The notes below the pieces were generated by a model, which saw nothing but the letters and a program-made list of their open reading frames with translations, did no database searches and was not told where the DNA came from. This document shows, one piece after another, positions 1-64,000 of a stretch of DNA of 64,000 nucleotides; position 1 is the stretch's first letter, and every line of letters begins with the position of its first letter. The translations under genes and the position numbers were made by a program. This DNA is from Chitinophagales bacterium. GTDB lineage: Bacteria > Bacteroidota > Bacteroidia > Chitinophagales > LD1. The stretch spans positions 1,259 through 65,258 of the forward strand of contig DATGWP010000239.1 of assembly GCA_035299425.1 (NCBI GenBank), given 5' to 3'.

Positions 1-1
1 A

Positions 2-439
2 ACAATTACCCTTTCGGGTGGTTCGCCTGCAGGTGGCGTATATAGCGGCACAGGTGTTACTGGTACAACATTTAACCCTACGGTAAATGGATTAGGTACA
101 GTAACCATTACCTACACGGCTTCAGCTAATGGCTGTTCTGCTTCGGCTACTGGTACTATTACAGTGGTGAACACGGTGGGTATTGCTTCTGTATCTGCTC
201 TTAGCGGTGTTCAGATTTTCCCTAACCCTACACAAGGCCAGTTTGTTATTAGCCTGGTAGCCCCTGCTGATAAAGAAGTAAATGTTGAAATTACAGATGC
301 AACCGGTAAATTGGTTAATGCCTTTGTAATGACCAGACAGATACAGGACGTTAATATAGATACTTACGCAGCAGGCGTTTATTTCGTACGCCTTGCAAGT
401 GGCGATAGCCGCAGCACACATCGTATAATTAAGCAGTAA
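2..439 (+). CDS. 3' part of a secreted surface protein ending in a T9SS type-A C-terminal sorting domain (5' end outside the window)
   Basis: Frame 2 is open from the window edge to the stop at 437-439. The translation runs ...TITYTASANGCSASATGTITVVNTVG... then IFPNPTQGQFVISL...VEITDATGKLV...GVYFVRL, the usual Por/T9SS CTD pattern. Confidence 0.75.
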   Translation, partial: TITLSGGSPAGGVYSGTGVTGTTFNPTVNGLGTVTITYTASANGCSASATGTITVVNTVGIASVSALSGVQIFPNPTQGQFVISLVAPADKEVNVEITDATGKLVNAFVMTRQIQDVNIDTYAAGVYFVRLASGDSRSTHRIIKQ

Positions 440-468
440 TTAAATAAAGCTTAAGCTGAATTTTAAAT

Positions 469-497
469 GCCACTCCGAAAGGGGTGGCATTTTTTTA
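469..497 (+). terminator. rho-independent terminator
   Basis: Stem-loop GCCACTCC-GAAA-GGGGTGGC followed by a T7 run, about 30 nt after the stop codon. Confidence 0.7.
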
Positions 498-733
498 TGA
501 GCACTAAGTGCGTAGCAGGTTTGTTTTTATATAACGTATTAATATGAAGAGTTAAATGTAAAGTGATTGAAAAGGCGGGCAAGGTCTTGTACTGATGTCC
601 ATTTTTCTGTCAATGTTGTGGCCAGAAGGGGTGGCCCATTGTAGAGCCAGGTAAACCGGATATAATACATAGAATAACAGCAAAACTTTTTTACCTTACT
701 TTGAAATTGATATTCGTGACTTAATTTCCCACT

Positions 734-2377
734 ATGCAATTATCATTTCCCGATTATCTCATTATCAGTCTCTATTTTATAGTTGTGCTGAGTGTTGGTT
801 TTATGATCAAATACAAGATTAAAACCACCAATGATTTTTTGATGAGTAGCCGTAGTGTCCCCTTATGGATTACGAGTCTTGCCTTTATATCAGCCAACCT
901 TGGTGCACAGGAGGTTATTGGCATGGCTGCATCAGGTGCCAAATATGGTATAATGACCTCGCATTTTTATTGGCTGGGGGCAATTCCGGCAATGGTTTTT
1001 CTCGGTATTTTTATGATGCCTTTTTATTATGGTAGTCGTGCACGTTCTGTACCTGAATATCTTGCGTTGCGTTTTGATGATAAAACAAGGAGCCTGAACG
1101 CAGTAGCTTTTGCTTTTATGACAGTTTTTTCTTCGGGTATTTCTTTGTATGCGCTCGCCTTACTTCTTAAAATTATTCTGGGCTGGAGTTTTGAATTTTC
1201 TGTTTTTACTGCTGCCGGAATTGTGCTTGTGTATACCTTTTTAGGTGGACTTACCAGTGCTGTGTATAATGAGGTATTGCAGTTTTTTCTTATTGTGCTG
1301 GGTATTGCCCCTGTTGTTTTTATTGGGTTGCATGAAGCCGGAGGATGGGAAGGGGTCGCTAAAAATCTGCCTCAGTCTATGGTGCATACTTGGAAGAATA
1401 TGGGTTCTGCCAGCGATAATGCCATGGGTGTAAATTGGTGGAGTATGGCCATGGGTCTGGGTTTTGTGCTTTCTTTTGGCTACTGGTGTACCGATTTTTT
1501 GGTAGTGCAGCGGGCTATGATTGCGCGTAGCATGTCAGCAGCACAGCGCACTCCCATTATAGCTTCTTTTCCCAAAATGATGATGCCTTTCATCGTCATA
1601 TTTCCGGGCCTTATAGCTATGGCACTAACAAATGCGGGTAGTGATTTTTCGCTTCCATTGAAACCTGATGGTCGTACTGATTTCGATATGGCGCTACCTT
1701 CCTTAATTGCACATTACTATCCTTCCGGATTACTCGGTGTGGGTGTAACTGCCCTGCTTGCTTCTTTTATGTCGGGTATGGCTGGTAATGTAACTGCTTT
1801 TAATACGGTTTTTACTTTTGATATTTATCAGGCCTACATCAAGAAGAACGGAACTGATCAACATTATCTGATGGTGGGCAAAATGGCAACGGTATTTGGT
1901 ATTCTGGCATCTATAGGTACCGCTTATCTTACTTCGGGTTTTAATAATCTGAACGATTTTTTGCAACTTGTATTTAGCTTCGTAAACGCACCTTTGTTCG
2001 CCACATTTGCGCTTGGTATGTTTTGGAAAAGGACTACCGGGCACGGAGCTTTCTGGGGTTTATTGTTAGGTACTTTATTGGCTGCCGTTTTTCATGGCAT
2101 TACCCTGTCGGAAGGGGATAAGGGGGGCTGGCTTGGAGGACCCGTTTATGTATTTCAAAGTGCCATGGGTCAGGCATTTGCTGTTGCAACAGTTGCATGG
2201 ATAGGCTGCTTTATCATCACTATTTTAATCAGCCTTGTAACCAGGCCTAAAGAAGAAAAGGAATTAGTGGGCCTGGTATACAGCTTAACACCTAAACTAA
2301 AGGAATCTAAAAGCCCTGTTGCCATAGCTATTGTAATGATTGTTTTAGGCTTAATTCTTAACCTTATTTTTTTCTAA
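734..2377 (+). CDS. sodium:solute symporter (SSF/SGLT family), possibly a myo-inositol transporter given its neighbour
   Basis: 547 aa, ATG start, many hydrophobic segments along the whole length. SSF-like stretches are present (GAQEVIGMAASGAKYG, YWCTDFLVVQRA, FWKRTTGHGAFWG). Confidence 0.85.
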   Translation: MQLSFPDYLIISLYFIVVLSVGFMIKYKIKTTNDFLMSSRSVPLWITSLAFISANLGAQEVIGMAASGAKYGIMTSHFYWLGAIPAMVFLGIFMMPFYYGSRARSVPEYLALRFDDKTRSLNAVAFAFMTVFSSGISLYALALLLKIILGWSFEFSVFTAAGIVLVYTFLGGLTSAVYNEVLQFFLIVLGIAPVVFIGLHEAGGWEGVAKNLPQSMVHTWKNMGSASDNAMGVNWWSMAMGLGFVLSFGYWCTDFLVVQRAMIARSMSAAQRTPIIASFPKMMMPFIVIFPGLIAMALTNAGSDFSLPLKPDGRTDFDMALPSLIAHYYPSGLLGVGVTALLASFMSGMAGNVTAFNTVFTFDIYQAYIKKNGTDQHYLMVGKMATVFGILASIGTAYLTSGFNNLNDFLQLVFSFVNAPLFATFALGMFWKRTTGHGAFWGLLLGTLLAAVFHGITLSEGDKGGWLGGPVYVFQSAMGQAFAVATVAWIGCFIITILISLVTRPKEEKELVGLVYSLTPKLKESKSPVAIAIVMIVLGLILNLIFF

Positions 2378-2571
2378 TGAAAAAACTGACCGACCTGCGT
2401 TTTATTATTGGTATTTTCTTTAGCCTGTGCGGGCTTATTTTATTGCTGTGCTATTTTCTTTCTTCACAAAATAACCACCCGGAAATGAACTTGTATGCCG
2501 GTGGGCTTATGTTTTTGTTCGGGTTGGTTATGCTATTGCTATTCTATAAAGGCGATGTAGAAAATGCTTAA
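2377..2571 (+). CDS. small two-TM membrane protein translationally coupled to the symporter
   Basis: 64 aa with two hydrophobic helices. The ATG overlaps the symporter TAA by 1 nt (TAATG). Confidence 0.5.
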   Translation: MKKLTDLRFIIGIFFSLCGLILLLCYFLSSQNNHPEMNLYAGGLMFLFGLVMLLLFYKGDVENA

Positions 2572-2580
2572 TTTTACTAT

Positions 2581-3402
2581 ATGGAAACAGAAGTTGTACA
2601 ATACCGGAATTACTACAAGAACGATCCAATAACACTGGCTGTACGTGAGCATTACCGAAAAATGCGCTCTCGCCAAACAGTTTACTATGTGCAACGGATG
2701 AAAAAGAAGTACCTGACTTTCGACAAGCCAATGCACGTATGGGAGGCTATGGAAAAACTGAATGCACTTATTGATGTGAGCGATCCGGATTTAACTTTGC
2801 CTAACGTGCAGCATTTAATTCAGGCAGCCGAAGGTGCCCGCCAGGCCGGTGAACCTGATTGGATGCAACTGGTTGCCCTGATACACGACATGGGGAAAGT
2901 GATGTATTTGTGGGGTAAAGATGAAGATGGTACCAGTCAGAACGAGCAGTGGGGACTTGTAGGCGATATATTTGTAGTGGGATGCCACTTGCCTGATACG
3001 TGCGTATATCCTGAGTTTAATAGCCTGAACGCGGATATGAGCGACCCGAGGTATAATACCACGCTGGGTATTTATGAAGCCGGTTGCGGGCTGGATAACC
3101 TTGAACTTGCCTGGGGACACGATGAATATCTGTATCAGGTTTTAAGTAAACATCCGGGTAACAAAATACCTGAACAGGGTATGGTAGCGGTACGATATCA
3201 TTCATTTTATCCTTGGCATAGTGGCAATAGCTATGCAGAACTGGAATGTGAAAGGGATAAAATGTATAAGGAGTGGGTTAAATCTTTTAACCGTTTCGAT
3301 CTTTATACTAAGCGCCATGAAATTTTCGATTTAGACGCTGTAAAAAATTATTATCAGCCTATAATTGAGAAATACCTTGGCACGGAGCCAATCTGTTGGT
3401 AA
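2581..3402 (+). CDS. myo-inositol oxygenase (MIOX, HD-domain di-iron oxygenase)
   Basis: 273 aa with the MIOX signature stretches LIHDMGK, WGHDEYLY, RYHSFYPWH and C-terminal ...YLGTEPICW. Confidence 0.85.
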   Translation: METEVVQYRNYYKNDPITLAVREHYRKMRSRQTVYYVQRMKKKYLTFDKPMHVWEAMEKLNALIDVSDPDLTLPNVQHLIQAAEGARQAGEPDWMQLVALIHDMGKVMYLWGKDEDGTSQNEQWGLVGDIFVVGCHLPDTCVYPEFNSLNADMSDPRYNTTLGIYEAGCGLDNLELAWGHDEYLYQVLSKHPGNKIPEQGMVAVRYHSFYPWHSGNSYAELECERDKMYKEWVKSFNRFDLYTKRHEIFDLDAVKNYYQPIIEKYLGTEPICW

Positions 3403-3579
3403 TTAGGGGTGGAAATTATAGGTCCGGCACCGTTTTCAGCGGTACAGGGGAGTGTTATTTAGATCCCTATACTTCTTTACAATCAACTGTTCATAAGGTA
3501 ACTACGCATGTAGTAAAGTTAACTGCTATAGATGGATTTGCGCTGCGGAGACAAAATAACGGCTGCAAAACTTTTATTT

Positions 3580-3781
3580 TCAGTTATAAAAGGATGCTTC
3601 GCCGACACCCATCTTTAGGCATATCTCTTGTACCGGTACATCACTATCAGCTTGTTGTAACCCAACTGCTATTTGCGCCTTCGTAATTTTCATTTGTTCA
3701 ACGCAATTACTGTTTTTAAGGCTATTAATAATTACCCGGTTTTTCTGGTTTACTTTTGTCCGATTTTTAGGGGTGAGGTCA
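3580..3781 (-). mobile_element. IS3-family insertion-sequence remnant (terminal repeat plus decayed 5' end of orfA)
   Basis: The minus strand reads TGACCTCACCCCTAAAAATCGGACA from 3781, which is IS3-type IR-like. About 88 nt later comes MKITKAQIAVGLQQADSDVPVQEICLKMGVGEASFYN* (3693..3580), the HTH_Tnp_1 OrfA N-terminus. The expected N-W-K-K-K continues as N-TGA-K-TAA-K, so it is point-mutated. No orfB follows. Confidence 0.55.
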
Positions 3782-3840
3782 CGGCAGTAATAAAGGACCC
3801 AGTAACCCCGATTATCTGGCACAAGTGCAAGGCAGTATAG

Positions 3841-4047
3841 ATACTCTTCAATCCTTCGGTTAAAAAAGCACCTATCCCATCTCAATTGGTTACCGCTTCT
3901 CGTAGCGGTTTAGATCCTGATTTGTCGCCCGCCGATGCAGTGGTGCAAATAGCACGCCTTGCTAAGATAAGGGGCAGTAATGAAGATAAGTTGATAATAA
4001 TAGTAAACAATAATACACTAGGGCCTTTGTTTTGCCCATCGAAATAA
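3841..4047 (+). pseudogene. kdpC: 3' fragment of kdpC (K+-transporting ATPase subunit C)
   Basis: The translation is ...PIPSQLVTASRSGLDPDLSPADAVVQIARLAKIRGSNEDKL..., the conserved KdpC C-terminal motif (TxSxSGLDPxISPxxAxxQxxRxA). Only about 68 codons remain and a stop lies immediately upstream. The final conserved stretch (EINLLIVNIELN, cf. VNVLxLNxAL) sits in another frame. Confidence 0.6.
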
Positions 4048-4099
4048 ATTTGCTGATAGTGAATATTGAATTGAACAACATTAGATAAATTGAACTTTA

Positions 4100-5323
4100 A
4101 TGAAAAAGATAGCTATACTGTTACTTGTATTAATTGCCACTCCGGGTTCGGGGTATTCGCAAACATTATCACCTGCAGAACGCGAAGCGATAATTAAAGA
4201 ATTACGCCAGCAAATATTGGATTCGCTACGGAAAGATGTAACTGTAATTCATACAGCCGAAGACAGTCTGAAAACTGAAAATGCTAAACCCTGGAAAGGT
4301 AATTTGGAACTAAGCGCCTACATAGAAGCTTACTATTTGTTTGATATTAATAACCCGGCGAGCGGTAATGGTCCGGGATTTATATACAGCCATAACCGGC
4401 ACAACGAGTTTAATGTAAACCTTGCTTTTGTTAAACTTAACTACACTGCCGCCAGGTTACGCGCCAACATTGCATTAATGGCGGGCACTTATAGCAATGC
4501 CAACCTTTCGGCAGAGCCCGGTGTACTTAAAAATGTTTTCGAGGCAAACGCCGGTATAAACCTTACTAAAAAAAAGCAGTTGTGGTTGGATGCAGGCATT
4601 TTTGCTTCGCATATTGGTTTTGAAAGTGCCGTTGGTAAAGATTGCTGGAACCTTACGCGCAGCATACTTGCCGATAACTCTCCGTATTACGAAAGTGGTA
4701 TAAAGCTTACCTATACATCGGATAACGGAAAGTTTTTGGCAAGCGGCTTGGTGTTGAATGGCTGGCAACGCATACAAAAGGTAGGCGGCAATTCTTTTCC
4801 TTCTTTTGGCTGGCAAATACAAGGCAAACCCAATGATAAAATCCTTATCAACTCGTCTTCTTTTATTGGTACCGATAAACCCGATAGCACGCGTCGAATG
4901 CGTTACTTCCATAACCTTTATGCCATATTTAATGCTACCGGTAAATTAGGCATTACACTCGGTTTTGACATCGGAGCAGAACAAAAAACTAAAGCCGGTA
5001 ACCAATACGATTTGTGGTACTCACCGGTATTTATTATCCGCTATGCACCTATCGAAAAATTGGCTATTGCTGCCCGCTTTGAATACTACAGTGATAGAAA
5101 TGGCGTAATAGTGGCCACCGGTACGCCTAATGGCTTCGAGACTTTTGGCTACTCGGTAAACCTGGATGTAATACCATTTGCAAACGCCATGATACGTATG
5201 GAGGGCCGGATGTTTCAAAACAGACTGGATGAAATTTATGAGAAAAGAAACGGTAGCTTTACCAAGGTGAGGCCCAGTGCAGGTTTTTGTTTTGCCTATA
5301 GCTTTGCGCACCAATTTAAGTAG
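4100..5323 (+). CDS. outer-membrane beta-barrel porin of the type found inside Bacteroidota kdp operons
   Basis: 407 aa with signal peptide MKKIAILLLVLIATPGSGYSQ and alternating beta-strand-like sequence with aromatic residues through to the C-terminus. It lies between the kdpC fragment and the kdp-type kinase fragment. Confidence 0.6.
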   Translation: MKKIAILLLVLIATPGSGYSQTLSPAEREAIIKELRQQILDSLRKDVTVIHTAEDSLKTENAKPWKGNLELSAYIEAYYLFDINNPASGNGPGFIYSHNRHNEFNVNLAFVKLNYTAARLRANIALMAGTYSNANLSAEPGVLKNVFEANAGINLTKKKQLWLDAGIFASHIGFESAVGKDCWNLTRSILADNSPYYESGIKLTYTSDNGKFLASGLVLNGWQRIQKVGGNSFPSFGWQIQGKPNDKILINSSSFIGTDKPDSTRRMRYFHNLYAIFNATGKLGITLGFDIGAEQKTKAGNQYDLWYSPVFIIRYAPIEKLAIAARFEYYSDRNGVIVATGTPNGFETFGYSVNLDVIPFANAMIRMEGRMFQNRLDEIYEKRNGSFTKVRPSAGFCFAYSFAHQFK

Positions 5324-5325
5324 CC

Positions 5326-6182
5326 ATGGATGAAGTGCAGAAATCGGCAGAGGAATTTCTTGAGATTATAAATAAGTCGAGGCTGGGAAAGTTCATTTAC
5401 GCAGGTAACAAAGAGAGTTACTTTACCCCAAATATCGCGAGGTAAAAAGCAACGACATAGTTATTGGCGAATTGATAGTGCTGCATAATGTAACACCTTT
5501 CAAGGAACTCGATTCGGCTAAAACCAATTTTCTGGCCACAGTGTCGCATGAGTTGAAAACGCCTATATCTTCTATAAAGATGAGTTTGCAACTTTTAAAA
5601 AACGAAACTAGCGACAATCTGAATGCAGGGCAAATTCAATTGATTGATAGTATTGCTGAAGATGTCGGGCGCCTTTTAAAGATAACCAGCGAGTTGCTAA
5701 ACATGACCCAAATTGAAACCGGCAATATTCAACTTAGCATAGGCCCGGTAGAACCTCAAAAAATTGTACATCTGGCAACAGAAGCGGTGAGTGCGCTCGC
5801 GGAGCAAAAACAAATAAGGTTGCAAGTGTATGAAGATGAAAATTTGCCACCGGTGAGTGCTGATTTAGACAAGAGCGCCTGGGTAATGGTTAATCTGCTG
5901 ACCAATGCTATACGACACGCGCCGGAAAACAGCCAGATTAATATTTCTGTTACCTTGAAGGGAAGACGAATAGAGTTTTTAGTGAAGGACTATGGGGGTG
6001 GTATAGACGGGAAGTACGTGTCACGGGTGTTTGAACGTTACTTTAAAGTACCTGGTAGTGAAGGCGGCACGGGATTAGGATTAGCTATATGCAAAGAGTT
6101 TATAGAGGCGCAAGGCGGTAGAATTTGGGTAGAAAGTAAACCTGGTGCCGGAGCAACTTTTGGCTTTGAATTAAATAGTTGA
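5326..6182 (+). pseudogene. sensor histidine kinase, N-terminally truncated and frameshifted (HisKA+HATPase_c core intact from 5472)
   Basis: The 5472..6182 ORF has H-box FLATVSHELKTPISSI, N-box NLLTNAIRHAP, G1 DYGGGI and G2 GTGLGLAI. A PAS-end-like sequence continues upstream in frame only to 5409. A 39-codon ORF (5326..5445, ...YAGNKESYFTPNIAR*) in another frame appears to be its continuation. There is no TM or sensor region. Confidence 0.6.
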
Positions 6183-6229
6183 TAATTTTTGAAAGCACTG
6201 TAGGAACGAAACTTTGACCCGGGTTCTTT

Positions 6230-8746
6230 TCAATAATCGTAAATATGTTCAACGGTAGTTTTAGTATCCTTGCAGTGGTGTATAAATGGCAGTAGCTGGC
6301 TAACCGGTAGCAGGTATAGCTGGCGCTGAATGCTGCTATTGGTAACTATGGCCGAGGTATAAAGTAATTCGGTGCCGGGGAAAACGATAGCCTGGCCTTG
6401 ATTAACTATAACAGATACGGTGATGGTGTGATTACCGCCTATTTCTTCAATCGCTATTTGCTTATCGGCTAATTGTGGTATGGTTTCATTAAATACATCC
6501 CATCTGCCAATGGCGAGTATCTTTCTATCGCCTTGTTGTTTTACAATTTTTAGGTGCGCGGTTTGTGCCACGGAATCCTGCAAGGAGGCGAGGACATAAA
6601 TATCTGTAACCGGTGGCTCGTAGCTATGTTTTGCGCCCCACTCAATTACGCGCGAGTAAAATGCTTTGAAGGAAAATTCGAGGGTAAAGAAAAGGGTGCG
6701 TTCCCACTTACGTAGAAAACCGCCACCGGAAGTGTCTGAAACGGCCCATACTTTTTTAACCCAGGGCAGAAATTTGAACTCATACCAGGGCTGGTGATAA
6801 ATAACATCGCTGTAAGCGCGCTGGGCTTGTATGATTATTTTTTCCTGCGAGGAAATGTTTTTAGTAGCAAAGAGGTTGAAAAACCTACCTACCGTATTTT
6901 CGTACAAAGACTTTATGCAGTATTCTACGGTTACACTTACGCCAATAATCTTCAACATGGTTTTGTATTCCTTGTTTTCAGGATATGCTTTAGATGTGAG
7001 TTTAAGCGAACGGTCGTAGAGTTTCCAGTATTCGTTAACAGAGGCATAGAAAGGAAAGGCCGAAGGGTTTTTGCCGCTTTCTAAATAGTCGGCATATTCC
7101 TTAGGGTTAAATACCAAATACCACTCGGGCACGGTAAGCAAGGTTTGTTCTTCGGGGCGGAAATAGCCTTTTATATTGTTTCTTTCATGTTCAATACTGC
7201 CCCTCATGCCGGGGTTGTACTTATCCAATAGTTTATTGGTAAACCGGTGGTTGGGGTCAACTCTTTTCTTTACTTCAAAATATTTGTCGGCGTTTGGATA
7301 ACCTTTTTCAAATTGGGCTACGGTGGCATGCGGCTGATAGGGCAAATACCAGGTGCCCTGCTCGCTGATAACGGCATCGGTCATTTCCTGTGTCCACTGC
7401 TTTACTTTTTCTTTTGCTTTGGCATCGGTGCCTTGCTGGTAGTATATTACATAGGCAAAAACCTCGCGGGGCGCCCACGATAGATAAGATTCTGTATCGG
7501 GCAAGGCGTGGCGCAACGATACGTTAACTACGTTTACACGATAGCGGTTGAAGATGTCGCGCATTTTAGGTGTAAAGGAGTTTATGTTCTGAACCGGAAT
7601 AAAATACTCCTGCAATACGTAGGTTTTGTCGCCGCTATTAATGGGTTCCAGTTGGCGGACATCGTAGCTGGCTTCGTAATTGCGCCATAGTACTTTGTGC
7701 TGGCTGTAGTAAAAAGGATCGACCAAGCACTTGCGGAACCATTTGCCGAACCTGCCCCAGGAAACTATTTTAACCAACTTTGATTCGAGCCAGTACCTGC
7801 CATCTCCCAAATTAATTCGCGCGGTATCGGTTACGGGGTTGTTGGTTACGCTCCACGAAATACTGTTTATTTCATCGTAGTGCGGTGGATAGAGGTCTCC
7901 ATTTTGAAAGATGACGTTTGCGCTGTCCCGTATTTGCCGGTTAAAGTAAGTGTAGTAATCTTCTGCTTTTACTATTTCGCATTTGCGCTGCACTTTTACA
8001 TTATCGGCTAGCTGCAATGTGGCCTCAACAATTACGCCTATGCCCCCATAGCCGCCGATAGCGGCGTTAAACAGGTCGCTGTTAGTTTCGCGGTTGGCTG
8101 TAACTACCTCGCCCGATGCAAGCACTAATTTGATTTGCTGTACAGATGAAATAACCGGCCCATGGCCAATATACCTGCCGTGGCAGTTGACAGATATAGC
8201 CCCGCCTACGGTAAAATCGGCATACGTCTGCATGATTTTTACCGATAAATTATAAGGATCGATAGCGCGCTGAATATCGCGCCACCTGATGCCCGGCTGA
8301 ACGGTGATTTGTTTGCTGACGGTATCCAACGAAATTATTTTGTTGAATTGGGTCATATCAAAATGCAGGCTATGCTCGAAGGCGGTTTGCCCGCCCATGC
8401 TAAATTTGCCACCGCCTATAGATATGGGCCCGGTGGAGGTTTTGATGGCTTCTGCTATTTCTTCTACGGTGCGCGGTTGCATAATACTATCTACCTGTAT
8501 AGAATTGAGGCGGGTAATATCGTTGATGTGCCGGTTGGTTAAAGTTTTGTTGAATTCACTATCGCCGGCAGTTTTAATAACCACCACCATGCAAAAAACA
8601 AACAGCAGCAAGCCATAAAAAACAACAGCTAATGGTTTTTTGCTGTGAATGAATGTAAGCGCTGCTTTTAGAAAGCGCGCTACACGGTTTGCAACAAATA
8701 ATAGCAAGGTTAAAACTGACCGAAGTAGGGAGCGGACTTTTTTCAT
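6230..8746 (-). CDS. membrane-anchored FAD-binding (FAD_binding_4/PCMH-type) oxidoreductase with a large uncharacterised C-terminal extension
   Basis: 838 aa with an N-terminal TM segment (LAVVFYGLLLFVFCMVVVI). The FAD_binding_4 pattern is present (ISIGGGKFSMGGQ...VQPGIRWRDIQ...GGAISVNCHG...GGYGGIGVIVEATLQL). Confidence 0.8.
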   Translation of the reverse strand: MKKVRSLLRSVLTLLLFVANRVARFLKAALTFIHSKKPLAVVFYGLLLFVFCMVVVIKTAGDSEFNKTLTNRHINDITRLNSIQVDSIMQPRTVEEIAEAIKTSTGPISIGGGKFSMGGQTAFEHSLHFDMTQFNKIISLDTVSKQITVQPGIRWRDIQRAIDPYNLSVKIMQTYADFTVGGAISVNCHGRYIGHGPVISSVQQIKLVLASGEVVTANRETNSDLFNAAIGGYGGIGVIVEATLQLADNVKVQRKCEIVKAEDYYTYFNRQIRDSANVIFQNGDLYPPHYDEINSISWSVTNNPVTDTARINLGDGRYWLESKLVKIVSWGRFGKWFRKCLVDPFYYSQHKVLWRNYEASYDVRQLEPINSGDKTYVLQEYFIPVQNINSFTPKMRDIFNRYRVNVVNVSLRHALPDTESYLSWAPREVFAYVIYYQQGTDAKAKEKVKQWTQEMTDAVISEQGTWYLPYQPHATVAQFEKGYPNADKYFEVKKRVDPNHRFTNKLLDKYNPGMRGSIEHERNNIKGYFRPEEQTLLTVPEWYLVFNPKEYADYLESGKNPSAFPFYASVNEYWKLYDRSLKLTSKAYPENKEYKTMLKIIGVSVTVEYCIKSLYENTVGRFFNLFATKNISSQEKIIIQAQRAYSDVIYHQPWYEFKFLPWVKKVWAVSDTSGGGFLRKWERTLFFTLEFSFKAFYSRVIEWGAKHSYEPPVTDIYVLASLQDSVAQTAHLKIVKQQGDRKILAIGRWDVFNETIPQLADKQIAIEEIGGNHTITVSVIVNQGQAIVFPGTELLYTSAIVTNSSIQRQLYLLPVSQLLPFIHHCKDTKTTVEHIYDY

Positions 8747-8769
8747 TAGTGGGGTGGGGGAGTAGCCGG

Positions 8770-9711
8770 TTAAACTTTAGTAAATAGCATTAAGGCATTT
8801 TTGGTAGGGTCGCCTTGCTGAAACAGGGTGCGTTTGTCAAATTTAAACCCGAGGTTTTCTACAAAGCCGCAAATAAAGTTCAGCGAATAAAAGTTCCGTA
8901 TTTCGCTTTGGTTATACTCCCACGTTTCTTTTGTGCCAAGGTTGAATACATCGTGCGCAAGAGCTACTAAGGTTTTTTGATCTTCCGTATCGCAATCGTG
9001 GTCGCGCAGTATTAATTTTCCGCCCGGCCTGAGTGTGTCGCGAACAGAAGAAATAAAAGGTGTGCGAAGATCAAGGGGGCAATGGTGGAAGCCAATGTAA
9101 ACGGTTACAAGATCAAGGCTTTCTTTGGGTATAATATCGGCATACTTTGTTTTGTAGGATGCCAAAGGAATGTATTTAGCACCTATAGATATCTGGCCGC
9201 GGTCGAACATTTCTGTAATGGCATAGCCCGGCTCTTTACCATCGGCATAATACCTGTTGCCGGTAATGTTTACTTTTTCTTCCAGGTAATCTAAATATCT
9301 GCCTGAAGAGCCTATCTCTAAATAGCCGTTGTAGGTTCCACCCTGGCCTAAAAGGATAAGGGTTTCCCTCGCCATTTCGTCTTTCTGTTTTAGCAGTGCG
9401 GGTATCTGATAACGAAAAGTGGAAAACGCAGGTGATACTTTATGTAAGCTGGACTGGACTTCGAGATAGACTTGTTGGTCATCGGCTGACTTATGCGATG
9501 CATCATCTATCAGTTTATGCATATCCTGCTCAGGGTATAGCGTGAATACATTTTTAAGGAACCCGAAAAAATTATTCTTCAATTGGCTGTTGGAGTAAAT
9601 ATGCCTGAAATTGCTACGGGCTGTGGTAAATGCATTTGCTGCGCCGAATGAAAAAGCGCGGGCAGCGGCGGCAACCAATAATATTGTTTTTATAAAGTCA
9701 CTTCTACGCAT
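8770..9711 (-). CDS. class I SAM-methyltransferase-like protein with Tat-like N-terminus
   Basis: 313 aa. The N-terminus MRRSDFIKTILLVAAAARAF resembles a twin-arginine signal. The methyltransferase-fold hints are weak (LEIGSSGRYLD, LDLVTVYIGFHH, PGGKLILRDHD). The start lies 23 nt downstream of the oxidase stop. Confidence 0.55.
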   Translation of the reverse strand: MRRSDFIKTILLVAAAARAFSFGAANAFTTARSNFRHIYSNSQLKNNFFGFLKNVFTLYPEQDMHKLIDDASHKSADDQQVYLEVQSSLHKVSPAFSTFRYQIPALLKQKDEMARETLILLGQGGTYNGYLEIGSSGRYLDYLEEKVNITGNRYYADGKEPGYAITEMFDRGQISIGAKYIPLASYKTKYADIIPKESLDLVTVYIGFHHCPLDLRTPFISSVRDTLRPGGKLILRDHDCDTEDQKTLVALAHDVFNLGTKETWEYNQSEIRNFYSLNFICGFVENLGFKFDKRTLFQQGDPTKNALMLFTKV

Positions 9712-9867
9712 AGCAGTTTTTTACTGAACCATTTTTATCCTTTAGACTGGCTTAAAGATAAATGTAATAATAAACTTATAGCAATGTGCCTGATGCAGGC
9801 AGCCGCTTTGTTTAAGTGCGGAAAGTAGACATTGCGGGTTGCAAGGTGGCAGAGATATACTAGTAGT

Positions 9868-9922
9868 GTAGCCTTCAAGGTCGACTTATCGAACTTTTAT
9901 AGTGACATTCAATTGGTTAGTT
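9868..9922 (-). repeat. cassette-boundary repeat, copy A (core GTAGCC plus X arm, no hairpin)
   Basis: GTAGCCTTCAAGGTCGACTTATCGAAC is identical to copies at 31028 and (one mismatch) 18839. The following roughly 30 nt are about 75% identical by eye. Confidence 0.7.
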
Positions 9923-10316
9923 TTTATCAAAGCAACTTCACTTGACAATATGCTGCGACCTGCCTTTGGACTTCATAAAGCATTCACACCTTAGCTTCTT
10001 CTGTAAATCAATTAAGCAAAATAGATAGGGCAAATAGCAATAAATTATTACGCCCTCTTACAACTATATACCAACCTAAAGCATCAGATTTATTTAAGAG
10101 TAAAAGCACATTGATTTAACCTTATACAATCAGGCAGTAGATGTTTTTGGATAGTAGACCACATATTCCGTTACAGCAGGTAGCTACACTAATAAAAAGG
10201 CTATTCGCAACAAACAACGTATTGGTAAAAAGAGCCGCTGCCCTTTCATTTAACATTATGCCAGCTTGCTGTTTTTTTATATGTGCTGCGCTTAATAATA
10301 CTTTATCAATCAATAA

Positions 10317-10345
10317 AAGCCCGGAATGTTTTCGGGCTTTTGCAT
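10317..10345 (+). terminator. orphan terminator-like hairpin just upstream of the cassette-1 operon
   Basis: AAGCCCG-GAATGTTTT-CGGGCTT followed by TTGCATTTT. It is also flanked by an A-run on its 5' side. It lies 20 nt before the ATG at 10365. Confidence 0.45.
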
Positions 10346-10364
10346 TTTAAATACGGCAATTGTT

Positions 10365-13300
10365 ATGAATTTTAGAAAAATAGAAATAGTACGCTTAATA
10401 TTTACTCTGCTGGCAATAAGCCCGCTGGTTACACCTGTTACGGCTCAGGTGGTAATTAATGAGGTAATGCATTACCCATCTACGGCACAAGGCATAGTAG
10501 CCAGTGGAACGGAGTATGTAGAATTGTTTAACACTAATCCCTGCCAGGCTGTAGATATAAGTTGTTTTATATTAGGGTGTGCAGATAACGATGGAGGTAT
10601 TGTAAACAATGCCGGTAGTATTGTTATTCCATTTGGTACAGTGATCCCTCCTTATGGTCATTACGTAATCGGAACTTCGTCCTCATCTGCTAACCCCGCA
10701 TCTGTTGATTTTAAAACTAATACTAACACGGGTAATTATTGTACGGTTGGTAATTTTGTATTGGCCAATGGCGATGGCTGGGTAGCGCTATACAACGCAA
10801 GCGGCATACCGGTAGATGCATTGTACTGGACTGTTAGTGCAGGTGAAGCAAATAAGGTAGGTACCGATACTGACTTTGACGACAACCCCTGTACACCCCC
10901 TACTGTAGCTAACTGTGTGGCTATATCAACCACCTTGCCTTCGGCAAAGCAGATATTTCAGAACTACCCCTCAGCAATTAGTTATATAGGCCAATATGTA
11001 AATGCTAATACTATTAGTAGAATACCCGATGGCGGTACCTGGACACGCGTTGTTGCCCCATCTATAAACGATGCCACAGTGGGTAACTGTAACGGAGGTA
11101 CTTGCCTTACCCCAAGCGGCATAACATTTACAGCAACCAAAGTTAACCCTACCTGTGCTGGCAGCAATGGTAGTATTACAATAAGTGTTACCCCGGCTGG
11201 CAACGCAACCTATAACTGGAGCGCCAATGCAAACACCGGCAATGCAGCCACTGCATCTAACCTTAATACGGGCACCTATTCTGTTACCATTACACAAAAC
11301 GGTTGCACCAAAGACACCTCCATAACTCTTACCGCCCCTTCAAATCTTGCTTTAGTTATCAGCAACCCGGTAAACCCCACTTGCGCAGGTAATGATGGTT
11401 CATTAACTGTAGCGCTTTCAGGAGGCAGCGGTCCATACACTATCACGGTAGATACAGGTAGTTCATCGTACAATTTTACAAGCCCTGTTGCTGGTCAAAT
11501 CAATCAGGGCAACCTGCCAGCCGGCACTATCAGCATCAGCGTTATAGACGGTAGTGGCTGTACCGCCAGTGCCAGCACAACACTTACTGCACCGGCCAAC
11601 TGTTGTAACCTGTCGCTATCGGCGGCTGTGGTACAACCTACCTGTGGCCAAAGTAACGGAAGTATTTCTGTTACTCCACAGAGCGGCTCAAGCAGCTACA
11701 GCTACAATTGGGCTGGCGGGCAAAGTACAAATGCGGTAACCGGTGTGGCCGCTGGCATTTACCAACTAACCTTAACCGATAACAGCACAGCCAACTGTTT
11801 TATAGATACATCTTTTACGCTAAACTCTAATAGCTCGTTAACAATAACTATCAGTAATGTGGTAAACCCTACCTGTGCCGGCAACAATGGTTCATTAACT
11901 GTAGCGCTTTCAGGAGGCAGCGGGCCATACACAATTACGGTTGATACTGGCAGCGCATCGTATAATTTTACCAGCCCGGTAGCAGGCCAGGTTAATCAGG
12001 GCAACCTGCCAGCCGGCACTATCAGCATTAACGTTGTAGATGGTGGGGGCTGTACTGCCAGTGCCAGCACAACTCTTACTGCTCCGGCCAACTGTTGTAC
12101 ATTTACCGTATCTGCCAATAGTACACAACCGGGCTGCGGTACAGCAAACGGCAGTATAAGCCTTACAGTAAGTGGCGGCTCTGGCAATTACGCGTATAGC
12201 TGGAGCAATGGGCAAAGCACAGCTTCACTATCTGCCCTGCAGGCAGGTACATACCAGGTTACCATTACCGATAATGCTTTTGCCGGTTGCACACGCGATA
12301 CGTTGTTTACACTATCCAACCCCAACAGCCCTGCTATTAACACACTAAACCTGGTGCAGGAAACTTGTCAGGGCACCAGCGATGGTAGTATAACAATAGT
12401 TGCTTCGGGTGGTTCTGGCTCACTATCTTATCAATGGAGTGCTAACGCTGCTACCGGTAACTTGGCCACGGCTGCTAACCTTACCGCCGGCCAGTACTAT
12501 TTTACAGTTACCGATGCTGCCAATTGCCAAACCAGTGGCAGTGCAACTATACAAAGTGGTATTTGCTGTAATCTGCAAATTGCTGTAAACGCAACGCCTA
12601 CTACCTGCGGGTTCAGCAATGGAGATATATCTGTACAGGCTATTAACGGCAGCACACCTTATAACTATGCACTTAAACCCGGCCCACTGCAACCCAATAG
12701 CTTCTTTGATCAGCTACCAGCGGGCTCTTATGAAGTACTGGTAGTTGACAACAACGGCTGTGCAGATTCTGTCAGTATAACAGTAGCTGGCAGCACCAAT
12801 ACGCTTGCTATAGCGTTTACTACAACCGGTGTATCGTGCAATGGTGGTGCAGATGGCACAGTAGCCAGTACTGTTACTGGAGGCAGTCCGCTTTATAGCT
12901 ATGCCTGGAGCAACGGAAGTACCAACAGTACTATTAGCGCAGTTTCGGCAGGGCAGTACATTGTTAGTGTAACAGATAACGATGGGTGTAGTGTAACAGG
13001 CACAGCAGCTGTTTCGCAACCAGCACCGCTTGTTGTTACGCTTGGTAATGATACGTCTATCTGCACAGGCAACCAGTTGAATATTGAAGCGCCTGCAGGC
13101 TATCAGGCATATAGTTGGAGTAATGGTGAAACCGGCAACCAGATACAGGTAAGCACAACAGGCCTGTACACCCTAACCATTACCAATAGCAACAACTGTT
13201 CTGCATCTGCTTCTGTAAACATTAATGTGGCTATACCTGTAAAACCGGACTTAGGTAGCGATATAAGTGTAATCGAAGGGGAAAGTACTTTGCTATCGGC

Positions 13301-13751
13301 AACCAACATATCTGGCGCAAATGGAACCTACCTTTGGGCTCCTGCACAAACATTAAGCTGTAGTAACTGCAGTGCGCCAGTAGCTACACCAGCTACAAAT
13401 ACATTTTACACACTACTGTATATAGATGGCAATAATTGTACAACCGGCGATACCATACTGGTTAATGTAACGCCGGTTGGTAGTGTATTTTATCCTACAG
13501 CATTCAGCCCCAATGGAGATGGCAATAATGATACCTACCGTGTACTGGGTGCCAGCCCAAAATTTTTCAGGTTGAAAATTTTTAACCGCTGGGGCGAACT
13601 GGTATTTGAAAGCAGTAACATAAACGATGAATGGGATGGTATCTATAAAGGGTTACCGCAACCTATGGCTGTATATGTTTATTCATCCACAGTAACCCTT
13701 CAAAACAACCAAACCCGCGACTATAAAGGAAGCATAACATTATTACGATGA
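10365..13751 (+). CDS. giant surface protein: lamin-tail domain, SprB repeats and a T9SS type-B (CHU_C/gliding-associated) C-terminal domain
   Basis: The start is moved to ATG 10365 (MNFRKIEIVRLIFTLLAISPLVTPVTAQ signal), because the ORF-track start lies inside the hairpin. The LTD pattern is VINEVMHYPS...EYVELFN...GWVALYN. There are at least 8 SprB-like repeats (NPTCAG.NGS...Y.W.......L..G.Y.VT..D..GC). The C-terminus is FYPTAFSPNGDGNNDTY...NRWGELVFES...WDG. Confidence 0.85.
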   Translation: MNFRKIEIVRLIFTLLAISPLVTPVTAQVVINEVMHYPSTAQGIVASGTEYVELFNTNPCQAVDISCFILGCADNDGGIVNNAGSIVIPFGTVIPPYGHYVIGTSSSSANPASVDFKTNTNTGNYCTVGNFVLANGDGWVALYNASGIPVDALYWTVSAGEANKVGTDTDFDDNPCTPPTVANCVAISTTLPSAKQIFQNYPSAISYIGQYVNANTISRIPDGGTWTRVVAPSINDATVGNCNGGTCLTPSGITFTATKVNPTCAGSNGSITISVTPAGNATYNWSANANTGNAATASNLNTGTYSVTITQNGCTKDTSITLTAPSNLALVISNPVNPTCAGNDGSLTVALSGGSGPYTITVDTGSSSYNFTSPVAGQINQGNLPAGTISISVIDGSGCTASASTTLTAPANCCNLSLSAAVVQPTCGQSNGSISVTPQSGSSSYSYNWAGGQSTNAVTGVAAGIYQLTLTDNSTANCFIDTSFTLNSNSSLTITISNVVNPTCAGNNGSLTVALSGGSGPYTITVDTGSASYNFTSPVAGQVNQGNLPAGTISINVVDGGGCTASASTTLTAPANCCTFTVSANSTQPGCGTANGSISLTVSGGSGNYAYSWSNGQSTASLSALQAGTYQVTITDNAFAGCTRDTLFTLSNPNSPAINTLNLVQETCQGTSDGSITIVASGGSGSLSYQWSANAATGNLATAANLTAGQYYFTVTDAANCQTSGSATIQSGICCNLQIAVNATPTTCGFSNGDISVQAINGSTPYNYALKPGPLQPNSFFDQLPAGSYEVLVVDNNGCADSVSITVAGSTNTLAIAFTTTGVSCNGGADGTVASTVTGGSPLYSYAWSNGSTNSTISAVSAGQYIVSVTDNDGCSVTGTAAVSQPAPLVVTLGNDTSICTGNQLNIEAPAGYQAYSWSNGETGNQIQVSTTGLYTLTITNSNNCSASASVNINVAIPVKPDLGSDISVIEGESTLLSATNISGANGTYLWAPAQTLSCSNCSAPVATPATNTFYTLLYIDGNNCTTGDTILVNVTPVGSVFYPTAFSPNGDGNNDTYRVLGASPKFFRLKIFNRWGELVFESSNINDEWDGIYKGLPQPMAVYVYSSTVTLQNNQTRDYKGSITLLR

Positions 13752-16276
13752 AAACTATATATATGAAAAATTACCGCCAATCAGTACTAACCTTGTTTGT
13801 TCTGTTGCTATTTGTAATTAGCAATGGCCAGATACTTACCGAAAGTTTCGATTCAACATCGTTTCCACCCGCAGGCTGGAGCAATGTACGCATTGCTGGT
13901 TTTGCATCGCCGGGCACATGGCTGAGAGTTGCTGCAGGTACTAACCCTACCTGCACACCGCACTCTGGCGCAGCTATGGCTTATTTTAATTCATATAGCT
14001 GGAGCGGTGGAAACGCTTCTGACTTAGCTACACCTACTCTTGATTTTTCATCGGGCACATTTGCAGTATCGTTCTGGATGTATCGCGATGGAGGACAAAC
14101 TTCAAAGTACGATAGTGTGGCAGTATATGTAAATACAACAGTTTCATCTGCAGGTGGCACGCGTATAGGCCTGGTAAACAGAGCTGGTAATCTTTCCCCT
14201 GCAGTGCAGGCCGACGGCTGGTACCAATATACGTTCAACATACCGGCATCATATAGCACGGCAACTAATCATATCATATTTAAAGCAACATCCGATTTCG
14301 GCAACCGGATGTATATAGATGATGTTACAGTGTACTTGTTTACCCCACCCACAGATGTGGACTCTGTAACTGCTACCAGCCAGCAGGTATGTACAGGCAG
14401 CCAGCTTACCTTACACGCCAATGGTATTGATGGTGCCGTATACTGGTATGCCGATTCGTGCGGTGGCACCAGTATTGCTACCGGCGATGGCATTACAGTT
14501 TCGCCCTCACAAAACACCACTTACTTTGCCCGTAATTTTAACAATAATCTGTTTAGCATTAACTGTGCATCGGTTAGCATAACTGTAAACCCGGTGTATA
14601 ATACCGTGGTATACGATACCATATGTGCCGGGCAAAGCTACTTACTACACGGAGGCCAACACGCAGATACAACAGGAACGTATAGTATTAACCAGCTAAG
14701 TGCCGCTGGCTGCGATAGTAACACTACAGTATACCTTACTGTACGTCCTGCAACCTATGGGGCATTGCAGCTAACAGGTTGCGCCGGCAATACTATTACC
14801 TATAACAATAAATCATATACGTCGGCAGGGGTGTTTGCCGATACGCTTGTTAATTACTATGGCTGCGATAGCATTGTAACACTCACAATAGCATTTACAC
14901 CAGCCATTACTACCAACGTCCAGCAAACTATCTGCTTTGGCGATACATTCCTGTTTAATGGCAATGTTTATTTTGAAAACGGCACCTATTATGATACACT
15001 AACAGCAGCAAATGGCTGCGATAGCATACTAACCATAACCATAACACAGTTACCTCTGGCAACAGGTAGTATTGCACTTAGCAGTTGCTTTGGCGGTTCG
15101 GTAGAATATAACGGAGAATTTTACTCCTCTACAGGCACTTACACCGACACGCTTACTGCCACTACCGGTTGCGATAGTATTGTAACTATACAAGTGGCAA
15201 TTAATGCGCCGCTGGCTTCGGCTGTTAACTTTACTATCTGCAATAATGATTCGGTGTTGTATAGCAATAACTATTATTACACAGCGGGCACATTTTACGA
15301 TACCCTTACAGCACAAAGCGGTTGCGATAGTTTTGTAACCATTATTATTACACAGCTTCAGGTTCTCTCATCCACTGTAAATTTTGCCTTATGCCAGGGC
15401 AGCAGTATTGAGTATAATGAACGGGTATATTCCATAGCAGGTACCTACACTGATACTTTAACAGCTACAAGTGGCTGCGACAGCATAGTTGCTATACAAA
15501 TTGATGCATTGCCGGCAAACTCGTCAAACGTCAACCTTAGTATCTGCCCGGGCGATTCGATAGTTTACAACAACATAACCTATACTACAGCAGGCAGCTA
15601 TACAGATACCCTTGCAGCTGCTACCGGCTGCGATAGTGTGCTATACATTAACGTAAATACACTGCCACTAATAACCAGTACGGTTAATATTACTATATGC
15701 CCCGGCGACAGCGCCTTTTATAATGGTAGTTATTACTACGCTGCCGGCACGTATACCGACACACTTTCCAGTATTTACGGCTGCGACAGTATTAGCCTGA
15801 TAAATATATCTACCTATAATGTAGACACCCCTGTGGTGACGCAAAACGGTCAGGTACTGGAAACCGGTATTTACAACTCATACCAATGGCTTAAAGACAA
15901 TAGCCCTATATCAAATGCTAATGGGCAAACCTACGCTGTAGCACAAAACGGCAACTACGCTGTTTTAACCACCGATGAAAACGGTTGTACTGCTATATCG
16001 CAGGCTGTTAATGTAACCGGTACGGATATACAATATAGTGCGGATAGCCGTATTACATTGTACCCTAACCCCGCAAACACTACCCTATACTTTAAAGGGC
16101 TTAAAATTAACTGCACCTACAATGTTATGATTTATAACCCCATTGGGCTGTTAGTTACTAATAGCTACCTAACAGCAAGTAACGGTTTAGATGTAAGCGG
16201 TTTGCCATCAGGTGTGTATACTCTTTCTTTGCAAAGCGGATTGGAGGTTGTACATTACACTTTTATAAAACAGTAG
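13748..16276 (+). CDS. T9SS type-A cargo: choice-of-anchor-J-like N-domain plus about 10 GCDS-motif repeats
   Basis: 842 aa. ATGA overlap with the upstream stop. The N-domain is ESFDSTSFPPAGWSN...MYIDDVTVY. A repeated roughly 45-aa module follows (C.G.S...NG..Y...GTYTDTLTA..GCDSIVT). The CTD is LYPNPANTTLYF...GVYTLSL. Confidence 0.85.
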   Translation: MKTIYMKNYRQSVLTLFVLLLFVISNGQILTESFDSTSFPPAGWSNVRIAGFASPGTWLRVAAGTNPTCTPHSGAAMAYFNSYSWSGGNASDLATPTLDFSSGTFAVSFWMYRDGGQTSKYDSVAVYVNTTVSSAGGTRIGLVNRAGNLSPAVQADGWYQYTFNIPASYSTATNHIIFKATSDFGNRMYIDDVTVYLFTPPTDVDSVTATSQQVCTGSQLTLHANGIDGAVYWYADSCGGTSIATGDGITVSPSQNTTYFARNFNNNLFSINCASVSITVNPVYNTVVYDTICAGQSYLLHGGQHADTTGTYSINQLSAAGCDSNTTVYLTVRPATYGALQLTGCAGNTITYNNKSYTSAGVFADTLVNYYGCDSIVTLTIAFTPAITTNVQQTICFGDTFLFNGNVYFENGTYYDTLTAANGCDSILTITITQLPLATGSIALSSCFGGSVEYNGEFYSSTGTYTDTLTATTGCDSIVTIQVAINAPLASAVNFTICNNDSVLYSNNYYYTAGTFYDTLTAQSGCDSFVTIIITQLQVLSSTVNFALCQGSSIEYNERVYSIAGTYTDTLTATSGCDSIVAIQIDALPANSSNVNLSICPGDSIVYNNITYTTAGSYTDTLAAATGCDSVLYINVNTLPLITSTVNITICPGDSAFYNGSYYYAAGTYTDTLSSIYGCDSISLINISTYNVDTPVVTQNGQVLETGIYNSYQWLKDNSPISNANGQTYAVAQNGNYAVLTTDENGCTAISQAVNVTGTDIQYSADSRITLYPNPANTTLYFKGLKINCTYNVMIYNPIGLLVTNSYLTASNGLDVSGLPSGVYTLSLQSGLEVVHYTFIKQ

Positions 16277-16278
16277 TA

Positions 16279-17625
16279 TTGAAAGGTAAGCGTCTATTTG
16301 AATTATTAATCTGCTTAAATAAAACAGAACACCGGCAGTTGGTTAACCAATGTAAGCTGTCGTTGGATAAACGCGCGGCTGATTTACTTACATTACTTAA
16401 TCATCGCAATCTGAACGATAAGGTATTTGAAAAAATACTATGCAATATAAAAAGCAGCCGTAGCTTTAAAAGTCAGCAAGAAGCCGATAAGTACATTCGA
16501 AGATGGATAGACTATAGTTGTAAGGAGATAGAAGCGCTAATAATCAAAAACACGTTTTCCGCCCCTGCCAACAGGTATCATCAGTTGGCCTCCCATTACG
16601 ATGCGTTAAATAATAGCACGCTAGCGCATTACTACACTTTCGAAGCAATTGCAATTGCAGAAGCACAAGACGACCACCAAACGCTTATTGATATGTACGA
16701 CATACAATTGCGTTGGCTTGGCAGAAATCAGAACAAGCAAAATATCCGGCAGATTGATGCACTGCTTGGGAAAAGGAAAAAAGCAGCGGAAAGAGCATAC
16801 CACAAGGCCATGTCATATTTTTATACAGTATGCTCATCGTTATACATAGATAATCCGTACAATCAGGCTTACATCAAAATAACTCCGGATAAGCAGGAGT
16901 TTGAAAATCTACGTAACGGCACCGACGACGAATACTCTCAAATACTATATACCTTATCTGAAGTAAGGTTTAGCTTTTACAACAAACCTGTATTTGAGCG
17001 TAGTATCAAAAACCTGTTTAATCAAATAGCTTCAAGTGGCCTTACAACTAAACAAAAAGAATACCTCGAACGAAGTTGCCGGTACATAAGGGTAATTGGC
17101 GGACTATACTACGGATATTCTATAGATGTTATGATTGCTGATACAGAGCGCATACTGGATATAATGCTTAAAAACAGGATATACGACACAGTAAGTTTCT
17201 TTTTTCTGCTTTTTTTCCTGCTAATTAAAAATGATGTATCCAGATATAATTTTCTGCTAAACAAGTATGGTACTGTGTTTTTTAGCAATACCAGCAATGA
17301 TTACTTGCTTTTACTGCAAGTCCTTAAAGATTATAAAACCTGTAATGATTTTTTAATGCCGGAAGCTTTACAACAAGCGAGCTACTCTACTAATTTGTAT
17401 GTAGCTGCCTGGAGTAAGCTGTTAGAGCTTGCTACATATAAAAACAGTACACGTTTACATGCATCGTTGGTAAAACGCATTAAGCGCTTTAATAAGTTGA
17501 ATAACACCCTGAAAATAATAAACCACCCGCTTACTATTTTGCTGGAGTGTATAGATAGCAAAAAGAACGTTTCGCCGGCAATATTTGAATACTATCAGTG
17601 GGTTCTGCAGCTACAAAACAAATAG
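16279..17625 (+). CDS. all-alpha hypothetical protein (cassette-1 member of the one-per-cassette set)
   Basis: 448 aa with a TTG start 2 nt after the upstream stop. It is Leu/Lys/Tyr-rich and helix-like throughout, with no signal peptide. The N-terminus LFELLICLNKTEHRQL weakly resembles LHELIHALDKNEKKFL of the 29402 gene. Confidence 0.55.
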   Translation: MKGKRLFELLICLNKTEHRQLVNQCKLSLDKRAADLLTLLNHRNLNDKVFEKILCNIKSSRSFKSQQEADKYIRRWIDYSCKEIEALIIKNTFSAPANRYHQLASHYDALNNSTLAHYYTFEAIAIAEAQDDHQTLIDMYDIQLRWLGRNQNKQNIRQIDALLGKRKKAAERAYHKAMSYFYTVCSSLYIDNPYNQAYIKITPDKQEFENLRNGTDDEYSQILYTLSEVRFSFYNKPVFERSIKNLFNQIASSGLTTKQKEYLERSCRYIRVIGGLYYGYSIDVMIADTERILDIMLKNRIYDTVSFFFLLFFLLIKNDVSRYNFLLNKYGTVFFSNTSNDYLLLLQVLKDYKTCNDFLMPEALQQASYSTNLYVAAWSKLLELATYKNSTRLHASLVKRIKRFNKLNNTLKIINHPLTILLECIDSKKNVSPAIFEYYQWVLQLQNK

Positions 17626-17692
17626 GGCAATACCGGAAAAAATGAAATCCACTTAATCAAATTTATGTTGTTATACAATGTAAATTTGGTCT

Positions 17693-18674
17693 GTGTACGG
17701 ACTTACAAAAAAGCATATATTTTTTTTACTGGCAGCAGTACAAATATCTATTGTCAGAGCACAAAATGTAGGTATCGGAACAAACAATCCGCAAACTAAA
17801 TTACATGTAGCAGGGGCAATAAGTGTTAAACCCTCTTACCAAACAGCAGGCAACACTATTACAATACCCGACAATTACTCCATAGTCCGAATTTCTGATA
17901 ATGGGAGTAATTCAACAAATAACGCAGTAATTGCTAATGCTGTAGAGGGTCAATATCTTACTATATACAACAAAGATGCAGAATCTGTAAGCTTTTACGG
18001 CTATTTCATCACTGCTTTAAATGGTGTTTCATCTTTTGCTTTTATTGATAATGCCTGGCGATTAATTGCCAGTAACAATTTGGGGGGGAACTACAGGAGC
18101 TACCGGTGCAACCGGTAGTATCGGACCGGCAGGTGCCACTGGCCCTGCCGGTGTTACCGGCCCATCCGGAAACACCGGCATCACAGGCCCAACCGGCGCT
18201 ACTGGTGCAACCGGATCTGTTGGGGCAACTGGTCCGGGAGGCTATACACTAGTGGTTGGGCACGCAAACACTAGTTTGCTAAAAAACAGTACTTACGTTA
18301 CAGGTGGGGCTTTTGACTTTGCAGCGTTAACCGTGTTTAACGACCGTCCCTCCCGGCAAACTATAGCTCCTGCTTCGGGGCAAATAAAGAGTATACAGGT
18401 AAATAGCGCCGTGGCGGGAACTTTGGCAGGTTCATCTAACGATAATTTTACCATGCTGGTTAAAAACATCACGCAGAATACCAGTCAGAATTTTGTAACT
18501 AATTATGGGTTAAGTTCCGGAAACCTTACCAGTGCATCGCGTTTAGACAACTACACTTTAAATACACCCCTTAATGTTAATGCAGGAGATAAAATTCAAA
18601 TACAAATAATCACCCCCAACTGGACAACAGAGCCTACCGGAGTGTATCAAAAATTTACCATCTACATTGAATAA
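17693..18674 (+). pseudogene. collagen-like triple-helix surface protein split by a frameshift at a G7 tract (ORFs 17693..18118 and 18066..18674)
   Basis: ORF1 carries a signal peptide, the [16 protein letters not shown] tail-fibre-type motif and an N-domain ending ...[14 protein letters not shown]2 in the +1 frame continues [21 protein letters not shown]... (about 17 Gly-X-Y) plus a 140-aa globular head. Deleting one G of 18082-18088 joins them in frame. Confidence 0.7.
18082..18088 (+). repeat. homopolymeric G7 tract at the frameshift point
   Basis: TTGGGGGGGAAC read directly from the sequence. Confidence 0.9.
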
Positions 18675-18722
18675 GTTATAGCCGATAGTGCTTCCGGATG
18701 GTAGTGCGTGATTTAGAAAACA

Positions 18723-18896
18723 ACACTTATCCAACCACACGGATGAATTCTGTTATCCTTCAAATCTCTCAACTGGCGCAGGTTTCAGCCGAAAATAAAA
18801 AACGGAATTCTTCTAACAATAAGGAGAATTCCGCTAGGGTAGCCTTAAAGGTCGACTTATCGAACCTTTGGAGTGATATTCAGCTAGTTAATTCTT
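18723..18896 (-). repeat. cassette-boundary repeat, copy B (F arm, hairpin, core and X arm)
   Basis: 18723-18844 aligns with 36727-36848 (107/122 identical by hand count). The hairpin CGGAATTCT-N15-AGAATTCCG lies at 18802-18834. The core GTAGCC is at 18839. The X arm runs to about 18896. Confidence 0.8.
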
Positions 18897-19109
18897 TTAT
18901 AAGGATCTTTTTGCCTTAGATACATGATCCAACTTAACTCATACCATTAATCTTGTTCATCAAACTGCCTGTTGATTATACTAACCAAATTGAGTGTACA
19001 TGACTACCCCAAAAATCTATAAACTAAATGCCATCGGGCTTAAATTTAACGTCCTAGTCTTTTGTAGACTCAGCTTTCAAAAAAACCATCCAAATTTACA
19101 CTGGTTTGT

Positions 19110-20846
19110 CTACTTAGTTAGTTTAAAATTAAACACTTCATGGTTGTTGCCTATACGTAACAGATACAATGCATTTGGCAATTGCTTTAAACTAATTGTT
19201 GTATTGGCTTCAAACAATTGCTTTTCGGCTACCAGCATACCATCTACCGAAAAAACGTATACGGTATAATCGCTTACATAGCTATTCATAGATATATAAA
19301 TCTCATCAGTGAAATGACTAGGGAGTACTCGTATAAAATCACTCTTAATGTCTTCAACTCCGGAGATTGATACATTCTCGCAGGCAGAAGTATCTACACA
19401 TCCGTCTGCAACTATGCGTACTGCAAAATTACCAGTTGCGGGTGGAGTAAATGTAACTGTACTGGCGCTGGCTACAGGTAAATAGCTACTGTCGCAGTAT
19501 AGCCATTGATAGGTAGCACCTGCTTGATTTGAAGTAAGCGTAGTTCCGGAAACAGTAACTGTGTTGTTGATAGCAGGACAAGAGCTAACAAAGCGTGCCA
19601 CTACAAAGTCGCGGTTAAAGGTAGTTGGGTTATAATAGTTGCCCGACACCAGTAGTTTATCATCGCTTTGTAGTGAAGCCGCGTACACCTCGCTGGTATA
19701 GTTGTTATTCAGGTCACTAATTACAGTACCGTAGTTGCCATATGTAGAATCCGGCAGACCATTACTGTTTAAACGCGTTATAAAAGCATTCATATTGTTT
19801 GATGGAACCCGTGTGGTGCCAGCCACCAGTATTTTACCCTCGCTATCTAACCCCAGGCCCCTAACTTCATCGTCCTGAGTACTTACCGCATATAATAGTT
19901 TGCCATTGGCAGCAAAGCTGCTATCTATTGTACCATTGGTGTTAAACCTTACAACTAATGCGTCAATGGTGCTGCTGTCGCTACCTTTACCTGCGGTGAT
20001 AATTTTACCATCTTGCTGCAGCACCATGGCATGACCGTAAAACTCATTTCCTTCAACCCATGCAATACCATCCTCACTAAAAGTACTATCTATGGAACCA
20101 TCCGGGTTTATTCTGGTTACAGATAAATAGTACGGGTTTAGCACACGCGTATATCCACAAGCCAGTATTTTCCCATCCGGCTGCACTAGCAAGTTGTATA
20201 TTTCATCAGCCGAATAGCTGAGTTCATATACCTTTCGACCATTTACGCCAAAGGTACTGTCTATAGAACCGTTAGCATTTAACCTCATAATATGCGAGTG
20301 AGTGCTGTTGGTACTAAAATCCGAGCCGCCTACCAGTATTTTACCATCGCTTTGTAAAGTTAGTGCGCGCATCAGGCCTTCAGTCCACTCAAAAGTATCA
20401 ATACCGTTACTGCCAAAACCATTATCCAGCGAGCCATCCGTATTTAGCCGGATAACACAGTAATGGCCTTCGTTATCAATGTAGTACCCTCCAGCAATTA
20501 TCTTACCGTCGGGTTGTATCGCCATGGCCATAATGTTTTCCTGCGAACCTATTCCAATTATTACCTTGCCATTTACGCCAAAATTATCATCGGTACTGCC
20601 ATCGGCGTTAAACCGTGTAATCATAATATCCGAGCTGGAGTTAATATCAGTACTTCTTCCACCCAATACTATTTTACCATCCGCTTGTACAGCCATTGCA
20701 TAGCTCTCGTCCGTGTTAGCGCTATTATCCATAATTGCTACGCCATTTATACCAAAGCCTGCATCCAGACTACCGGATTGTGCCTGCAAATGCGTTGTAA
20801 CTGATACAAAAAAAAGAGCCACTAATAATTGTAAAGTTGATTTCAT
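19110..20846 (-). CDS. T9SS type-A cargo with delta-60/beta-propeller-type repeats
   Basis: 578 aa with signal MKSTLQLLVALFFVSVTTHLQAQ. There are about 8 repeats of the G.LD..FG.NG........DGKI..GG pattern, a pre-CTD Ig-like module (YQWLYCD...) and a CTD (...ALYLLRIGNNHEVFNFKL). Confidence 0.8.
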   Translation of the reverse strand: MKSTLQLLVALFFVSVTTHLQAQSGSLDAGFGINGVAIMDNSANTDESYAMAVQADGKIVLGGRSTDINSSSDIMITRFNADGSTDDNFGVNGKVIIGIGSQENIMAMAIQPDGKIIAGGYYIDNEGHYCVIRLNTDGSLDNGFGSNGIDTFEWTEGLMRALTLQSDGKILVGGSDFSTNSTHSHIMRLNANGSIDSTFGVNGRKVYELSYSADEIYNLLVQPDGKILACGYTRVLNPYYLSVTRINPDGSIDSTFSEDGIAWVEGNEFYGHAMVLQQDGKIITAGKGSDSSTIDALVVRFNTNGTIDSSFAANGKLLYAVSTQDDEVRGLGLDSEGKILVAGTTRVPSNNMNAFITRLNSNGLPDSTYGNYGTVISDLNNNYTSEVYAASLQSDDKLLVSGNYYNPTTFNRDFVVARFVSSCPAINNTVTVSGTTLTSNQAGATYQWLYCDSSYLPVASASTVTFTPPATGNFAVRIVADGCVDTSACENVSISGVEDIKSDFIRVLPSHFTDEIYISMNSYVSDYTVYVFSVDGMLVAEKQLFEANTTISLKQLPNALYLLRIGNNHEVFNFKLTK

Positions 20847-20848
20847 GC

Positions 20849-23800
20849 TTATTGATTTATTGTTTTAAGAATACGAATGGATCTGCTGCCGTTAGAGTTT
20901 GTAACTGAAAGAATGTATATACCTGCAGCCCATGGTATCTGAATAGATAAGTTGGTTATTCCGCTATCAGCAAACTGTGCCAGTGTTTCACCCAAAGCAT
21001 TTGTAAGCTTTATGCTACAGGGCAGCAAAGCCTGAGGAATTTGCAGATATGCCAGCCCGTAATTGGGGTTCGGATATAAGGCAATAGCGGCGAACGCCAC
21101 CTCTTCTATTGCCACACCAGCTACATTTACGCATTCCGATGTGTCTAAGCAGCCATTGCTGTTGCTTACAATTACCTTGTAACTGCCATTTCCGGTTGGT
21201 AAATAGCTGGCATCAGTAGCGCCATTTATACTAGTATTATCGTCGCAGTTATACCACTGATAGCTATTTGCCGGGGCCACTGAAAGGACATTATTAGTTT
21301 GAATAACTGTAACATCCGGTAAGTTGTTTACTGTTATCTGTATATCGTTAGAGAAAACATCAGGCAGCGATACACAATCTGCATTCGATGTCATTTCGCA
21401 TTTAAACATATCGTTAGCTGCCGGTGATAGTTCAGTGTAAGTTGCAGCTGTAGCTCCGTTTATAGGTGCGTTATTCCTAAACCATTGATAAAGGGGTAAT
21501 GAACCACCATTAACAGGTATAGCTTGGAAGGCTACCGGTTGTCCATCACAAACTGATGTTGTATCTGCAACAATGGATATCGAGGCATTTACAAGCTCTG
21601 AAACATTTACTGTAGCTCCACCCGACATCACTACAGAAGAAGTTACACAGGTTTCGCTTGATGTTAATATACATATTACCGTATCAGTACTGGTGAGCAA
21701 ATTGCTGGTATAAGTATCGGAGTTGCCTCCTACGGCTATACCATTTATACTCCATTGATATGTTGGTGCGCTACCTGCATTTAGTGTTAGGGCAGTAAAG
21801 GTTACAGCTGTGCCGGAGCAAGTATTGGTTTGCGATGCATTAATACTAATAGATGGTGAAAGCACCGGATCAACAGTCATTGAAATAGTGTTCGACGTTG
21901 CATTGGCTGACGTGGGACAACTGGCATTCGAAGTCAATATACATTCAACGACATCATTGTTGGCTAAAGTAGTGGTAGTATAAGTGGCAGCATTGGTGCC
22001 AACATTATTTCCATTTAACTTCCATTGATATGCCGGGCTGTTACCGCTGTTAGTTGGTGTAGCAGTGAATGTTACACTCGTACCGGAGCATATGCTATTA
22101 CCGGTATTTGAAGATATGCTGACAGCAGGTACAACAATACTTGACACACTTAAAACAATGCTATTGCTAGTGGCAGAAGTGGGCGAAGCACAACTGGCAT
22201 TCGAAGTCAATGCACATTCAACCACATCATTGTTGGCTAAAGTATTGGTAGTATAAGTGGCAGCATTGGTGCCAACATTATTTCCATTTAACTTCCATTG
22301 AAAAATGGGGTTGGCACCGCCGTTAGTCGGCGTAGCAGTGAATGTTACACTAGTGCCGGAGCATATACTACTACCCGTATTTGCGGAAATGCCTACAACT
22401 GGTGTAACATAACTTGATACATTCATTGTTATACTATTAGAAGATACAGTGCCGGGAGAAGCACAATCGGCATTTGATGTCATCACACATGCAATAACAT
22501 CGTTGTTGGCTAAAGTATTGGTAGTATAAGTGGCAGCATTGGTGCCTACATTGGTTCCATTAATTTTCCATTGGTAAGTTGGGCTCGTGCCGCCGTTAGT
22601 CGGCGTAGCAGTGAATGTTACATTGGTGCCTGCACAAATACTATTGCCTGCATTGCTGACAATACTCACTGCCGGCACAACTGGTGGATTTACAACTACA
22701 GTAACACTGGCCGTGGCGGAACAGGTACCCTGAGATCCTGTAACGGTATAGGTTTGAGTAGAGAGAGGCGTAAATGCAATTCCGTTGCTTACCCCGTTGC
22801 TCCAGCTATATGTGCTGGCGCCTCCACCCGTTAGGGTTACGGGGTTTCCTGCGCATAGCGATTGCGATGTTGTATTAGCAGTAACTGTGGGAGGTGAACC
22901 ATAAGTAACAGAAAGTGTTCTTGGTGTACTGGCGCCACAGGTGTTCTGTGCAGTAACATATATAGTACCACCATTAGCCGACGGTGTAACTGTAATACTA
23001 TTGGTGGTTGATGTACCTGACCAACCTGCAGGTAGCACCCAATTATATGCAGTAATACCCGGCGCTGCGGCAACTGAATAGGTTTGTGGTGCGTTACTAC
23101 ATAGCGTAGTTAATCCGGAAATAGAGGATGGTATTGAAGGTGCGTTGCTACAATTAGCATAGCGCACCATAAAACCAAACATTTTATTTGTAACAATCTG
23201 GCTGGTACTGCCGTTCATATCCGGAGAAAATATGTAGGTGGGATTACTTACCCCACTGCCAAGTGTACCATATAAAAAAATCGACTCTGTTGCCTTATGA
23301 TATAATGTTCTGAAAACCCAAAGATATGAACCGGGAAATTGAGCGGTACTTTGGCGTGAGTTCCAGATTGGCGTTTCTGTAGACAAATTATATAGTTTGC
23401 AGATGCCTGAAGCAAAAAATCCACCCGAGCTCATGTTAAAGCTTGCCAGGATATTGCCATCGCTTAGTACGTTTACTTCAAATGTGTTTGCTAATCCATT
23501 CACACTATCCAGTTCATAGCTACGTGCCCACTGAAAAGTTTTATTAACATCATATTTTGCTATGAAATAACGGGAGATTGCACCGGTAGATGTAGCAGGC
23601 AGCGAAGTGCTTCCGGATTCCCAGTTTAAATCAGCCGCGGTGTAAGTGTATGTACCGGCAAAGTAAATGTTACCCGAAACATCGGTAGTTATATCTCTTA
23701 CCACCGTGTTAGAATAGGAGTATACACTGTCGGTACAAGTTCCGTTTGCCAATACATACCTGAAAATATGCCCAGACTCTGAACCAACAACGATATTCCC

Positions 23801-24556
23801 GGACGGATAATGCAATTCTAAACTGGTTACACCGGAATTATCAACATCTCTCCTACTCCATAGCAAATTACCAATGCTATCGTACTTGGCATAGAAGCCT
23901 GCATTACACGAAAAACATCCTATCGTACTTGTTCCAGGTCCTGGGTCCATATCTACCGAAGAAGAAGAAATTCTACCACCTAGATATATGTTAGATGAAC
24001 TGTCGGTTCTTATAGCGCTCAACATTCCGCTATTTGTAGTGCTGGATGGCCCCGGTAATATTTTTGCCATCAGATAGTTACCATTAGAATCGTATTTAGC
24101 AAAAAAGAAAGCACCCCCGGGCCCTGCTGTAGTAATATTAGCCGTTCCGGGCCCCAGATCAAAATCTACTGTATTAGTATAGTAGTACTTTCCACATATC
24201 AAAATATTTCCATAATGGTCAACGGTAATATCCATAAGATCAACACCTTCAATAGTTTTTAGCCATAAATAGTTTCCATTCAAATCGTACTTTGCAATAA
24301 AAGGAGTGTAGAGGTCTCCGTATATAACTATTGCTGGGTTATTATGATCCGGGCTGATAGAATCTTCAAAGTTTCCTAATACAAATAGATTTCCTCCATC
24401 ATCCAAAGCAACTTTATTAAGCCATACGTTATCAGAATAACCTGATGTACTATTCCATGGCGGTATTAATGCTTTAGCCCATGCAATTTGGGGGTATTGT
24501 GCACTTAATAAAAAACAAGAAAAGAAAAATATAGTTGCAGCAATTAGCTTTTTCAT
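20849..24556 (-). CDS. giant T9SS type-A cargo: N-terminal propeller-like region, PKD-like module and five 91-aa Ig-like repeats
   Basis: The start is moved to ATG 24556 (MKKLIAATIFFFSCFLLSAQ). The N-half has repeated GN.Y..G motifs. The repeats follow IC.GT.VTFTATPTNGG..P.YQWK.NG.NVG...TYT...LANNDV..C.LTSNA.CASP. The CTD is LYPNPNYGLAYL...GIYILSV. The stop lies 2 nt before the 19110 gene start. Confidence 0.85.
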   Translation of the reverse strand: MKKLIAATIFFFSCFLLSAQYPQIAWAKALIPPWNSTSGYSDNVWLNKVALDDGGNLFVLGNFEDSISPDHNNPAIVIYGDLYTPFIAKYDLNGNYLWLKTIEGVDLMDITVDHYGNILICGKYYYTNTVDFDLGPGTANITTAGPGGAFFFAKYDSNGNYLMAKILPGPSSTTNSGMLSAIRTDSSSNIYLGGRISSSSVDMDPGPGTSTIGCFSCNAGFYAKYDSIGNLLWSRRDVDNSGVTSLELHYPSGNIVVGSESGHIFRYVLANGTCTDSVYSYSNTVVRDITTDVSGNIYFAGTYTYTAADLNWESGSTSLPATSTGAISRYFIAKYDVNKTFQWARSYELDSVNGLANTFEVNVLSDGNILASFNMSSGGFFASGICKLYNLSTETPIWNSRQSTAQFPGSYLWVFRTLYHKATESIFLYGTLGSGVSNPTYIFSPDMNGSTSQIVTNKMFGFMVRYANCSNAPSIPSSISGLTTLCSNAPQTYSVAAAPGITAYNWVLPAGWSGTSTTNSITVTPSANGGTIYVTAQNTCGASTPRTLSVTYGSPPTVTANTTSQSLCAGNPVTLTGGGASTYSWSNGVSNGIAFTPLSTQTYTVTGSQGTCSATASVTVVVNPPVVPAVSIVSNAGNSICAGTNVTFTATPTNGGTSPTYQWKINGTNVGTNAATYTTNTLANNDVIACVMTSNADCASPGTVSSNSITMNVSSYVTPVVGISANTGSSICSGTSVTFTATPTNGGANPIFQWKLNGNNVGTNAATYTTNTLANNDVVECALTSNASCASPTSATSNSIVLSVSSIVVPAVSISSNTGNSICSGTSVTFTATPTNSGNSPAYQWKLNGNNVGTNAATYTTTTLANNDVVECILTSNASCPTSANATSNTISMTVDPVLSPSISINASQTNTCSGTAVTFTALTLNAGSAPTYQWSINGIAVGGNSDTYTSNLLTSTDTVICILTSSETCVTSSVVMSGGATVNVSELVNASISIVADTTSVCDGQPVAFQAIPVNGGSLPLYQWFRNNAPINGATAATYTELSPAANDMFKCEMTSNADCVSLPDVFSNDIQITVNNLPDVTVIQTNNVLSVAPANSYQWYNCDDNTSINGATDASYLPTGNGSYKVIVSNSNGCLDTSECVNVAGVAIEEVAFAAIALYPNPNYGLAYLQIPQALLPCSIKLTNALGETLAQFADSGITNLSIQIPWAAGIYILSVTNSNGSRSIRILKTINQ
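21320..22690 (-). repeat. intragenic tandem repeat, 273-nt period x5
   Basis: The anchor GGCTAAAGT recurs at 21962, 22235 and 22508, exactly 273 nt apart. The following 38 nt are identical between 21962 and 22235 apart from one C/T mismatch and, after the first 11 nt, identical across all three copies. The outer two copies are more diverged. Confidence 0.85.
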
Positions 24557-24595
24557 ATCGTTAAGCTTTGATGAATTCAATAAATCATGGCTATT

Positions 24596-27500
24596 CTATT
24601 CCTTCACCAGGCGCTTTACCCAAACATATCCACCAGTAGTTATGCGCAACACATAAGCACCTTGCTTGGCTTGCATTACATCCAATTGATATGGAACAGT
24701 GGTAAGCGTATTTTGCACTACTAACCTGCCTGTTACATCATATAGCTCAACTACACCTTGCTGGCTAACATTATCCAACAGGTTTATAGTAATGTAGTGT
24801 TGAAACGGATTAGGCATCACCTGTATCCCTGCGCCCACCGCTTCTATTATTCCAACTCCGGTAACATTTACACATTGCGAAGTATCAATACAGCCGGCAC
24901 TGTTACTAACCCTAACTGCGTAATTACCATTGGCCGTGGCAGTATATGTAGCTGAATTAGCACCGCTTATGTCTGCTGAGGAGGTACAATCAAACCACTG
25001 GTATGTTGCTGCTGTGGGAACCGTTAAAGTATTGGCAGATTGCGAAACGGTAACATCAGGCAATACATTTACTGTCAATTGCAACTCATTCGACAGTACA
25101 GTGGGTTGCTGCACACAACTGGCATTTGAAATCATTTCGCACTTAAACATGTCATTATTGGCCGGTGAAATCTCGGTGTATGTTGGCAAAGTTGCTCCGC
25201 TGATAGTTGAACCGTTTTTCAACCATTGATAAACAGGAGCAGCACCTCCATTGGCAGGTGTGGCAGCAAACACAACCTGCTGACCATCGCAAAGATTTGT
25301 TGATGCTGTAGCAATTGTAACTGATGCTGTAACAGTGGAGTTTTCAGTTAGTGCTATGCCTGCAGAGGTTGCCCCTGAAACTGCTGCGCAGGTGGCATTA
25401 CTTGAAATTGCGCAACTTACCTCATCTCCATCTACCAACGAAGTTGAAGTATAGGTGCTATTGGTTTCACCAGTAATATTGTTACCATTTAATTTCCATT
25501 GATAACCAGGTGAAGTACCGCCATGTGCTACTGTAGCGGTGAACACAACACTTGCACCGCTGCATATTACAGTTTGTGATGCGGATATGGATACCGACGG
25601 AGTAACCAAAGGATTAATAGTTAGTGCAGCCGGCGCAGACTCCACAACCGAAGGAACTGCACATGCATCGGAACTGGTTAGTTGTAATGTTACCTCATCT
25701 CCAATTGCAAGTGTGGCACTTGAAAAAGCGGCACCTACCTCTCCTGAGACATCCACACTATTAACTTTCCATTGGTAGGTAGGTGCACTTCCTTCACCCG
25801 AAACTGTTGACGTAAAGTTTACATTGCCATTCTCACAAATACTGTTGGAGGACGGTGTGATGGAAACAGTGGGCGTAAAAGTTGGTTTTATGTAAACGCT
25901 TTTGCTATTTGAAACAGCCGTAGTAGGTGAAGCGCATCCCACACTGCTAGTCAATACACAGGTAAATACATCTGAGCTCAGTACAGTTGAAGTTGTGTAC
26001 GAAGAACTTGTTGCTGCATTTATATCAGTCCCGTTTTTCTTCCATTGATAAGAAGGTGTAGTTCCGCCGTTGGTTCCCGCGGCTGTAAAAGTCACGCTCT
26101 CACCGGGGCATACTGAATCTGCTGATGTTGTAACAATAACTGAGGGTGTTACAGTACTACTCACTGCAATTGTAACTGTATTAGAAGTTGCATTGCCAGA
26201 GCTTATACAGCTTGCGCTTGATGTTAACTCGCAACTAATCTGATCGTTGTCGTTAAGCGATGAACTACTGTAAGTAGCGTTGGTAGCACCACCAATATTG
26301 GTTCCATTCAATTTCCATTGGTATGCTGGTGCATTACCACCATTAGCAGGCACTGCTGTAAATGTTACAGAATTACCACTGCAGATGGTTGTTTGGGTAG
26401 CACTAATACTTATTGAAGGTGCTACGGGACTGGCAACAGTCATAGTAACACTATTTGATGCAGCAGTTACCGGTGATGCACAGGCAGCGTTAGATGTTAA
26501 CACACAACTCACCACATCATTATTGGCCAATGTGCTACTGGTGTATGTGTTGGAACCGGCTCCTTCGTTGTTCCCATTAACTTTCCATTGATAAACAGGC
26601 GCTGCTCCACCATTAGTTGGCGAGGCAGTAAAAGTTACACTGGTACCAGAACAAATACTACTATTGGTTGTACTTATAGATACACCGGGAGTAACATTTG
26701 GAGTTAATGTTACAGTTACATTATTGGATGTTGCAGTTGTAGGGTTGGCACAACCGGAGTTAGAAGTTAATACGCAGCTTATAACATCACCGTTGGCAAG
26801 TGTTGAACTGCTATAAGTAGAAGATGTAGCTCCTGTTATGTTACTGCCGTTGTTTTTCCACTGATAGGCAGGGGCGTTTCCGCCATTGGTAATAGATGAG
26901 GTAAATGTTGCCTGCGCTCCTGCACATAGCGGATTAGTAGCGGCATTAATAGCAATTGTAGGTGTTACCGTGCCGCTTACCGTTACAGGTAAAGATGAAG
27001 CCTGCGAAGTGCCGCACGAGTTTACAGCAACCACTGTTACATTACCAGCGCTACTAGAGGTAGTTACATTTATACTGGTAGTAGTGGAACTACCCGTCCA
27101 GCCGCTTGGCAGGGTCCAGGTGTAAGAGGTGGCGCTAGCTATTCCGGGTACCGAGTAAGTTTGTGCCGATCCGCTGCAAACCTGTGTAGCGCCGGTAATA
27201 CTGCCTGGCCCATTAAGCGGAGCAGTAATTACGCTAACTGCTAAAGTTTGGGCTGCCGAACTACATGAACCATTGTTGGCCTTAACACTGATAGTACCAC
27301 CTACCGTACCGGCAGTTACAGTAATACTATTTGTTGTTGAAGTGCCCGTCCAGCCGGAAGGGATGGTCCAGGTATACGATGTAGCACCAGGTACGGTTGC
27401 CACAGAAAAAGTATTAGAAGTGTTATAGCATACTGTAGTGTTACCGGTAATAGCCCCGGGCTGTGCTGGTGTTTGATTAGTTGTTACAGCTAGTGTACGG

Positions 27501-29119
27501 GGTGCAGATGAACCACAAGTATTAACTGCAGACACCGCTATATTTCCGCTACTGCTACCAGAAGTAACTCCTATTGCATTTGAGGTTGAAGTTCCACTCC
27601 AACCAGATGGTAATGTCCAGGTGTATGAGGTAGCACCTGCCACAGCAGTAATACCGTACGTAAGTGAATTGCCATTACAAACAGACGTAAGTCCGGTAAT
27701 TGTGCCCGGCTGTGCTGGTATGCTACTTACTGTTAGGTTTCTTGTTTGTGGAGTAGAACTACAGGAGCCATTATTGGCCGTAACAGTTATCGTGCCACCG
27801 CTATTACCTGCAGTTACAGCTATAGAGTTAATAGTAGAACTACCGGTCCAGCCAACAGGTAAGGTCCATGTATACGAAGTAGCACCAGACACTGATGATA
27901 TGCTATAGGTTTGCGAGCTACCTGTACAAGGCGAAGCATTTCCGGTAATAATGCCAGGCTGAGCAGGAACAGCATTTGTTGTAACGTTGATCGTTCTTGC
28001 TGCTGAGCTGCAACCTCCGATATTCGCCCGCACACTAATAGTACCACTGGTATTTCCCACCGTTGTAGTGATTGAATTGGTAGTAGATGTGCCGGTCCAG
28101 CCGGTTGGCAAAGTCCATGTATAAGATGTTGCGCCCGAAACAGCCGATACACTATAGGTCTGGCTGGCACCAATACAGCCCGTTGCACTTCCGGTAATAT
28201 TGCCTGGCTGTGCGGGAGGGTTACAATAAACCAATATAGTTCCGCTGTTTCCCGCAATCCAACCAGAAGTAGCTGAAACCATGTATACAGCATTCAGTGC
28301 CTGGGTTGTTCCAGATGCCTCAGATGTCCAGGTGGCACCACCATTGGTTGTTTTCAATATTATACCATTGTCACCTACAGCCCAGCCTTGCGTTGCTGAA
28401 ACAAAATATACGCTTCGTAACGTTTGCGTGGTGCCCGATGTTTGAGCAGACCACGTTGTTCCACCGTTAGAAGTGGCTCTGATTGTACCGCTTGCACCTA
28501 CAGCCCAGCCCTGAGTATCGTTTGCAAAGTATACACCAAACAAATCCTGAGTAGTACCGGTAGTAAGCGATGTCCAGTTGGTGCCCGAATTAGTGGTTTT
28601 TAGAATTTTTCCACCTGCTCCGGCTACCCAACCCAGGTTCACATTTCTAAAGTAAACTGCTCTAAGGTCGTTTTGTGTTCCCGAAGATTGGCCAATCCAG
28701 CCGCTTCCGGTAGTTCTTCTGATAGTTCCTGCAGCTCCAACTATCCAACCGGTTGAAGAGGACACCATCTGTATATCATATAAATTGCTTGTGGTATTAG
28801 AAACAGCCGAAGACCATGTAGTGCCATTTGAAGTCATTATCCCCCCTCCGCTTCCGCAAATCCAGCCTTGCGAAGTTGAAACAAAACTACTACCATACCA
28901 GGTTAATGTTGCTGCAGATTGTGTAGACCACGATTGTCCGGCCGAGTTAGTGGCTCTGGCGGTTCCGGAAGCACCTACAGCCCAACCAACTGTAGAAGAT
29001 GGAAAACTAAGTGAAAACAAATTCTGTGTGGTGCCTGATGTTTGTACGTTCCAGGTTTGTGCATTTGCGCCGTTTAAAACAAAACTGGCAATAAGTAATA
29101 AAGCATAAAGTTTGTTCAT
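24596..29119 (-). CDS. giant T9SS type-A cargo: BNR/Ycf48-like propeller, six PKD-like modules and about nine Ig-like repeats
   Basis: 1507 aa with signal MNKLYALLLIASFVLNGANAQ. Asp-box-like TTNSGTNWTS, TSNGGTTWSA and TTNGGATWTS are present. The PKD-like modules repeat ...PAQPG.ITG....C.G..QTYS...V.GATSYTWTLP.GW.G.ST.NSI. The Ig-like repeats are paralogous to those of the downstream gene. The CTD is VMPNPFQHYITI...GAYVLRI. Confidence 0.85.
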   Translation of the reverse strand: MNKLYALLLIASFVLNGANAQTWNVQTSGTTQNLFSLSFPSSTVGWAVGASGTARATNSAGQSWSTQSAATLTWYGSSFVSTSQGWICGSGGGIMTSNGTTWSSAVSNTTSNLYDIQMVSSSTGWIVGAAGTIRRTTGSGWIGQSSGTQNDLRAVYFRNVNLGWVAGAGGKILKTTNSGTNWTSLTTGTTQDLFGVYFANDTQGWAVGASGTIRATSNGGTTWSAQTSGTTQTLRSVYFVSATQGWAVGDNGIILKTTNGGATWTSEASGTTQALNAVYMVSATSGWIAGNSGTILVYCNPPAQPGNITGSATGCIGASQTYSVSAVSGATSYTWTLPTGWTGTSTTNSITTTVGNTSGTISVRANIGGCSSAARTINVTTNAVPAQPGIITGNASPCTGSSQTYSISSVSGATSYTWTLPVGWTGSSTINSIAVTAGNSGGTITVTANNGSCSSTPQTRNLTVSSIPAQPGTITGLTSVCNGNSLTYGITAVAGATSYTWTLPSGWSGTSTSNAIGVTSGSSSGNIAVSAVNTCGSSAPRTLAVTTNQTPAQPGAITGNTTVCYNTSNTFSVATVPGATSYTWTIPSGWTGTSTTNSITVTAGTVGGTISVKANNGSCSSAAQTLAVSVITAPLNGPGSITGATQVCSGSAQTYSVPGIASATSYTWTLPSGWTGSSTTTSINVTTSSSAGNVTVVAVNSCGTSQASSLPVTVSGTVTPTIAINAATNPLCAGAQATFTSSITNGGNAPAYQWKNNGSNITGATSSTYSSSTLANGDVISCVLTSNSGCANPTTATSNNVTVTLTPNVTPGVSISTTNSSICSGTSVTFTASPTNGGAAPVYQWKVNGNNEGAGSNTYTSSTLANNDVVSCVLTSNAACASPVTAASNSVTMTVASPVAPSISISATQTTICSGNSVTFTAVPANGGNAPAYQWKLNGTNIGGATNATYSSSSLNDNDQISCELTSSASCISSGNATSNTVTIAVSSTVTPSVIVTTSADSVCPGESVTFTAAGTNGGTTPSYQWKKNGTDINAATSSSYTTSTVLSSDVFTCVLTSSVGCASPTTAVSNSKSVYIKPTFTPTVSITPSSNSICENGNVNFTSTVSGEGSAPTYQWKVNSVDVSGEVGAAFSSATLAIGDEVTLQLTSSDACAVPSVVESAPAALTINPLVTPSVSISASQTVICSGASVVFTATVAHGGTSPGYQWKLNGNNITGETNSTYTSTSLVDGDEVSCAISSNATCAAVSGATSAGIALTENSTVTASVTIATASTNLCDGQQVVFAATPANGGAAPVYQWLKNGSTISGATLPTYTEISPANNDMFKCEMISNASCVQQPTVLSNELQLTVNVLPDVTVSQSANTLTVPTAATYQWFDCTSSADISGANSATYTATANGNYAVRVSNSAGCIDTSQCVNVTGVGIIEAVGAGIQVMPNPFQHYITINLLDNVSQQGVVELYDVTGRLVVQNTLTTVPYQLDVMQAKQGAYVLRITTGGYVWVKRLVKE
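25160..27020 (-). repeat. intragenic array of about 9 diverged repeats of roughly 280 nt each (Ig-like modules)
   Basis: The protein-level period is roughly 92-95 aa with the recurring motif P.YQWK.NG..I.GAT...Y.S..L..GD...C.LTS...C. The coordinates are approximate. Confidence 0.6.
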
Positions 29120-29327
29120 GGTACCTTTTGTTTTGTGCCACGAACTAAGGCTTTGTTAACCCGTATATTTGGGGGAATCGACTCATTTTTTAGGCATTAC
29201 AAACTTCATATAACCACATTTTGTAAAACCTATTATATACAATTAACTTATCCATTTATTGCTACACTATTTTTCTTTATTTATAGATATAATGCTAAGA
29301 TTAGTATACTGGATGTGATTATTAGTT

Positions 29328-29335
29328 TAATTTTG
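29328..29335 (+). promoter_or_regulatory. candidate Bacteroidota -7 promoter box (TAATTTTG) for the 29402 gene
   Basis: Exact match to the TAnnTTTG consensus, 67 nt upstream of the ATG. It is part of a 15-nt direct repeat ATTTTGTAAAACCTA (29218-29232 and 29330-29344). Confidence 0.3.
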
Positions 29336-29401
29336 TAAAACCTAATTTATAGAGAACAACAACTATGTTTCTCAGATAGGTTGGCAGATACTTGCAGTTA
29401 T

Positions 29402-30880
29402 ATGGCCACACTCAAACAATTACATGAACTAATCCATGCGTTAGACAAAAACGAGAAAAAGTTTTTGAGCTTAATGATTGAAGGTATAGGCGGTAAAGCA
29501 AAAGCACGTTACGCTGATGCTTTTCAAATTATTAACTCGGGCAAAATATATGAATCTGAAAAACTCAGATTGAAACTTGCCGGTGGTGTAAATGGCATGA
29601 ACGTAAGCGAAGCCAATACTAATTTCTATGGTTTCGTATGTAAAGCACTGGTTGCTTATTACGGCACAGAGGCAGGCAACATTGGCATTAATAAAAAAAT
29701 ACTTTTAATAGAAATATTGTGTACTAAAGCCTTGTATGATACAGCAAACAAAATGATTGATGAACTGATACCCATTGTTCAAACCTCAGGAACATTCGCG
29801 ATGCAACACAGATTATTTGAACTAAAAAACAATATTTATATCAATAACAGCAGCCTGAACAAAAAGTATAAAGAACGCTACCAATACTATGATGCCCGTA
29901 TACAAGCCTTACAGGACAATCTTCAATCTGTACAGATAACCAGGCTGAATACTCAATTCTTTGAGTTAGCACATACGGTTGGCGACCCTCGAAACAGTGC
30001 ACAACACCAAAAGTATGTACAACTATCTAAAGACCCTCTACTTCAACTTTCTGTTTCGTCAATCAACAAGCGTTCTTTGGCAACATACATACAACTAAAA
30101 CTATCAATGGAAGTATTGTCGGGCAGCAAAAAAGATGTTTTTGAATTATGCGAGTTATTATTGGATGAAATAAGACACAAATCAGCAGGACAGGAACAAC
30201 TATCCCAGGAATATTTTATTGCCGATTTTATGGCAGGCGAAGCCTTACAACTGGCCATTAAGAAAAAAGCGTATGAAAGTATTCGCATTTTCGAGGATCT
30301 GGATAAAAAGACTTTTAGTAAGGGTATAAAGCAAAAAATACTCGCCCGTACTTTAATGGTACGCCTTACTATTTTTTTATGGGAGAAAGATTATACCGGA
30401 GCAGAAAGGTTACTTAACGATTGTATGGCCGAAGACAAGAAAAAACAATGGACAACTGCTAACCTGGCCTACGTTAATTTCCTTTTGGCTGCACGTATTA
30501 TGTATCTGGCAGGAAAACCAGACAAAGCCCTGGACTACCTGCTTATGATGGAACCTTTTGAAAAGATACTAAGACCTAACATTCACATAAGCTATCGTTT
30601 CCTTTTTTTACTTTGCCACTACAACCTTAAAAACTATCAGTTCCTGACGTATTCTACTGAATCGTTATATAGATTGTTGCTGAAAATGGATAAGCTTTAT
30701 GCACCGGAGCGCGCTTTATTACGGTTTGTTAAAACCGCCAGCAATCCTAATAAACTAAATACTGCAATCAATAAACTTTACAACGAACTTATGATATTGG
30801 AAGCTGATAGATTTAACAAGCCATTTTTTGCTCATGGTGACTATAAACAATGGTTGAGTGCTATGCTGAAACTAAAGTAA
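29402..30880 (+). CDS. all-alpha hypothetical protein (cassette-2 member), divergent from the three-gene adhesin operon
   Basis: The start is moved to ATG 29402 (MATLKQLHELIHALDKNEKKFLSLM). 492 aa, helical/TPR-like composition, no signal peptide. Confidence 0.6.
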   Translation: MATLKQLHELIHALDKNEKKFLSLMIEGIGGKAKARYADAFQIINSGKIYESEKLRLKLAGGVNGMNVSEANTNFYGFVCKALVAYYGTEAGNIGINKKILLIEILCTKALYDTANKMIDELIPIVQTSGTFAMQHRLFELKNNIYINNSSLNKKYKERYQYYDARIQALQDNLQSVQITRLNTQFFELAHTVGDPRNSAQHQKYVQLSKDPLLQLSVSSINKRSLATYIQLKLSMEVLSGSKKDVFELCELLLDEIRHKSAGQEQLSQEYFIADFMAGEALQLAIKKKAYESIRIFEDLDKKTFSKGIKQKILARTLMVRLTIFLWEKDYTGAERLLNDCMAEDKKKQWTTANLAYVNFLLAARIMYLAGKPDKALDYLLMMEPFEKILRPNIHISYRFLFLLCHYNLKNYQFLTYSTESLYRLLLKMDKLYAPERALLRFVKTASNPNKLNTAINKLYNELMILEADRFNKPFFAHGDYKQWLSAMLKLK

Positions 30881-30978
30881 TAAAGCTTTGGTATACATAA
30901 CTCACTTGATCATTTAAACAAAGTCGTACTGATGTATGAATTGAACTGCGAAATCGCAGATTTGACAATGCCTTCAAG

Positions 30979-31086
30979 AGAAAATAAAAAGCGGAATTCT
31001 TCCAAAATTAAGGAGAATTCCGCTCTGGTAGCCTTCAAGGTCGACTTATCGAACCTTTGGAGTGATATTCAAGCAGTTAATTCTTA
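30979..31086 (-). repeat. cassette-boundary repeat, copy C (short F arm, hairpin, core and X arm)
   Basis: The hairpin GCGGAATTCTTC-N9-GGAGAATTCCGC lies at 30991-31023. The core GTAGCC is at 31028. The X arm CTTCAAGGTCGACTTATCGAACCTTTGGAGTGATATTCAAGCAGTTAATTCTT runs to 31086. Confidence 0.8.
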
Positions 31087-31220
31087 TCAATATGTGTTTA
31101 GAAATCTGGCTGCCAAAATCTTAACAAGGCGCTTATTAAGGGTTTATTGAAAAAAAACTAACCCCAGTTTTAAAATCAATCGCGGTGCAATATTTTATTC
31201 TATAAGCAACTCTATTGTGC

Positions 31221-31260
31221 AAAAAAAACAGAGCCCCCTGATGCAATCAGGAAAGCTCTG
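31221..31260 (-). terminator. rho-independent terminator of the 1178-aa gene
   Basis: The minus strand reads CAGAGCTTTCCTGAT-TGC-ATCAGGGGGCTCTG followed by T8, 17 nt after the stop. Confidence 0.8.
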
Positions 31261-31276
31261 CTGAAAGTGGGTGCTC

Positions 31277-34200
31277 TTATTTCCCGGTGGTAGTAACCAG
31301 ACGGCCATTGATTACATCCAGCTGCGCTTGCATGGCTTTAATCATTTCCATTAATTCTTTGTCGCCCGACTGCATTTTTTTAATTGTGGCCTTTAGCGAT
31401 TCATTCTCGTTTGTCAGAGCTGATATTTTTTTATCAAGCTCCTGTGTGGCCGAAACATTGAGCATAGAGATAGCCTCATAATCTACCGATAACAGGTCGC
31501 TAACTTCTGTGCCATAAACAAAAATCTTATCCGATTTTTCAGCCTCTTTGGGCTCTCTAAAGTGAATTGTAAGAGTGTTGCCATTTACTGATTTAATAGT
31601 GCCTTCCTCCTGTTTTGAAAGCTGCGGGTTGGTTTTATCATTCAGGTAAAAACGAATGGCAGCACCAGCAACAATATCGGCCTTATCTTTTTGCAGTATG
31701 GGTGTTGGCAACACCAAAGTAATAATGCTGTCAGTAACAGTAAAATTGCTAACCACTTGGTACAGGTTGGCAATATATCTTTTAGCTGCGGTGTGCATGG
31801 TAGCCTGCGGATATACTTTTTCTATTTGTTGGGCAATAACTTTTTTAAACGGCTTTGTGTTTTCGTGCTTATCGCGTAAGGTATAGTCTGTTATTTCAAT
31901 ACGGTTAAGGGTTTGCAGGTCATCAGCACCTTTGCTTATACCGGCTATATCTTTTAAACGTTCATCGCTGTGTATTACAAAGCCCGAACCGCTGCCTATC
32001 CAGTTATTGGCATATATACTCACGCTGCCGGTAGTAGCATTACTAGAACTAGAAAGGCCAACATTTCCTATTCCAAACCATGTTTCTGCTGAGGTCCAGC
32101 AGGCGCAATAGCCACCTGCGTCTGATACATCAAGCGGAAAGCGGGGAGCCCAGGTGCCAATTCCCACCTGGCCCTGGATAATAGCTCCATTGGTAGGTGC
32201 CGTAAAGGTTCCGGCATAACCCGAGCCTATGGCCATGTTGCCGCGCACATCAAAAATATTATACCTGGTTTGCCCTTGCATTCCTACGCCAAGTGTGCCA
32301 TTAAAATTTCCATCACCTGAAACATGAAATGTAAAAGTGGGGTTATTTGTTCCTATACCTACTAATCCACCATTCGTAAATCTAACAGTTTCGGTTCCTG
32401 CATTACCAAATATAAAACTGCCGGATTGAGTCATAAATATACGATCGCCAGGGATGGAATTGACAAAATAGCCGCCATTTTGGGTGCTAACTGCATCATA
32501 CGCCTTAATTATACCGTTTTTCCGGAAAGTAATTTCCGGATATTCATCGGCATCAACAGCCAGAGTAAACTGAGAAGGGCTTTTGATATGCAATTTTGAA
32601 TTAGGATTTACTGTTCCAATACCCACCTCACCTCCTACGTTATAAATATTTGTAGAGTTGGTAACCCAGGTTGAGCCGTTCCAGTAAGTTGTGCTACCGG
32701 TATCGGTGGCAGCAGCTAAAAAGCCCGTTGCACCTTGTGCGCCTGTTGCGCCCGTTGCACCGGTGGCTCCTGCAGGCCCCTGAGCACCTTGTGCCCCATT
32801 TGTACCATTTGTTCCTGTAGGGCCTGTGGCACCCTGCACACCGGTAGCTCCTACTACACCCTGCACACCGGTTGGTCCTGTTGCGCCCGTTGCACCGGTA
32901 GAGCCTGTAACTCCTGTTACCCCCTGCGGGCCGGTAGGGCCATATATTTGCGGTAGGGCTTGCCATTTTGCTATGCCGCTTGCATCAATAGCAGTTAGCA
33001 CTGAACCGGCTACAGCAGTTCCATCATTTATTTTTACGTTACCGTTTACATCCAACCTGGCTGCCGGCGTAGTGGTGTTAATTCCCATGTTGCCAAGGTA
33101 GTCCACCACTAAAGCTGATCCGGGATTGGTAACATAAGCCTTTAAACCAAAGTCTACATCATGTCCGGTATAATATTGGTAGCTGCTTACTCCACCTGTA
33201 TAAGAGGGCGATGGAAAAGAGTCTACATTGTTAGTGGCCCAAAAGAGTGGATTGATATTGGAATTCAGATAGAAGGAATAAACATCTCCCGCATTCACGT
33301 ACCGGTTTCCGGATAGGATAAACTCGTAATACGTAGGTGTAGTAGTAAGTGTAGCGTTCAGGGTGGTGGAACCCAAATTGTTGCCATTACCATCGGGTCC
33401 GGTAAGCGTGGTAATGGTTAAGTTATAAGGGCCCGGCGTAGTGGTGTAAAGAGGCAAAGCTATTTTAGTTAAGTAGCCCGAACGGGTAAACGTAACCGAT
33501 TGCCATGCATCGTTATAATATTGGGGATTGTTGACGTCCCAGCCCTGCACAAAAGTGTTATCGATGGTATTTGCAACCAAAAGAGTCTGGTTACCTGAGC
33601 TTATGCGGAATGCATCGCCGTAAAAGTCGCTAATGTTTACATCCAATTTTGCAGCAGGGCTTGTAGTACCAACACCCACGCCGCCTCCATTATTATAAAT
33701 ATTACTGTTATTAATCACCCACTGGGTGCCGTTCCAATAAGTTGTATTACCTGCGCTGCTGCCGTTTGCCAGTAAACCGGTTGCACCCGTTACACCTGTT
33801 GGTCCTGTAGCACCCGTTACACCATTCGTTCCATTTGCTCCTGTTGCCCCCGTAGCACCATTCGTTCCATTGGTGCCGTTAGCGCCGGTAGCACCTGTAT
33901 TTCCGGCTACTCCGGCAGGGCCCTGCGTACCGGTGGGGCCTATTGGACCTTGTGGACCGGTTGCACCATTATTTCCATTTGTACCGTTGGCACCTGTGGC
34001 CCCGGTAGTACCAGTATGGCCATTCGCACCGGTTGGGCCTGTTGGTCCCTGCGCACCGGTAGCGCCTGTATTACCATTGCTGCCTTGCGCTCCCGGTTGT
34101 CCTTGTAAGCCCGTGGCACCGGTGGAGCCAGTTATACCCTGTGCACCTGTGGCGCCATTAGTTCCATTTATACCATTTGCGCCGGCTGGGCCTGTTGGTC

Positions 34201-34813
34201 CCTGTGCGCCGGTAGCGCCTGTATTACCATTGCTGCCTTGCGCTCCCGGTTGTCCTTGTAAGCCCGTGGCACCGGTTGGGCCGGTTATACCCTGTGCACC
34301 TGTGGCGCCATTAGTTCCATTTATACCATTTGCGCCAGTTGGGCCTGTTGGTCCCTGTGCGCCGGTGGCCCCAGTGTTTCCTGTTGAACCGGTGGCCCCT
34401 TGTGGACCGCTGCCTCCGTTTGCTACGTCGCCCGCAAATAAGGCATAAGGTACACTCAATAACTGAGAGGTTCCCATATCGGTATAACTAGAACCACCGT
34501 TTACATCTACTTGTACCTGCAAATATTTTGAACCCGTACCCCAGTTAACAGCTGCAAGGTTGCCTGCACTACCAATTATATGAGTAATCAACCCAAACTG
34601 ATTGGTTGTTTCTGTGGCTGTTTCCTGAAAAACAACTGCGCCCGTTGGGGAGCCTTCGTGAATCTGAAACCGTAAAGATACATTTGTACCAGCCGCCAGG
34701 GTATGTCCAGTTGCATCACGGACTACCGCCTGGTAATTAAACTGCTGCGGCACTTGTGCCGTAAGCACCAGCGATAGCGCCACTATTAGATTAGAAAGAA
34801 TAATTTTTTTCAT
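31277..34813 (-). CDS. collagen-like / tail-fibre-like protein with a C-terminal peptidase-S74 intramolecular-chaperone domain
   Basis: 1178 aa with a signal peptide. The N-domain is shared with the 41658 gene. There are two Gly-X-Y regions (about 70 and about 25 triplets). The .GIGT..P..KL.V.G motif occurs four times. [10 protein letters not shown]...[11 protein letters not shown] at aa 949 onward matches the S74 autoproteolysis/chaperone pattern. The tail is a coiled coil. Confidence 0.8.
34020..34390 (-). repeat. in-frame tandem repeat, 153-nt period, about 2.3 copies (collagen region)
   Basis: GGTAGCGCCTGTATTACCATTGCTGCCTTGCGCTCCCGGTTGTCCTTGTAAGCCCGTGGCACCGGT occurs at 34058 and 34211. 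The encoded 51-aa unit is [49 protein letters not shown]. Confidence 0.85.
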
Positions 34814-34817
34814 AAAA

Positions 34818-34825
34818 TAATTTTG
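34818..34825 (+). promoter_or_regulatory. candidate -7 promoter box (TAATTTTG) in the divergent intergenic region
   Basis: Exact TAnnTTTG match 108 nt upstream of ATG 34933. A second match, TATTTTTG, lies at 34919-34926. Confidence 0.25.
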
Positions 34826-34932
34826 GGAGGTGGAGAAATTTGATGGAGCAAAGGTAGATGTGCCGCAATTCTATATTCCCTACAAATTCCCTACAGAAAT
34901 CTATTAGGCCGCAGAAGTATTATTTTTGTCCT

Positions 34933-36615
34933 ATGAAAAACGCTCTAAAAGCACTTGAAAGTATTAAGGAATTAATCCCCTCTAACACTCAGGAAGCGAA
35001 TAAGGCTTTGCAAAAATTCACCGCAGGTATAAAAAACACAGGTGGCGGTTTACTAAAGGCCAAAGCAGAACTACTTGGGGAAATGATTGCATTGGATATT
35101 GCTCCTTACGATAAAAGGAAATTCGATGGCAAAAAACTACTTACCTGCTTTAGCAGGGTAAAAAAATACGATGATGCTGCATGGGCACTACTGGCCAGTG
35201 CTGATAATTTTTTTTACCGCGGCAATTTACAGCAGGGAGAAAACTGCCTGCAACAAATACGAGAAAAGTTAGCTGATAAAATTTCGTTAGAAACAGAATC
35301 TACCTACCTGCTGCGGATGGCCCATGTGAGTAATGTAAAAAGGGAATATGCGCAACGTATGTATATAGGCATGCAAGGGTTGGAGAAAATGAAAGCAGCA
35401 GACCATAGAAATACCTGGTGGTATGCTAATTATACCGCCTTCTGTATTGTTATAGCAGATTCGTATTTTCGTAATGACCAGTTTGAAGAAGCATGGCCTT
35501 ATTTACAGGATGCTTTGGAGATTGATAAAACAAAAACGATTTCCACGCGTTTCCGGCAGGATATTTATCATCACATAGCTACTTATTATAGCATAAAAGA
35601 TGATAACAAAACCAGTATAGAGTGGTATGAAAAGGCAATAGACCTTTTAAAAAATGAACACCCAAACCATACCAACCTGGTAGGTTTATACTATCTTATT
35701 TCTTATGGCTGTTTCCTGGCATTTAACCAAACCCCATCGGCGCAAAAAACAACCCGGTCGAAATTGCTTCTAAAAATGGAGCACTGCCTTGACCATTGCG
35801 AAAAAATTGTTTTGAAACTGGATTCTCCCCTGCACATGGCCCATTTACAATCAAGCAGAAGCCGGCTTGAATTGCTTAAAAAGAATTATGGCCAAGCAAT
35901 CCGCCTGTTAAATATAAGTCTGCCGGTGCACCAAAAATTCAACCATTTAAATGGCATTACCGAATATTACCATATTGGTAATAGGATATATTACGAATGG
36001 GCCCGGCAAAAAAACGATCCCCCAAAACTATGGAAGGCTTACAAATACCTGGAAACCTTTAACAGAATAGTGCGTGACAACGCTAAAAAAATCACCCAAA
36101 GGAAACTGGATGCGGTTAGAGATACTTATGAGTTGAAACAGAAGAAACTGAATGAGCAGTTGATGCAACAACAAATTGAAGCCTTAAATAAAGAAATTCA
36201 CCTTGCCACTTTAAACCTGCACGATAAAATTATAGTGCTTGATGAATTGAAGACCTTTGTACAGTCGCTTAGAAAAAAAGACCTTGAAATGCGCCAGCTT
36301 ACTAAATCGATTGTGCAGAAAATTGAATCGGTTAAAATTACGGAGCACGACAAAAACCGCTTACAGCAAAAGCTTACTGAAAGCAACCGTGATTATGATA
36401 AGTTACTTATAGAAAAACATCCTGCGCTAACCAAACTCGAAGTAAATATGTGCAGCCTCTTCCGCACCGGCATAACCGATAAAGAACTGGCCAAACTATA
36501 CGGACAAGGATACAAAAGTTATGAGCAGCACCGTTGGCGGATAAAAAAGAAAATGGGACTGGGGCGTGATGTTAATTTGGTTAAGTACCTGGTGGGCCTG
36601 GGTCGATCATTATAA
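34933..36615 (+). CDS. TPR-like protein with coiled coil and a C-terminal LuxR/GerE-type HTH (putative transcriptional regulator, cassette 3)
   Basis: The start is moved to ATG 34933 (MKNALKALESIKEL). 560 aa with a helical-repeat N-terminal two thirds. The C-terminus LTKLEVNMCSLFRTGITDKELAKLYGQGYKSYEQHRWRIKKKMGL fits the LuxR-type HTH pattern. Confidence 0.65.
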   Translation: MKNALKALESIKELIPSNTQEANKALQKFTAGIKNTGGGLLKAKAELLGEMIALDIAPYDKRKFDGKKLLTCFSRVKKYDDAAWALLASADNFFYRGNLQQGENCLQQIREKLADKISLETESTYLLRMAHVSNVKREYAQRMYIGMQGLEKMKAADHRNTWWYANYTAFCIVIADSYFRNDQFEEAWPYLQDALEIDKTKTISTRFRQDIYHHIATYYSIKDDNKTSIEWYEKAIDLLKNEHPNHTNLVGLYYLISYGCFLAFNQTPSAQKTTRSKLLLKMEHCLDHCEKIVLKLDSPLHMAHLQSSRSRLELLKKNYGQAIRLLNISLPVHQKFNHLNGITEYYHIGNRIYYEWARQKNDPPKLWKAYKYLETFNRIVRDNAKKITQRKLDAVRDTYELKQKKLNEQLMQQQIEALNKEIHLATLNLHDKIIVLDELKTFVQSLRKKDLEMRQLTKSIVQKIESVKITEHDKNRLQQKLTESNRDYDKLLIEKHPALTKLEVNMCSLFRTGITDKELAKLYGQGYKSYEQHRWRIKKKMGLGRDVNLVKYLVGLGRSL

Positions 36616-36726
36616 AAAGACTTTATTAAAGACCGCACCTATGCCGGATGGAATACTACCTTGACAGCAAAGCAAAAATGCAGAGGGCGATGTTTACCGA
36701 TGGTTTAGCCTACAACCACCCAAATC

Positions 36727-36848
36727 ACACTTATGGAACCAAACGCGTGAATTCTGTCATCCTTCAAATCTCACAACTGGCGCAGGCTTCAGCCGAAAAC
36801 AAAAAGCGGAATTCTTCCAAGATTCAGGAGAATTCCGCTCGGGTAGCC
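36727..36848 (-). repeat. cassette-boundary repeat, copy D (F arm, hairpin and core), overlapping the tRNA 3' end
   Basis: It aligns with 18723-18844. The hairpin at 36806-36838 acts as the tRNA terminator on the minus strand (followed by CTTTTTGTTTTC). The core GTAGCC at 36843-36848 is the complement of the acceptor 3' strand plus the discriminator base. Confidence 0.8.
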
Positions 36849-36915
36849 GCGAGCAGAATCGAACTGCTATCTAGAGTTTAGGAAACCCTTGTTCTATCCG
36901 TTGAACTACGTGGCC
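36844..36915 (-). tRNA. tRNA-Arg (anticodon CCT)
   Basis: Hand-folded cloverleaf: GGCCACG-TA-GTTC-AACGGATA-GAAC-A-AGGGT-TTCCTAA-ACTCT-AGAT-AGCAG-TTCGATT-CTGCT-CGCGGCT-A. The D, anticodon and T arms pair. The acceptor stem has G1-U72 and an A5/C68 mismatch. No CCA is encoded. Confidence 0.8.
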
Positions 36916-36995
36916 AGGTGGGGCGAAAATAAAAAATCCTGCTAGTCTGTGGCAATTCAGCCTTTCAACTTTCATTAAACCAATATATTCGCCCC

Positions 36996-38396
36996 ATGAG
37001 TTACAAGAAAGTAGATGCAGCAGATTTAGCGCATTTTAAAACCATAGTAGGAGCGGAGTTTGTTTTTACCGACGATGCCAACATCGAGAAGTTTAGCCGC
37101 GACGAAACGGATGGGGTTAAGTTTCCGCCAGAGGTTGTTATAAAGCCCATTACAGCGCAGGAGATTTCGGCTATTTTGAAATATTGTAACCAGCACCGCA
37201 TACCGGTTTCGCCAAGGGCTGCGGGTACAGGACTTAGCGCTAACAGCCTTTGTGTGCATGGGGGCGTCATGCTATCGATAGAGCGGATGAACAAAATTCT
37301 GAAGATTGATGAGCGCAGTTTGCAGGTAACTACCGAGCCGGCTGTGATTACCGAAGCTCTGCAAAACACATTACAGGAAAAGGGCCTTTTTTACCCGGTG
37401 GACCCCAGCAGCCGCGGCACCAGCTTTATTGGCGGCAATGTGGCCTGCAATAGCGGCGGGCCAAGGGCGGTAAAGTATGGGGTGGTAAAAGATTTTGTGT
37501 TGAACCTGGAAGTTGTATTGCCCAATGGCGAAATAATGTGGACTGGAGCCAACACGCTTAAAAACTCTACCGGCTATAACCTTACACAGCTAATAGTGGG
37601 CAGCGAGGGCACCCTGGCCGTAGTAACCAAAATAGTGCTTAAGCTGTTGCCTTATCCTAAATTCAACAATGTAATGCTGGCGCCTTTTAAAAGTATGGAT
37701 GATGCCAGTGCAGCTGTTAGCGCAGTTTTCAGGGCAGGTATTATACCCAGCTGTATTGAATTTATGGAGCGGGATGCTGTAGAGTATGTAATGAATTTTT
37801 TGGGTGATGTATCAATACCATTGGCCGATGATACCCAGGCAACATTGCTGATAGAAGTGGATGGCAATGATATGGAAACTATACAGAAGGATTGCGAGAA
37901 AATATACGATGTGCTTTCGCAATTTGAAGTAGGTGACATTCTATTTGCCGATAGCGAAGCACAGAAAATTGACCTGTGGCGCATGCGCCGCAATATTGCC
38001 TATGCCGTAAAGAAGACAAATATGACGGTAGAAGAGGATACAGTTGTACCACGCGCCGAACTGCCAGAATTATTGAAGCATATTAAGGAAGTAGGCAAAA
38101 AATGGAACTTCCGTAGCGTATGTTATGGGCATGCCGGCGATGGCAATGTGCATGTGCGCATACTTAAAGACGAGCTAACCGATGACTATTGGAAAAACGA
38201 AGTACCCAAAGGCATACGCGAAATATTTGAAAAGGTAGTTGAATTAGGGGGCACTATTTCGGGCGAGCATGGCATAGGGTGGATACAAATACCCTATATG
38301 GATATTAAGTTTAAAGAAGTGCAGTTGCAGCTAATGCGTAACATTAAACAGGTATTTGACCCTAACAATATACTTAACCCGGGTAAAATATTCTAG
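36996..38396 (+). CDS. FAD-linked oxidase of the GlcD / D-lactate dehydrogenase family
   Basis: 466 aa with an FAD_binding_4 pattern (PRAAGTGLSANS...GGNVACNSGG) and C-terminal GGTISGEHGIGW...LNPGKIF. Confidence 0.85.
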   Translation: MSYKKVDAADLAHFKTIVGAEFVFTDDANIEKFSRDETDGVKFPPEVVIKPITAQEISAILKYCNQHRIPVSPRAAGTGLSANSLCVHGGVMLSIERMNKILKIDERSLQVTTEPAVITEALQNTLQEKGLFYPVDPSSRGTSFIGGNVACNSGGPRAVKYGVVKDFVLNLEVVLPNGEIMWTGANTLKNSTGYNLTQLIVGSEGTLAVVTKIVLKLLPYPKFNNVMLAPFKSMDDASAAVSAVFRAGIIPSCIEFMERDAVEYVMNFLGDVSIPLADDTQATLLIEVDGNDMETIQKDCEKIYDVLSQFEVGDILFADSEAQKIDLWRMRRNIAYAVKKTNMTVEEDTVVPRAELPELLKHIKEVGKKWNFRSVCYGHAGDGNVHVRILKDELTDDYWKNEVPKGIREIFEKVVELGGTISGEHGIGWIQIPYMDIKFKEVQLQLMRNIKQVFDPNNILNPGKIF

Positions 38397-38513
38397 TTGA
38401 TATTAGTCATCATCGAATTGAAACCAAAAAAGGGAGATTCTTACCAAAATCTTGCTTTTTTTGCCTTTGAAAGTTAATTTTGACCTATTACTAAAAACAA
38501 AAAAACAACAATC

Positions 38514-38720
38514 ATGAAAAAGATTCTATTCGCCCTGATGGCTGTAGGCTTAATGGCTTCTGCCAGCTCTTGTAAAAAATGTGGTTACTGCAAGTATGCA
38601 AATGGTAGCACAGATGCTGCAGTTTGTAAAAATACTACTGCTTCGGCGCTAGGTGTAGATGGATACAAGGAAGCTGAAACCAACTGCGAAGCTGCAGGCG
38701 GTACCTGGATAGTTAACTAA
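38514..38720 (+). CDS. small cysteine-rich lipoprotein
   Basis: 68 aa with signal plus lipobox MKKILFALMAVGLMASASSC. The mature part begins at the lipobox Cys and has 4 further Cys. A terminator follows. Confidence 0.5.
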   Translation: MKKILFALMAVGLMASASSCKKCGYCKYANGSTDAAVCKNTTASALGVDGYKEAETNCEAAGGTWIVN

Positions 38721-38740
38721 TCCATAAAATTTACCAGTAT

Positions 38741-38776
38741 AAAAAAAGCCATCCGCTATGCGTGATGGCTTTTTTG
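38741..38776. terminator. bidirectional rho-independent terminator between convergent genes
   Basis: A7-AGCCATC-N10-GATGGCT-T5. Confidence 0.75.
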
Positions 38777-38785
38777 CTTTCAGGG

Positions 38786-40216
38786 CTATTTTGATAGAAA
38801 CTCTTTAAACCATTTGCCGCTGGTTTTAACTATACGCTGCTGGGTTTTAAAATCAACGCCCACTATACCAAAGCGCGGACGGTAGCCTTCGGCCCATTCA
38901 AAGTTGTCCATAAAGCTCCAGATAAAATAGCCTCCAACATTAACCCCTTCTTGCTTGGCTTTTAATACCTGCGCCAGGTAATCTTTAATAAACTGCAGGC
39001 GCTTTACATCGTTTATTTCGCCGTTGGTATTCTCATCGGGAAAGGCCGCGCCGTTTTCAGTGATTATAATCTGCGGCATGTTTTTGTAGGCGCCAAATTT
39101 TTTGATGAGGTGGTAAATTCCCTCGGGGTAAACCTCCCAGCCCATATCGGTTAAATCGTGGCCCAGTTTTTTGGCGGGCACATTGGCAAAGTGTATAATG
39201 GGTATCAGGCCCAGTTTATACACTACCATGCGCGAATAGTTTTGCAACCCGATAAAATCAAAATCGAATTTCATTTTCTCTTCATCGCCGGGCTGCATGT
39301 GCTTGATGATGTGCTTGCAGGCGGGCAGGTCGGCTTTGGGATAGCCCAGGCCCATTACCGGGTCTATAAACAGGCGGTTGATGAAGGCATCGGCGCGCTT
39401 AGCGGCTTTAATGTTGCCTGGCTTATCGTTCTTGGCATCTATATGGCTGCAGCTAAAAGTAGTGCCTACTTTAGCGCCGGGTACATTGGCGCGGATAATG
39501 CGGCCACCGGCACCGTGGCACATTACCACATGGTGCACGGCTTTATAAAACTTGCTGAAGTTAACATAGCCCGGTGCATGCACACCTATTAAGTAGCCCA
39601 GTGGCACAAAGGCCATTGGCTCGTTAAACACCATCCAGTTTTTTACCTTGCTGCCATACTCTTTGGTTATCAGGTTTACATATTCCTCGAACCACTTAAT
39701 GCAATCGCGGTTGGCCCAGCCGCCTTTATCTTCCAGGGCCTGTGGTAGGTCCCAGTGGTAGCAGGTAATCCATGGCTCTACGTTTTCTTTCAGGCATTTA
39801 TCTATTACGCGGTGGTAGTAGTCTATACCCTTTTGGTTGACAGCACCGGTGCCCTCTGGCAATACTCGCGACCAACTGATAGAGAAGCGCGATGCCGGGA
39901 TATTCATCTGGTGCATCAGCTCTATATCGCTCTCGTACTTGTGGTAGAAATCGCAGGCCACATCGCCGTTTTCACGGGTCTTAATTTTGCTTTTGTGGTG
40001 GTGGGTAAAGTGGTCCCACACGCTGGGGCCTTTGCCGTCGGTATCCCAGGCGCCTTCTATCTGGTAGGCGGCGGTAGCAGTGCCCCACACAAAGTCTTTT
40101 CCAAACTGTTTGCGGGTTAGCTCGGCGGGGCCCAGCAGGGCGGCCAGTGCGTTGTGGGGTAACAGACTGCCTGCGCCAAGTATGGCGGCTAGTTTGAGGT
40201 ATTCTTCTCTCGTCAT
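38786..40216 (-). CDS. GH1 beta-glucosidase with an N-terminal export signal
   Basis: The catalytic motifs MVFNEPMAF and IIITENGAAF are present. The start is moved to ATG 40216 (MTREEYLKLAAILGAGSLLPHNALAAL). Confidence 0.85.
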   Translation of the reverse strand: MTREEYLKLAAILGAGSLLPHNALAALLGPAELTRKQFGKDFVWGTATAAYQIEGAWDTDGKGPSVWDHFTHHHKSKIKTRENGDVACDFYHKYESDIELMHQMNIPASRFSISWSRVLPEGTGAVNQKGIDYYHRVIDKCLKENVEPWITCYHWDLPQALEDKGGWANRDCIKWFEEYVNLITKEYGSKVKNWMVFNEPMAFVPLGYLIGVHAPGYVNFSKFYKAVHHVVMCHGAGGRIIRANVPGAKVGTTFSCSHIDAKNDKPGNIKAAKRADAFINRLFIDPVMGLGYPKADLPACKHIIKHMQPGDEEKMKFDFDFIGLQNYSRMVVYKLGLIPIIHFANVPAKKLGHDLTDMGWEVYPEGIYHLIKKFGAYKNMPQIIITENGAAFPDENTNGEINDVKRLQFIKDYLAQVLKAKQEGVNVGGYFIWSFMDNFEWAEGYRPRFGIVGVDFKTQQRIVKTSGKWFKEFLSK

Positions 40217-40494
40217 ACGCGATTGTACGAAATAAGTAGGAAGATAATGTAGAAATGTTGATAGGGATTTTGGAGGTGCGCTTTTGGGCCAGGGTGTACC
40301 CATACCATTTTGGTGTAACCACCTTTAGGCTATAAATACCTTGTAGCTAAACAGTTGCAAAAAAGTGATGTAACCACCTTTTGGGGGTTTGTGTAACCAC
40401 CCTGCGTTTTTTGGGTGTTTTAAATATGCTGTATGTTTTTAATATTTAGGGTTATTGACACTATATTGACGTTGATTGTTTGTGCATAGTTTTT

Positions 40495-40735
40495 GGGGGG
40501 CTCAAGGTCATTAACTTAAGCACCACCTCGTCTCGCTTCGCGAGCCACATCCCGAATCGAGTTCGGGACAGGCTCTCCTTAAAAACCGCCGTGGGAGCGG
40601 CGAAGGAGGAGAACTTAACAGCCCATTTCGGCTTAAGTTTATGATATTGGTGGGATGCCATTAAGTGTAATAACAACACACCCCGTCCGGTGCGGGCACC
40701 GGACACCCCTCTCGAGAGGGGATAATGCAAACAGC
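40495..40735 (+). repeat. GC-rich multi-hairpin intergenic repeat (family 1), 1.5 copies
   Basis: Hairpins present: CTCGC-TTC-GCGAG, CCCGAA-TCGAG-TTCGGG, CTCCTT..CCGCC..GCGGCG..AAGGAG, CCGGTGC-GG-GCACCGG and CCCCTCTCGAGAGGGG. It is homologous to 53461-53550. Confidence 0.7.
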
Positions 40736-40819
40736 CAAATACAAAGAAGGTTTTAGCGTGATGAGATTGGCAATAGAGATGTTATAATCTGTGCCGTAAA
40801 ATTACTACTATCGGTATGT

Positions 40820-41608
40820 ATGAGTAAAAAGAGAATTGGCATAATGGGCGCCATGCCCGAAGAGATAGAAGGTATTGCAGCATTGCTAAGCGACCAGCAG
40901 CGTGTAAGCCGCGGGCGACGGATATATTACACCGGGCAGATAAACGGGATAGAAGTTGTATTAGTGTTTAGCCGGTGGGGGAAGGTGGCGGCGGCTACTA
41001 CCGTAACCAACCTGATAGTGGAGTTTAATATAACGCACCTGTACTTTACCGGTGTGGCCGGTGGGGTAAACAGCAATGTGCGCGTAGGCGATATAGTAGT
41101 AGCCACCCGGCTGATACAGCACGATATGGATGCGCGTCCGCTGATGCCACAATACGAGATACCCCTACTGGGCAAAACTTATTTTGAGGTAGGAGCAGAG
41201 GAGTTGAACAGAGCTGTGAGCGCGGTAAATACTGCGCTGCACAGTAAACAGATACATGATGCGCTTGGCCTTGAAACGCTGCAGGCTTTTGGTATAAGTG
41301 AACCCAAAGTATTAACCGGCGATATAGCGAGTGGCGATAAGTTTGTAACAGCCGGAAGCTACCGAGATGAATTATTGGCAGGCTTACCCGATGTGTTGTG
41401 TGTAGAGATGGAGGGCGCTGCTGTGGCGCAGGTGTGTTATGAGTATGGTATACCCTTTAGCATTATCCGCACCATCTCCGACTCGGCCGATGAGCATGCG
41501 CATTTCAATTTTGCCGATTTTATAAAACAGGTGGCGGGTGTGTATTCGTTGAATATTATCAGGGCCTTGTTTTATGCAATGGCGAAGCATGAGGGCGCAA
41601 GAAGCTAA
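40820..41608 (+). CDS. mtnN: 5'-methylthioadenosine/S-adenosylhomocysteine nucleosidase
   Basis: 262 aa with IGIMGAMPEEI, FTGVAGG and VEMEGAAVAQVC motifs. Confidence 0.85.
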   Translation: MSKKRIGIMGAMPEEIEGIAALLSDQQRVSRGRRIYYTGQINGIEVVLVFSRWGKVAAATTVTNLIVEFNITHLYFTGVAGGVNSNVRVGDIVVATRLIQHDMDARPLMPQYEIPLLGKTYFEVGAEELNRAVSAVNTALHSKQIHDALGLETLQAFGISEPKVLTGDIASGDKFVTAGSYRDELLAGLPDVLCVEMEGAAVAQVCYEYGIPFSIIRTISDSADEHAHFNFADFIKQVAGVYSLNIIRALFYAMAKHEGARS

Positions 41609-41657
41609 GCTCAAATGCCCGACTACATTGTTGCGCGAGGGCCGCCATGCTTTTACA

Positions 41658-42926
41658 CTACTGTAGCTGAGTTATAGCTATTGCGCCGCTGCTAACATTT
41701 AGGGTTCCACTGGCGCTTTGCTTTACTGAAACTACATCGCCGGCGTTTAATTTTAGTAGAGCAAAACCTGTTGCCGTTAACGATGAGGTGTTCGAAGTAT
41801 TGAAATTTGTTGCAACTACTCCTGTACTGTTGTTTATCACAATTACCCAGCTGCAAACCGGACCGTTTCTTACTGAGTAATTAATTTGATATATCCCTGC
41901 GCTTGTAACCATAATTTCTCCGGTAGGTTGCTGAATATAGCCTCCGGTGTTTAACCAAGCATAGCCAAAAACAATGTTATTCCCCGTAGCAAGAGCCTGA
42001 TTGGGGGGCTGCACAGCTGCAAACAAATAATTGAGTTTTTTCCAGCTTGCATTACCGTTAGAGTCACTTACAAGTATGTGGCCGGCCCCCTGTGTGCCAT
42101 CCACTAATTTAAATGCGGGCGATGTAGAACCGTTTTCTATATCAAGAGCGGTGGCGGGTGTGTTAGTGCCAATGCCAATATTACCCCCCAGGTTATAAAT
42201 GTTAGTGCCGGTACCAATCCATGATGTGCCATTGTAATAAGCTACTGAACCGGTAGCACCTGTTGAAAGCAACCCTGTTGCCCCCGTAGGTCCTGTAGTA
42301 CCTTGCAAACCATTGGCCCCGGTGGGTCCGGTTGCGCCGTTGGCACCACTTGGGCCGGTGGCCCCTGTTGCTCCTGTAATACCTTGCAAACCATCGGCCC
42401 CGGTGGGCCCGGTTGCGCCGTTAGCACCACTTGGCCCTGTGGCCCCTGTTGCTCCTGTAATACCTTGCAAACCATCGGCCCCGGTAGGTCCGGTTGCGCC
42501 GTTAGCGCCACTTGGCCCGGTGGCCCCAGCATTACCCGAAGTTTGAGCATATAAAGCGTAGGGCACACTCAGTAATTGGGTATTGCCCATATCGGTAAAA
42601 TTAGTACCACCAGCCACGTCAACCTCTACCTGCAGGTACTGGCTGCCACTGCCCCAGCTTACGTTTGCAAGGCTGGCATTATTGCCTATTTGCAAGGTTG
42701 CCAAACCAAATTGGTTAGTAACAGCAGTATCATTTTCGGTAAATACCACAGCGCCGTTAATTGAACCGCTGTGTATTTTAAACAGAAAGCTAACTGTTGT
42801 ATTTGCTACTGGTATGCCTTGTGTATTGCGTACTACAGCCTGGTAGTTTAACAATGCCGGGGCCTGGGCATTTACTATGGCGCACCATAAAAGTGCGATG
42901 GTGCCCGTGAATAGCGATTTAATCAT
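41658..42926 (-). CDS. collagen-like protein with a C-terminal jelly-roll (C1q/BclA-like) head
   Basis: 422 aa with a signal peptide. The N-domain NYQAVVRN...TNQFGL...YLQVEVDV...[15 protein letters not shown] is paralogous to the 1178-aa protein. About 30 Gly-X-Y triplets follow. The C-terminal head of roughly 130 aa includes ...[10 protein letters not shown]...LNAGDVVSV. Confidence 0.8.
42301..42543 (-). repeat. in-frame tandem repeat, 81-nt period x3 (collagen region)
   Basis: CCTTGCAAACCAT.GGCCCCGGT.GG.CCGGTTGCGCCGTT.GC.CCACTTGG starts at 42301, 42382 and 42463. The encoded 27-aa unit is [27 protein letters not shown]. Confidence 0.9.
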
Positions 42927-43231
42927 AAATTAAGTTTTGCGGGTGAAAATCAATAGCGGGTAAAAATATGTTTTTTTAAAATATGGGAATAATTGCCTAT
43001 GGGCAGCCCTATCTGTTGTACTCTGCGCTGCCATCGGCGTAGTGGTGCAGAAGGCCAAAGTACATCGCCGCAAAAAAAATCCCTGTCTACCTGTATGCTT
43101 AACTCAGATGCTTACTACAAGCGAGTTACAGTAAGGCTACATATAGGAAACTGTATCCCAAAAGGATTGTATTTTAAAATCTAATTTCACGAGTTGGTTT
43201 TATATATTCGTTTTTAAAGGCATAAATTCAA

Positions 43232-46200
43232 TTGACTATGAAAACAATTTTTACCCTTCTTTTTGCATGCTTCGCACTTAGTGGTTTTTCGGTTACAACA
43301 TTGGCCGTAGGCCCGGGGCAGACGTATACCAATATTACCACTGCATATGCGGCTATACCCGGCAATTTTAGCGGAGCATATGTAATAGAGCTGCGTGCAG
43401 GATATTCCTCATTAAACGAAACGTTTCCGCTGGTGTTGAATGATAAGGCAGCTTCAAGTGCAGTTAATACCATCACCATAAGACCTGCGGTAAGCGGGCT
43501 GGTAATTGCCAGCGCCAATACGGCGGGAACAGTGCAATTTAATGCTTGCCGTTATGTAACTATTGATGGCAGCGTAAATGGTGCACACGATACTACTAAC
43601 CTTACTATAATTAATACCACCACCACCAGCGCGGCTGTAGTGGTTAAGCCCAACTCAATGCACAATACGCTAACGTATCTCAATCTTTCAGGCGGTGGCG
43701 GAAACTTAAATGGCGTGGTGTATTTCAATTTTGGTACAGCGGGCGTATCGTCCGATAATACTATAAGCTATTGCAACATTGGAGGCATTGGAAATGCATC
43801 TACTGCATATGGTATTTACAGCGACAATACATTAGCCAATTGCTTTCGGACACAAATAATGAACAACAATTTTTCGAAATGTAATACCGGTGTAAGTTTA
43901 TGGAATGCCCAAAATTCGGTTGTAAGAGGAAATAGCTTTTACACGAACTCCCCGATATCCATGAGAGCCATACGGCTTAGTGACAAATGTGATGGCAGTA
44001 TTGTTTTTGGCAATTATTTTGGTGGCACAGGCCCACGTTGTGTAGGTTCACCAGCACAGTTTACCAACACAGGTGATTTTTTCTTTGGACAGACCAATAC
44101 CTCACCTGTTTCTTTGGATAGTAATGTAATACGGAATTTAGAGGTAAGCGGCACTACGGTGAGCCAAACTTTTATCAGCTGCCTGGGGCCGTGCCTGATA
44201 GGTACACAATACGGAAATCTAATAGGCGACACAGCTTCGAACGGCTCGATCAAAATTTTTATAACAGGTACTTCTTCTTTTAGCAACATTCGTTTGATCA
44301 ATGTTTACGGCTACAGCGGCACCTCGCCGTTTTGCAGAGTAGAAAATAATTTGATAGGAGGCATATACATAAAAGGAACCGGAATTGTAAGCATTGCCGG
44401 TGGAACAAGCACCAGCATTTTTAAAAATAATTTCATAGGTAGTACTGTTCTGCCTGATAATATACATTTTAATGCCGGGGGCGATACCCTTATGGTAAAT
44501 GTGGCGGATACATGGAGAATAGTGGAAGGCAACACTTTTTCAGGCATAAAAACAGATAGTGCCAAGTTGACCTTGCATGGTATAGATAACGGGGGATATG
44601 CATTAAACAACACATTTAAAAAAATAACAATTAATAGTATAATACAGGGTTCACCCAAGGTTAATTACCTGCTAAAGGCAGATACTGCATTTAGTAACCG
44701 AATTGCGGGCGTGTACCTGGTGAATGAAAATTATATTTATGGACTCTACTCTACCCGGGTTGCAAGAAATAATACTATTGATAGCCTGTTAAGCATTTTT
44801 ACTATTAATAACGTAAGCAGTTATCATAAAGTGGTTGGTATTTATAATGTAGCCGGAACCAACGTAAGCAATAATTTAGTAACGAATGTTATTGGCGTTG
44901 ATTCAATGCAGCAAAGCGAAGTATTGGGGATATGGTGCTATTCGGGCGATAATATGCATGTGGATAGCAACGTGGTTCGGGGCGTCTATAATCTCAATTT
45001 CAACCGCGGCCAATGTTCTGGTCTGTTTGCCAACGCGGATACGCTTGAGATGTCGCAAAACAATATTTATGATCTAAGGGGAGGTTCTTTGTGCGAGGGT
45101 ATCCAGGCTGCCGGTACACCTCTTAGCTGCCACCACAATGTTGTAAAACAATTAAAGCTTACAGGCATTTCATCTACCCTGATAGGTATAGAATGCATAC
45201 CATCGCAGCCTGCACGGGACCACTGCACCAATAATGTAATATCAGATCTTCTTTTTACACGCCATGCGCCCAGCGGGTCTACCTCGGCAATGGTTATAGG
45301 TATAAAGTACTTAGCGAAAAACAATGGATACGACTCCATAGCGTATAACTTTATTGATAATGTTAGGCCGTATACAAATAATTTTCCCGATGCCAGCGTG
45401 TTTGGCATTTTTACAGAGGGTAGTTCGTATGGGTGTATAGCTCATAACAAATTGACCCATATATATGCCGACAGTGTTGGCTCTCCATCTTTCCTGACCG
45501 GCATAGGCGGTTCGGCCAGCGCTACAAACTTTAAATACATTTACAACAACCAGATACAAATTGGGATAAATGTAAATGGTAATGCAGGTACCGGCCGGGC
45601 TTCCCGATACGGCATATATTATGGCAATTTCACGCCACAGATATACTATAACACCATATATGTTGCCGGTAATGTGTCAGGAGCTCATGAAAATTCTTAT
45701 GTTTTGTATTCCCGTTCAGGCACCGGCGCTTATTATAACAACATCTTTTTAAACGCTACCAATAATTCCGGTGGTACTGGTCTGAATTATGTTGTTCGTC
45801 TGCAATCGGCAGCGAACCAGCAACTGGACTACAATATATACCGCATTGCGGGCAACAATAGTTACGTGGCGAGAATAGATACTGCATCCTTCTCCACGTT
45901 AAGTCTGTTTAAAGCGGCGATACCGGGTCAAAACCTGGCTGCAATGGATACGGATGCCCTTCTGATCAACGTTGCAGGCGATTCAGTCACGGTTAACATG
46001 GGACCTCTTGACAATAGTCCGGCTATTGGTGCGGGTGTGGTATATCAATTGCCCACCACTATAGATTATTACGGCACTACCCGGTCGGGAGTAACACCTA
46101 CTATTGGCGCTATTGAGAAACCAGGGGTGCAAGAGCCGTTTATTGATAGTATAGGAAACGTGTTGTGCACAGGGGCTACATCGGGTTCGATAAAGTTTAC

Positions 46201-47812
46201 TATACCCAATAACCTTTCGTGGGATAGCTGTGTGGTGGTTAATGGCAGCAACGTAGTGGTTGCTACATTTGCCGGTGTATCGGGTACGCATACTATAAGC
46301 CAACTACCTGCCGGAGATTATACTTTTAAATTTTCGAATACAACCGGTGAGCATTATAACACCACGGTTAGTATTACAGGTGTTATACTTTCCCCTGCTT
46401 CGCCACAGGTAAGCCCGCAGACTATTTGTGCGGGCACCGCTACCACTATTACAGCTACAGGTGCGGGTAATTATGCATGGTATGATTCTTTTTCGGGAGG
46501 TAATTTACTTTCCTCTTCTGCCACGTTAAATACGGGGGTGCTTACCAGCAGCACTAACTATTATGTGCAAACAAGCGCTAATGGTTGCCCAAGTGTAAGA
46601 AGCCTGGCAGCAATAACTGCTGTTACCTTAACCGCACCTGTGCTAACACCTACGCCCACCCGGGCTTGCCAAGGACAGAGCATTACTTTGTCTACCGGCG
46701 CCGCAGGCACCATTAAGTGGTATAGCCAGGCTGTAGGTGGGGCTGTAATATATACCGGCAGCAGTTATACCGTGAGCCCAACAACTACTACTATATATTA
46801 TGCCGAGGAAACACAAGGGCAATGTACCGGTGCGCGGGCAAGTGTAACGGTGCAGATAGATTCGGTGCCGCCGGCTCCGCTATTAAGCGGCAGCAACACC
46901 GGTGTTTGCCAGGGTAGCCGCGATACGCTTGCCATTGTAGACCGTGGTTATGTTTATAACTGGTATTTAACAGCGGTGGGGGGCACGGTAGCAGGTACCG
47001 GCGTTACCTTTACTACCCCTATTATTAATAGCACGATGTCATTTTATGTGCAGGCCCAAACAGCCTGGTGCAGCAGTAACAGAACCCAGATACAGGTGTT
47101 TCCGGTAACTACTGCGGCGCCTGTTATAATCCCCAGCCCTGTTGACATTTGCCCGGGAGAATCTGCTGTAATAAGTGTGAATACATCAGCAGGTACCGTA
47201 CGGTGGTTCGATAGCCCTACCGCTACTAACCCGCTTAGTGTAGGTAGTACTTACACTACCGCCCCTGTAAACTCCAATACAGCTTTTTACGCCGATATTG
47301 CAGGTAATAATGGTTGCCTTAGTGCACGTACCGCTGTACAGATTAATTTGCACCCGCAAACCCAGCCTGTAATTACGGTTAACGGGGCTGTACTTACCTC
47401 CAGTATTGCCAGCGGTAACCAATGGTATTTGAACGGAACAATAATACCAGGCGCTACTGCAGCGAACTACACTGCGCCCACCACCGGAGATTATACCGTG
47501 GAAGTTACTAATTCGTATGGTTGTTCGGCTACTTCTACTGTAACACAAGTAATCGTAAATGATGTAGAGGCTTTACAGCAAGCGTTTATTACTATCTACC
47601 CAAATCCTTGTGTAGATTTGCTTAGGGTAGCAACAGATGCGAAAGGGCCTTTTGATGTGGTAGTAATGAGCATGGATGGAAGGTTGATACACCGCGAGTT
47701 AACTATGCAGCAGTCTTTCGATTTAGATATCAGCGGCCTGGTTTCGGGCGCCTATATTTTATCTGTACAAGGCAAGGATGTTTTTGCCCGGAAGAGCTTT
47801 ATTAAGCTTTAA
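43232..47812 (+). CDS. giant T9SS type-A cargo: right-handed parallel beta-helix region plus Ig-like modules
   Basis: 1526 aa with signal MTMKTIFTLLFACFALSGFS. About 900 aa have a short N/G/I-rich repeat character typical of pectate-lyase-fold beta-helices. There are five C.G....L.A.G...WY modules. The CTD is IYPNPCVDLLRV...GAYILSV. Confidence 0.8.
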   Translation: MTMKTIFTLLFACFALSGFSVTTLAVGPGQTYTNITTAYAAIPGNFSGAYVIELRAGYSSLNETFPLVLNDKAASSAVNTITIRPAVSGLVIASANTAGTVQFNACRYVTIDGSVNGAHDTTNLTIINTTTTSAAVVVKPNSMHNTLTYLNLSGGGGNLNGVVYFNFGTAGVSSDNTISYCNIGGIGNASTAYGIYSDNTLANCFRTQIMNNNFSKCNTGVSLWNAQNSVVRGNSFYTNSPISMRAIRLSDKCDGSIVFGNYFGGTGPRCVGSPAQFTNTGDFFFGQTNTSPVSLDSNVIRNLEVSGTTVSQTFISCLGPCLIGTQYGNLIGDTASNGSIKIFITGTSSFSNIRLINVYGYSGTSPFCRVENNLIGGIYIKGTGIVSIAGGTSTSIFKNNFIGSTVLPDNIHFNAGGDTLMVNVADTWRIVEGNTFSGIKTDSAKLTLHGIDNGGYALNNTFKKITINSIIQGSPKVNYLLKADTAFSNRIAGVYLVNENYIYGLYSTRVARNNTIDSLLSIFTINNVSSYHKVVGIYNVAGTNVSNNLVTNVIGVDSMQQSEVLGIWCYSGDNMHVDSNVVRGVYNLNFNRGQCSGLFANADTLEMSQNNIYDLRGGSLCEGIQAAGTPLSCHHNVVKQLKLTGISSTLIGIECIPSQPARDHCTNNVISDLLFTRHAPSGSTSAMVIGIKYLAKNNGYDSIAYNFIDNVRPYTNNFPDASVFGIFTEGSSYGCIAHNKLTHIYADSVGSPSFLTGIGGSASATNFKYIYNNQIQIGINVNGNAGTGRASRYGIYYGNFTPQIYYNTIYVAGNVSGAHENSYVLYSRSGTGAYYNNIFLNATNNSGGTGLNYVVRLQSAANQQLDYNIYRIAGNNSYVARIDTASFSTLSLFKAAIPGQNLAAMDTDALLINVAGDSVTVNMGPLDNSPAIGAGVVYQLPTTIDYYGTTRSGVTPTIGAIEKPGVQEPFIDSIGNVLCTGATSGSIKFTIPNNLSWDSCVVVNGSNVVVATFAGVSGTHTISQLPAGDYTFKFSNTTGEHYNTTVSITGVILSPASPQVSPQTICAGTATTITATGAGNYAWYDSFSGGNLLSSSATLNTGVLTSSTNYYVQTSANGCPSVRSLAAITAVTLTAPVLTPTPTRACQGQSITLSTGAAGTIKWYSQAVGGAVIYTGSSYTVSPTTTTIYYAEETQGQCTGARASVTVQIDSVPPAPLLSGSNTGVCQGSRDTLAIVDRGYVYNWYLTAVGGTVAGTGVTFTTPIINSTMSFYVQAQTAWCSSNRTQIQVFPVTTAAPVIIPSPVDICPGESAVISVNTSAGTVRWFDSPTATNPLSVGSTYTTAPVNSNTAFYADIAGNNGCLSARTAVQINLHPQTQPVITVNGAVLTSSIASGNQWYLNGTIIPGATAANYTAPTTGDYTVEVTNSYGCSATSTVTQVIVNDVEALQQAFITIYPNPCVDLLRVATDAKGPFDVVVMSMDGRLIHRELTMQQSFDLDISGLVSGAYILSVQGKDVFARKSFIKL

Positions 47813-47833
47813 TAAGATTGTAACGGTTAACGC

Positions 47834-48748
47834 TCACTCTATCTCAAACGTCTTTCCTTCTTCGGCCAGGTGGGTGTTGTGAAACACATCACGGCTTTCG
47901 GTGAGGAGGAGGCTGAGGTCTTGATAGCGGGCGGAGAAGTGGCCGATAAGCAAGGTTTGTGCGCCGGCAAGTTTGGCTATGCGGGCGGCCTGCTTGGTGG
48001 TGGTGTGGAAGGTTTCGGCAGCGCGCTCTTTGTGTTCGTCTACAAAGGTAGATTCGTGGTATAGCAGGTTTACGCCTTTTATCTGCTCTATAAAAGTTTC
48101 GATATACACGGTATCGCTGCAATAGGCGTAGCTGCGCGGTGGTGCAGGGTCAAGTGTTAGCTCGGCGTTGGGGATGGTTTCGCCGGTGGCGCATACAAAA
48201 TCGCCGCCCTTTTTTATACCTACAATCTGCTGGTAGGGTATGTTGTACTCGGTTATTTTTTCGGCCCGTATTTTACGCGGGTGTTGTTTCTCTTTAAACA
48301 GAAAGCCGGTGGTAGGCAACCGGTGGGTAAGCAGGATGGTTTCTACGGTAAGGTGGTCGTCTTCGTATATCACCTTTGAGGCATCGGCCAGCACCGGGTG
48401 AAAGATGAGCTCGTAACGTAGCTGGGTTAGGGAGTGCTTAAACTGCACTTCTATAATTTCCTGTAATGCCGGCGGGCCGTACAGGTGCAGCGGATGCTCG
48501 CGCCAGTTAAGGTTAAGGCTGGTAAGCAAAGGCACCAGGCCAAAGTAATGGTCGCCGTGCAGGTGCGATATAAATATGTGGTTGAGGTGTGCGCGCTTGA
48601 TGCTGAAATCGTTCATCCGGAACTGCGCGCCCTCGCCACAATCTATCATAAACAGGTTGCCATTGTAGTTTAAAACCTGCGATGTGGGGTAGCGGTTATA
48701 AGCAGGGATAGCGGCATTGCTACCCAGAATAGTTACATCAAACTGCAT
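47834..48748 (-). CDS. rnz: ribonuclease Z
   Basis: 304 aa with the metallo-beta-lactamase motif ISHLHGDHYFGL and the N-terminus MQFDVTILGSNAAIP...FMIDCGEG. Confidence 0.85.
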   Translation of the reverse strand: MQFDVTILGSNAAIPAYNRYPTSQVLNYNGNLFMIDCGEGAQFRMNDFSIKRAHLNHIFISHLHGDHYFGLVPLLTSLNLNWREHPLHLYGPPALQEIIEVQFKHSLTQLRYELIFHPVLADASKVIYEDDHLTVETILLTHRLPTTGFLFKEKQHPRKIRAEKITEYNIPYQQIVGIKKGGDFVCATGETIPNAELTLDPAPPRSYAYCSDTVYIETFIEQIKGVNLLYHESTFVDEHKERAAETFHTTTKQAARIAKLAGAQTLLIGHFSARYQDLSLLLTESRDVFHNTHLAEEGKTFEIE

Positions 48749-48757
48749 GGGCAGTGA

Positions 48758-49126
48758 TTAGCTCTTTAAATCGCGGTCAAGTTCCTCCATCATTACATAG
48801 TCAACCGACTCGTTGATAGACGGCACTATGTTAAGAATGGGTTCTAACTGCGATATTTTAATGAGCTTTTGAATATGAGCGTTAAGGCCGGTAAGCACAA
48901 AGGTGCCGCTGGCTTCTTTGCACAGGCGGTTGCCAACCAAAAGGGCGCTAAGGCCAGATGAATCTACATACTGCACATCGGCCAGGTCGAGCACTATATT
49001 TTTGAAGCCTTCATTGTTCAAAATGACCATTTCGGATTTCAACTGAGGGGCCAGATTGCTCAATAGCTTATCCTCGTTCAACTTTACAATAACCAGTCTA
49101 TCTCGTTTGTCAATCTGAAATTTCAT
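48758..49126 (-). CDS. STAS-domain protein (anti-sigma-factor-antagonist-like)
   Basis: 122 aa with ...VLDLADVQYVDSSGLSALLVG.... Confidence 0.7.
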   Translation of the reverse strand: MKFQIDKRDRLVIVKLNEDKLLSNLAPQLKSEMVILNNEGFKNIVLDLADVQYVDSSGLSALLVGNRLCKEASGTFVLTGLNAHIQKLIKISQLEPILNIVPSINESVDYVMMEELDRDLKS

Positions 49127-49309
49127 GCCTTATTCGTTTAGGTAGTGCGATAATACGATTCTAATTTAGAACTTTTTAATTCAAAAACGAAAGATGGAGG
49201 TTTTTTTTGCGTGGGTAAGTTTTTGTCTACCGATGGTAGGGAAGGAGAGTGGCGTAGGACGAGGGGCGAGTGACGAGGGGAATGCAAATACAGAAATGCA
49301 AATGCTTAA

Positions 49310-49675
49310 CACGGAGATACAGAATACAGAAAGAGACAGAGCCATCGGTTGAAACCGACGGCAGTTTGATAAAAGGAATGTTGAATCTGTTTATAAGCGG
49401 ACTAAAGTCCGCAAAAGGCGTAATTGCATAACCACGGAGGCACAGAATACACAGAGATACATGGAGAAATGCATGTTTGGATCCTAGCGGGCGGGTAGGC
49501 AGGCACATAGGCAATGGGCCGTTGATTGAAACCGACGGCAGTTTGATAAAAGGAATGTTGCATTGTTTTTTAATGGCCATCGGTTGAAACCGACGGCAAA
49601 TTGATAAAAGGAATTCTGCTTTGTTTTAATGGCGGACTAAAGTCCGCGAAAGGCAGGTAGGCTGAAGTCCGCCGG
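49310..49675. repeat. mosaic of short palindromic intergenic repeats (family 2) upstream of clpC
   Basis: CCATCGGTTGAAACCGACGGCA.TTTGATAAAAGGAAT occurs three times (49342, about 49519, 49577). The hairpin GCGGAC-TAAA-GTCCGC occurs twice (49397, 49632). ACGGAG.(C)ACAGAATACA(CA)GA.A occurs twice (49311, 49434). Confidence 0.75.
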
Positions 49676-49899
49676 GAAAAAAGTCATTGTATGTAAAAAC
49701 ATTCAAGGCCAAAACATTGTTAGCATTGTGCAACCAATTAATATGCAAGTATTTTGCAGGTTACAATTAATTGCGTTTAATTTGAAAACAGACAGCTAAA
49801 AATGCAGTAACTGTTAATTTTTAGCATTGAATATTAACCAGTTGACCCGACAATATGACAGATGTAAATTGTTGGTTTGAATTTTGAAATTAAGAGCCA

Positions 49900-52467
49900 A
49901 TGGAAGCAAAATTTTCACCGAAAGTAAAGGAAGTAATCTCCTACAGCCGCGAAGAGGCCCTAAGGCTGAACCACGATTACATAGGTATTGAGCATTTGTT
50001 GCTGGGGCTGATACGCGAGGGCGAAGGCCTGGCTATAAAAACCCTGAAGAGCCTGGATGTAGACGCAGTGATGCTGCGTAAGACAGTAGAGGACAGTATA
50101 AAGGACAAAGTGGCTAAGGGCAGCTTTAACCCAAACAACCTGCCGCTGACAAAACAGGCAGAGAAAGTGTTAAAGATAACTGTGCTGGAAGCCAAGGTGC
50201 TGAAAAGCGATGTGATAGGCACCGAGCATTTATTGTTATCTATACTTAAAAACAAAGACAACCTGGCCACGCAGTTGCTGGCGCAGTTTGATATTGATTA
50301 CGATGTATTTAAAAAAGAGCTGGAGGCAGTGCAAAACGATATGAAAGATACAAAAGCCGTGCGCGATGAACTACCGGGCGACCAACCGGATGATGAACCG
50401 TATGAAGACGATAAAGGCCGTGGTGGCAATTTTGGACAGACCCAACAGCCTAAAAAGCCGGGTGCTACCAAAAGCAAAACACCGGTGCTGGATAATTTTG
50501 GCCGCGATGTAACCCACCTGGCAGAAGAAGGTGCGCTGGACCCTATTGTGGGCCGCGAAAATGAAATTGAGCGTGTAAGCCAGATACTTAGCCGCCGTAA
50601 AAAGAATAACCCGATACTGATAGGTGAGCCGGGCGTGGGTAAAACCGCGATAGTAGAAGGCCTTGCCCTGCGCATAGTGCAGAAGAAGGTAAGCCGTGTG
50701 CTGTTCAACAAACGAATTGTGATGCTTGACCTGGCTGCCCTGGTAGCCGGCACCAAGTACCGCGGACAGTTTGAAGAGCGGATGAAGGCCATAATGAACG
50801 AGTTGGAGAAGAACCGCGATGTGATATTGTTTATAGATGAAATACACACTATAGTTGGTGCAGGTGGTGCAACCGGTTCGTTGGATGCAAGCAATATATT
50901 TAAACCGGCCCTTGCCCGTGGCGAACTGCAGTGCATTGGCGCGAGTACATTGGACGAATACCGCCAGTATATAGAAAAAGATGGTGCGTTGGCGCGTAGG
51001 TTCCAGCAAGTGATTGTTGACCCGCCAAGCCCTGAAGAGACTATACAGATACTTACCAATATAAAGAATAAGTATGAAGATTACCACAGCGTAGATTACT
51101 CGCCGGAGGCTGTAGCTGCCTGTGTTAAGCTTTCTACCCGCTACATTACCGATAGATTTTTGCCTGATAAGGCGATAGATGTAATGGATGAAGTGGGTGC
51201 GCGTGTGCACTTAAAGAACATACATGTGCCTAAGAACATTATAGAGCTGGAAAAACAGGTAGAAGAAATAAAGAGCCAGAAGAACCAGGTGGTAAAAAGC
51301 CAGAAGTATGAAGAGGCTGCCCGCCTGCGCGATAGCGAAAAGCGCTTGCTGGAAGACCTGGAGAAAGCCAAGGCGCAATGGGACGAAGAAGCAAGGACTA
51401 AACACTTCCCTGTAGGTGAGGAAGATATTGCCGAGGTGGTAGCCATGATGACCGGTATACCGGTTAACAAAATAGCCCAGAGCGAAAGCAATAAGCTGAT
51501 AAATATGACCTCGGCTATTACGGGCTCGGTGATAGGGCAGAACGAAGCGGTGAAGAAGGTAACCAAAGCTATACAGCGTAACCGTGTAGGCTTGAAGGAC
51601 CCTAAGAAGCCGATTGGTACGTTTATTTTCTTAGGCCCAACGGGTGTAGGTAAAACAGAGTTGGCTAAATCGATAGCGCGCTACCTGTTTGATAGCGAAG
51701 ACTCGCTGATACGTATAGACATGAGCGAATACATGGAGAAGTTCTCGGTATCGCGCTTAGTAGGTGCCCCTCCGGGATATGTAGGCTACGAAGAAGGCGG
51801 GCAGCTGACCGAGAAGGTACGCCGCAAGCCATACAGCGTAGTATTGCTGGATGAGATTGAGAAAGCGCACCCGGATGTGTTCAATATATTGCTGCAGGTG
51901 TTTGATGATGGTATACTTACCGATAGCTTAGGCCGCCGGGTAGACTTTAAGAACACACTGATCATTATGACATCGAACATAGGTGCCCGCGACCTGAAGG
52001 ATTTTGGTGCAGGTGTAGGTTTTGCTACAAAATCGAAAACCGACCAGAGCGAGGAGTTTGCCAGCAATGTAATTACGAAGGCACTGAAGAGAACGTTCTC
52101 GCCTGAGTTTTTGAACCGTATTGATGATGTTATCATCTTCAACAGCCTGGGCAAAAACGACATACACAGCATTATTGATATAGCGCTGCGCGATGTAACC
52201 AAGCGTATAGTTGAGCTGGGCTTTACCATTAACCTGACCGACGAGGCGAAAGACTTCTTATCAGATAAAGGTTACGACCCTCAGTTTGGCGCCCGTCCGC
52301 TGCACAGAGCGATACAGAAATATGTAGAGGACCCGCTGGCCGAAGAGATACTACGTGCCAGCGCCAAGGCCGGCGATAGTTTCCTGATAGAGCTGAACAA
52401 GGAAGCCGACGAGTTGAAGATAACTCACGAAGCTGCCCCTAAAACGGCAGAAGCAGGTAACGAATAG
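49900..52467 (+). CDS. clpC: ATP-dependent Clp protease ATP-binding subunit ClpC
   Basis: 855 aa with a double Clp_N repeat, two Walker A sites ([22 protein letters not shown]) and a UVR-like linker ([16 protein letters not shown]). Confidence 0.9.
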
Positions 52468-52490
52468 TTTCTAATTTAATGAATGAAAAA

Positions 52491-52520
52491 ATCCCAACCG
52501 AGAGGTTGGGATTTTTTTTT
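52491..52520 (+). terminator. rho-independent terminator of clpC
   Basis: ATCCCAACC-GAGA-GGTTGGGAT followed by T9. Confidence 0.85.
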
Positions 52521-52558
52521 GGGCATAGCGTAGGGTATTAGCCCAACGCATTAGCATT

Positions 52559-53383
52559 TTAGCCTTCCGTTTTGTTCGCACCAAATTCCTGCATTAGCAA
52601 TTCATTCACCCCCACATTAGAGAACCCCCCATCGTGGAAAAGGTTTTGCATGGTAACGTATTTGGTAAGGTCGCTAAACAGGGTTACGCAGTAGTTGGCG
52701 CAGTCTTCGGCGGGTGCATTGCCCAGCGGACTGTTTTTATCGGCAAAGCCAAAAAATGAATCGAAGCCTTTTATACCTGAACCTGCAGTGGTTACGGTAG
52801 GCGATTGAGAGATGGAATTTACGCGCACCTTTTTAGCATTGCCATAGTAGTAGCCAAACGAGCGCACGATAGATTCCAATGTCGCTTTGGCATCGGCCAT
52901 GTCGCCGTAGCCGGGGAATGCGCGCTGCGAAGCAATATAAGTAAGCGCCACCACGCTACCCCACTCATTAATAGCATCCTGCTTTACGCAGGTCTGCAAA
53001 ATTTTGTGGAGGGATAGGGCTGATATATCCAGTGTTTTTTGAAACCACTCGTAATTGATATCGGTGTAGGTTTTACCCTTGCGCACATTAGGGCTCATGC
53101 CTATGCTGTGCAATACAAAATCGAGTTTGCCGCCCAGGTGTTCTGTTGATTGTGCGATTAGCTTTTCAATATCTTCTACCGAGGTAGCATCTGCAGGGAT
53201 AACCAGTGCATTGCATTCAGCGGCCAGTTTATTGATAGCGCCCAGGCGCAAGGCCACAGGGGCATTGCTCAATACAAATTTGCCGCCTTGTTCGTGTACT
53301 TTTTGCGCCACCTTCCAGGCTATAGATTGTTCATCGAGCGCTCCGAATATTATACCGCGTTTTCCTGCTAATAAGTTATTCAT
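52559..53383 (-). CDS. fabI: enoyl-[acyl-carrier-protein] reductase (NADH) FabI
   Basis: 274 aa. The SDR fold shows in N-terminal GKRGIIFGALDEQSIAW. The FabI-type Y...K region is YIASQRAFPGYGDMADAKA. Confidence 0.85.
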   Translation of the reverse strand: MNNLLAGKRGIIFGALDEQSIAWKVAQKVHEQGGKFVLSNAPVALRLGAINKLAAECNALVIPADATSVEDIEKLIAQSTEHLGGKLDFVLHSIGMSPNVRKGKTYTDINYEWFQKTLDISALSLHKILQTCVKQDAINEWGSVVALTYIASQRAFPGYGDMADAKATLESIVRSFGYYYGNAKKVRVNSISQSPTVTTAGSGIKGFDSFFGFADKNSPLGNAPAEDCANYCVTLFSDLTKYVTMQNLFHDGGFSNVGVNELLMQEFGANKTEG

Positions 53384-53460
53384 ATAGATAGTATGTAGTA
53401 GTTAGTATTTAGACAATGCAGAAATACAAAAATTAATAGACTTGCAAAGGTGGACTCATT

Positions 53461-53550
53461 GGGGGGGCTCACCACCCCGTCCCGCCTTCGGCGGGCCACC
53501 CCTCCTTAAAATGCCGCCGCGGTTGCGGCGAAGGAGGGGAGCATAACAGC
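53461..53550 (+). repeat. GC-rich multi-hairpin intergenic repeat (family 1)
   Basis: GGGGGGGCTCACCACCCCGTCCCGCC-TTC-GGCGGGCCACCCCTCCTTAAAATGCCGCCGCGGTTGCGGCGAAGGAGGGGAGCATAACAGCC. It has the same order of blocks as 40495-40623. Confidence 0.7.
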
Positions 53551-53553
53551 CGG

Positions 53554-55215
53554 TTAAGACGCTATCAACTCCCTGGCATTAGCCAGCGACGCATCGCTTA
53601 TTTTATCGCCGCTTAGCATTTTGGCAATTTCTATCACCCGCTCTTCGCCCTTTAATTCTTTAATGCGCGTGTTGGTGCGGTTGTCTTTTACCTCTTTATA
53701 AATGTATAAATGTGCATCAGCGGTGCGGGCTATTTGCGGCAGGTGGGTAATGCTTATTAACTGGTGGTTGCGCGAAAGCTTTTTCATTATCTCGCCTACC
53801 TTCAATGCTACTTCGCCGCTTATACCGGTATCTATTTCATCAAATATTAAGGTAGGCAATGCACCGGCATCGGCCAGTAGCGATTTGATGCAAAGCATTA
53901 AACGCGAAAGCTCTCCACCGCTGGCTACATCTTTAATTTCGTGTGGGGCAAAACCCTTGTTGGCACTGAACAGGAATTTGATTTCTGTCAGCCCGTTTTC
54001 GTTCAACTGCTGGTGCTCCAGTTTTTTAATGTCCACCTTAAATACCGAGTTAGGCATGCCTACCTTGGTAAGCAATACCACCACATTGTTCTGAAACTCG
54101 CGCAATACCTTTTCGCGCGATTGGTGTAGCTGCTCGGCTATAGCCAGTAATTCATGAAACTGCTTCTCCAGCTGTGCTTTTATCTGTTCAATATCGGCAG
54201 AGTTATTATCAACCGAGGCAATCTTTTGCTCCAGGTCGCTTTGTATCTTTAGCAGCTCCTCTACGGTGGTAGTGTTATGCTTTTTTTGCAGACGGTAAAT
54301 AGTGGTAAGCCTGTTGTTAACCTCCTCTAACCGCTCAGGGTCAAGCAAGGCCGTATCCTGCAGGCCTTCAAATTCTTTGGTAATGTCCTTTATCTCTTCA
54401 TAAGCGCTTTGCAGCCTTTGGCTAAGCGCGAGTATATCATTATTATAATTTTTTACGCTCTTAAGCTGACCCTGCACTTCGCTTAGCTGGTCAAGGGTAG
54501 ATATTTCGCCTTCGCTCAAAATCTGGATAGAGGATTGCAGGGCTATTTTAATCTCCTCCACATTGCTCAGCGTATTTTGCTCTGCCTCCAGTGTATTTTG
54601 TTCGTCGGCTTCCAGTTTTGCCTCCGCTAGTTCATTGTATTGAAACTGAAGGTAGTCAAGTTCGGCAGAGGATGTGCGGAATTGCTCCGCCAGCACTTCC
54701 AGCCTTTTATGGTCTTTTTTATAGCGGTTGAAAAGCCCGCGGTAAGTCTGCAGCAAATCCTGATTGCGGGCGAGGGTATCAATCACATCTAACTGAAAAC
54801 CCGCACGGGTAAGCTCCAGTGTTTCGTGCTGGCTGTGCAGGTTTACCAGTTTTTCGCCCAGTTGTTTAAGCACGGTGAGTGTTACGGGCGTATCGTTGAT
54901 AAATGCCCGTGACTTGCCGCTTTGGTTAATCTCGCGGCGCACAATGGTATGGGTGTCGAAATCCAGTTCGTTATCGGCAAAAAAGCTTTTCAGTCCTTTA
55001 TTTTCTATTTCAAAATCGGCTTCTACCACACACTTTTCGTCCTGGTTATAAAGAGCTTTGGTGTCGGCACGTTCGCCTAGTATCAGTGACAGCGCACCCA
55101 GCAGTATAGACTTACCTGCGCCGGTTTCGCCGGTAATAATGTTCATACGGTCGCAAAACTCAATTTCGAGTTTATCGATAATGGCATAGTTGCGTATAGT
55201 AAGGCGGTGCAGCAT
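53554..55215 (-). CDS. recN: DNA repair protein RecN
   Basis: 553 aa with N-terminal ITGETGAGKSILLGAL, a long coiled coil, and C-terminal SGGELSRLML...LIFDEIDTGISG. Confidence 0.9.
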   Translation of the reverse strand: MLHRLTIRNYAIIDKLEIEFCDRMNIITGETGAGKSILLGALSLILGERADTKALYNQDEKCVVEADFEIENKGLKSFFADNELDFDTHTIVRREINQSGKSRAFINDTPVTLTVLKQLGEKLVNLHSQHETLELTRAGFQLDVIDTLARNQDLLQTYRGLFNRYKKDHKRLEVLAEQFRTSSAELDYLQFQYNELAEAKLEADEQNTLEAEQNTLSNVEEIKIALQSSIQILSEGEISTLDQLSEVQGQLKSVKNYNNDILALSQRLQSAYEEIKDITKEFEGLQDTALLDPERLEEVNNRLTTIYRLQKKHNTTTVEELLKIQSDLEQKIASVDNNSADIEQIKAQLEKQFHELLAIAEQLHQSREKVLREFQNNVVVLLTKVGMPNSVFKVDIKKLEHQQLNENGLTEIKFLFSANKGFAPHEIKDVASGGELSRLMLCIKSLLADAGALPTLIFDEIDTGISGEVALKVGEIMKKLSRNHQLISITHLPQIARTADAHLYIYKEVKDNRTNTRIKELKGEERVIEIAKMLSGDKISDASLANARELIAS

Positions 55216-55281
55216 AGGGCGAATATAATCAAGCGCCTGCTGAATTTAAGGGGGTTAGTGATTTTTACTTTTATTTACAAA

Positions 55282-57327
55282 ATGAAACAGGTTTTAGTTT
55301 TACTGCTCTTTTGTTGCAACATATCATCCATTTTCTCTCAGAGCGGAACATGGACATGGATGAAAGGAAGCGATGTTAAAAATAGTGCAGGTAGCTATGG
55401 CGTAATGGGTGTGCCGGCCAGCACAAATGAACCTCCGGGCCGGTATGCCCCGGCTTTTTGGACTGATACTGCGGGCAATTTTTGGATATATGGTGGTGTT
55501 GGTTCAGGTTCATGGAATTCGTACTCTGATATGTGGAAGTTTGACCCGGTAACAAAAAACTGGACATGGATGCAAGGCACTCAAGGCGCTACTCATCAAA
55601 ATAATATTAATCCTAATTCATTTTTTGCCCCTTATAATACGCCGAGCGGTGTATGCTATGGGGTATTTACGTGGGTAACTCCTGATAATCATTTTTGGCT
55701 TTTTGGCGGTATGTACTATAATGTTTTTGTTGAGGGTAACAGAAATACTTATTTATGGGAATATGACCCTGCCATAAATCAATGGAGGAGTGTGCATGGT
55801 GCTGTAGGAGAACATGGGTTTTATGGTACCAAGGGCCAGGCGACTGCTTCCACGAGGCCAAGCAGTAGAACAGAAGGCAATACGGCCTGGGTTGATAGCA
55901 TCGGTAATTTATGGTTGTTTGGAGGTATGACGGGTTTTGATACCGCAAGTAACGATTTATGGAATTTTGACATGGAATCAAAAAGATGGACATGGGTAAG
56001 CGGTTCTCATATACCAAATGACAATGGTTTTTATGGGTTTCAAAATGTTCCGTTTGCTAACAATTATCCACCAGCCAGGGCAAATAACATGTTTTGGAAA
56101 GACGAGCGTGGGATTTTTTGGATGATCGGCGGAGAGAAATTTTCGGATGTAAGTTTTCAGGATGTATGGAATTATAATCCTGGTACGAATGAGTGGACTT
56201 ATGTGGGTGGAACAGCAGGGAACGACCCGCAAGTTCCATGGGGAGATTATTGCGTTGAAAACGAGCAGAACCGTGAAGGAGCGCGCTTTGAAAACAGGGC
56301 AGTTTGGAAAGTTTGCGATAATATGATACTAAACTATGGTGGGTTTAGTACAACTGATGTGAATGCTCCCTTGCTATCGTATAACGATATGTGGCTTTAT
56401 CGTCCGTATGAAAATAAGTGGGTGAAGCTTGGTGAGTGGCCCACTGCGGGCAATTATGGTACAAGGGGTGTGCCTGATGAACTCAATTATCCAACAGCGC
56501 GCTTTGGTGGCGTAAGTTTTTTAGGTCGCGATAATAGTGTGTGGCTTTTTGGGGGAATGGATTCAACCAAAGGTAAATACAACGATTTATGGAAGTACGA
56601 GCTGGATACTGCTTGTTTAAATAGATTTAGTTGTAGTAATCCATGTGCATTGCAACCTCCGGTGGTAACTGCAACTGATTCGGTTATTTGCAGAGGAGAG
56701 AATGTTGAGATATGCGCCCCGGCCGGTTATACTACTTACGTGTGGAATATTGGTTATGGCGGTACTTGCAGAACAGTTTCGCAGACAGGAAATTATTATC
56801 TGGTGGTAACCGATAGTAATAATTGTACGGCTATATCTAACCGTATAGCTGTTAGAGTGCAAGCACCAAGCGATTCATTTTACATCTATCGTTCCGGCGA
56901 CACACTTTTTTCTTATGACGGCATAAGAGGCGGGCAGTGGTATCGCAATGGTGAACCTATTGACGGAGCTTACGGGGATTTTTACGTTGCGAATGAACAT
57001 GGAAACTATACCATAGGTCTACCTGCTGGCAACACGGGATGCCCGCCTACATCTACCTGGGTTGTTGTATCAGGGATAAGTGATTTGACAGGAGATGGTG
57101 TAGAGGTGTTTCCTAATCCCAATTATACCGGTAAATGGACTTTGAAAGTTAGTAGTGAATGGATAGGTAGTAAGTTAAAGATAGTTGATGTAACAGGGCG
57201 TATAGTAACTTATTTTACTGTTCTGAATAATAATACAGAGGTGTATTTTGAGGGAGCCAGAGGATTGTATCTGCTTTCCCTTCAAAACGAGACAAAAAGC
57301 GGAACTATTAAACTTGCAAAACTGTAG
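55282..57327 (+). CDS. Kelch/galactose-oxidase-type beta-propeller protein with T9SS type-A CTD
   Basis: The start is moved to ATG 55282 (MKQVLVLLLFCCNISSIFSQ). Repeated W.FGG...........ND.W.Y motifs are present. A pre-CTD Ig-like module follows. The CTD is VFPNPNYTGKWTL...GLYLLSL. Confidence 0.8.
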   Translation: MKQVLVLLLFCCNISSIFSQSGTWTWMKGSDVKNSAGSYGVMGVPASTNEPPGRYAPAFWTDTAGNFWIYGGVGSGSWNSYSDMWKFDPVTKNWTWMQGTQGATHQNNINPNSFFAPYNTPSGVCYGVFTWVTPDNHFWLFGGMYYNVFVEGNRNTYLWEYDPAINQWRSVHGAVGEHGFYGTKGQATASTRPSSRTEGNTAWVDSIGNLWLFGGMTGFDTASNDLWNFDMESKRWTWVSGSHIPNDNGFYGFQNVPFANNYPPARANNMFWKDERGIFWMIGGEKFSDVSFQDVWNYNPGTNEWTYVGGTAGNDPQVPWGDYCVENEQNREGARFENRAVWKVCDNMILNYGGFSTTDVNAPLLSYNDMWLYRPYENKWVKLGEWPTAGNYGTRGVPDELNYPTARFGGVSFLGRDNSVWLFGGMDSTKGKYNDLWKYELDTACLNRFSCSNPCALQPPVVTATDSVICRGENVEICAPAGYTTYVWNIGYGGTCRTVSQTGNYYLVVTDSNNCTAISNRIAVRVQAPSDSFYIYRSGDTLFSYDGIRGGQWYRNGEPIDGAYGDFYVANEHGNYTIGLPAGNTGCPPTSTWVVVSGISDLTGDGVEVFPNPNYTGKWTLKVSSEWIGSKLKIVDVTGRIVTYFTVLNNNTEVYFEGARGLYLLSLQNETKSGTIKLAKL

Positions 57328-57447
57328 ATGCCAGATTAATGGCGCATTTCAGCCGTCAAAAATTTTCTACAATTGCCGCGCAATATCTTAAAACTTGGTT
57401 GCGTTAAATAGTGTCTCCCATCCTAATATCTTCACTTTCGCATATCC

Positions 57448-58767
57448 ATGTCTTCGCATAATTACCTCAGGCAAACTCTTATTGGCACAGCACTGGTTAT
57501 AGCATCGCTGTTTGCGCTATCGGTTATACCCGAGTTTGATTTGGGTAGCTTCCATTTTAAGCGGGTAAACATACTGGCCGATGTATTGAAAAAAGAAAAG
57601 ATCGTAGTGCAGGATACCATTGCAGTGGTTATAAAACCGGTATATGCCGATACCTGCAGGCAAGGCTTAACCTGCGTAGAAGACTACAGCAAAGACTCTA
57701 CAGGGTTAGATGCGTTTTTGGCGGCGCTCGATTCATCTAAAAACCATAAAGTGCGTATTGCCTGGTTTGGCGATTCGTATGTAGAGGGAGATATACTCCT
57801 TGACCCTTTGCGCGATACACTACAGGCATTGTTTGGTGGTAATGGTGTGGGCTTTGTGCCTATCACATCGGAGGTGGCGGGTTTCAGGCAGACGGTTGTT
57901 CACTCGTTTGGCAACTGGAAAACGTATGCCATAGTAGGAGAGAAGAGCGATGAACATCCTTTAGGCCCTGCCGGTTATGCGGCTGTGCCGCTGGAGGGTA
58001 ACCGTGTGTCTTACACGGTGGAGAAGCGAAAGAGGCTGAATGTTTTTCCCACCGCTAAATTGTTTTATGGCAATGCCGATAGCGCTACGCTGATTGCTAA
58101 TGAGAATGAGGTTTTTCTAGGTAAAGTAAACGGGCTGCATACAAAAAGCCTGGGTGAGAATCTTGCCGGGCTTAAGCTATCGGTTAGCGGGCAGGCAGAC
58201 CTGTATGGTGTAACGTTTGAAGATAAGACAGGCATAGCGGTAGATAACTTTGCTATGCGCGGCAACTCGGGTATTGGGCTGCATTATGTAAATGAAAAAA
58301 TGTATCGCGATTTTGATTCTCTACACCACTATGATTTAGTGATATTGAGCTACGGGTTGAATGTAGCTAACGAGAAATCGAAAAACTACGATTGGTATGT
58401 TCGTAGTATGAAACCAACTATTGCTATGATGCGAAGGGCGTTTCCTAATAGCTCAATTATTGTGTTAGGTTGCAGCGACCGCGCCGATAACATAGACGGC
58501 GAAATGCAGACCATGCCATCGGTTAAACGATTGATACAGGAGCAGCGCAAGATGGCCGCCGATAACAATGTGTGCTTTTGGGATTTGCAGCAAGCCATGG
58601 GCGGCGACAGCACGATGATACGCTGGGCAGAGCTGCCTAAACGGCCATTAGCTAATAAAGATTATACACATCTTACCTTTAGCGGAGGTAAAAAAGTGGC
58701 TGAGATTTTTTTGAATACGATTTTATACGAACGTGAGAAATATGAAAGAAGGAAGCGGAGTAGGTAA
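57448..58767 (+). CDS. SGNH/GDSL-type hydrolase-like protein (putative O-acetyltransferase partner)
   Basis: 439 aa with an N-terminal TM anchor, IAWFGDSYVEGD (block I GDS) and ...KDYTHLTFSG near the C-terminus. Confidence 0.6.
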   Translation: MSSHNYLRQTLIGTALVIASLFALSVIPEFDLGSFHFKRVNILADVLKKEKIVVQDTIAVVIKPVYADTCRQGLTCVEDYSKDSTGLDAFLAALDSSKNHKVRIAWFGDSYVEGDILLDPLRDTLQALFGGNGVGFVPITSEVAGFRQTVVHSFGNWKTYAIVGEKSDEHPLGPAGYAAVPLEGNRVSYTVEKRKRLNVFPTAKLFYGNADSATLIANENEVFLGKVNGLHTKSLGENLAGLKLSVSGQADLYGVTFEDKTGIAVDNFAMRGNSGIGLHYVNEKMYRDFDSLHHYDLVILSYGLNVANEKSKNYDWYVRSMKPTIAMMRRAFPNSSIIVLGCSDRADNIDGEMQTMPSVKRLIQEQRKMAADNNVCFWDLQQAMGGDSTMIRWAELPKRPLANKDYTHLTFSGGKKVAEIFLNTILYEREKYERRKRSR

Positions 58768-60031
58768 GTGGCAAGGGACGAGGGACGAGGGACATGGGAA
58801 ATACACTTTTGTATTGGCCGTGGTCTGTTGTCTGTGGTCTGTTGTCTGCTGTTCTCAGGATACTGTGCAGTTGAGCGTGTTTAAGAAATATCCTTTTGTG
58901 CATAGCGAACGTAACGAAATTGTAAATGCGGGAGCGTTAGATGGTTTTTTTGAAAAGCTGCTGCAGCAGAAGAAACAAAACAGCCGCAGGGTAAGTGTGT
59001 TGCATATTGGCGACTCGCACATACAGGCAGATATGATAACCGCGCCACTGCGCACAGGTTTTCAGAAAGATTTTGGCAACGCAGGCCGTGGGTTGGTGAT
59101 ACCATTGCGGGTGTCGGGTAGTAACGAGCCTTATAGTTATAAGATTAGCAGTAACATAAAATGGTTTGGCAAGCGCTGTGTGTATGTAAGCGATACGCTG
59201 CACTATGGCATTGGAGGGTACCTGGCCAGAACCTATAACGACTCGGCTATACTTACCATACGTACTAATAACTATGCGCCGCTTAATTATGCCTTCAATA
59301 AGTTGACCTTGTTCTATCAGCACGACTCATCGTTTACTTATGTGCTATACGATACCAGTGGCAACCGCTTGGTTACGTTGGGCGCAGATTCGGTGCAGGC
59401 GTTTTTAAATTACAGCACGGCTAAGTTGCCACAGTATACCAATATGGCTGTAGTAAAGCTGGAGCGCAACGACACTATAACCCAAAAGCATGCAACCATC
59501 TATGGTTTTAATTTAGAGAATGACAGCAACGGTGTGTTGTATCATGTGGTAGGGGTGAATGGTGCAGAGGCTTATCAGTATGTAGCGGCTAAAAACTTTG
59601 CAGTGCAAACGGCCTTGCTGGTGCCCGATGTAATTATCATATCGCTGGGCACTAATGAAGGGCAGCGCCGCCCATTTGATAAGGTAGTGCAAGAGGCAAA
59701 ACTTGACTCGATGGTGAAGCAACTGCAACTATGTAACCCCAACGTACCGGTGGTGCTTACCAGCCCGCCCGATTCATACTACAGGAGAAAATATTACAAT
59801 ACAGCCATAGCTGCTTACCACGAAATGATGGTAGACTATGCAAAGAGGAACAACCTGGCGGTATGGGATTTGTTTGCTGTAACCGGAGGGCACAAAAGCT
59901 GTTACCAGTGGAAGAAATATGGATTGATGCAGCGCGATGGTGTGCATTTTACACGCGCGGGATATGAACTGCAGGGGAACCTATTATACGAAGCACTACT
60001 AAAAGCCTACAACCAATATGCCCGCCATTGA
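58733..60031 (+). CDS. SGNH/GDSL-type hydrolase-like protein, second copy (start uncertain)
   Basis: 432 aa with VLHIGDSHIQAD (block I) and C-terminal DGVHFTRAGY (block V DxxH). The N-terminal region contains a 14-nt tandem duplication. It overlaps the upstream gene by 35 nt. Confidence 0.6.
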   Translation: MRNMKEGSGVGKWQGTRDEGHGKYTFVLAVVCCLWSVVCCSQDTVQLSVFKKYPFVHSERNEIVNAGALDGFFEKLLQQKKQNSRRVSVLHIGDSHIQADMITAPLRTGFQKDFGNAGRGLVIPLRVSGSNEPYSYKISSNIKWFGKRCVYVSDTLHYGIGGYLARTYNDSAILTIRTNNYAPLNYAFNKLTLFYQHDSSFTYVLYDTSGNRLVTLGADSVQAFLNYSTAKLPQYTNMAVVKLERNDTITQKHATIYGFNLENDSNGVLYHVVGVNGAEAYQYVAAKNFAVQTALLVPDVIIISLGTNEGQRRPFDKVVQEAKLDSMVKQLQLCNPNVPVVLTSPPDSYYRRKYYNTAIAAYHEMMVDYAKRNNLAVWDLFAVTGGHKSCYQWKKYGLMQRDGVHFTRAGYELQGNLLYEALLKAYNQYARH

Positions 60032-61487
60032 TTTTCATAAACTGTGGCAACAGTTCGTGTATCACCCTAATGAACCGCTGATATTCAGCACGGGGCTGTT
60101 CCTGTTTTTGTTTATGGCATTTATTACGGGTTTCTACCTGGTTCGCAAACACCATAGCGCCAAGCTGGCGTATGTTATCCTGTTCTCGTTATACTTCTAT
60201 TACAAGTCAAGTGGTATTTACTTTCTGTTGTTGGTGTTATCTACGGTAGTAGATTATAGCCTCGCCAATTTTATTTACAATGCCGATACGCAGTGGAAGA
60301 AAAAATCGTGGCTGATTTTTAGTCTGGTGCTTAATCTTGGTTTGCTGGGCTATTTTAAGTATACCAATTTTCTGTACGAGATTTTTTGCAATGCTACTAA
60401 CCATCCCTTCGATCCGTTTGAGATTTTCCTGCCGGTGGGTGTTTCGTTCTTTACCTTCCAATCGCTCAGCTACACTATAGAAATTTATCGCGGTGATATA
60501 GAGCCTGAGAAGAGTATCTGGAACTACGCCTTCTTCGTTTCTTTCTTTCCTCAGTTAGTTGCAGGCCCAATTGTAAGGGCCAAAGATTTTTTACCCCAGG
60601 TATCGCAGGAGCCAATTGTAACCAAAGAAATGTTTGGCCATGCGGTGTTTTTAATTGTTGCGGGCTTGTTTAAAAAGGTAGTGATTTCCGATTACATCAG
60701 TGTGAATTTTGTAGACCGCATTTTTGACAACCCTACGCTGTATACCGGTCTGGAAAACCTGTTTGGCGTGTATGGCTATGCCCTGCAAATTTACTGCGAC
60801 TTTAGTGGTTACAGCGATATGGCCATTGGTATTGCCCTGCTGTTTGGCTACAAACTTACTCTCAACTTCGATTCGCCTTACCAGAGTAGCAGTATAACCG
60901 AGTTCTGGCGCAGGTGGCATATCTCGCTCTCTACCTGGCTGCGCGATTACCTTTACATATCGCTGGGTGGTAACCGCAAGGGCCGTGTGCGCACTTACTT
61001 CAATCAGTTTATGACTATGCTGTTGGGTGGCTTATGGCATGGGGCGGCCTTCAGGTTTATACTATGGGGTGCGCTGCACGGTGTAGCGCTGGGTATAGAT
61101 AAATACATGAAGGAGTTTTTTAAAATACCCAACACCGGGTTTTTTAAGGTTGCCGGCGTGTTGCTTACCTTTCACTTTGTTTGTTTCTGCTGGATATTCT
61201 TCCGCGCCGATGATATGACTGTGGCTGGTAATGTTATTTCGCAGATAGCCCTGCACTTTACACCTTCCATCTTCTTCGATTTTATTACCGGCTACCGAAA
61301 TATTCTATTGGTAATGTTACTGGGTTACGGCTTGCATTTCATCCCGAAGAGCATAGAGATAAAAGCACATCATTTTGTAACCGAGATGCCGCTGGCTGGT
61401 AAGGTGGCCATGATGGTAGCTATGATAGTAGTGCTGATACAGGTAAAGAGCAGCAACGTGCAGCCTTTTATTTATTTTCAGTTTTAG
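60018..61487 (+). CDS. MBOAT-family membrane O-acyltransferase (AlgI/PatA/DltB-like)
   Basis: 489 aa, polytopic, with FW.RWHISLS.WLRDYLYI.LGG and the conserved His in LWHGA. Confidence 0.85.
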   Translation: MPAIDFHKLWQQFVYHPNEPLIFSTGLFLFLFMAFITGFYLVRKHHSAKLAYVILFSLYFYYKSSGIYFLLLVLSTVVDYSLANFIYNADTQWKKKSWLIFSLVLNLGLLGYFKYTNFLYEIFCNATNHPFDPFEIFLPVGVSFFTFQSLSYTIEIYRGDIEPEKSIWNYAFFVSFFPQLVAGPIVRAKDFLPQVSQEPIVTKEMFGHAVFLIVAGLFKKVVISDYISVNFVDRIFDNPTLYTGLENLFGVYGYALQIYCDFSGYSDMAIGIALLFGYKLTLNFDSPYQSSSITEFWRRWHISLSTWLRDYLYISLGGNRKGRVRTYFNQFMTMLLGGLWHGAAFRFILWGALHGVALGIDKYMKEFFKIPNTGFFKVAGVLLTFHFVCFCWIFFRADDMTVAGNVISQIALHFTPSIFFDFITGYRNILLVMLLGYGLHFIPKSIEIKAHHFVTEMPLAGKVAMMVAMIVVLIQVKSSNVQPFIYFQF

Positions 61488-62148
61488 CCACCACCAGATA
61501 ATGATTAAAGAAAAACTCCTGCTTTAACAGAATAGTTTTTTGAATCTGCATTCCCTGTTTTTCGAGCATGGCTTTATACTCAGCCAAATCATATTGATGC
61601 GGGTGCAGCACATCGCCGGGTATAGTGCGGAAGAGATGTTTGAAGAAAGAATGATTGTGCGCATCAATAGAAACAACTACCTGTCCGTTAGCTGCGCATA
61701 GATTTTTTAACTGCGCAAAGCCTTTCTCAATATCATATACGTGATTGATGGCGTTAAGACAGAACACTATATCATATTTATAGACTTCCGAAGTTGTAAA
61801 AACTTCGGAAGTCTTTGTTCCGAAATCTTCAATAGTGCTCTCAGCAAATTCAACCTTGGGGTAATCTGCTTTAGTAAAAAAGGCAAGCTGTTTTTCGTAT
61901 TCATTAATAAGCGGGTCAACGGCGGTTATTTTGTTATTGGGCAGTGCTATGAAAATACCTGCAGGGCCGCAGCCCAAATCGCAAATGGTTTTAGTAGTGT
62001 CAATTTTTACTTCAGTAGAAATGAGGCCGAGTATATTATGCCAATAGCTTTTCTTCCATTGTAGATAGGTGGTTTTGTCTTTGCTGCGCAGGTAGTTTTT
62101 CCACCAGCGCAGTTCAAACCATTGGGCTATTTTCCATTTTGTTGTCAT
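61468..62148 (-). CDS. class I SAM-dependent methyltransferase
   Basis: 226 aa with motif I ICDLGCGPAGIF. The 3' end overlaps the convergent MBOAT gene by 20 nt. Confidence 0.7.
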   Translation of the reverse strand: MTTKWKIAQWFELRWWKNYLRSKDKTTYLQWKKSYWHNILGLISTEVKIDTTKTICDLGCGPAGIFIALPNNKITAVDPLINEYEKQLAFFTKADYPKVEFAESTIEDFGTKTSEVFTTSEVYKYDIVFCLNAINHVYDIEKGFAQLKNLCAANGQVVVSIDAHNHSFFKHLFRTIPGDVLHPHQYDLAEYKAMLEKQGMQIQKTILLKQEFFFNHYLVVAKTENK

Positions 62149-62285
62149 ATACTCGGTGTGTTGGTTGGCAGATGGATAAACTCACTATCCACAAATGCAC
62201 ATTCCACTTTCCACAATCGCTAAACTAAACTTCGTCCATTAAATTAAACGTCTATTTTTGCCAACGTTCTATTTATAGAACGCAG

Positions 62286-62673
62286 TTACATGCTGCTTCA
62301 TCGTTCTTTGTAAAAAGGAAAGGAAAGTCCGGACAATGCAGGGCGCCGCACCACCTAACGGGTGGCTCCTACGAAAATGGGAAGAGATAGTGCCGCAGAA
62401 AATAACCGCCGCTCAAAGTCCCTTTAGGGATTTAGGATGGTAAGGGTGAAAATGTGTGGTAAGAGCACACGGTTAATTGTAGTAATACAGTTAGCGGGTA
62501 AACCTTGCGGATTGAAAGCTCACGTATATCAGCCTTTGAGAGCGGCTCGCGCGATTCCCGATTTATCGGGAAGGGTTGAGGGGTTGAGCGTAACAGGTGC
62601 TGTGCGAACAGTATCGCAGATAAATGATGAGGGCTTCGAAAGAGGAACAGAATCCGGCTTACAGGCATGTAAC
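62286..62673 (+). ncRNA. rnpB: RNase P RNA, bacterial class A
   Basis: Universally conserved GGAAAGTCCGGAC (62322-62334) and ACAGAATCCGGCTTA (62647-62661). P1 pairs GTTACATGCTG (62286-62296) with CAGGCATGTAAC (62662-62673). Confidence 0.9.
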
Positions 62674-62869
62674 ATTTTGAAAGAATTACCAGTTAGGAAT
62701 TACAAATTACTAGTTGGAAGAGATATAAATATGCAGGGGATTGGACACCCGCCTGCATGATTGAAGTAATAAAGAAGGAGTACACATTTTAATTTTTTAA
62801 GGAACCGGTAGTTGTGCGTTGATAGCTGCAATACGCTGTTAATGGCAATTACATAATTAAACCACACAC

Positions 62870-64000
62870 ATGCCTACTATTCTGATAGCCGATGACGACA
62901 AGAGCATCCGTAAAACGTTGCGCGAAATTTTAGAATACGAAAGTTATAAAGTGGAAGAGGCCGTAGATGGCGCCCAGGCATTTGAGATGCTGAAGGAAGG
63001 CAGCTACGACTGTGCACTGCTGGATATTAAAATGCCTAAGATGGATGGGCTGGAGGTGCTAACCAAGTTGCAGGGCACCGACTGCGAAACGCCTATCATT
63101 ATGATTTCGGGCCACGGCTCGGTAGAAAATGCAGTGGAGGCTACTAAAAAAGGTGCGTTCGATTTTATTAATAAGCCGCCTGATTTGAACCGATTGCTTA
63201 TTACGGTGCGTAATGCGCTGGAAAAATCTACACTGGTTACCGAGACCAAGGTGCTGAAAAGAAAAGTGGGCAAAACCCGCGAAATGATTGGCGACTCTCC
63301 GGCCATTCAAAAGATAAAAGAAACGATTGACCGTGTAGCACCTACCGAGGCGCGTGTACTGATAACCGGTGACAACGGAACCGGTAAAGAGCTTGTAGCC
63401 CGCTGGATACATGAAAGAAGCAACCGCGCAAACGGTCAGCTTGTAGAAGTGAACTGTGCGGCTATACCGAGCGAGTTGATAGAAAGCGAATTGTTTGGCC
63501 ACGAGAAAGGGGCTTTTACATCGGCCATGAAACAGCGCATTGGTAAATTTGAACAAGCCAACAGCGGAACATTGTTTTTGGATGAGATAGGGGATATGAG
63601 CCTCAGCGCACAAGCCAAGGTGCTGCGTGCATTACAAGAGCAACGCATTACCCGCGTAGGTGGCGACCGCGATATACCGGTAGATGTACGTGTAATAGCA
63701 GCTACCAATAAGGACCTGCTGAAAGAAGTGGAAGAAGGCAGGTTCCGTGTCGATTTATATCACCGTATAGGTGTTATCCTTATCCATGTGCCATCGCTTA
63801 ACGAAAGAACCGATGATGTGCCTTTGCTGGCCGAAAAGTTTGTAAAAGAAATTTGCGAGGATTACGGTATTCCTAAAAAGGTAATTACCCCTAAGGCTCT
63901 TGAAGAGTTGAAGACCATGAACTGGGAAGGTAACATCCGCGAACTGCGCAACGTTATAGAGCGCCTTGTAATATTAAGCGACCAGAAGATAACGGAAACA
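62870..64000 (+). CDS. sigma-54-dependent response regulator (NtrC family), 3' end outside the window
   Basis: The ATG at 62870 opens a frame that stays open to the window edge (377 codons). The receiver domain is MPTILIADDDKSIRKTL...LLDIKMPKMDG. The AAA+ sigma-54 domain shows ITGDNGTGKELVA, ELFGHEKGAFT, GTLFLDEIGDM and the R-finger region. Confidence 0.85.
   Translation, partial: MPTILIADDDKSIRKTLREILEYESYKVEEAVDGAQAFEMLKEGSYDCALLDIKMPKMDGLEVLTKLQGTDCETPIIMISGHGSVENAVEATKKGAFDFINKPPDLNRLLITVRNALEKSTLVTETKVLKRKVGKTREMIGDSPAIQKIKETIDRVAPTEARVLITGDNGTGKELVARWIHERSNRANGQLVEVNCAAIPSELIESELFGHEKGAFTSAMKQRIGKFEQANSGTLFLDEIGDMSLSAQAKVLRALQEQRITRVGGDRDIPVDVRVIAATNKDLLKEVEEGRFRVDLYHRIGVILIHVPSLNERTDDVPLLAEKFVKEICEDYGIPKKVITPKALEELKTMNWEGNIRELRNVIERLVILSDQKITET

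Follow-up and report, generated by a model that had tools for sequence, protein, structure and literature searches.

Gene Content of the Locus

The window analyzed here is a 64-kb stretch of DNA from an uncultured soil bacterium (Chitinophagales), in which the end of a tRNA-Arg gene is followed by three tandem cassettes of genes for secreted surface proteins. All sequences, the window included, come from metagenome assemblies. The only tRNA found in the window by ARAGORN is a tRNA-Arg(CCT) at 36841–36916 on the minus strand, which Rfam placed at 36844–36915 (57 bits). The tRNA gene is intact, and the array begins at its final bases, GGCTAC. On the plus strand these read GTAGCC (36843–36848) and represent the attachment point, core D. 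Motif searches located the same hexamer at 9868–9873 (core A, the distal junction of the array), 18839–18844 (core B) and 31028–31033 (core C), so that the four junctions are 8,971, 12,189 and 5,815 bp apart. On the far side of core A, flank A (9712–9867, minus strand) leads to a minus-strand gene for a methyltransferase-like protein of 313 aa (8770–9711).

The genes of cassette 1 are all on the plus strand. They encode an 1141-aa surface protein (10326–13751) that combines SprB repeats with the type IX secretion signal CHU_C, an 842-aa Ig_7 protein (13748–16276) with the type IX secretion signal Por_Secre_tail, and a 448-aa protein (16279–17625) that is all-helical in a poor single-sequence AlphaFold2 model (pLDDT 46.6) and has no match in Pfam, NCBIfam or PHROGs. 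Two overlapping ORFs follow (17693–18674), of which the second (18066–18674) is collagen-like; they may be a single frameshifted gene. Cassette 2 contains three minus-strand genes for proteins with a Por_Secre_tail, i.e., a 578-aa DUF5122 beta-propeller protein (19110–20846), a 1243-aa PKD/Ig protein (20849–24580) and a 1507-aa PKD/BNR/Ig protein (24596–29119). A plus-strand gene (29381–30880) encodes a 499-aa, TPR-like protein of regulator type, the N-terminus of which falls in the BT2802 family (NCBIfam NF058569, E 3.9e-17). This family has 971 representatives, and its profile matches TPR proteins in PDB. Cassette 3 consists of a collagen-like protein of 1178 aa that contains a Peptidase_S74 chaperone domain (31277–34813, minus strand) and a 585-aa TPR protein (34858–36615, plus strand). 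A homolog of the latter (63% identical) is annotated as a CsgD-family DNA-binding regulator (JGI) and is located among housekeeping genes. Exact-protein look-ups of the 313-aa protein, the 585-aa protein and P0244 gave no match.

The Pfam families found (SprB, CHU_C, Por_Secre_tail, PKD, Ig_7, DUF5122, and collagen) agree with the gene content given in the original prediction, which was giant surface or collagen-like proteins together with a regulator-like protein. The cargo consists of T9SS surface proteins and TPR-type regulators. The cassettes are not duplicates of one another. A hallmark gene common to all three was also considered and rejected, as BLASTP among the three helical proteins showed no similarity and profile matches were minimal; the 448-aa protein shares just a 22-residue N-terminal motif, and the 585-aa protein gives a TPR-like match (31% probability). 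The GC content is 0.42–0.45 in the cassettes and 0.43–0.47 in the flanks, and no foreign composition was seen.

Arms at the Junctions

Two kinds of arms, F and X, are found next to the cores. At junctions B and C, an F arm, GGTAGCC and an X arm follow in that order; at junction D the F arm and GGTAGCC are followed by the tRNA, and at junction A the flank and TGTAGCC are followed by an X arm. At both ends of every element the target recurs as a short direct repeat, GTAGCC preceded by one further base (GGTAGCC or TGTAGCC), and the identity common to the tRNA and the junctions is 6–8 bp only. Reading of the junction sequences revealed no terminal inverted repeats on the elements. GTAGCC is not enriched in the window (42 copies against 32.5 expected); the significance of the core is its placement between the arms, not the hexamer count.

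The F arms are on the minus strand and belong to repeat family D10 (18718–18844, 30907–31033, and 36722–36848; spacings of 12189 and 5815). F arm B (18718–18838), F arm C (30971–31027, also in family D19) and F arm D (36722–36842) represent the tRNA-proximal ends of cassettes 1, 2, and 3, respectively. The identity is 87% between copies B and D, which had been predicted to share about 120 nt (107/122), and 62% between copy C and the reference copy B. Each F arm contains the hairpin GCGGAATTCTTC-N9-GGAGAATTCCGC, at 18802–18834 with one mismatch and at 30991–31023 and 36806–36838 with none, and 0 copies are expected in shuffled sequence. A minus-strand T-run follows the hairpin, and the fold is stable (∼-23 kcal/mol, z = -4.2), as would be expected from the original description of a 33-nt minus-strand terminator at three sites. 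F arm D now acts as the terminator of tRNA-Arg. None of the 32 other loci retrieved contains the F hairpin, and the F arm in one locus (L018) differs from that of the window. On the plus strand, a single reading frame runs through F-core-X without a stop, with synonymous differences in excess between F_B and F_D; it is broken or start-less in other loci and has no Pfam match.

The three X arms, also on the minus strand, constitute repeat family D14 (9864–9938, 18835–18909, and 31024–31098; 76–79% identical; spacings of 8971 and 12189). X arm A (9874–9935), X arm B (18845–18906) and X arm C (31034–31095) lie at the inner ends of cassettes 1, 2, and 3 and score 67, 73, and 72 bits with nhmmer, respectively. 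A conserved X arm had been predicted after the core at 9868, 18839, and 31028, and its length is ∼60 nt. Taken together, the tRNA calls by ARAGORN and Rfam, the repeat families and the motif searches bear out the repeat positions, arms and spacings that had been read from the sequence.

Distribution and Anatomy of the X Arm

An nhmmer profile of X found just these three copies in the 64-kb window, all at junctions. When 185,579 species representatives were searched, five other genomes of Chitinophagales/Bacteroidota proved to contain X, with one copy each, and it is also present in one metagenome contig. Copies outside the window include those in CAVYQA010000001, CANJZE010000007, JAZKEP010000006 and CAYREY010000058. 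X is thus rare and limited to one lineage. The case that would have spoken against integration, a terminator or REP element dispersed in many copies, did not arise, and a dispersed REP/MITE-type repeat was rejected since X is single-copy in the five genomes and occurs in the window only at the three junctions. A phage or plasmid origin was likewise rejected, as X has no match in viral, phage and plasmid collections. No tRNA or integrase was found near the other five X copies within the retrieved loci (1.2–8 kb), and in locus L005 housekeeping genes are seen 2.6 kb inside X.

Both X and tRNA-Arg contain a hairpin with GTTCGAT that is followed by 3 nt and then GGCTAC, and the nhmmer alignment shows two conserved blocks in X with a spacing that varies by 1 nt. 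It might be that X-core is a small resident unit of the chromosome next to surface-protein genes, i.e., a regulatory site or small-RNA gene, used as a secondary site by a tRNA-Arg integrase. Such an integrase would release ordinary stretches of the chromosome in circular form and insert these again at the tRNA, and the cassettes would be captured pieces of chromosome. The sequences common to X and tRNA fit with this, as do the chromosomal look of the cassette genes and the 1-nt variation, which resembles that of a protein-binding or promoter-like site. The same is true for the position of X in other genomes, as a single copy between convergent genes in L005, L006, and L008, without a tRNA in the retrieved locus, and immediately upstream of a gene start in L004. 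However, X has no match at E up to 10 among the Rfam models, the tRNA model included, the alignment of nine copies shows that the outer stem of its hairpin is not kept, and no sigma-70-type promoter was called in X. The resident site would also require the same unseen recombinase and would not alone explain the shared F arms. We consider it unlikely.

The Rfam result also led us to reject X as a known RNA family; for X-core-F, Rfam gives chance-level matches to the terminator hairpin only. X as a structured RNA was rejected because the fold of X_A, which is without the F hairpin, is not superior to that of its shuffles (z = +0.5), and where X_B-F and X_C-F give low z-scores, these fall on the F terminator hairpin. 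An outward promoter in X is no more than speculative, with no TAnnTTTG motif seen by eye in addition to the lack of a sigma-70-type site.

An Empty Site and Strain Variation

An empty site, with the flank abutting tRNA-Arg, had been named as a check of integration, and it was found in L001. This Logan contig is ∼95% identical to the window and joins the 9.8-kb flank straight to the tRNA, so that flank A is the native downstream sequence of tRNA-Arg there. L001 1–219 corresponds to window 9656–9873 (93.6% identity) and L001 212–2871 to window 36841–39502 (95.6% identity). As the two matches abut with an overlap of 8 nt at the core, L001 lacks the 27-kb array. It is improbable that the assembler made this join in error, since sites A and D share just ∼8 nt. 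The empty site in a closely related strain therefore shows that the cassettes are real insertions at one site of 6–8 bases. It also corrects the reading of F as a 3′-flank element of tRNA-Arg; the tRNA in L001 runs into the 9.8-kb flank instead, and the F arm thus arrives with the inserted elements.

The locus L002, from DATGXP01, is 92–99% identical to the window through 600 nt of flank, up to GTAGCC of core A. Its X arm is 76% identical to that of the window, which is within the 73–85% seen between other X copies. Past the X arm there is no similarity to the window, and a different collagen-like gene follows. The drop in identity at the core and the paralog-level X together show that X is carried by the inserted elements and that the core is the recombination point. 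The site is thus polymorphic among strains, as the original prediction had sought, being empty in L001 and occupied by a different module in L002.

Both observations bear on a history without any dedicated recombinase, in which the array was made by segmental duplication or rearrangement and the empty site by a rare deletion across 8-bp microhomology (GTAGCC at 9868 and 36843). In its favor, junctions A and D share 6–8 bp only, GTAGCC is a common hexamer, and a recombinase gene was not found. In addition, a stretch of surface-protein genes at 40.3–47.8 kb, which has neither X nor F, is absent in L009 and L013. Duplication and deletion are difficult to reconcile with the same short sequence at four junctions between the same two kinds of arms, or with cassettes that are not mutual duplicates. 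The element in L002 is furthermore unlike cassette 1, and yet its end falls on the same base and bears a paralogous X. An origin of this kind is, in our view, quite improbable. In the distant orthologous loci (L009, L013, L014, and L020–L029), the adjacency of tRNA and methyltransferase and the X arm are not conserved past the species level, and these loci therefore add no empty or filled sites.

Search for a Recombinase

No integrase, transposase, phage or conjugation families were found in the cassettes with Pfam. The cassette ORFs gave no recombinase in Pfam, NCBIfam or PHROGs, and neither did the flanking genes of the window in Pfam. Matches in PHROGs were confined to collagen repeats, which hit tail-fiber families, and two weak matches (E 0.0005–0.007). 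The lack of a recombinase, originally noted for the cassettes, thus extends to the whole 64-kb window. Remnants of an ICE or IME, or a related functional helper element, were not seen within the 64 kb either. With no recombinase in the cassettes or the window, the enzyme is probably supplied in trans.

The hairpin foot 3 nt from GGCTAC in both X and tRNA brings to mind single-strand movement of the HUH type, in which an enzyme would read the hairpin, the 3 nt and GGCTAC in the T-arm region of the tRNA and in X, like IS200/IS605 or rolling-circle elements. A Y1 transposase gene in a related genome (L014) and the lack of terminal inverted repeats would be in keeping with this. The window contains no Y1_Tnp gene, and the F and X hairpins bear no relation to each other, unlike the two ends of IS200/IS605, on which grounds an element of the latter type was rejected. 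F is moreover an ordinary terminator that differs in L018, and cassettes of 6–12 kb far exceed the known members in size. Movement of this type is highly improbable.

A Model of Tandem Accretion

The array is probably the result of tandem accretion of cargo-only integrative cassettes at tRNA-Arg(CCT), moved by a recombinase that is encoded elsewhere. L001, L002 and the rarity of X all support the site-specific integration into the 3′ end of a tRNA that had been proposed from the sequence. In this model, 9874–36840 of the window would be a 27-kb array of three cassettes inserted at the extreme 3′ end of the tRNA gene. Crossover would take place within or beside GGCTAC(C), which comprises the final four acceptor bases, then the discriminator base and one or two C. 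The F arm at the tRNA-proximal end of each element would replace the tRNA's own downstream sequence with a strong minus-strand terminator, and the conserved X arm of ∼60 bp would mark the distal end. X and F joined around the core would then be the attachment site of the element, and the X-core-F form of junctions B and C is as expected between neighbors of a tandem array. The enzyme might come from an autonomous relative of the elements or from a chromosomal gene. We infer that the cassettes arrived one by one by serial insertion, although an origin of the array in one step is possible. The recombinase would presumably be of the tyrosine type with an overlap of ∼7 bp, and the cassettes may still be mobile.

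Several observations speak against accretion. No recombinase or remnant thereof and no hallmark gene were found, the GC content of the cassettes is like that of the flanks, the identity with the tRNA amounts to 6–8 bp only, and neither a tRNA nor an integrase is seen around the other X copies in the retrieved loci. Genes of cassette 3 are also seen elsewhere without arms; the collagen and regulator pair is present in another genome (84% identical), where the 121 nt past the regulator stop are unrelated, and where the contig stops short of the expected F-arm position.

A bolder version, which we find doubtful, is that X and the 7-bp core are the recombination site of an undescribed Chitinophagales system, in which an outside recombinase stacks, swaps and removes modules at tRNA-Arg. 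Each module would pair type IX secretion cargo with a regulator of its own, and the surface would be varied in an integron-like or pdif-like way. The X arm may here imitate the T-arm and 3′ end of the tRNA.

Comparison With Known Systems

Integron cassettes and CALIN arrays, as well as Xer-dependent IMEX/pdif modules, are recombinase-less cargo units that are moved by host enzymes, each with a short conserved site. The array resembles these in having cargo units without a recombinase of their own and with a short conserved recombination site each. Integron cassettes are short, single-ORF units in one orientation, whereas the cassettes described here are 5.8–12.2 kb, multi-gene and on both strands. 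An integron or CALIN was rejected, as reading of the sequence revealed no attC structure (RYYYAAC ... GTTRRRY) or complementary core pair and the junction is at GTAGCC instead of inside GTT. On reading, no evident 28-bp dif-like site was seen at the junctions; the sole palindrome there, AAGGTCGA-CTTA-TCGAACCTT, has a 4-nt center and lies 3 nt off the junction.

The 3′ end of tRNA genes is a recognized sublocation for integrases (10.1101/2020.11.02.365908). As in classical tRNA islands and prophages with this asymmetric sublocation, the tRNA is intact and there are short direct repeats at both ends, but the array lacks an integrase gene beside the tRNA as well as any phage or conjugation genes. 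Tandem accretion and CIMEs, which keep their att sites and have lost the recombination genes, have also been described (PMC5704250). The CIMEs of the ICESt1 family of Streptococcus thermophilus share with the array that both att junctions are kept, that integration and transfer genes are absent, that one unit follows another at the 3′ end of a target gene, and that movement is expected via the recombinase of a related element (PMC5704250). However, CIMEs are decayed ICEs/IMEs, usually with remnants, and are defined beside a related functional element, neither of which is seen in the 64 kb studied here. The array differs further in its cargo of complete surface-protein gene sets and in the 6–8 bp shared with the target.

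Tycheposons have been described as islands anchored at tRNA genes, which grow as one integration follows another (10.1101/2020.12.28.424599). Those of Prochlorococcus have niche-specific cargo at tRNA genes, as seen here, with newer insertions displacing older ones inward. They encode a tyrosine or large serine recombinase, in most cases alongside replication genes, and have partial copies of a tRNA on their flanks (10.1101/2020.12.28.424599), neither of which is true for the cassettes. The array repeats the last 6–8 tRNA bases only, plus an X arm of non-tRNA sequence.

Significance

Much of the variable surface of Bacteroidota is made up of type IX secretion cargo proteins, and how the giant genes for these are exchanged is poorly understood. 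The locus presents a puzzle in this respect, with three complete modules of cargo and regulator at one short tRNA site, variation at the strain level and no recombinase found. If the cassettes are merely decayed islands, the array would be an ordinary, although unusually clean, case of tRNA accretion. If a trans-acting enzyme is found, it would reveal a dedicated route for the swapping of surface modules in a large soil lineage, with a compact attachment site made up of an X arm of ∼60 bp and a 7-bp core.

An empty site and differently filled sites in related strains

The sole tRNA gene of the window, tRNA-Arg(CCT) (36841-36916, minus strand; Rfam 57 bits), adjoins an array of three surface-protein cassettes (9874-36840). 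The original prediction read the repeats around these cassettes as traces of serial integration at the tRNA gene, which predicts an empty site in a relative. Such a site is present in L001, a 2,871-nt Logan contig retrieved via the FAD-linked oxidase adjoining the tRNA, and it supports the integration reading. Positions 1-219 of L001 match window 9656-9873 (93.6% identity) and positions 212-2871 match 36841-39502 (95.6%), in the order flank, GGTAGCC, tRNA, with nothing intervening. Since only ≈8 nt are common to the two outer junctions of the array, A and D, a k-mer assembler is unlikely to have joined them falsely.

A second relative, L002, was retrieved through the X arm search, the X arm being the tRNA-distal end of each cassette. 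It matches window 6432-9919, with a flank that is 92–99% identical (100-nt bins) up to GTAGCC. The X arm, which takes up the 60 nt after GTAGCC, has only 76% identity, not exceeding the 73–85% seen among the other X copies. Past the X arm no similarity between L002 and the window was found, and the gene next to it encodes a different collagen-like protein. With 96.8% identity, L002 is a closer match to the L001 flank than the window is. Together, L001, L002 and the window therefore represent three strains with three states of one site. Judged from these alignments, the X arm is part of the inserted DNA, the inserted DNA starts at the core, and different strains hold different elements at this site.

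The acceptor stem of the tRNA (36844-36915), read by eye, has a G1-U72 pair and an A5-C68 mismatch. The empty-site strain has an identical tRNA, so this mismatch was not brought by the insertions.

The neighbourhood is unstable in relatives, which calls for caution: where the oxidase is 90–94% identical, the genes upstream are unrelated and the tRNA is either missing or reversed and abutting the start codon. L009 (oxidase 94% identical) carries tRNA-Arg(CCT) at 9928-10000 in opposite orientation, with U5-G68 in place of A5-C68. The last tRNA base directly abuts the oxidase ATG, and the sequence preceding this ATG in the window and in the relative L013 is absent, so that a further breakpoint coincides exactly with the 3′ terminus of tRNA-Arg(CCT). 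A 7.5-kb surface-protein block (40300-47830) is also missing from L009 and L013, and neither X nor F arm was found at its edges. The block contains a PNP_UDP_1 gene, a collagen-C1q protein and a 1526-aa Ig_7 type IX secretion protein, and lies between GH1 and metallo-beta-lactamase genes that are adjacent in both relatives. L013 has its PNP gene on the other side of the FAD oxidase in reversed orientation. L014 (oxidase 90% identical) carries a Y1 (IS200/IS605-type) transposase gene (17018-17581) beside type IX secretion cargo genes.

Further along the window, three copies of a 79-nt repeat (49341-49654; 67–84% identity) with hairpin-forming GCCATCGGTTGAAACCGACGGC sit in the gap upstream of a ClpB-like gene (49900-52467). 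They resemble a small cluster of REP- or MITE-like repeats. A class A bacterial RNase P RNA is found at 62285-62677 (plus strand, 217 bits).

Anatomy of the junctions

GTAGCC is present at all four array junctions (A–D; 9868, 18839, 31028 and 36843). The hexamer is common in the window (42 copies vs. 32.5 expected), and its weight lies in its placement between the arms rather than in its copy count. The repeat finder returned two families, with array spacings of 8971, 12189 and 5815, in exact agreement with the original prediction. The X arms (9864-9938, 18835-18909 and 31024-31098) share 76–79% identity, and an X profile search of the 64 kb gave these three copies only, all at array junctions. 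The F arms, at the tRNA-proximal end of each cassette (18718-18844, 30907-31033 and 36722-36848), are 87% identical between B and D; against the B reference copy, C has 62% identity. A 33-nt hairpin, GCGGAATTCTTC-N9-GGAGAATTCCGC, for which chance expectation is none, lies at 18802-18834, 30991-31023 and 36806-36838. On the minus strand it is followed by a T-run and folds far better than shuffled sequence, and is therefore a minus-strand terminator.

The motif GTTCGAT is common to X and the tRNA, and lies inside a hairpin with its foot 3 nt from GGCTAC. The X arm may thereby mimic a tRNA's T-arm and 3′ end, which is a lead only; a tRNA model run on X gave no detection, and the outer stem of the hairpin is not kept across copies.

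One plus-strand frame is open across F arm, core and X arm (or antisense tRNA) at 18698-18919, 30932-31150 and 36648-36881. Between the B and D F arms, 8 of the 16 differing codons in this frame are synonymous (1–4 per frame in the other five). In most copies its X part gives KVDLSN..D.Q.., and one position shows four different Leu codons. At the other loci the frame is interrupted or without a start codon, and Pfam gave no match for it.

Cassette genes

Five large cassette proteins carry type IX secretion signals (CHU_C or Por_Secre_tail; Pfam), and their further domains are SprB, PKD, Ig_7, BNR or DUF5122. The largest gene of cassette 3 encodes a collagen-like protein with a Peptidase_S74 domain. 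Two overlapping plus-strand ORFs at 17693-18674 (141 and 202 aa, the second collagen-like) may be one gene split via frameshift or assembly error.

Each cassette also has one plus-strand helical protein close to its F end. At its N-terminus, the 499-aa protein matches the BT2802 family. It is one of a large family of ∼500-aa proteins, and the profile of that family hits TPR proteins. TPR repeats are also present in the 585-aa protein, which has a 63%-identical homolog labelled CsgD-family regulator by JGI. The 448-aa protein has no match in Pfam, NCBIfam or PHROGs, and its low-confidence model is all-helical. Relatedness among the three could not be demonstrated by BLASTP or profile comparison.

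No integrase, transposase, phage or conjugation families and no recombinase remnant were found in the cassettes or elsewhere in the window, nor was any hallmark gene common to the three cassettes. Cassettes and flanks do not differ in composition. These points, too, call for caution. Another genome holds the collagen-plus-regulator pair of cassette 3 (84% identity); there, the 121 nt past the regulator stop are unrelated and the contig stops before the expected F-arm position. The 63% homolog of the regulator sits among housekeeping genes. From these homologs, the cassettes look like ordinary chromosomal gene sets.

Distribution of the X arm

A search of 185,579 species representatives with the invariant X 18-mer gave seven stretches, of which five are true X copies. 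There is one copy per genome, and all five genomes belong to Chitinophagales or Bacteroidota. Metagenome contigs contained one more true copy (L018; order X, GGGTACC, AGA, then a different terminator), and searches of viral contigs, phages and plasmids found none. With few copies in few genomes, X is rare and restricted to one lineage; the repeat did not turn out to be a high-copy dispersed terminator or REP element, the case named as refuting integration. No tRNA or integrase was found near the other X copies within the 1.2–8 kb examined, and both sides of them often carry type IX secretion cargo genes. One locus (L005) has housekeeping genes 2.6 kb inside X, and another (L004) a gene start 21 nt past the core. 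These loci do not confirm that X marks the far end of an element anchored at a tRNA, and fit that simple model uneasily.

Proposed mechanism and comparison with known systems

Read on the minus strand, filled junctions without exception consist of a left part (tRNA body or X arm), GGCTAC(C), and a right part (F arm or native flank). Circular X-core-F elements recombining with a tRNA-core-flank site would produce this pattern, and junctions B and C are the X-core-F joints expected between neighbouring elements. With its own downstream sequence displaced, the tRNA now has the strong terminator of the F arm. The 6–8-bp identity would suit a tyrosine recombinase as its overlap region. The 3′ end of tRNA genes is a recognised integrase sublocation (10.1101/2020.11.02.365908).

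The features of an integron cassette array were looked for at the array and not found; REP-type repeats and IS200/IS605 elements were likewise rejected on their features. A check for features of Xer-dependent modules gave a single palindrome at the junctions, with a 4-nt centre and 3 nt off the junction itself. The closest descriptions are CIMEs with tandem accretion (PMC5704250) and the tRNA-anchored islands built by tycheposons (10.1101/2020.12.28.424599), and the array behaves like both in being tandem, cargo-rich and at a tRNA end. However, it shows no remnants of an ICE or IME, and no helper was seen in the 64-kb window; in the strict sense it is thus not a CIME. Unlike tycheposons and classical islands it has no integrase or replication module, and is therefore neither. 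Its surface-protein cassettes are cargo-only but equipped with regulators; they have a conserved X end, and their core at tRNA-Arg is minimal.

Islands are often met at tRNA genes. Less common is a clean array of three cassettes without any recombinase, and strain-level presence/absence together with a conserved end common to several genera set it further apart. The array is a direct handle on the exchange of type IX secretion surface repertoires.

Follow-up and report, generated by a model that had tools for sequence, protein, structure and literature searches.

A run of seven guanines (G7) divides a single gene of an environmental Bacteroidota genome into two open reading frames, ORF1 and ORF2. 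We think it fairly probable that this is a recent null allele, generated by slipped-strand mispairing, of a fiber protein that is conditionally dispensable, and that it is not an evolved switch. The gene lies in the window, by which we mean the whole 64-kb stretch of DNA that was analyzed (44% G+C), and its features are collected in Table 1.

Table 1. Features of the split gene and its surroundings, in window positions
Feature	Position	Strand	Length or basis
Upstream neighbors, intact: 842-aa Ig_7 / Por_Secre_tail (T9SS-sorted) protein and 448-aa protein without known family	13748..17625	+	
Candidate Bacteroidota -7 promoter element TAAATTTG (TAnnTTTG)	17681..17688	+	12 nt 5' of GTG start codon
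ORF1: signal peptide and N-domain of about 107 aa, then out-of-frame tail and stop	17693..18118	+	141 aa
Predicted Sec signal peptide MYGLTKKHIFFLLAAVQISIVRA, cleavage before QN	17693..17764	+	sequence pattern; orthologs with equivalent hydrophobic N-termini
ORF2: collagen stalk and head, +1 frame, without signal peptide of its own	18066..18674	+	202 aa
G7 homopolymer, +1 frameshift site	18082..18088	+	in-frame ancestral state inferred as TTG GGG GGA (G6), from ortholog DNA
Collagen-like stalk, 17 Gly-X-Y triplets	18087..18239	+	Pfam PF01391, E 3.8e-7
C-terminal globular head, predicted all-beta	18237..18671	+	145 aa; head-only AlphaFold2 model

One gene in two frames

A check of the sequence places the G7 inside TTGGGGGGGAAC, at the boundary between an N-terminal domain (the N-domain) and a collagen-like stalk. 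Beyond it, ORF1 continues for nine out-of-frame residues (NYRSYRCNR), and the frames of ORF1 and ORF2 overlap over 18066-18118. The first-pass annotation of this DNA had proposed that the G7 splits one gene at this boundary, and that one G fewer or two more would rejoin its halves. Both proposals hold: the computed frame is open over 326 aa when one G is removed and over 327 aa when two are added, and the base check is joined by an end-to-end match of the rejoined protein to intact, syntenic orthologs. One feature of contingency loci is therefore present, namely a repeat in the coding region whose change in length restores or breaks the frame.

The read-through protein matches proteins of 318-334 aa across 94-100% of its length. 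The best match, P0001, has 88% identity (E 3.4e-176), and further full-length matches are found in P0002 (77%), P0003 (69%), and P0004 (68%), so that the uninterrupted protein foreseen at first pass corresponds to a genuine and conserved architecture. On the orthologous contigs, an 837-877-aa Ig_7/Por_Secre_tail protein and a 447-448-aa protein without known family are encoded directly 5' of the gene; this order of neighbors is common to L009, L012, and L028, and is seen in L015 for the homolog of the 448-aa protein. Because the match runs end to end and the neighbors are the same, we regard these genes as orthologs, and the split into ORF1 and ORF2 as something other than a chance juxtaposition. 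Among 66 species representatives of the same family, no true ortholog was found, only paralogs composed of the N-domain plus collagen.

A motif of the TAAATTTG type is kept at an identical distance (-12) in L009, L028, and L012. We take it to be a candidate promoter on the strength of the Bacteroidota -7 consensus, and its conservation 12 nt before the GTG start codon points to a putative dedicated promoter and an almost leaderless transcript.

The public annotation leaves the locus unmarked as one disrupted gene: NCBI nr lists ORF2 as a 202-aa protein in its own right, and ORF1 is absent from the protein collection. Users of these records should read the ORF2 entry as the 3' portion of a 326-aa gene that is disrupted.

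Two other homopolymers can be recorded here. The second G7 of the window, at 53461-53467, and the only one besides that of the split gene, is intergenic and sits in a G+C-rich, palindrome-rich stretch (ggctcaccaccccgtcccgccttcggcgggccacccctcc...gaaggagggg); a G9 at G000:C141:28683 has a similar context, and the two may belong to a repeated structured element. Within the split gene itself, an in-frame run of eight Ts (17720-17727) in the part that codes for the signal peptide forms a second slippage-prone site, with a T7 equivalent in L012 and L015.

Predicted architecture of the fiber protein

The gene product is probably an exported, trimeric fiber protein, its export, trimerization, and surface location being predictions from sequence. 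The N-terminus follows the pattern of a signal peptide (K-K, a hydrophobic core, and then VRA/QN), and the labels "signal peptide" and "tail-fiber-type N-domain" that had been attached to ORF1 are based on such sequence patterns, for the N-domain on a short motif; a Pfam search of ORF1 gave no match. The N-domain of ORF1 aligns with the intact orthologs and also with the N-domains of much longer collagen-like paralogs in the same genome and genus. The protein is without a T9SS C-terminal sorting domain.

The earlier estimate of about 17 Gly-X-Y triplets proved exact, with 17 counted and the Pfam Collagen family matched. The score of PF01391 on the stalk is 30.2 bits vs a cut-off of 27.2, and the Gly-X-Y series is uninterrupted, which places the protein among the bacterial collagen-like proteins. 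Stalks among the relatives range from 0 to >70 triplets, and in the stalkless L030, L031, P0005, P0123, and P0124 the N-domain is joined straight to the head (272-289 aa). Judging from these sequences, stalk length is a freely variable module in this family of fiber proteins. Stalk indels of 9 and 18 nt, both in-frame, occur among the window, L009, L011, and L028, and P0130, a relative described below, has one additional Gly-X-Y triplet.

The two parts of the gene also differ in how far they have diverged. Between L009 and L011, dS is 1.79 in the N-part vs 0.33 in the stalk plus head, a strongly discordant pair of values, and the window is closer to L028 than to L009 in the C-terminal part only. 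Such discordance between gene halves suggests recombination or module exchange between lineages.

For the head, a structural model provides some guidance. For P0001 in full length, AlphaFold gave a model of too low a quality for use (pLDDT 46), and the structure search used the head alone, for which AlphaFold2 gave a model with a mean pLDDT of 66 and a pTM of 0.66. Nearly all of the top 50 Foldseek matches in the PDB are ExsFA/BxpB, C1q-family (Cbln1, C1qA, adiponectin), or TNF-family structures; their match probability is about 1, yet their TM scores are 0.35-0.43 on this pLDDT-66 model. The head is thus probably a C1q/TNF-like jelly roll, as far as the model can be relied on. A Pfam search of the head matched no family, BclA_C (PF18573) included. 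The family to which the head belongs is small, with 172 representatives (E <=1e-3) among 1.84 billion proteins, and in these the domain is almost always C-terminal.

With the head so modeled, the protein would resemble the BclA-type exosporium glycoproteins of Bacillus and the C1q/TNF superfamily in its order of parts: a targeting region at the N-terminus, then a stalk of Gly-X-Y triplets, and at the C-terminus a trimeric jelly-roll head. It differs in its Gram-negative Bacteroidota host and in carrying a Sec signal peptide and a GIGT..P..KLHV N-domain, with no exosporium-targeting motif. We would best describe it as a BclA-like layout (collagen stalk plus predicted C1q-like head) on a Bacteroidota-type N-domain. 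A second likeness, in sequence features, may be to the MAT fibers of Bdellovibrio bacteriovorus (PMC10769870), which are likewise cell-encoded and signal-peptide-bearing, with phage-fiber-like modules and interchangeable heads. The window genome has many fiber paralogs with a shared N-domain; in contrast to the MAT fibers, the window protein is much shorter and has a collagen stalk.

History of the tract and age of the lesion

If the G7 were an inherited device, the tract should recur among the orthologs, and it does not. The window reads AAT TTG GGG GGG AAC (TTGGGGGGGA) at the junction, and L009 and L010, at 87% nucleotide identity to the window, read AAT TTA GGG GGA ACT (TTAGGGGGA, G5), as does L028 at 86% identity in a wider alignment that includes the flanks. 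Farther away there is no comparable tract, the junction being ATA GTG GGG GCA (GTGGGGGCA) in L011 (77% nucleotide identity), ACG GGT in L012 (66%), and TCG GGA in L015 (64%). A synonymous TTA>TTG change and one extra G are what set the window apart from its nearest orthologs. Tract conservation, one of the marks by which a contingency locus is recognized, thus fails across the orthologs, the closest of which have a G5 interrupted by A, and G runs of at least 6 are absent from seven further intact relatives (lake-water Bacteroidota MAGs). On this sequence comparison, the G7 tract came about by accident, in one lineage, from the codons used for Leu-Gly-Gly, and is no inherited device.

A second dataset with the G7 allele was found neither in pattern scans nor in the protein collection; exact-flank scans (GCCAGTAACAATTT N4-10 AACTACAGG) of metagenome and genome contig collections gave 0 matches, and no other truncated N-halves were found with ORF1 as the query.

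The age of the lesion was estimated from a codon alignment in which the frameshift was read through for analysis and changes were polarized by L009 and L011. Of the changes on the window branch, 53 are synonymous and 8 non-synonymous; 3' of the shift the numbers are 47 vs 6, for an omega of about 0.04 (0.044) that is as low as on intact branches, and the codon alignment holds no secondary stops or out-of-frame indels in ORF2. Had the gene been broken throughout the branch, about 137 downstream non-synonymous changes would be expected vs the 6 observed, and these 6 imply that the broken period occupied less than about 4% of the branch, or a dS below about 0.012. An old, decaying pseudogene, considered as a candidate, was rejected on this downstream omega and the lack of secondary lesions. 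The first-pass annotation had also entertained a fixed pseudogene, with mutations accumulating in ORF2; the 47 vs 6 changes, a strong signature of purifying selection, contradict it. By this measure the lesion is recent, transient, or artifactual. An undecayed ORF2 does not choose among these, suiting a sequencing or consensus error and a reversible switch equally well.

Lesions of other kinds in the same gene were found in two other lineages. The cluster of ORF2 at 90% identity leads to a 73-aa fragment on L028, a 7.6-kb syntenic contig (Logan SRR23086387), where the conserved Trp of FIDNAW in the orthologous gene (L028:4406-5472) is replaced by a stop (TGG>TGA), 10 codons 5' of the position of the window G7. 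P0126 and P0127, which are near-identical to the L028 allele, are intact at this Trp codon. In the lineage of P0003, the 233-aa P0130 ends in ITPA-HRAN*, where intact alleles go on with ITPATGQIK; it is encoded on a 152-kb JGI contig and hence is not truncated by a contig end. Its final HRAN* is one residue apart from HRTN*, found in an alternative frame of the DNA of L012 (orthologous gene L012:5001-5978), and this HR(T/A)N* match indicates that P0130 is frameshifted inside the head, a lesion known at the protein level and from that alternative L012 frame only. When JGI metagenomes were searched for related loci, the result was a single distant locus, and the contigs of P0130 and P0126 were not recovered. 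In an informal tally drawn from heterogeneous metagenome assemblies, 3 of about 14 alleles are broken, each by a different lesion, for a binomial P of 0.008 at a background pseudogene rate of 3%. These findings suggest that in nature the fiber protein can be spared under some conditions or at times carries a cost, and independent lesions in two other lineages raise the prior for a genuine frameshift in the window.

That prior bears on the possibility that the true sequence is G6 and the gene intact, the extra G having come from sequencing, from polishing, or from the collapse of a mixed MAG population. The G7 rests on one assembly, a 242-contig draft of 4.9 Mb, and both the draft state of that genome and the want of any independent observation of the allele in the collections searched speak for such an artifact, as does the unrelaxed constraint on ORF2. 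The homopolymers of the same assembly tell against it. When frame junctions are defined as sites at which two long frames would be fused by a change of one base, they are found at 28 of 2755 long homopolymers (1.0%) vs 190 of 20,000 random positions (0.95%), which indicates no systematic homopolymer error in the assembly. Longer tracts in housekeeping genes, of the G8-G9 class, remain in frame: a G9 in a NUDIX hydrolase, a C8 in RuvC, a C8 in a PAS histidine kinase, and a C9 in an FGE-sulfatase-type protein are all in-frame long coding tracts with their Pfam domains intact. The knock-outs of the gene in other lineages, being real and independent, weigh on the same side. The assembly error that the first-pass annotation had named as an alternative is unlikely, given these in-frame tracts and the absence of an excess of homopolymer frame breaks, but we still leave it a minor share of the probability, in particular for a consensus taken from a mixed population.

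Accident or switch

We favor a null allele that arose by chance slippage, and the steps would be as follows. A synonymous TTA>TTG change would have lengthened the G5 that encodes Gly-Gly to G6, and replication slippage, the mechanism we infer, would then have added one G (G6 to G7). The frame would thereby shift at the N-domain/stalk boundary to give a null (OFF) allele, with presumed loss of function, and the products would be a secreted 141-aa stump and a stalk-plus-head ORF without an export signal. The lesion would be very young and private to the window lineage, with reversion of G7 to G6 possible and merely incidental. In the two other lineages the gene was lost separately, through mutations of different types. 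Selection for gene loss, or tolerance of it, may lie behind this pattern. In M. smegmatis, a 7G tract undergoes frameshifts at a rate of 3.1e-8 per generation, about 100x the neutral substitution rate (PMC10334774); with 7G frameshifting this fast, the G6/G7 run would be the likeliest place for a spontaneous frameshift.

The same tract could instead be a functional slipped-strand switch between G6 (ON) and G7 (OFF), serving a bet-hedging surface fiber and representing a newborn contingency locus like glpK of M. tuberculosis. The tract does lie within coding sequence, where two domains of a probable surface protein meet, yet it is missing or interrupted in every ortholog, and no other surface gene of the genome has a disrupting tract. 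Seven-nucleotide tracts are able to act as reversible switches (PMC10334774), but G7 is short for a classical switch, at the lower limit of hypermutable length, and no polymorphism of tract length appears in the data examined. Repeated loss in other lineages suggests the fluctuating selection under which a switch might be kept; the lesions in those lineages, however, are irreversible. The undecayed ORF2 is what a transient OFF state predicts, and mismatch repair, on the opposite side of the argument, is probably intact (the genome has MutL, and its MutS is preserved over the first 625 aa, up to a contig end). Taken together, we find a functional switch distinctly unlikely.

A mismatch-repair mutator was raised as a candidate by the absence of a MutS_V match and was rejected, since mutS runs off contig C93 and MutL is present. 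The gene at G000:C93:5523-6547 is a 625-aa open frame with MutS_III present, on a contig of 6547 bp; MutS_V is assembled nowhere in the genome and is present in 37 of 39 congeners, and an assembly gap is the most likely reason for its absence, rather than a mutator genotype.

The genome as a whole does not hold the repertoire of surface-gene tracts by which contingency loci can also be recognized. Its G/C tracts of at least 7 number 61, of which 41 are in frame within long ORFs and one, the G7 at the head of this study, is gene-breaking; the longest tracts belong to housekeeping genes or intergenic DNA. The longest of all, a G10 at G000:C80:85195-85204, lies in a 178-codon open frame without obvious identity, about 1.2 kb 5' of an ORF of 2113 codons in which there is also a G7, at 86445. 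What the first-pass annotation saw as the "classic layout" of a contingency locus does not survive these comparisons: the tract is unconserved, it is the sole gene-breaking G/C tract in the genome, and sister lineages carry non-repeat lesions.

Full-length protein might also be made from the G7 allele by recoding: the ribosome could shift into the +1 frame at G GGG GGA, or RNA polymerase could slip while it transcribes the Gs. In favor of this, a tRNA-Gly that slips by +1 inside the G7 could pair again without mismatch, the frames share the overlap noted above (18066-18118), and ORF2 is undecayed; against it, all orthologs are in a single frame, so that a frameshift is unconserved, and the site lacks both a stall codon and a stimulatory element: AAC, the codon that follows the Gs in the A site, is neither a stop nor rare. 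As far as we know, the known cases of productive transcriptional slippage are mostly on A/T runs of at least 9. We hold recoding to be very improbable, and a programmed ribosomal frameshift gene in particular was rejected, with the orthologs all in frame and no stimulator context.

In tract length, the nearest documented counterparts come from M. tuberculosis, whose 7-nt tracts include that of glpK (Bellerose 2019; Safi 2019; surveyed in PMC10334774), where a 7C run in the coding sequence likewise has its frame shifted by one added base. Tracts of this kind mutate about 100x faster than single sites and can revert (PMC10334774). The difference is that the M. tuberculosis tract is conserved and its indel recurs across the phylogeny, whereas the tract described here is lineage-specific and has been seen in one state.

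Classical contingency loci include the poly-G/C loci of Neisseria, Haemophilus, and Campylobacter, and the CAACA repeats of SclB/Scl2, a collagen-like adhesin, in Streptococcus pyogenes. The split gene is like them in that a repeat in the 5' or internal coding part of a surface gene sets the frame, and SclB shares its collagen-like character as well. The classical tracts, however, are longer, conserved, length-polymorphic within and between strains, and many per genome, and the G7 tract shows none of these features in the data examined. A nearer parallel to a plain loss may be the nonsense mutation of scl1.3 in M3-type group A Streptococcus (PMC5005324), which is likewise a lineage-specific truncation of a collagen-like surface protein that is intact elsewhere, and whose loss alters adhesion and biofilm behavior (PMC5005324); the organism, the domain set, and the type of lesion differ.

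As it stands, then, the window holds an ordinary young homopolymer frameshift in an accessory, uncharacterized surface-fiber gene. It can serve as a case study of how contingency-locus calls made from a single genome are testable by tract conservation, by genome-wide comparison of homopolymers, and by branch-specific dN/dS.

A further scenario, to which we give little credence, is that fluctuating selection on the gene in natural Chitinophagales-like populations (for example, as a phage receptor or a predator handle) has produced the repeated independent losses, and that TTA>TTG gave rise to a G6/G7 switch that is newborn and reversible. This phylum is known mainly for phase variation based on invertases. 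If the scenario were true, the window would show a contingency locus at the moment of its origin. The point that most repays follow-up is that 3 of about 14 known alleles of an otherwise strongly constrained gene have been broken independently, which hints that the fiber may carry a conditional cost.
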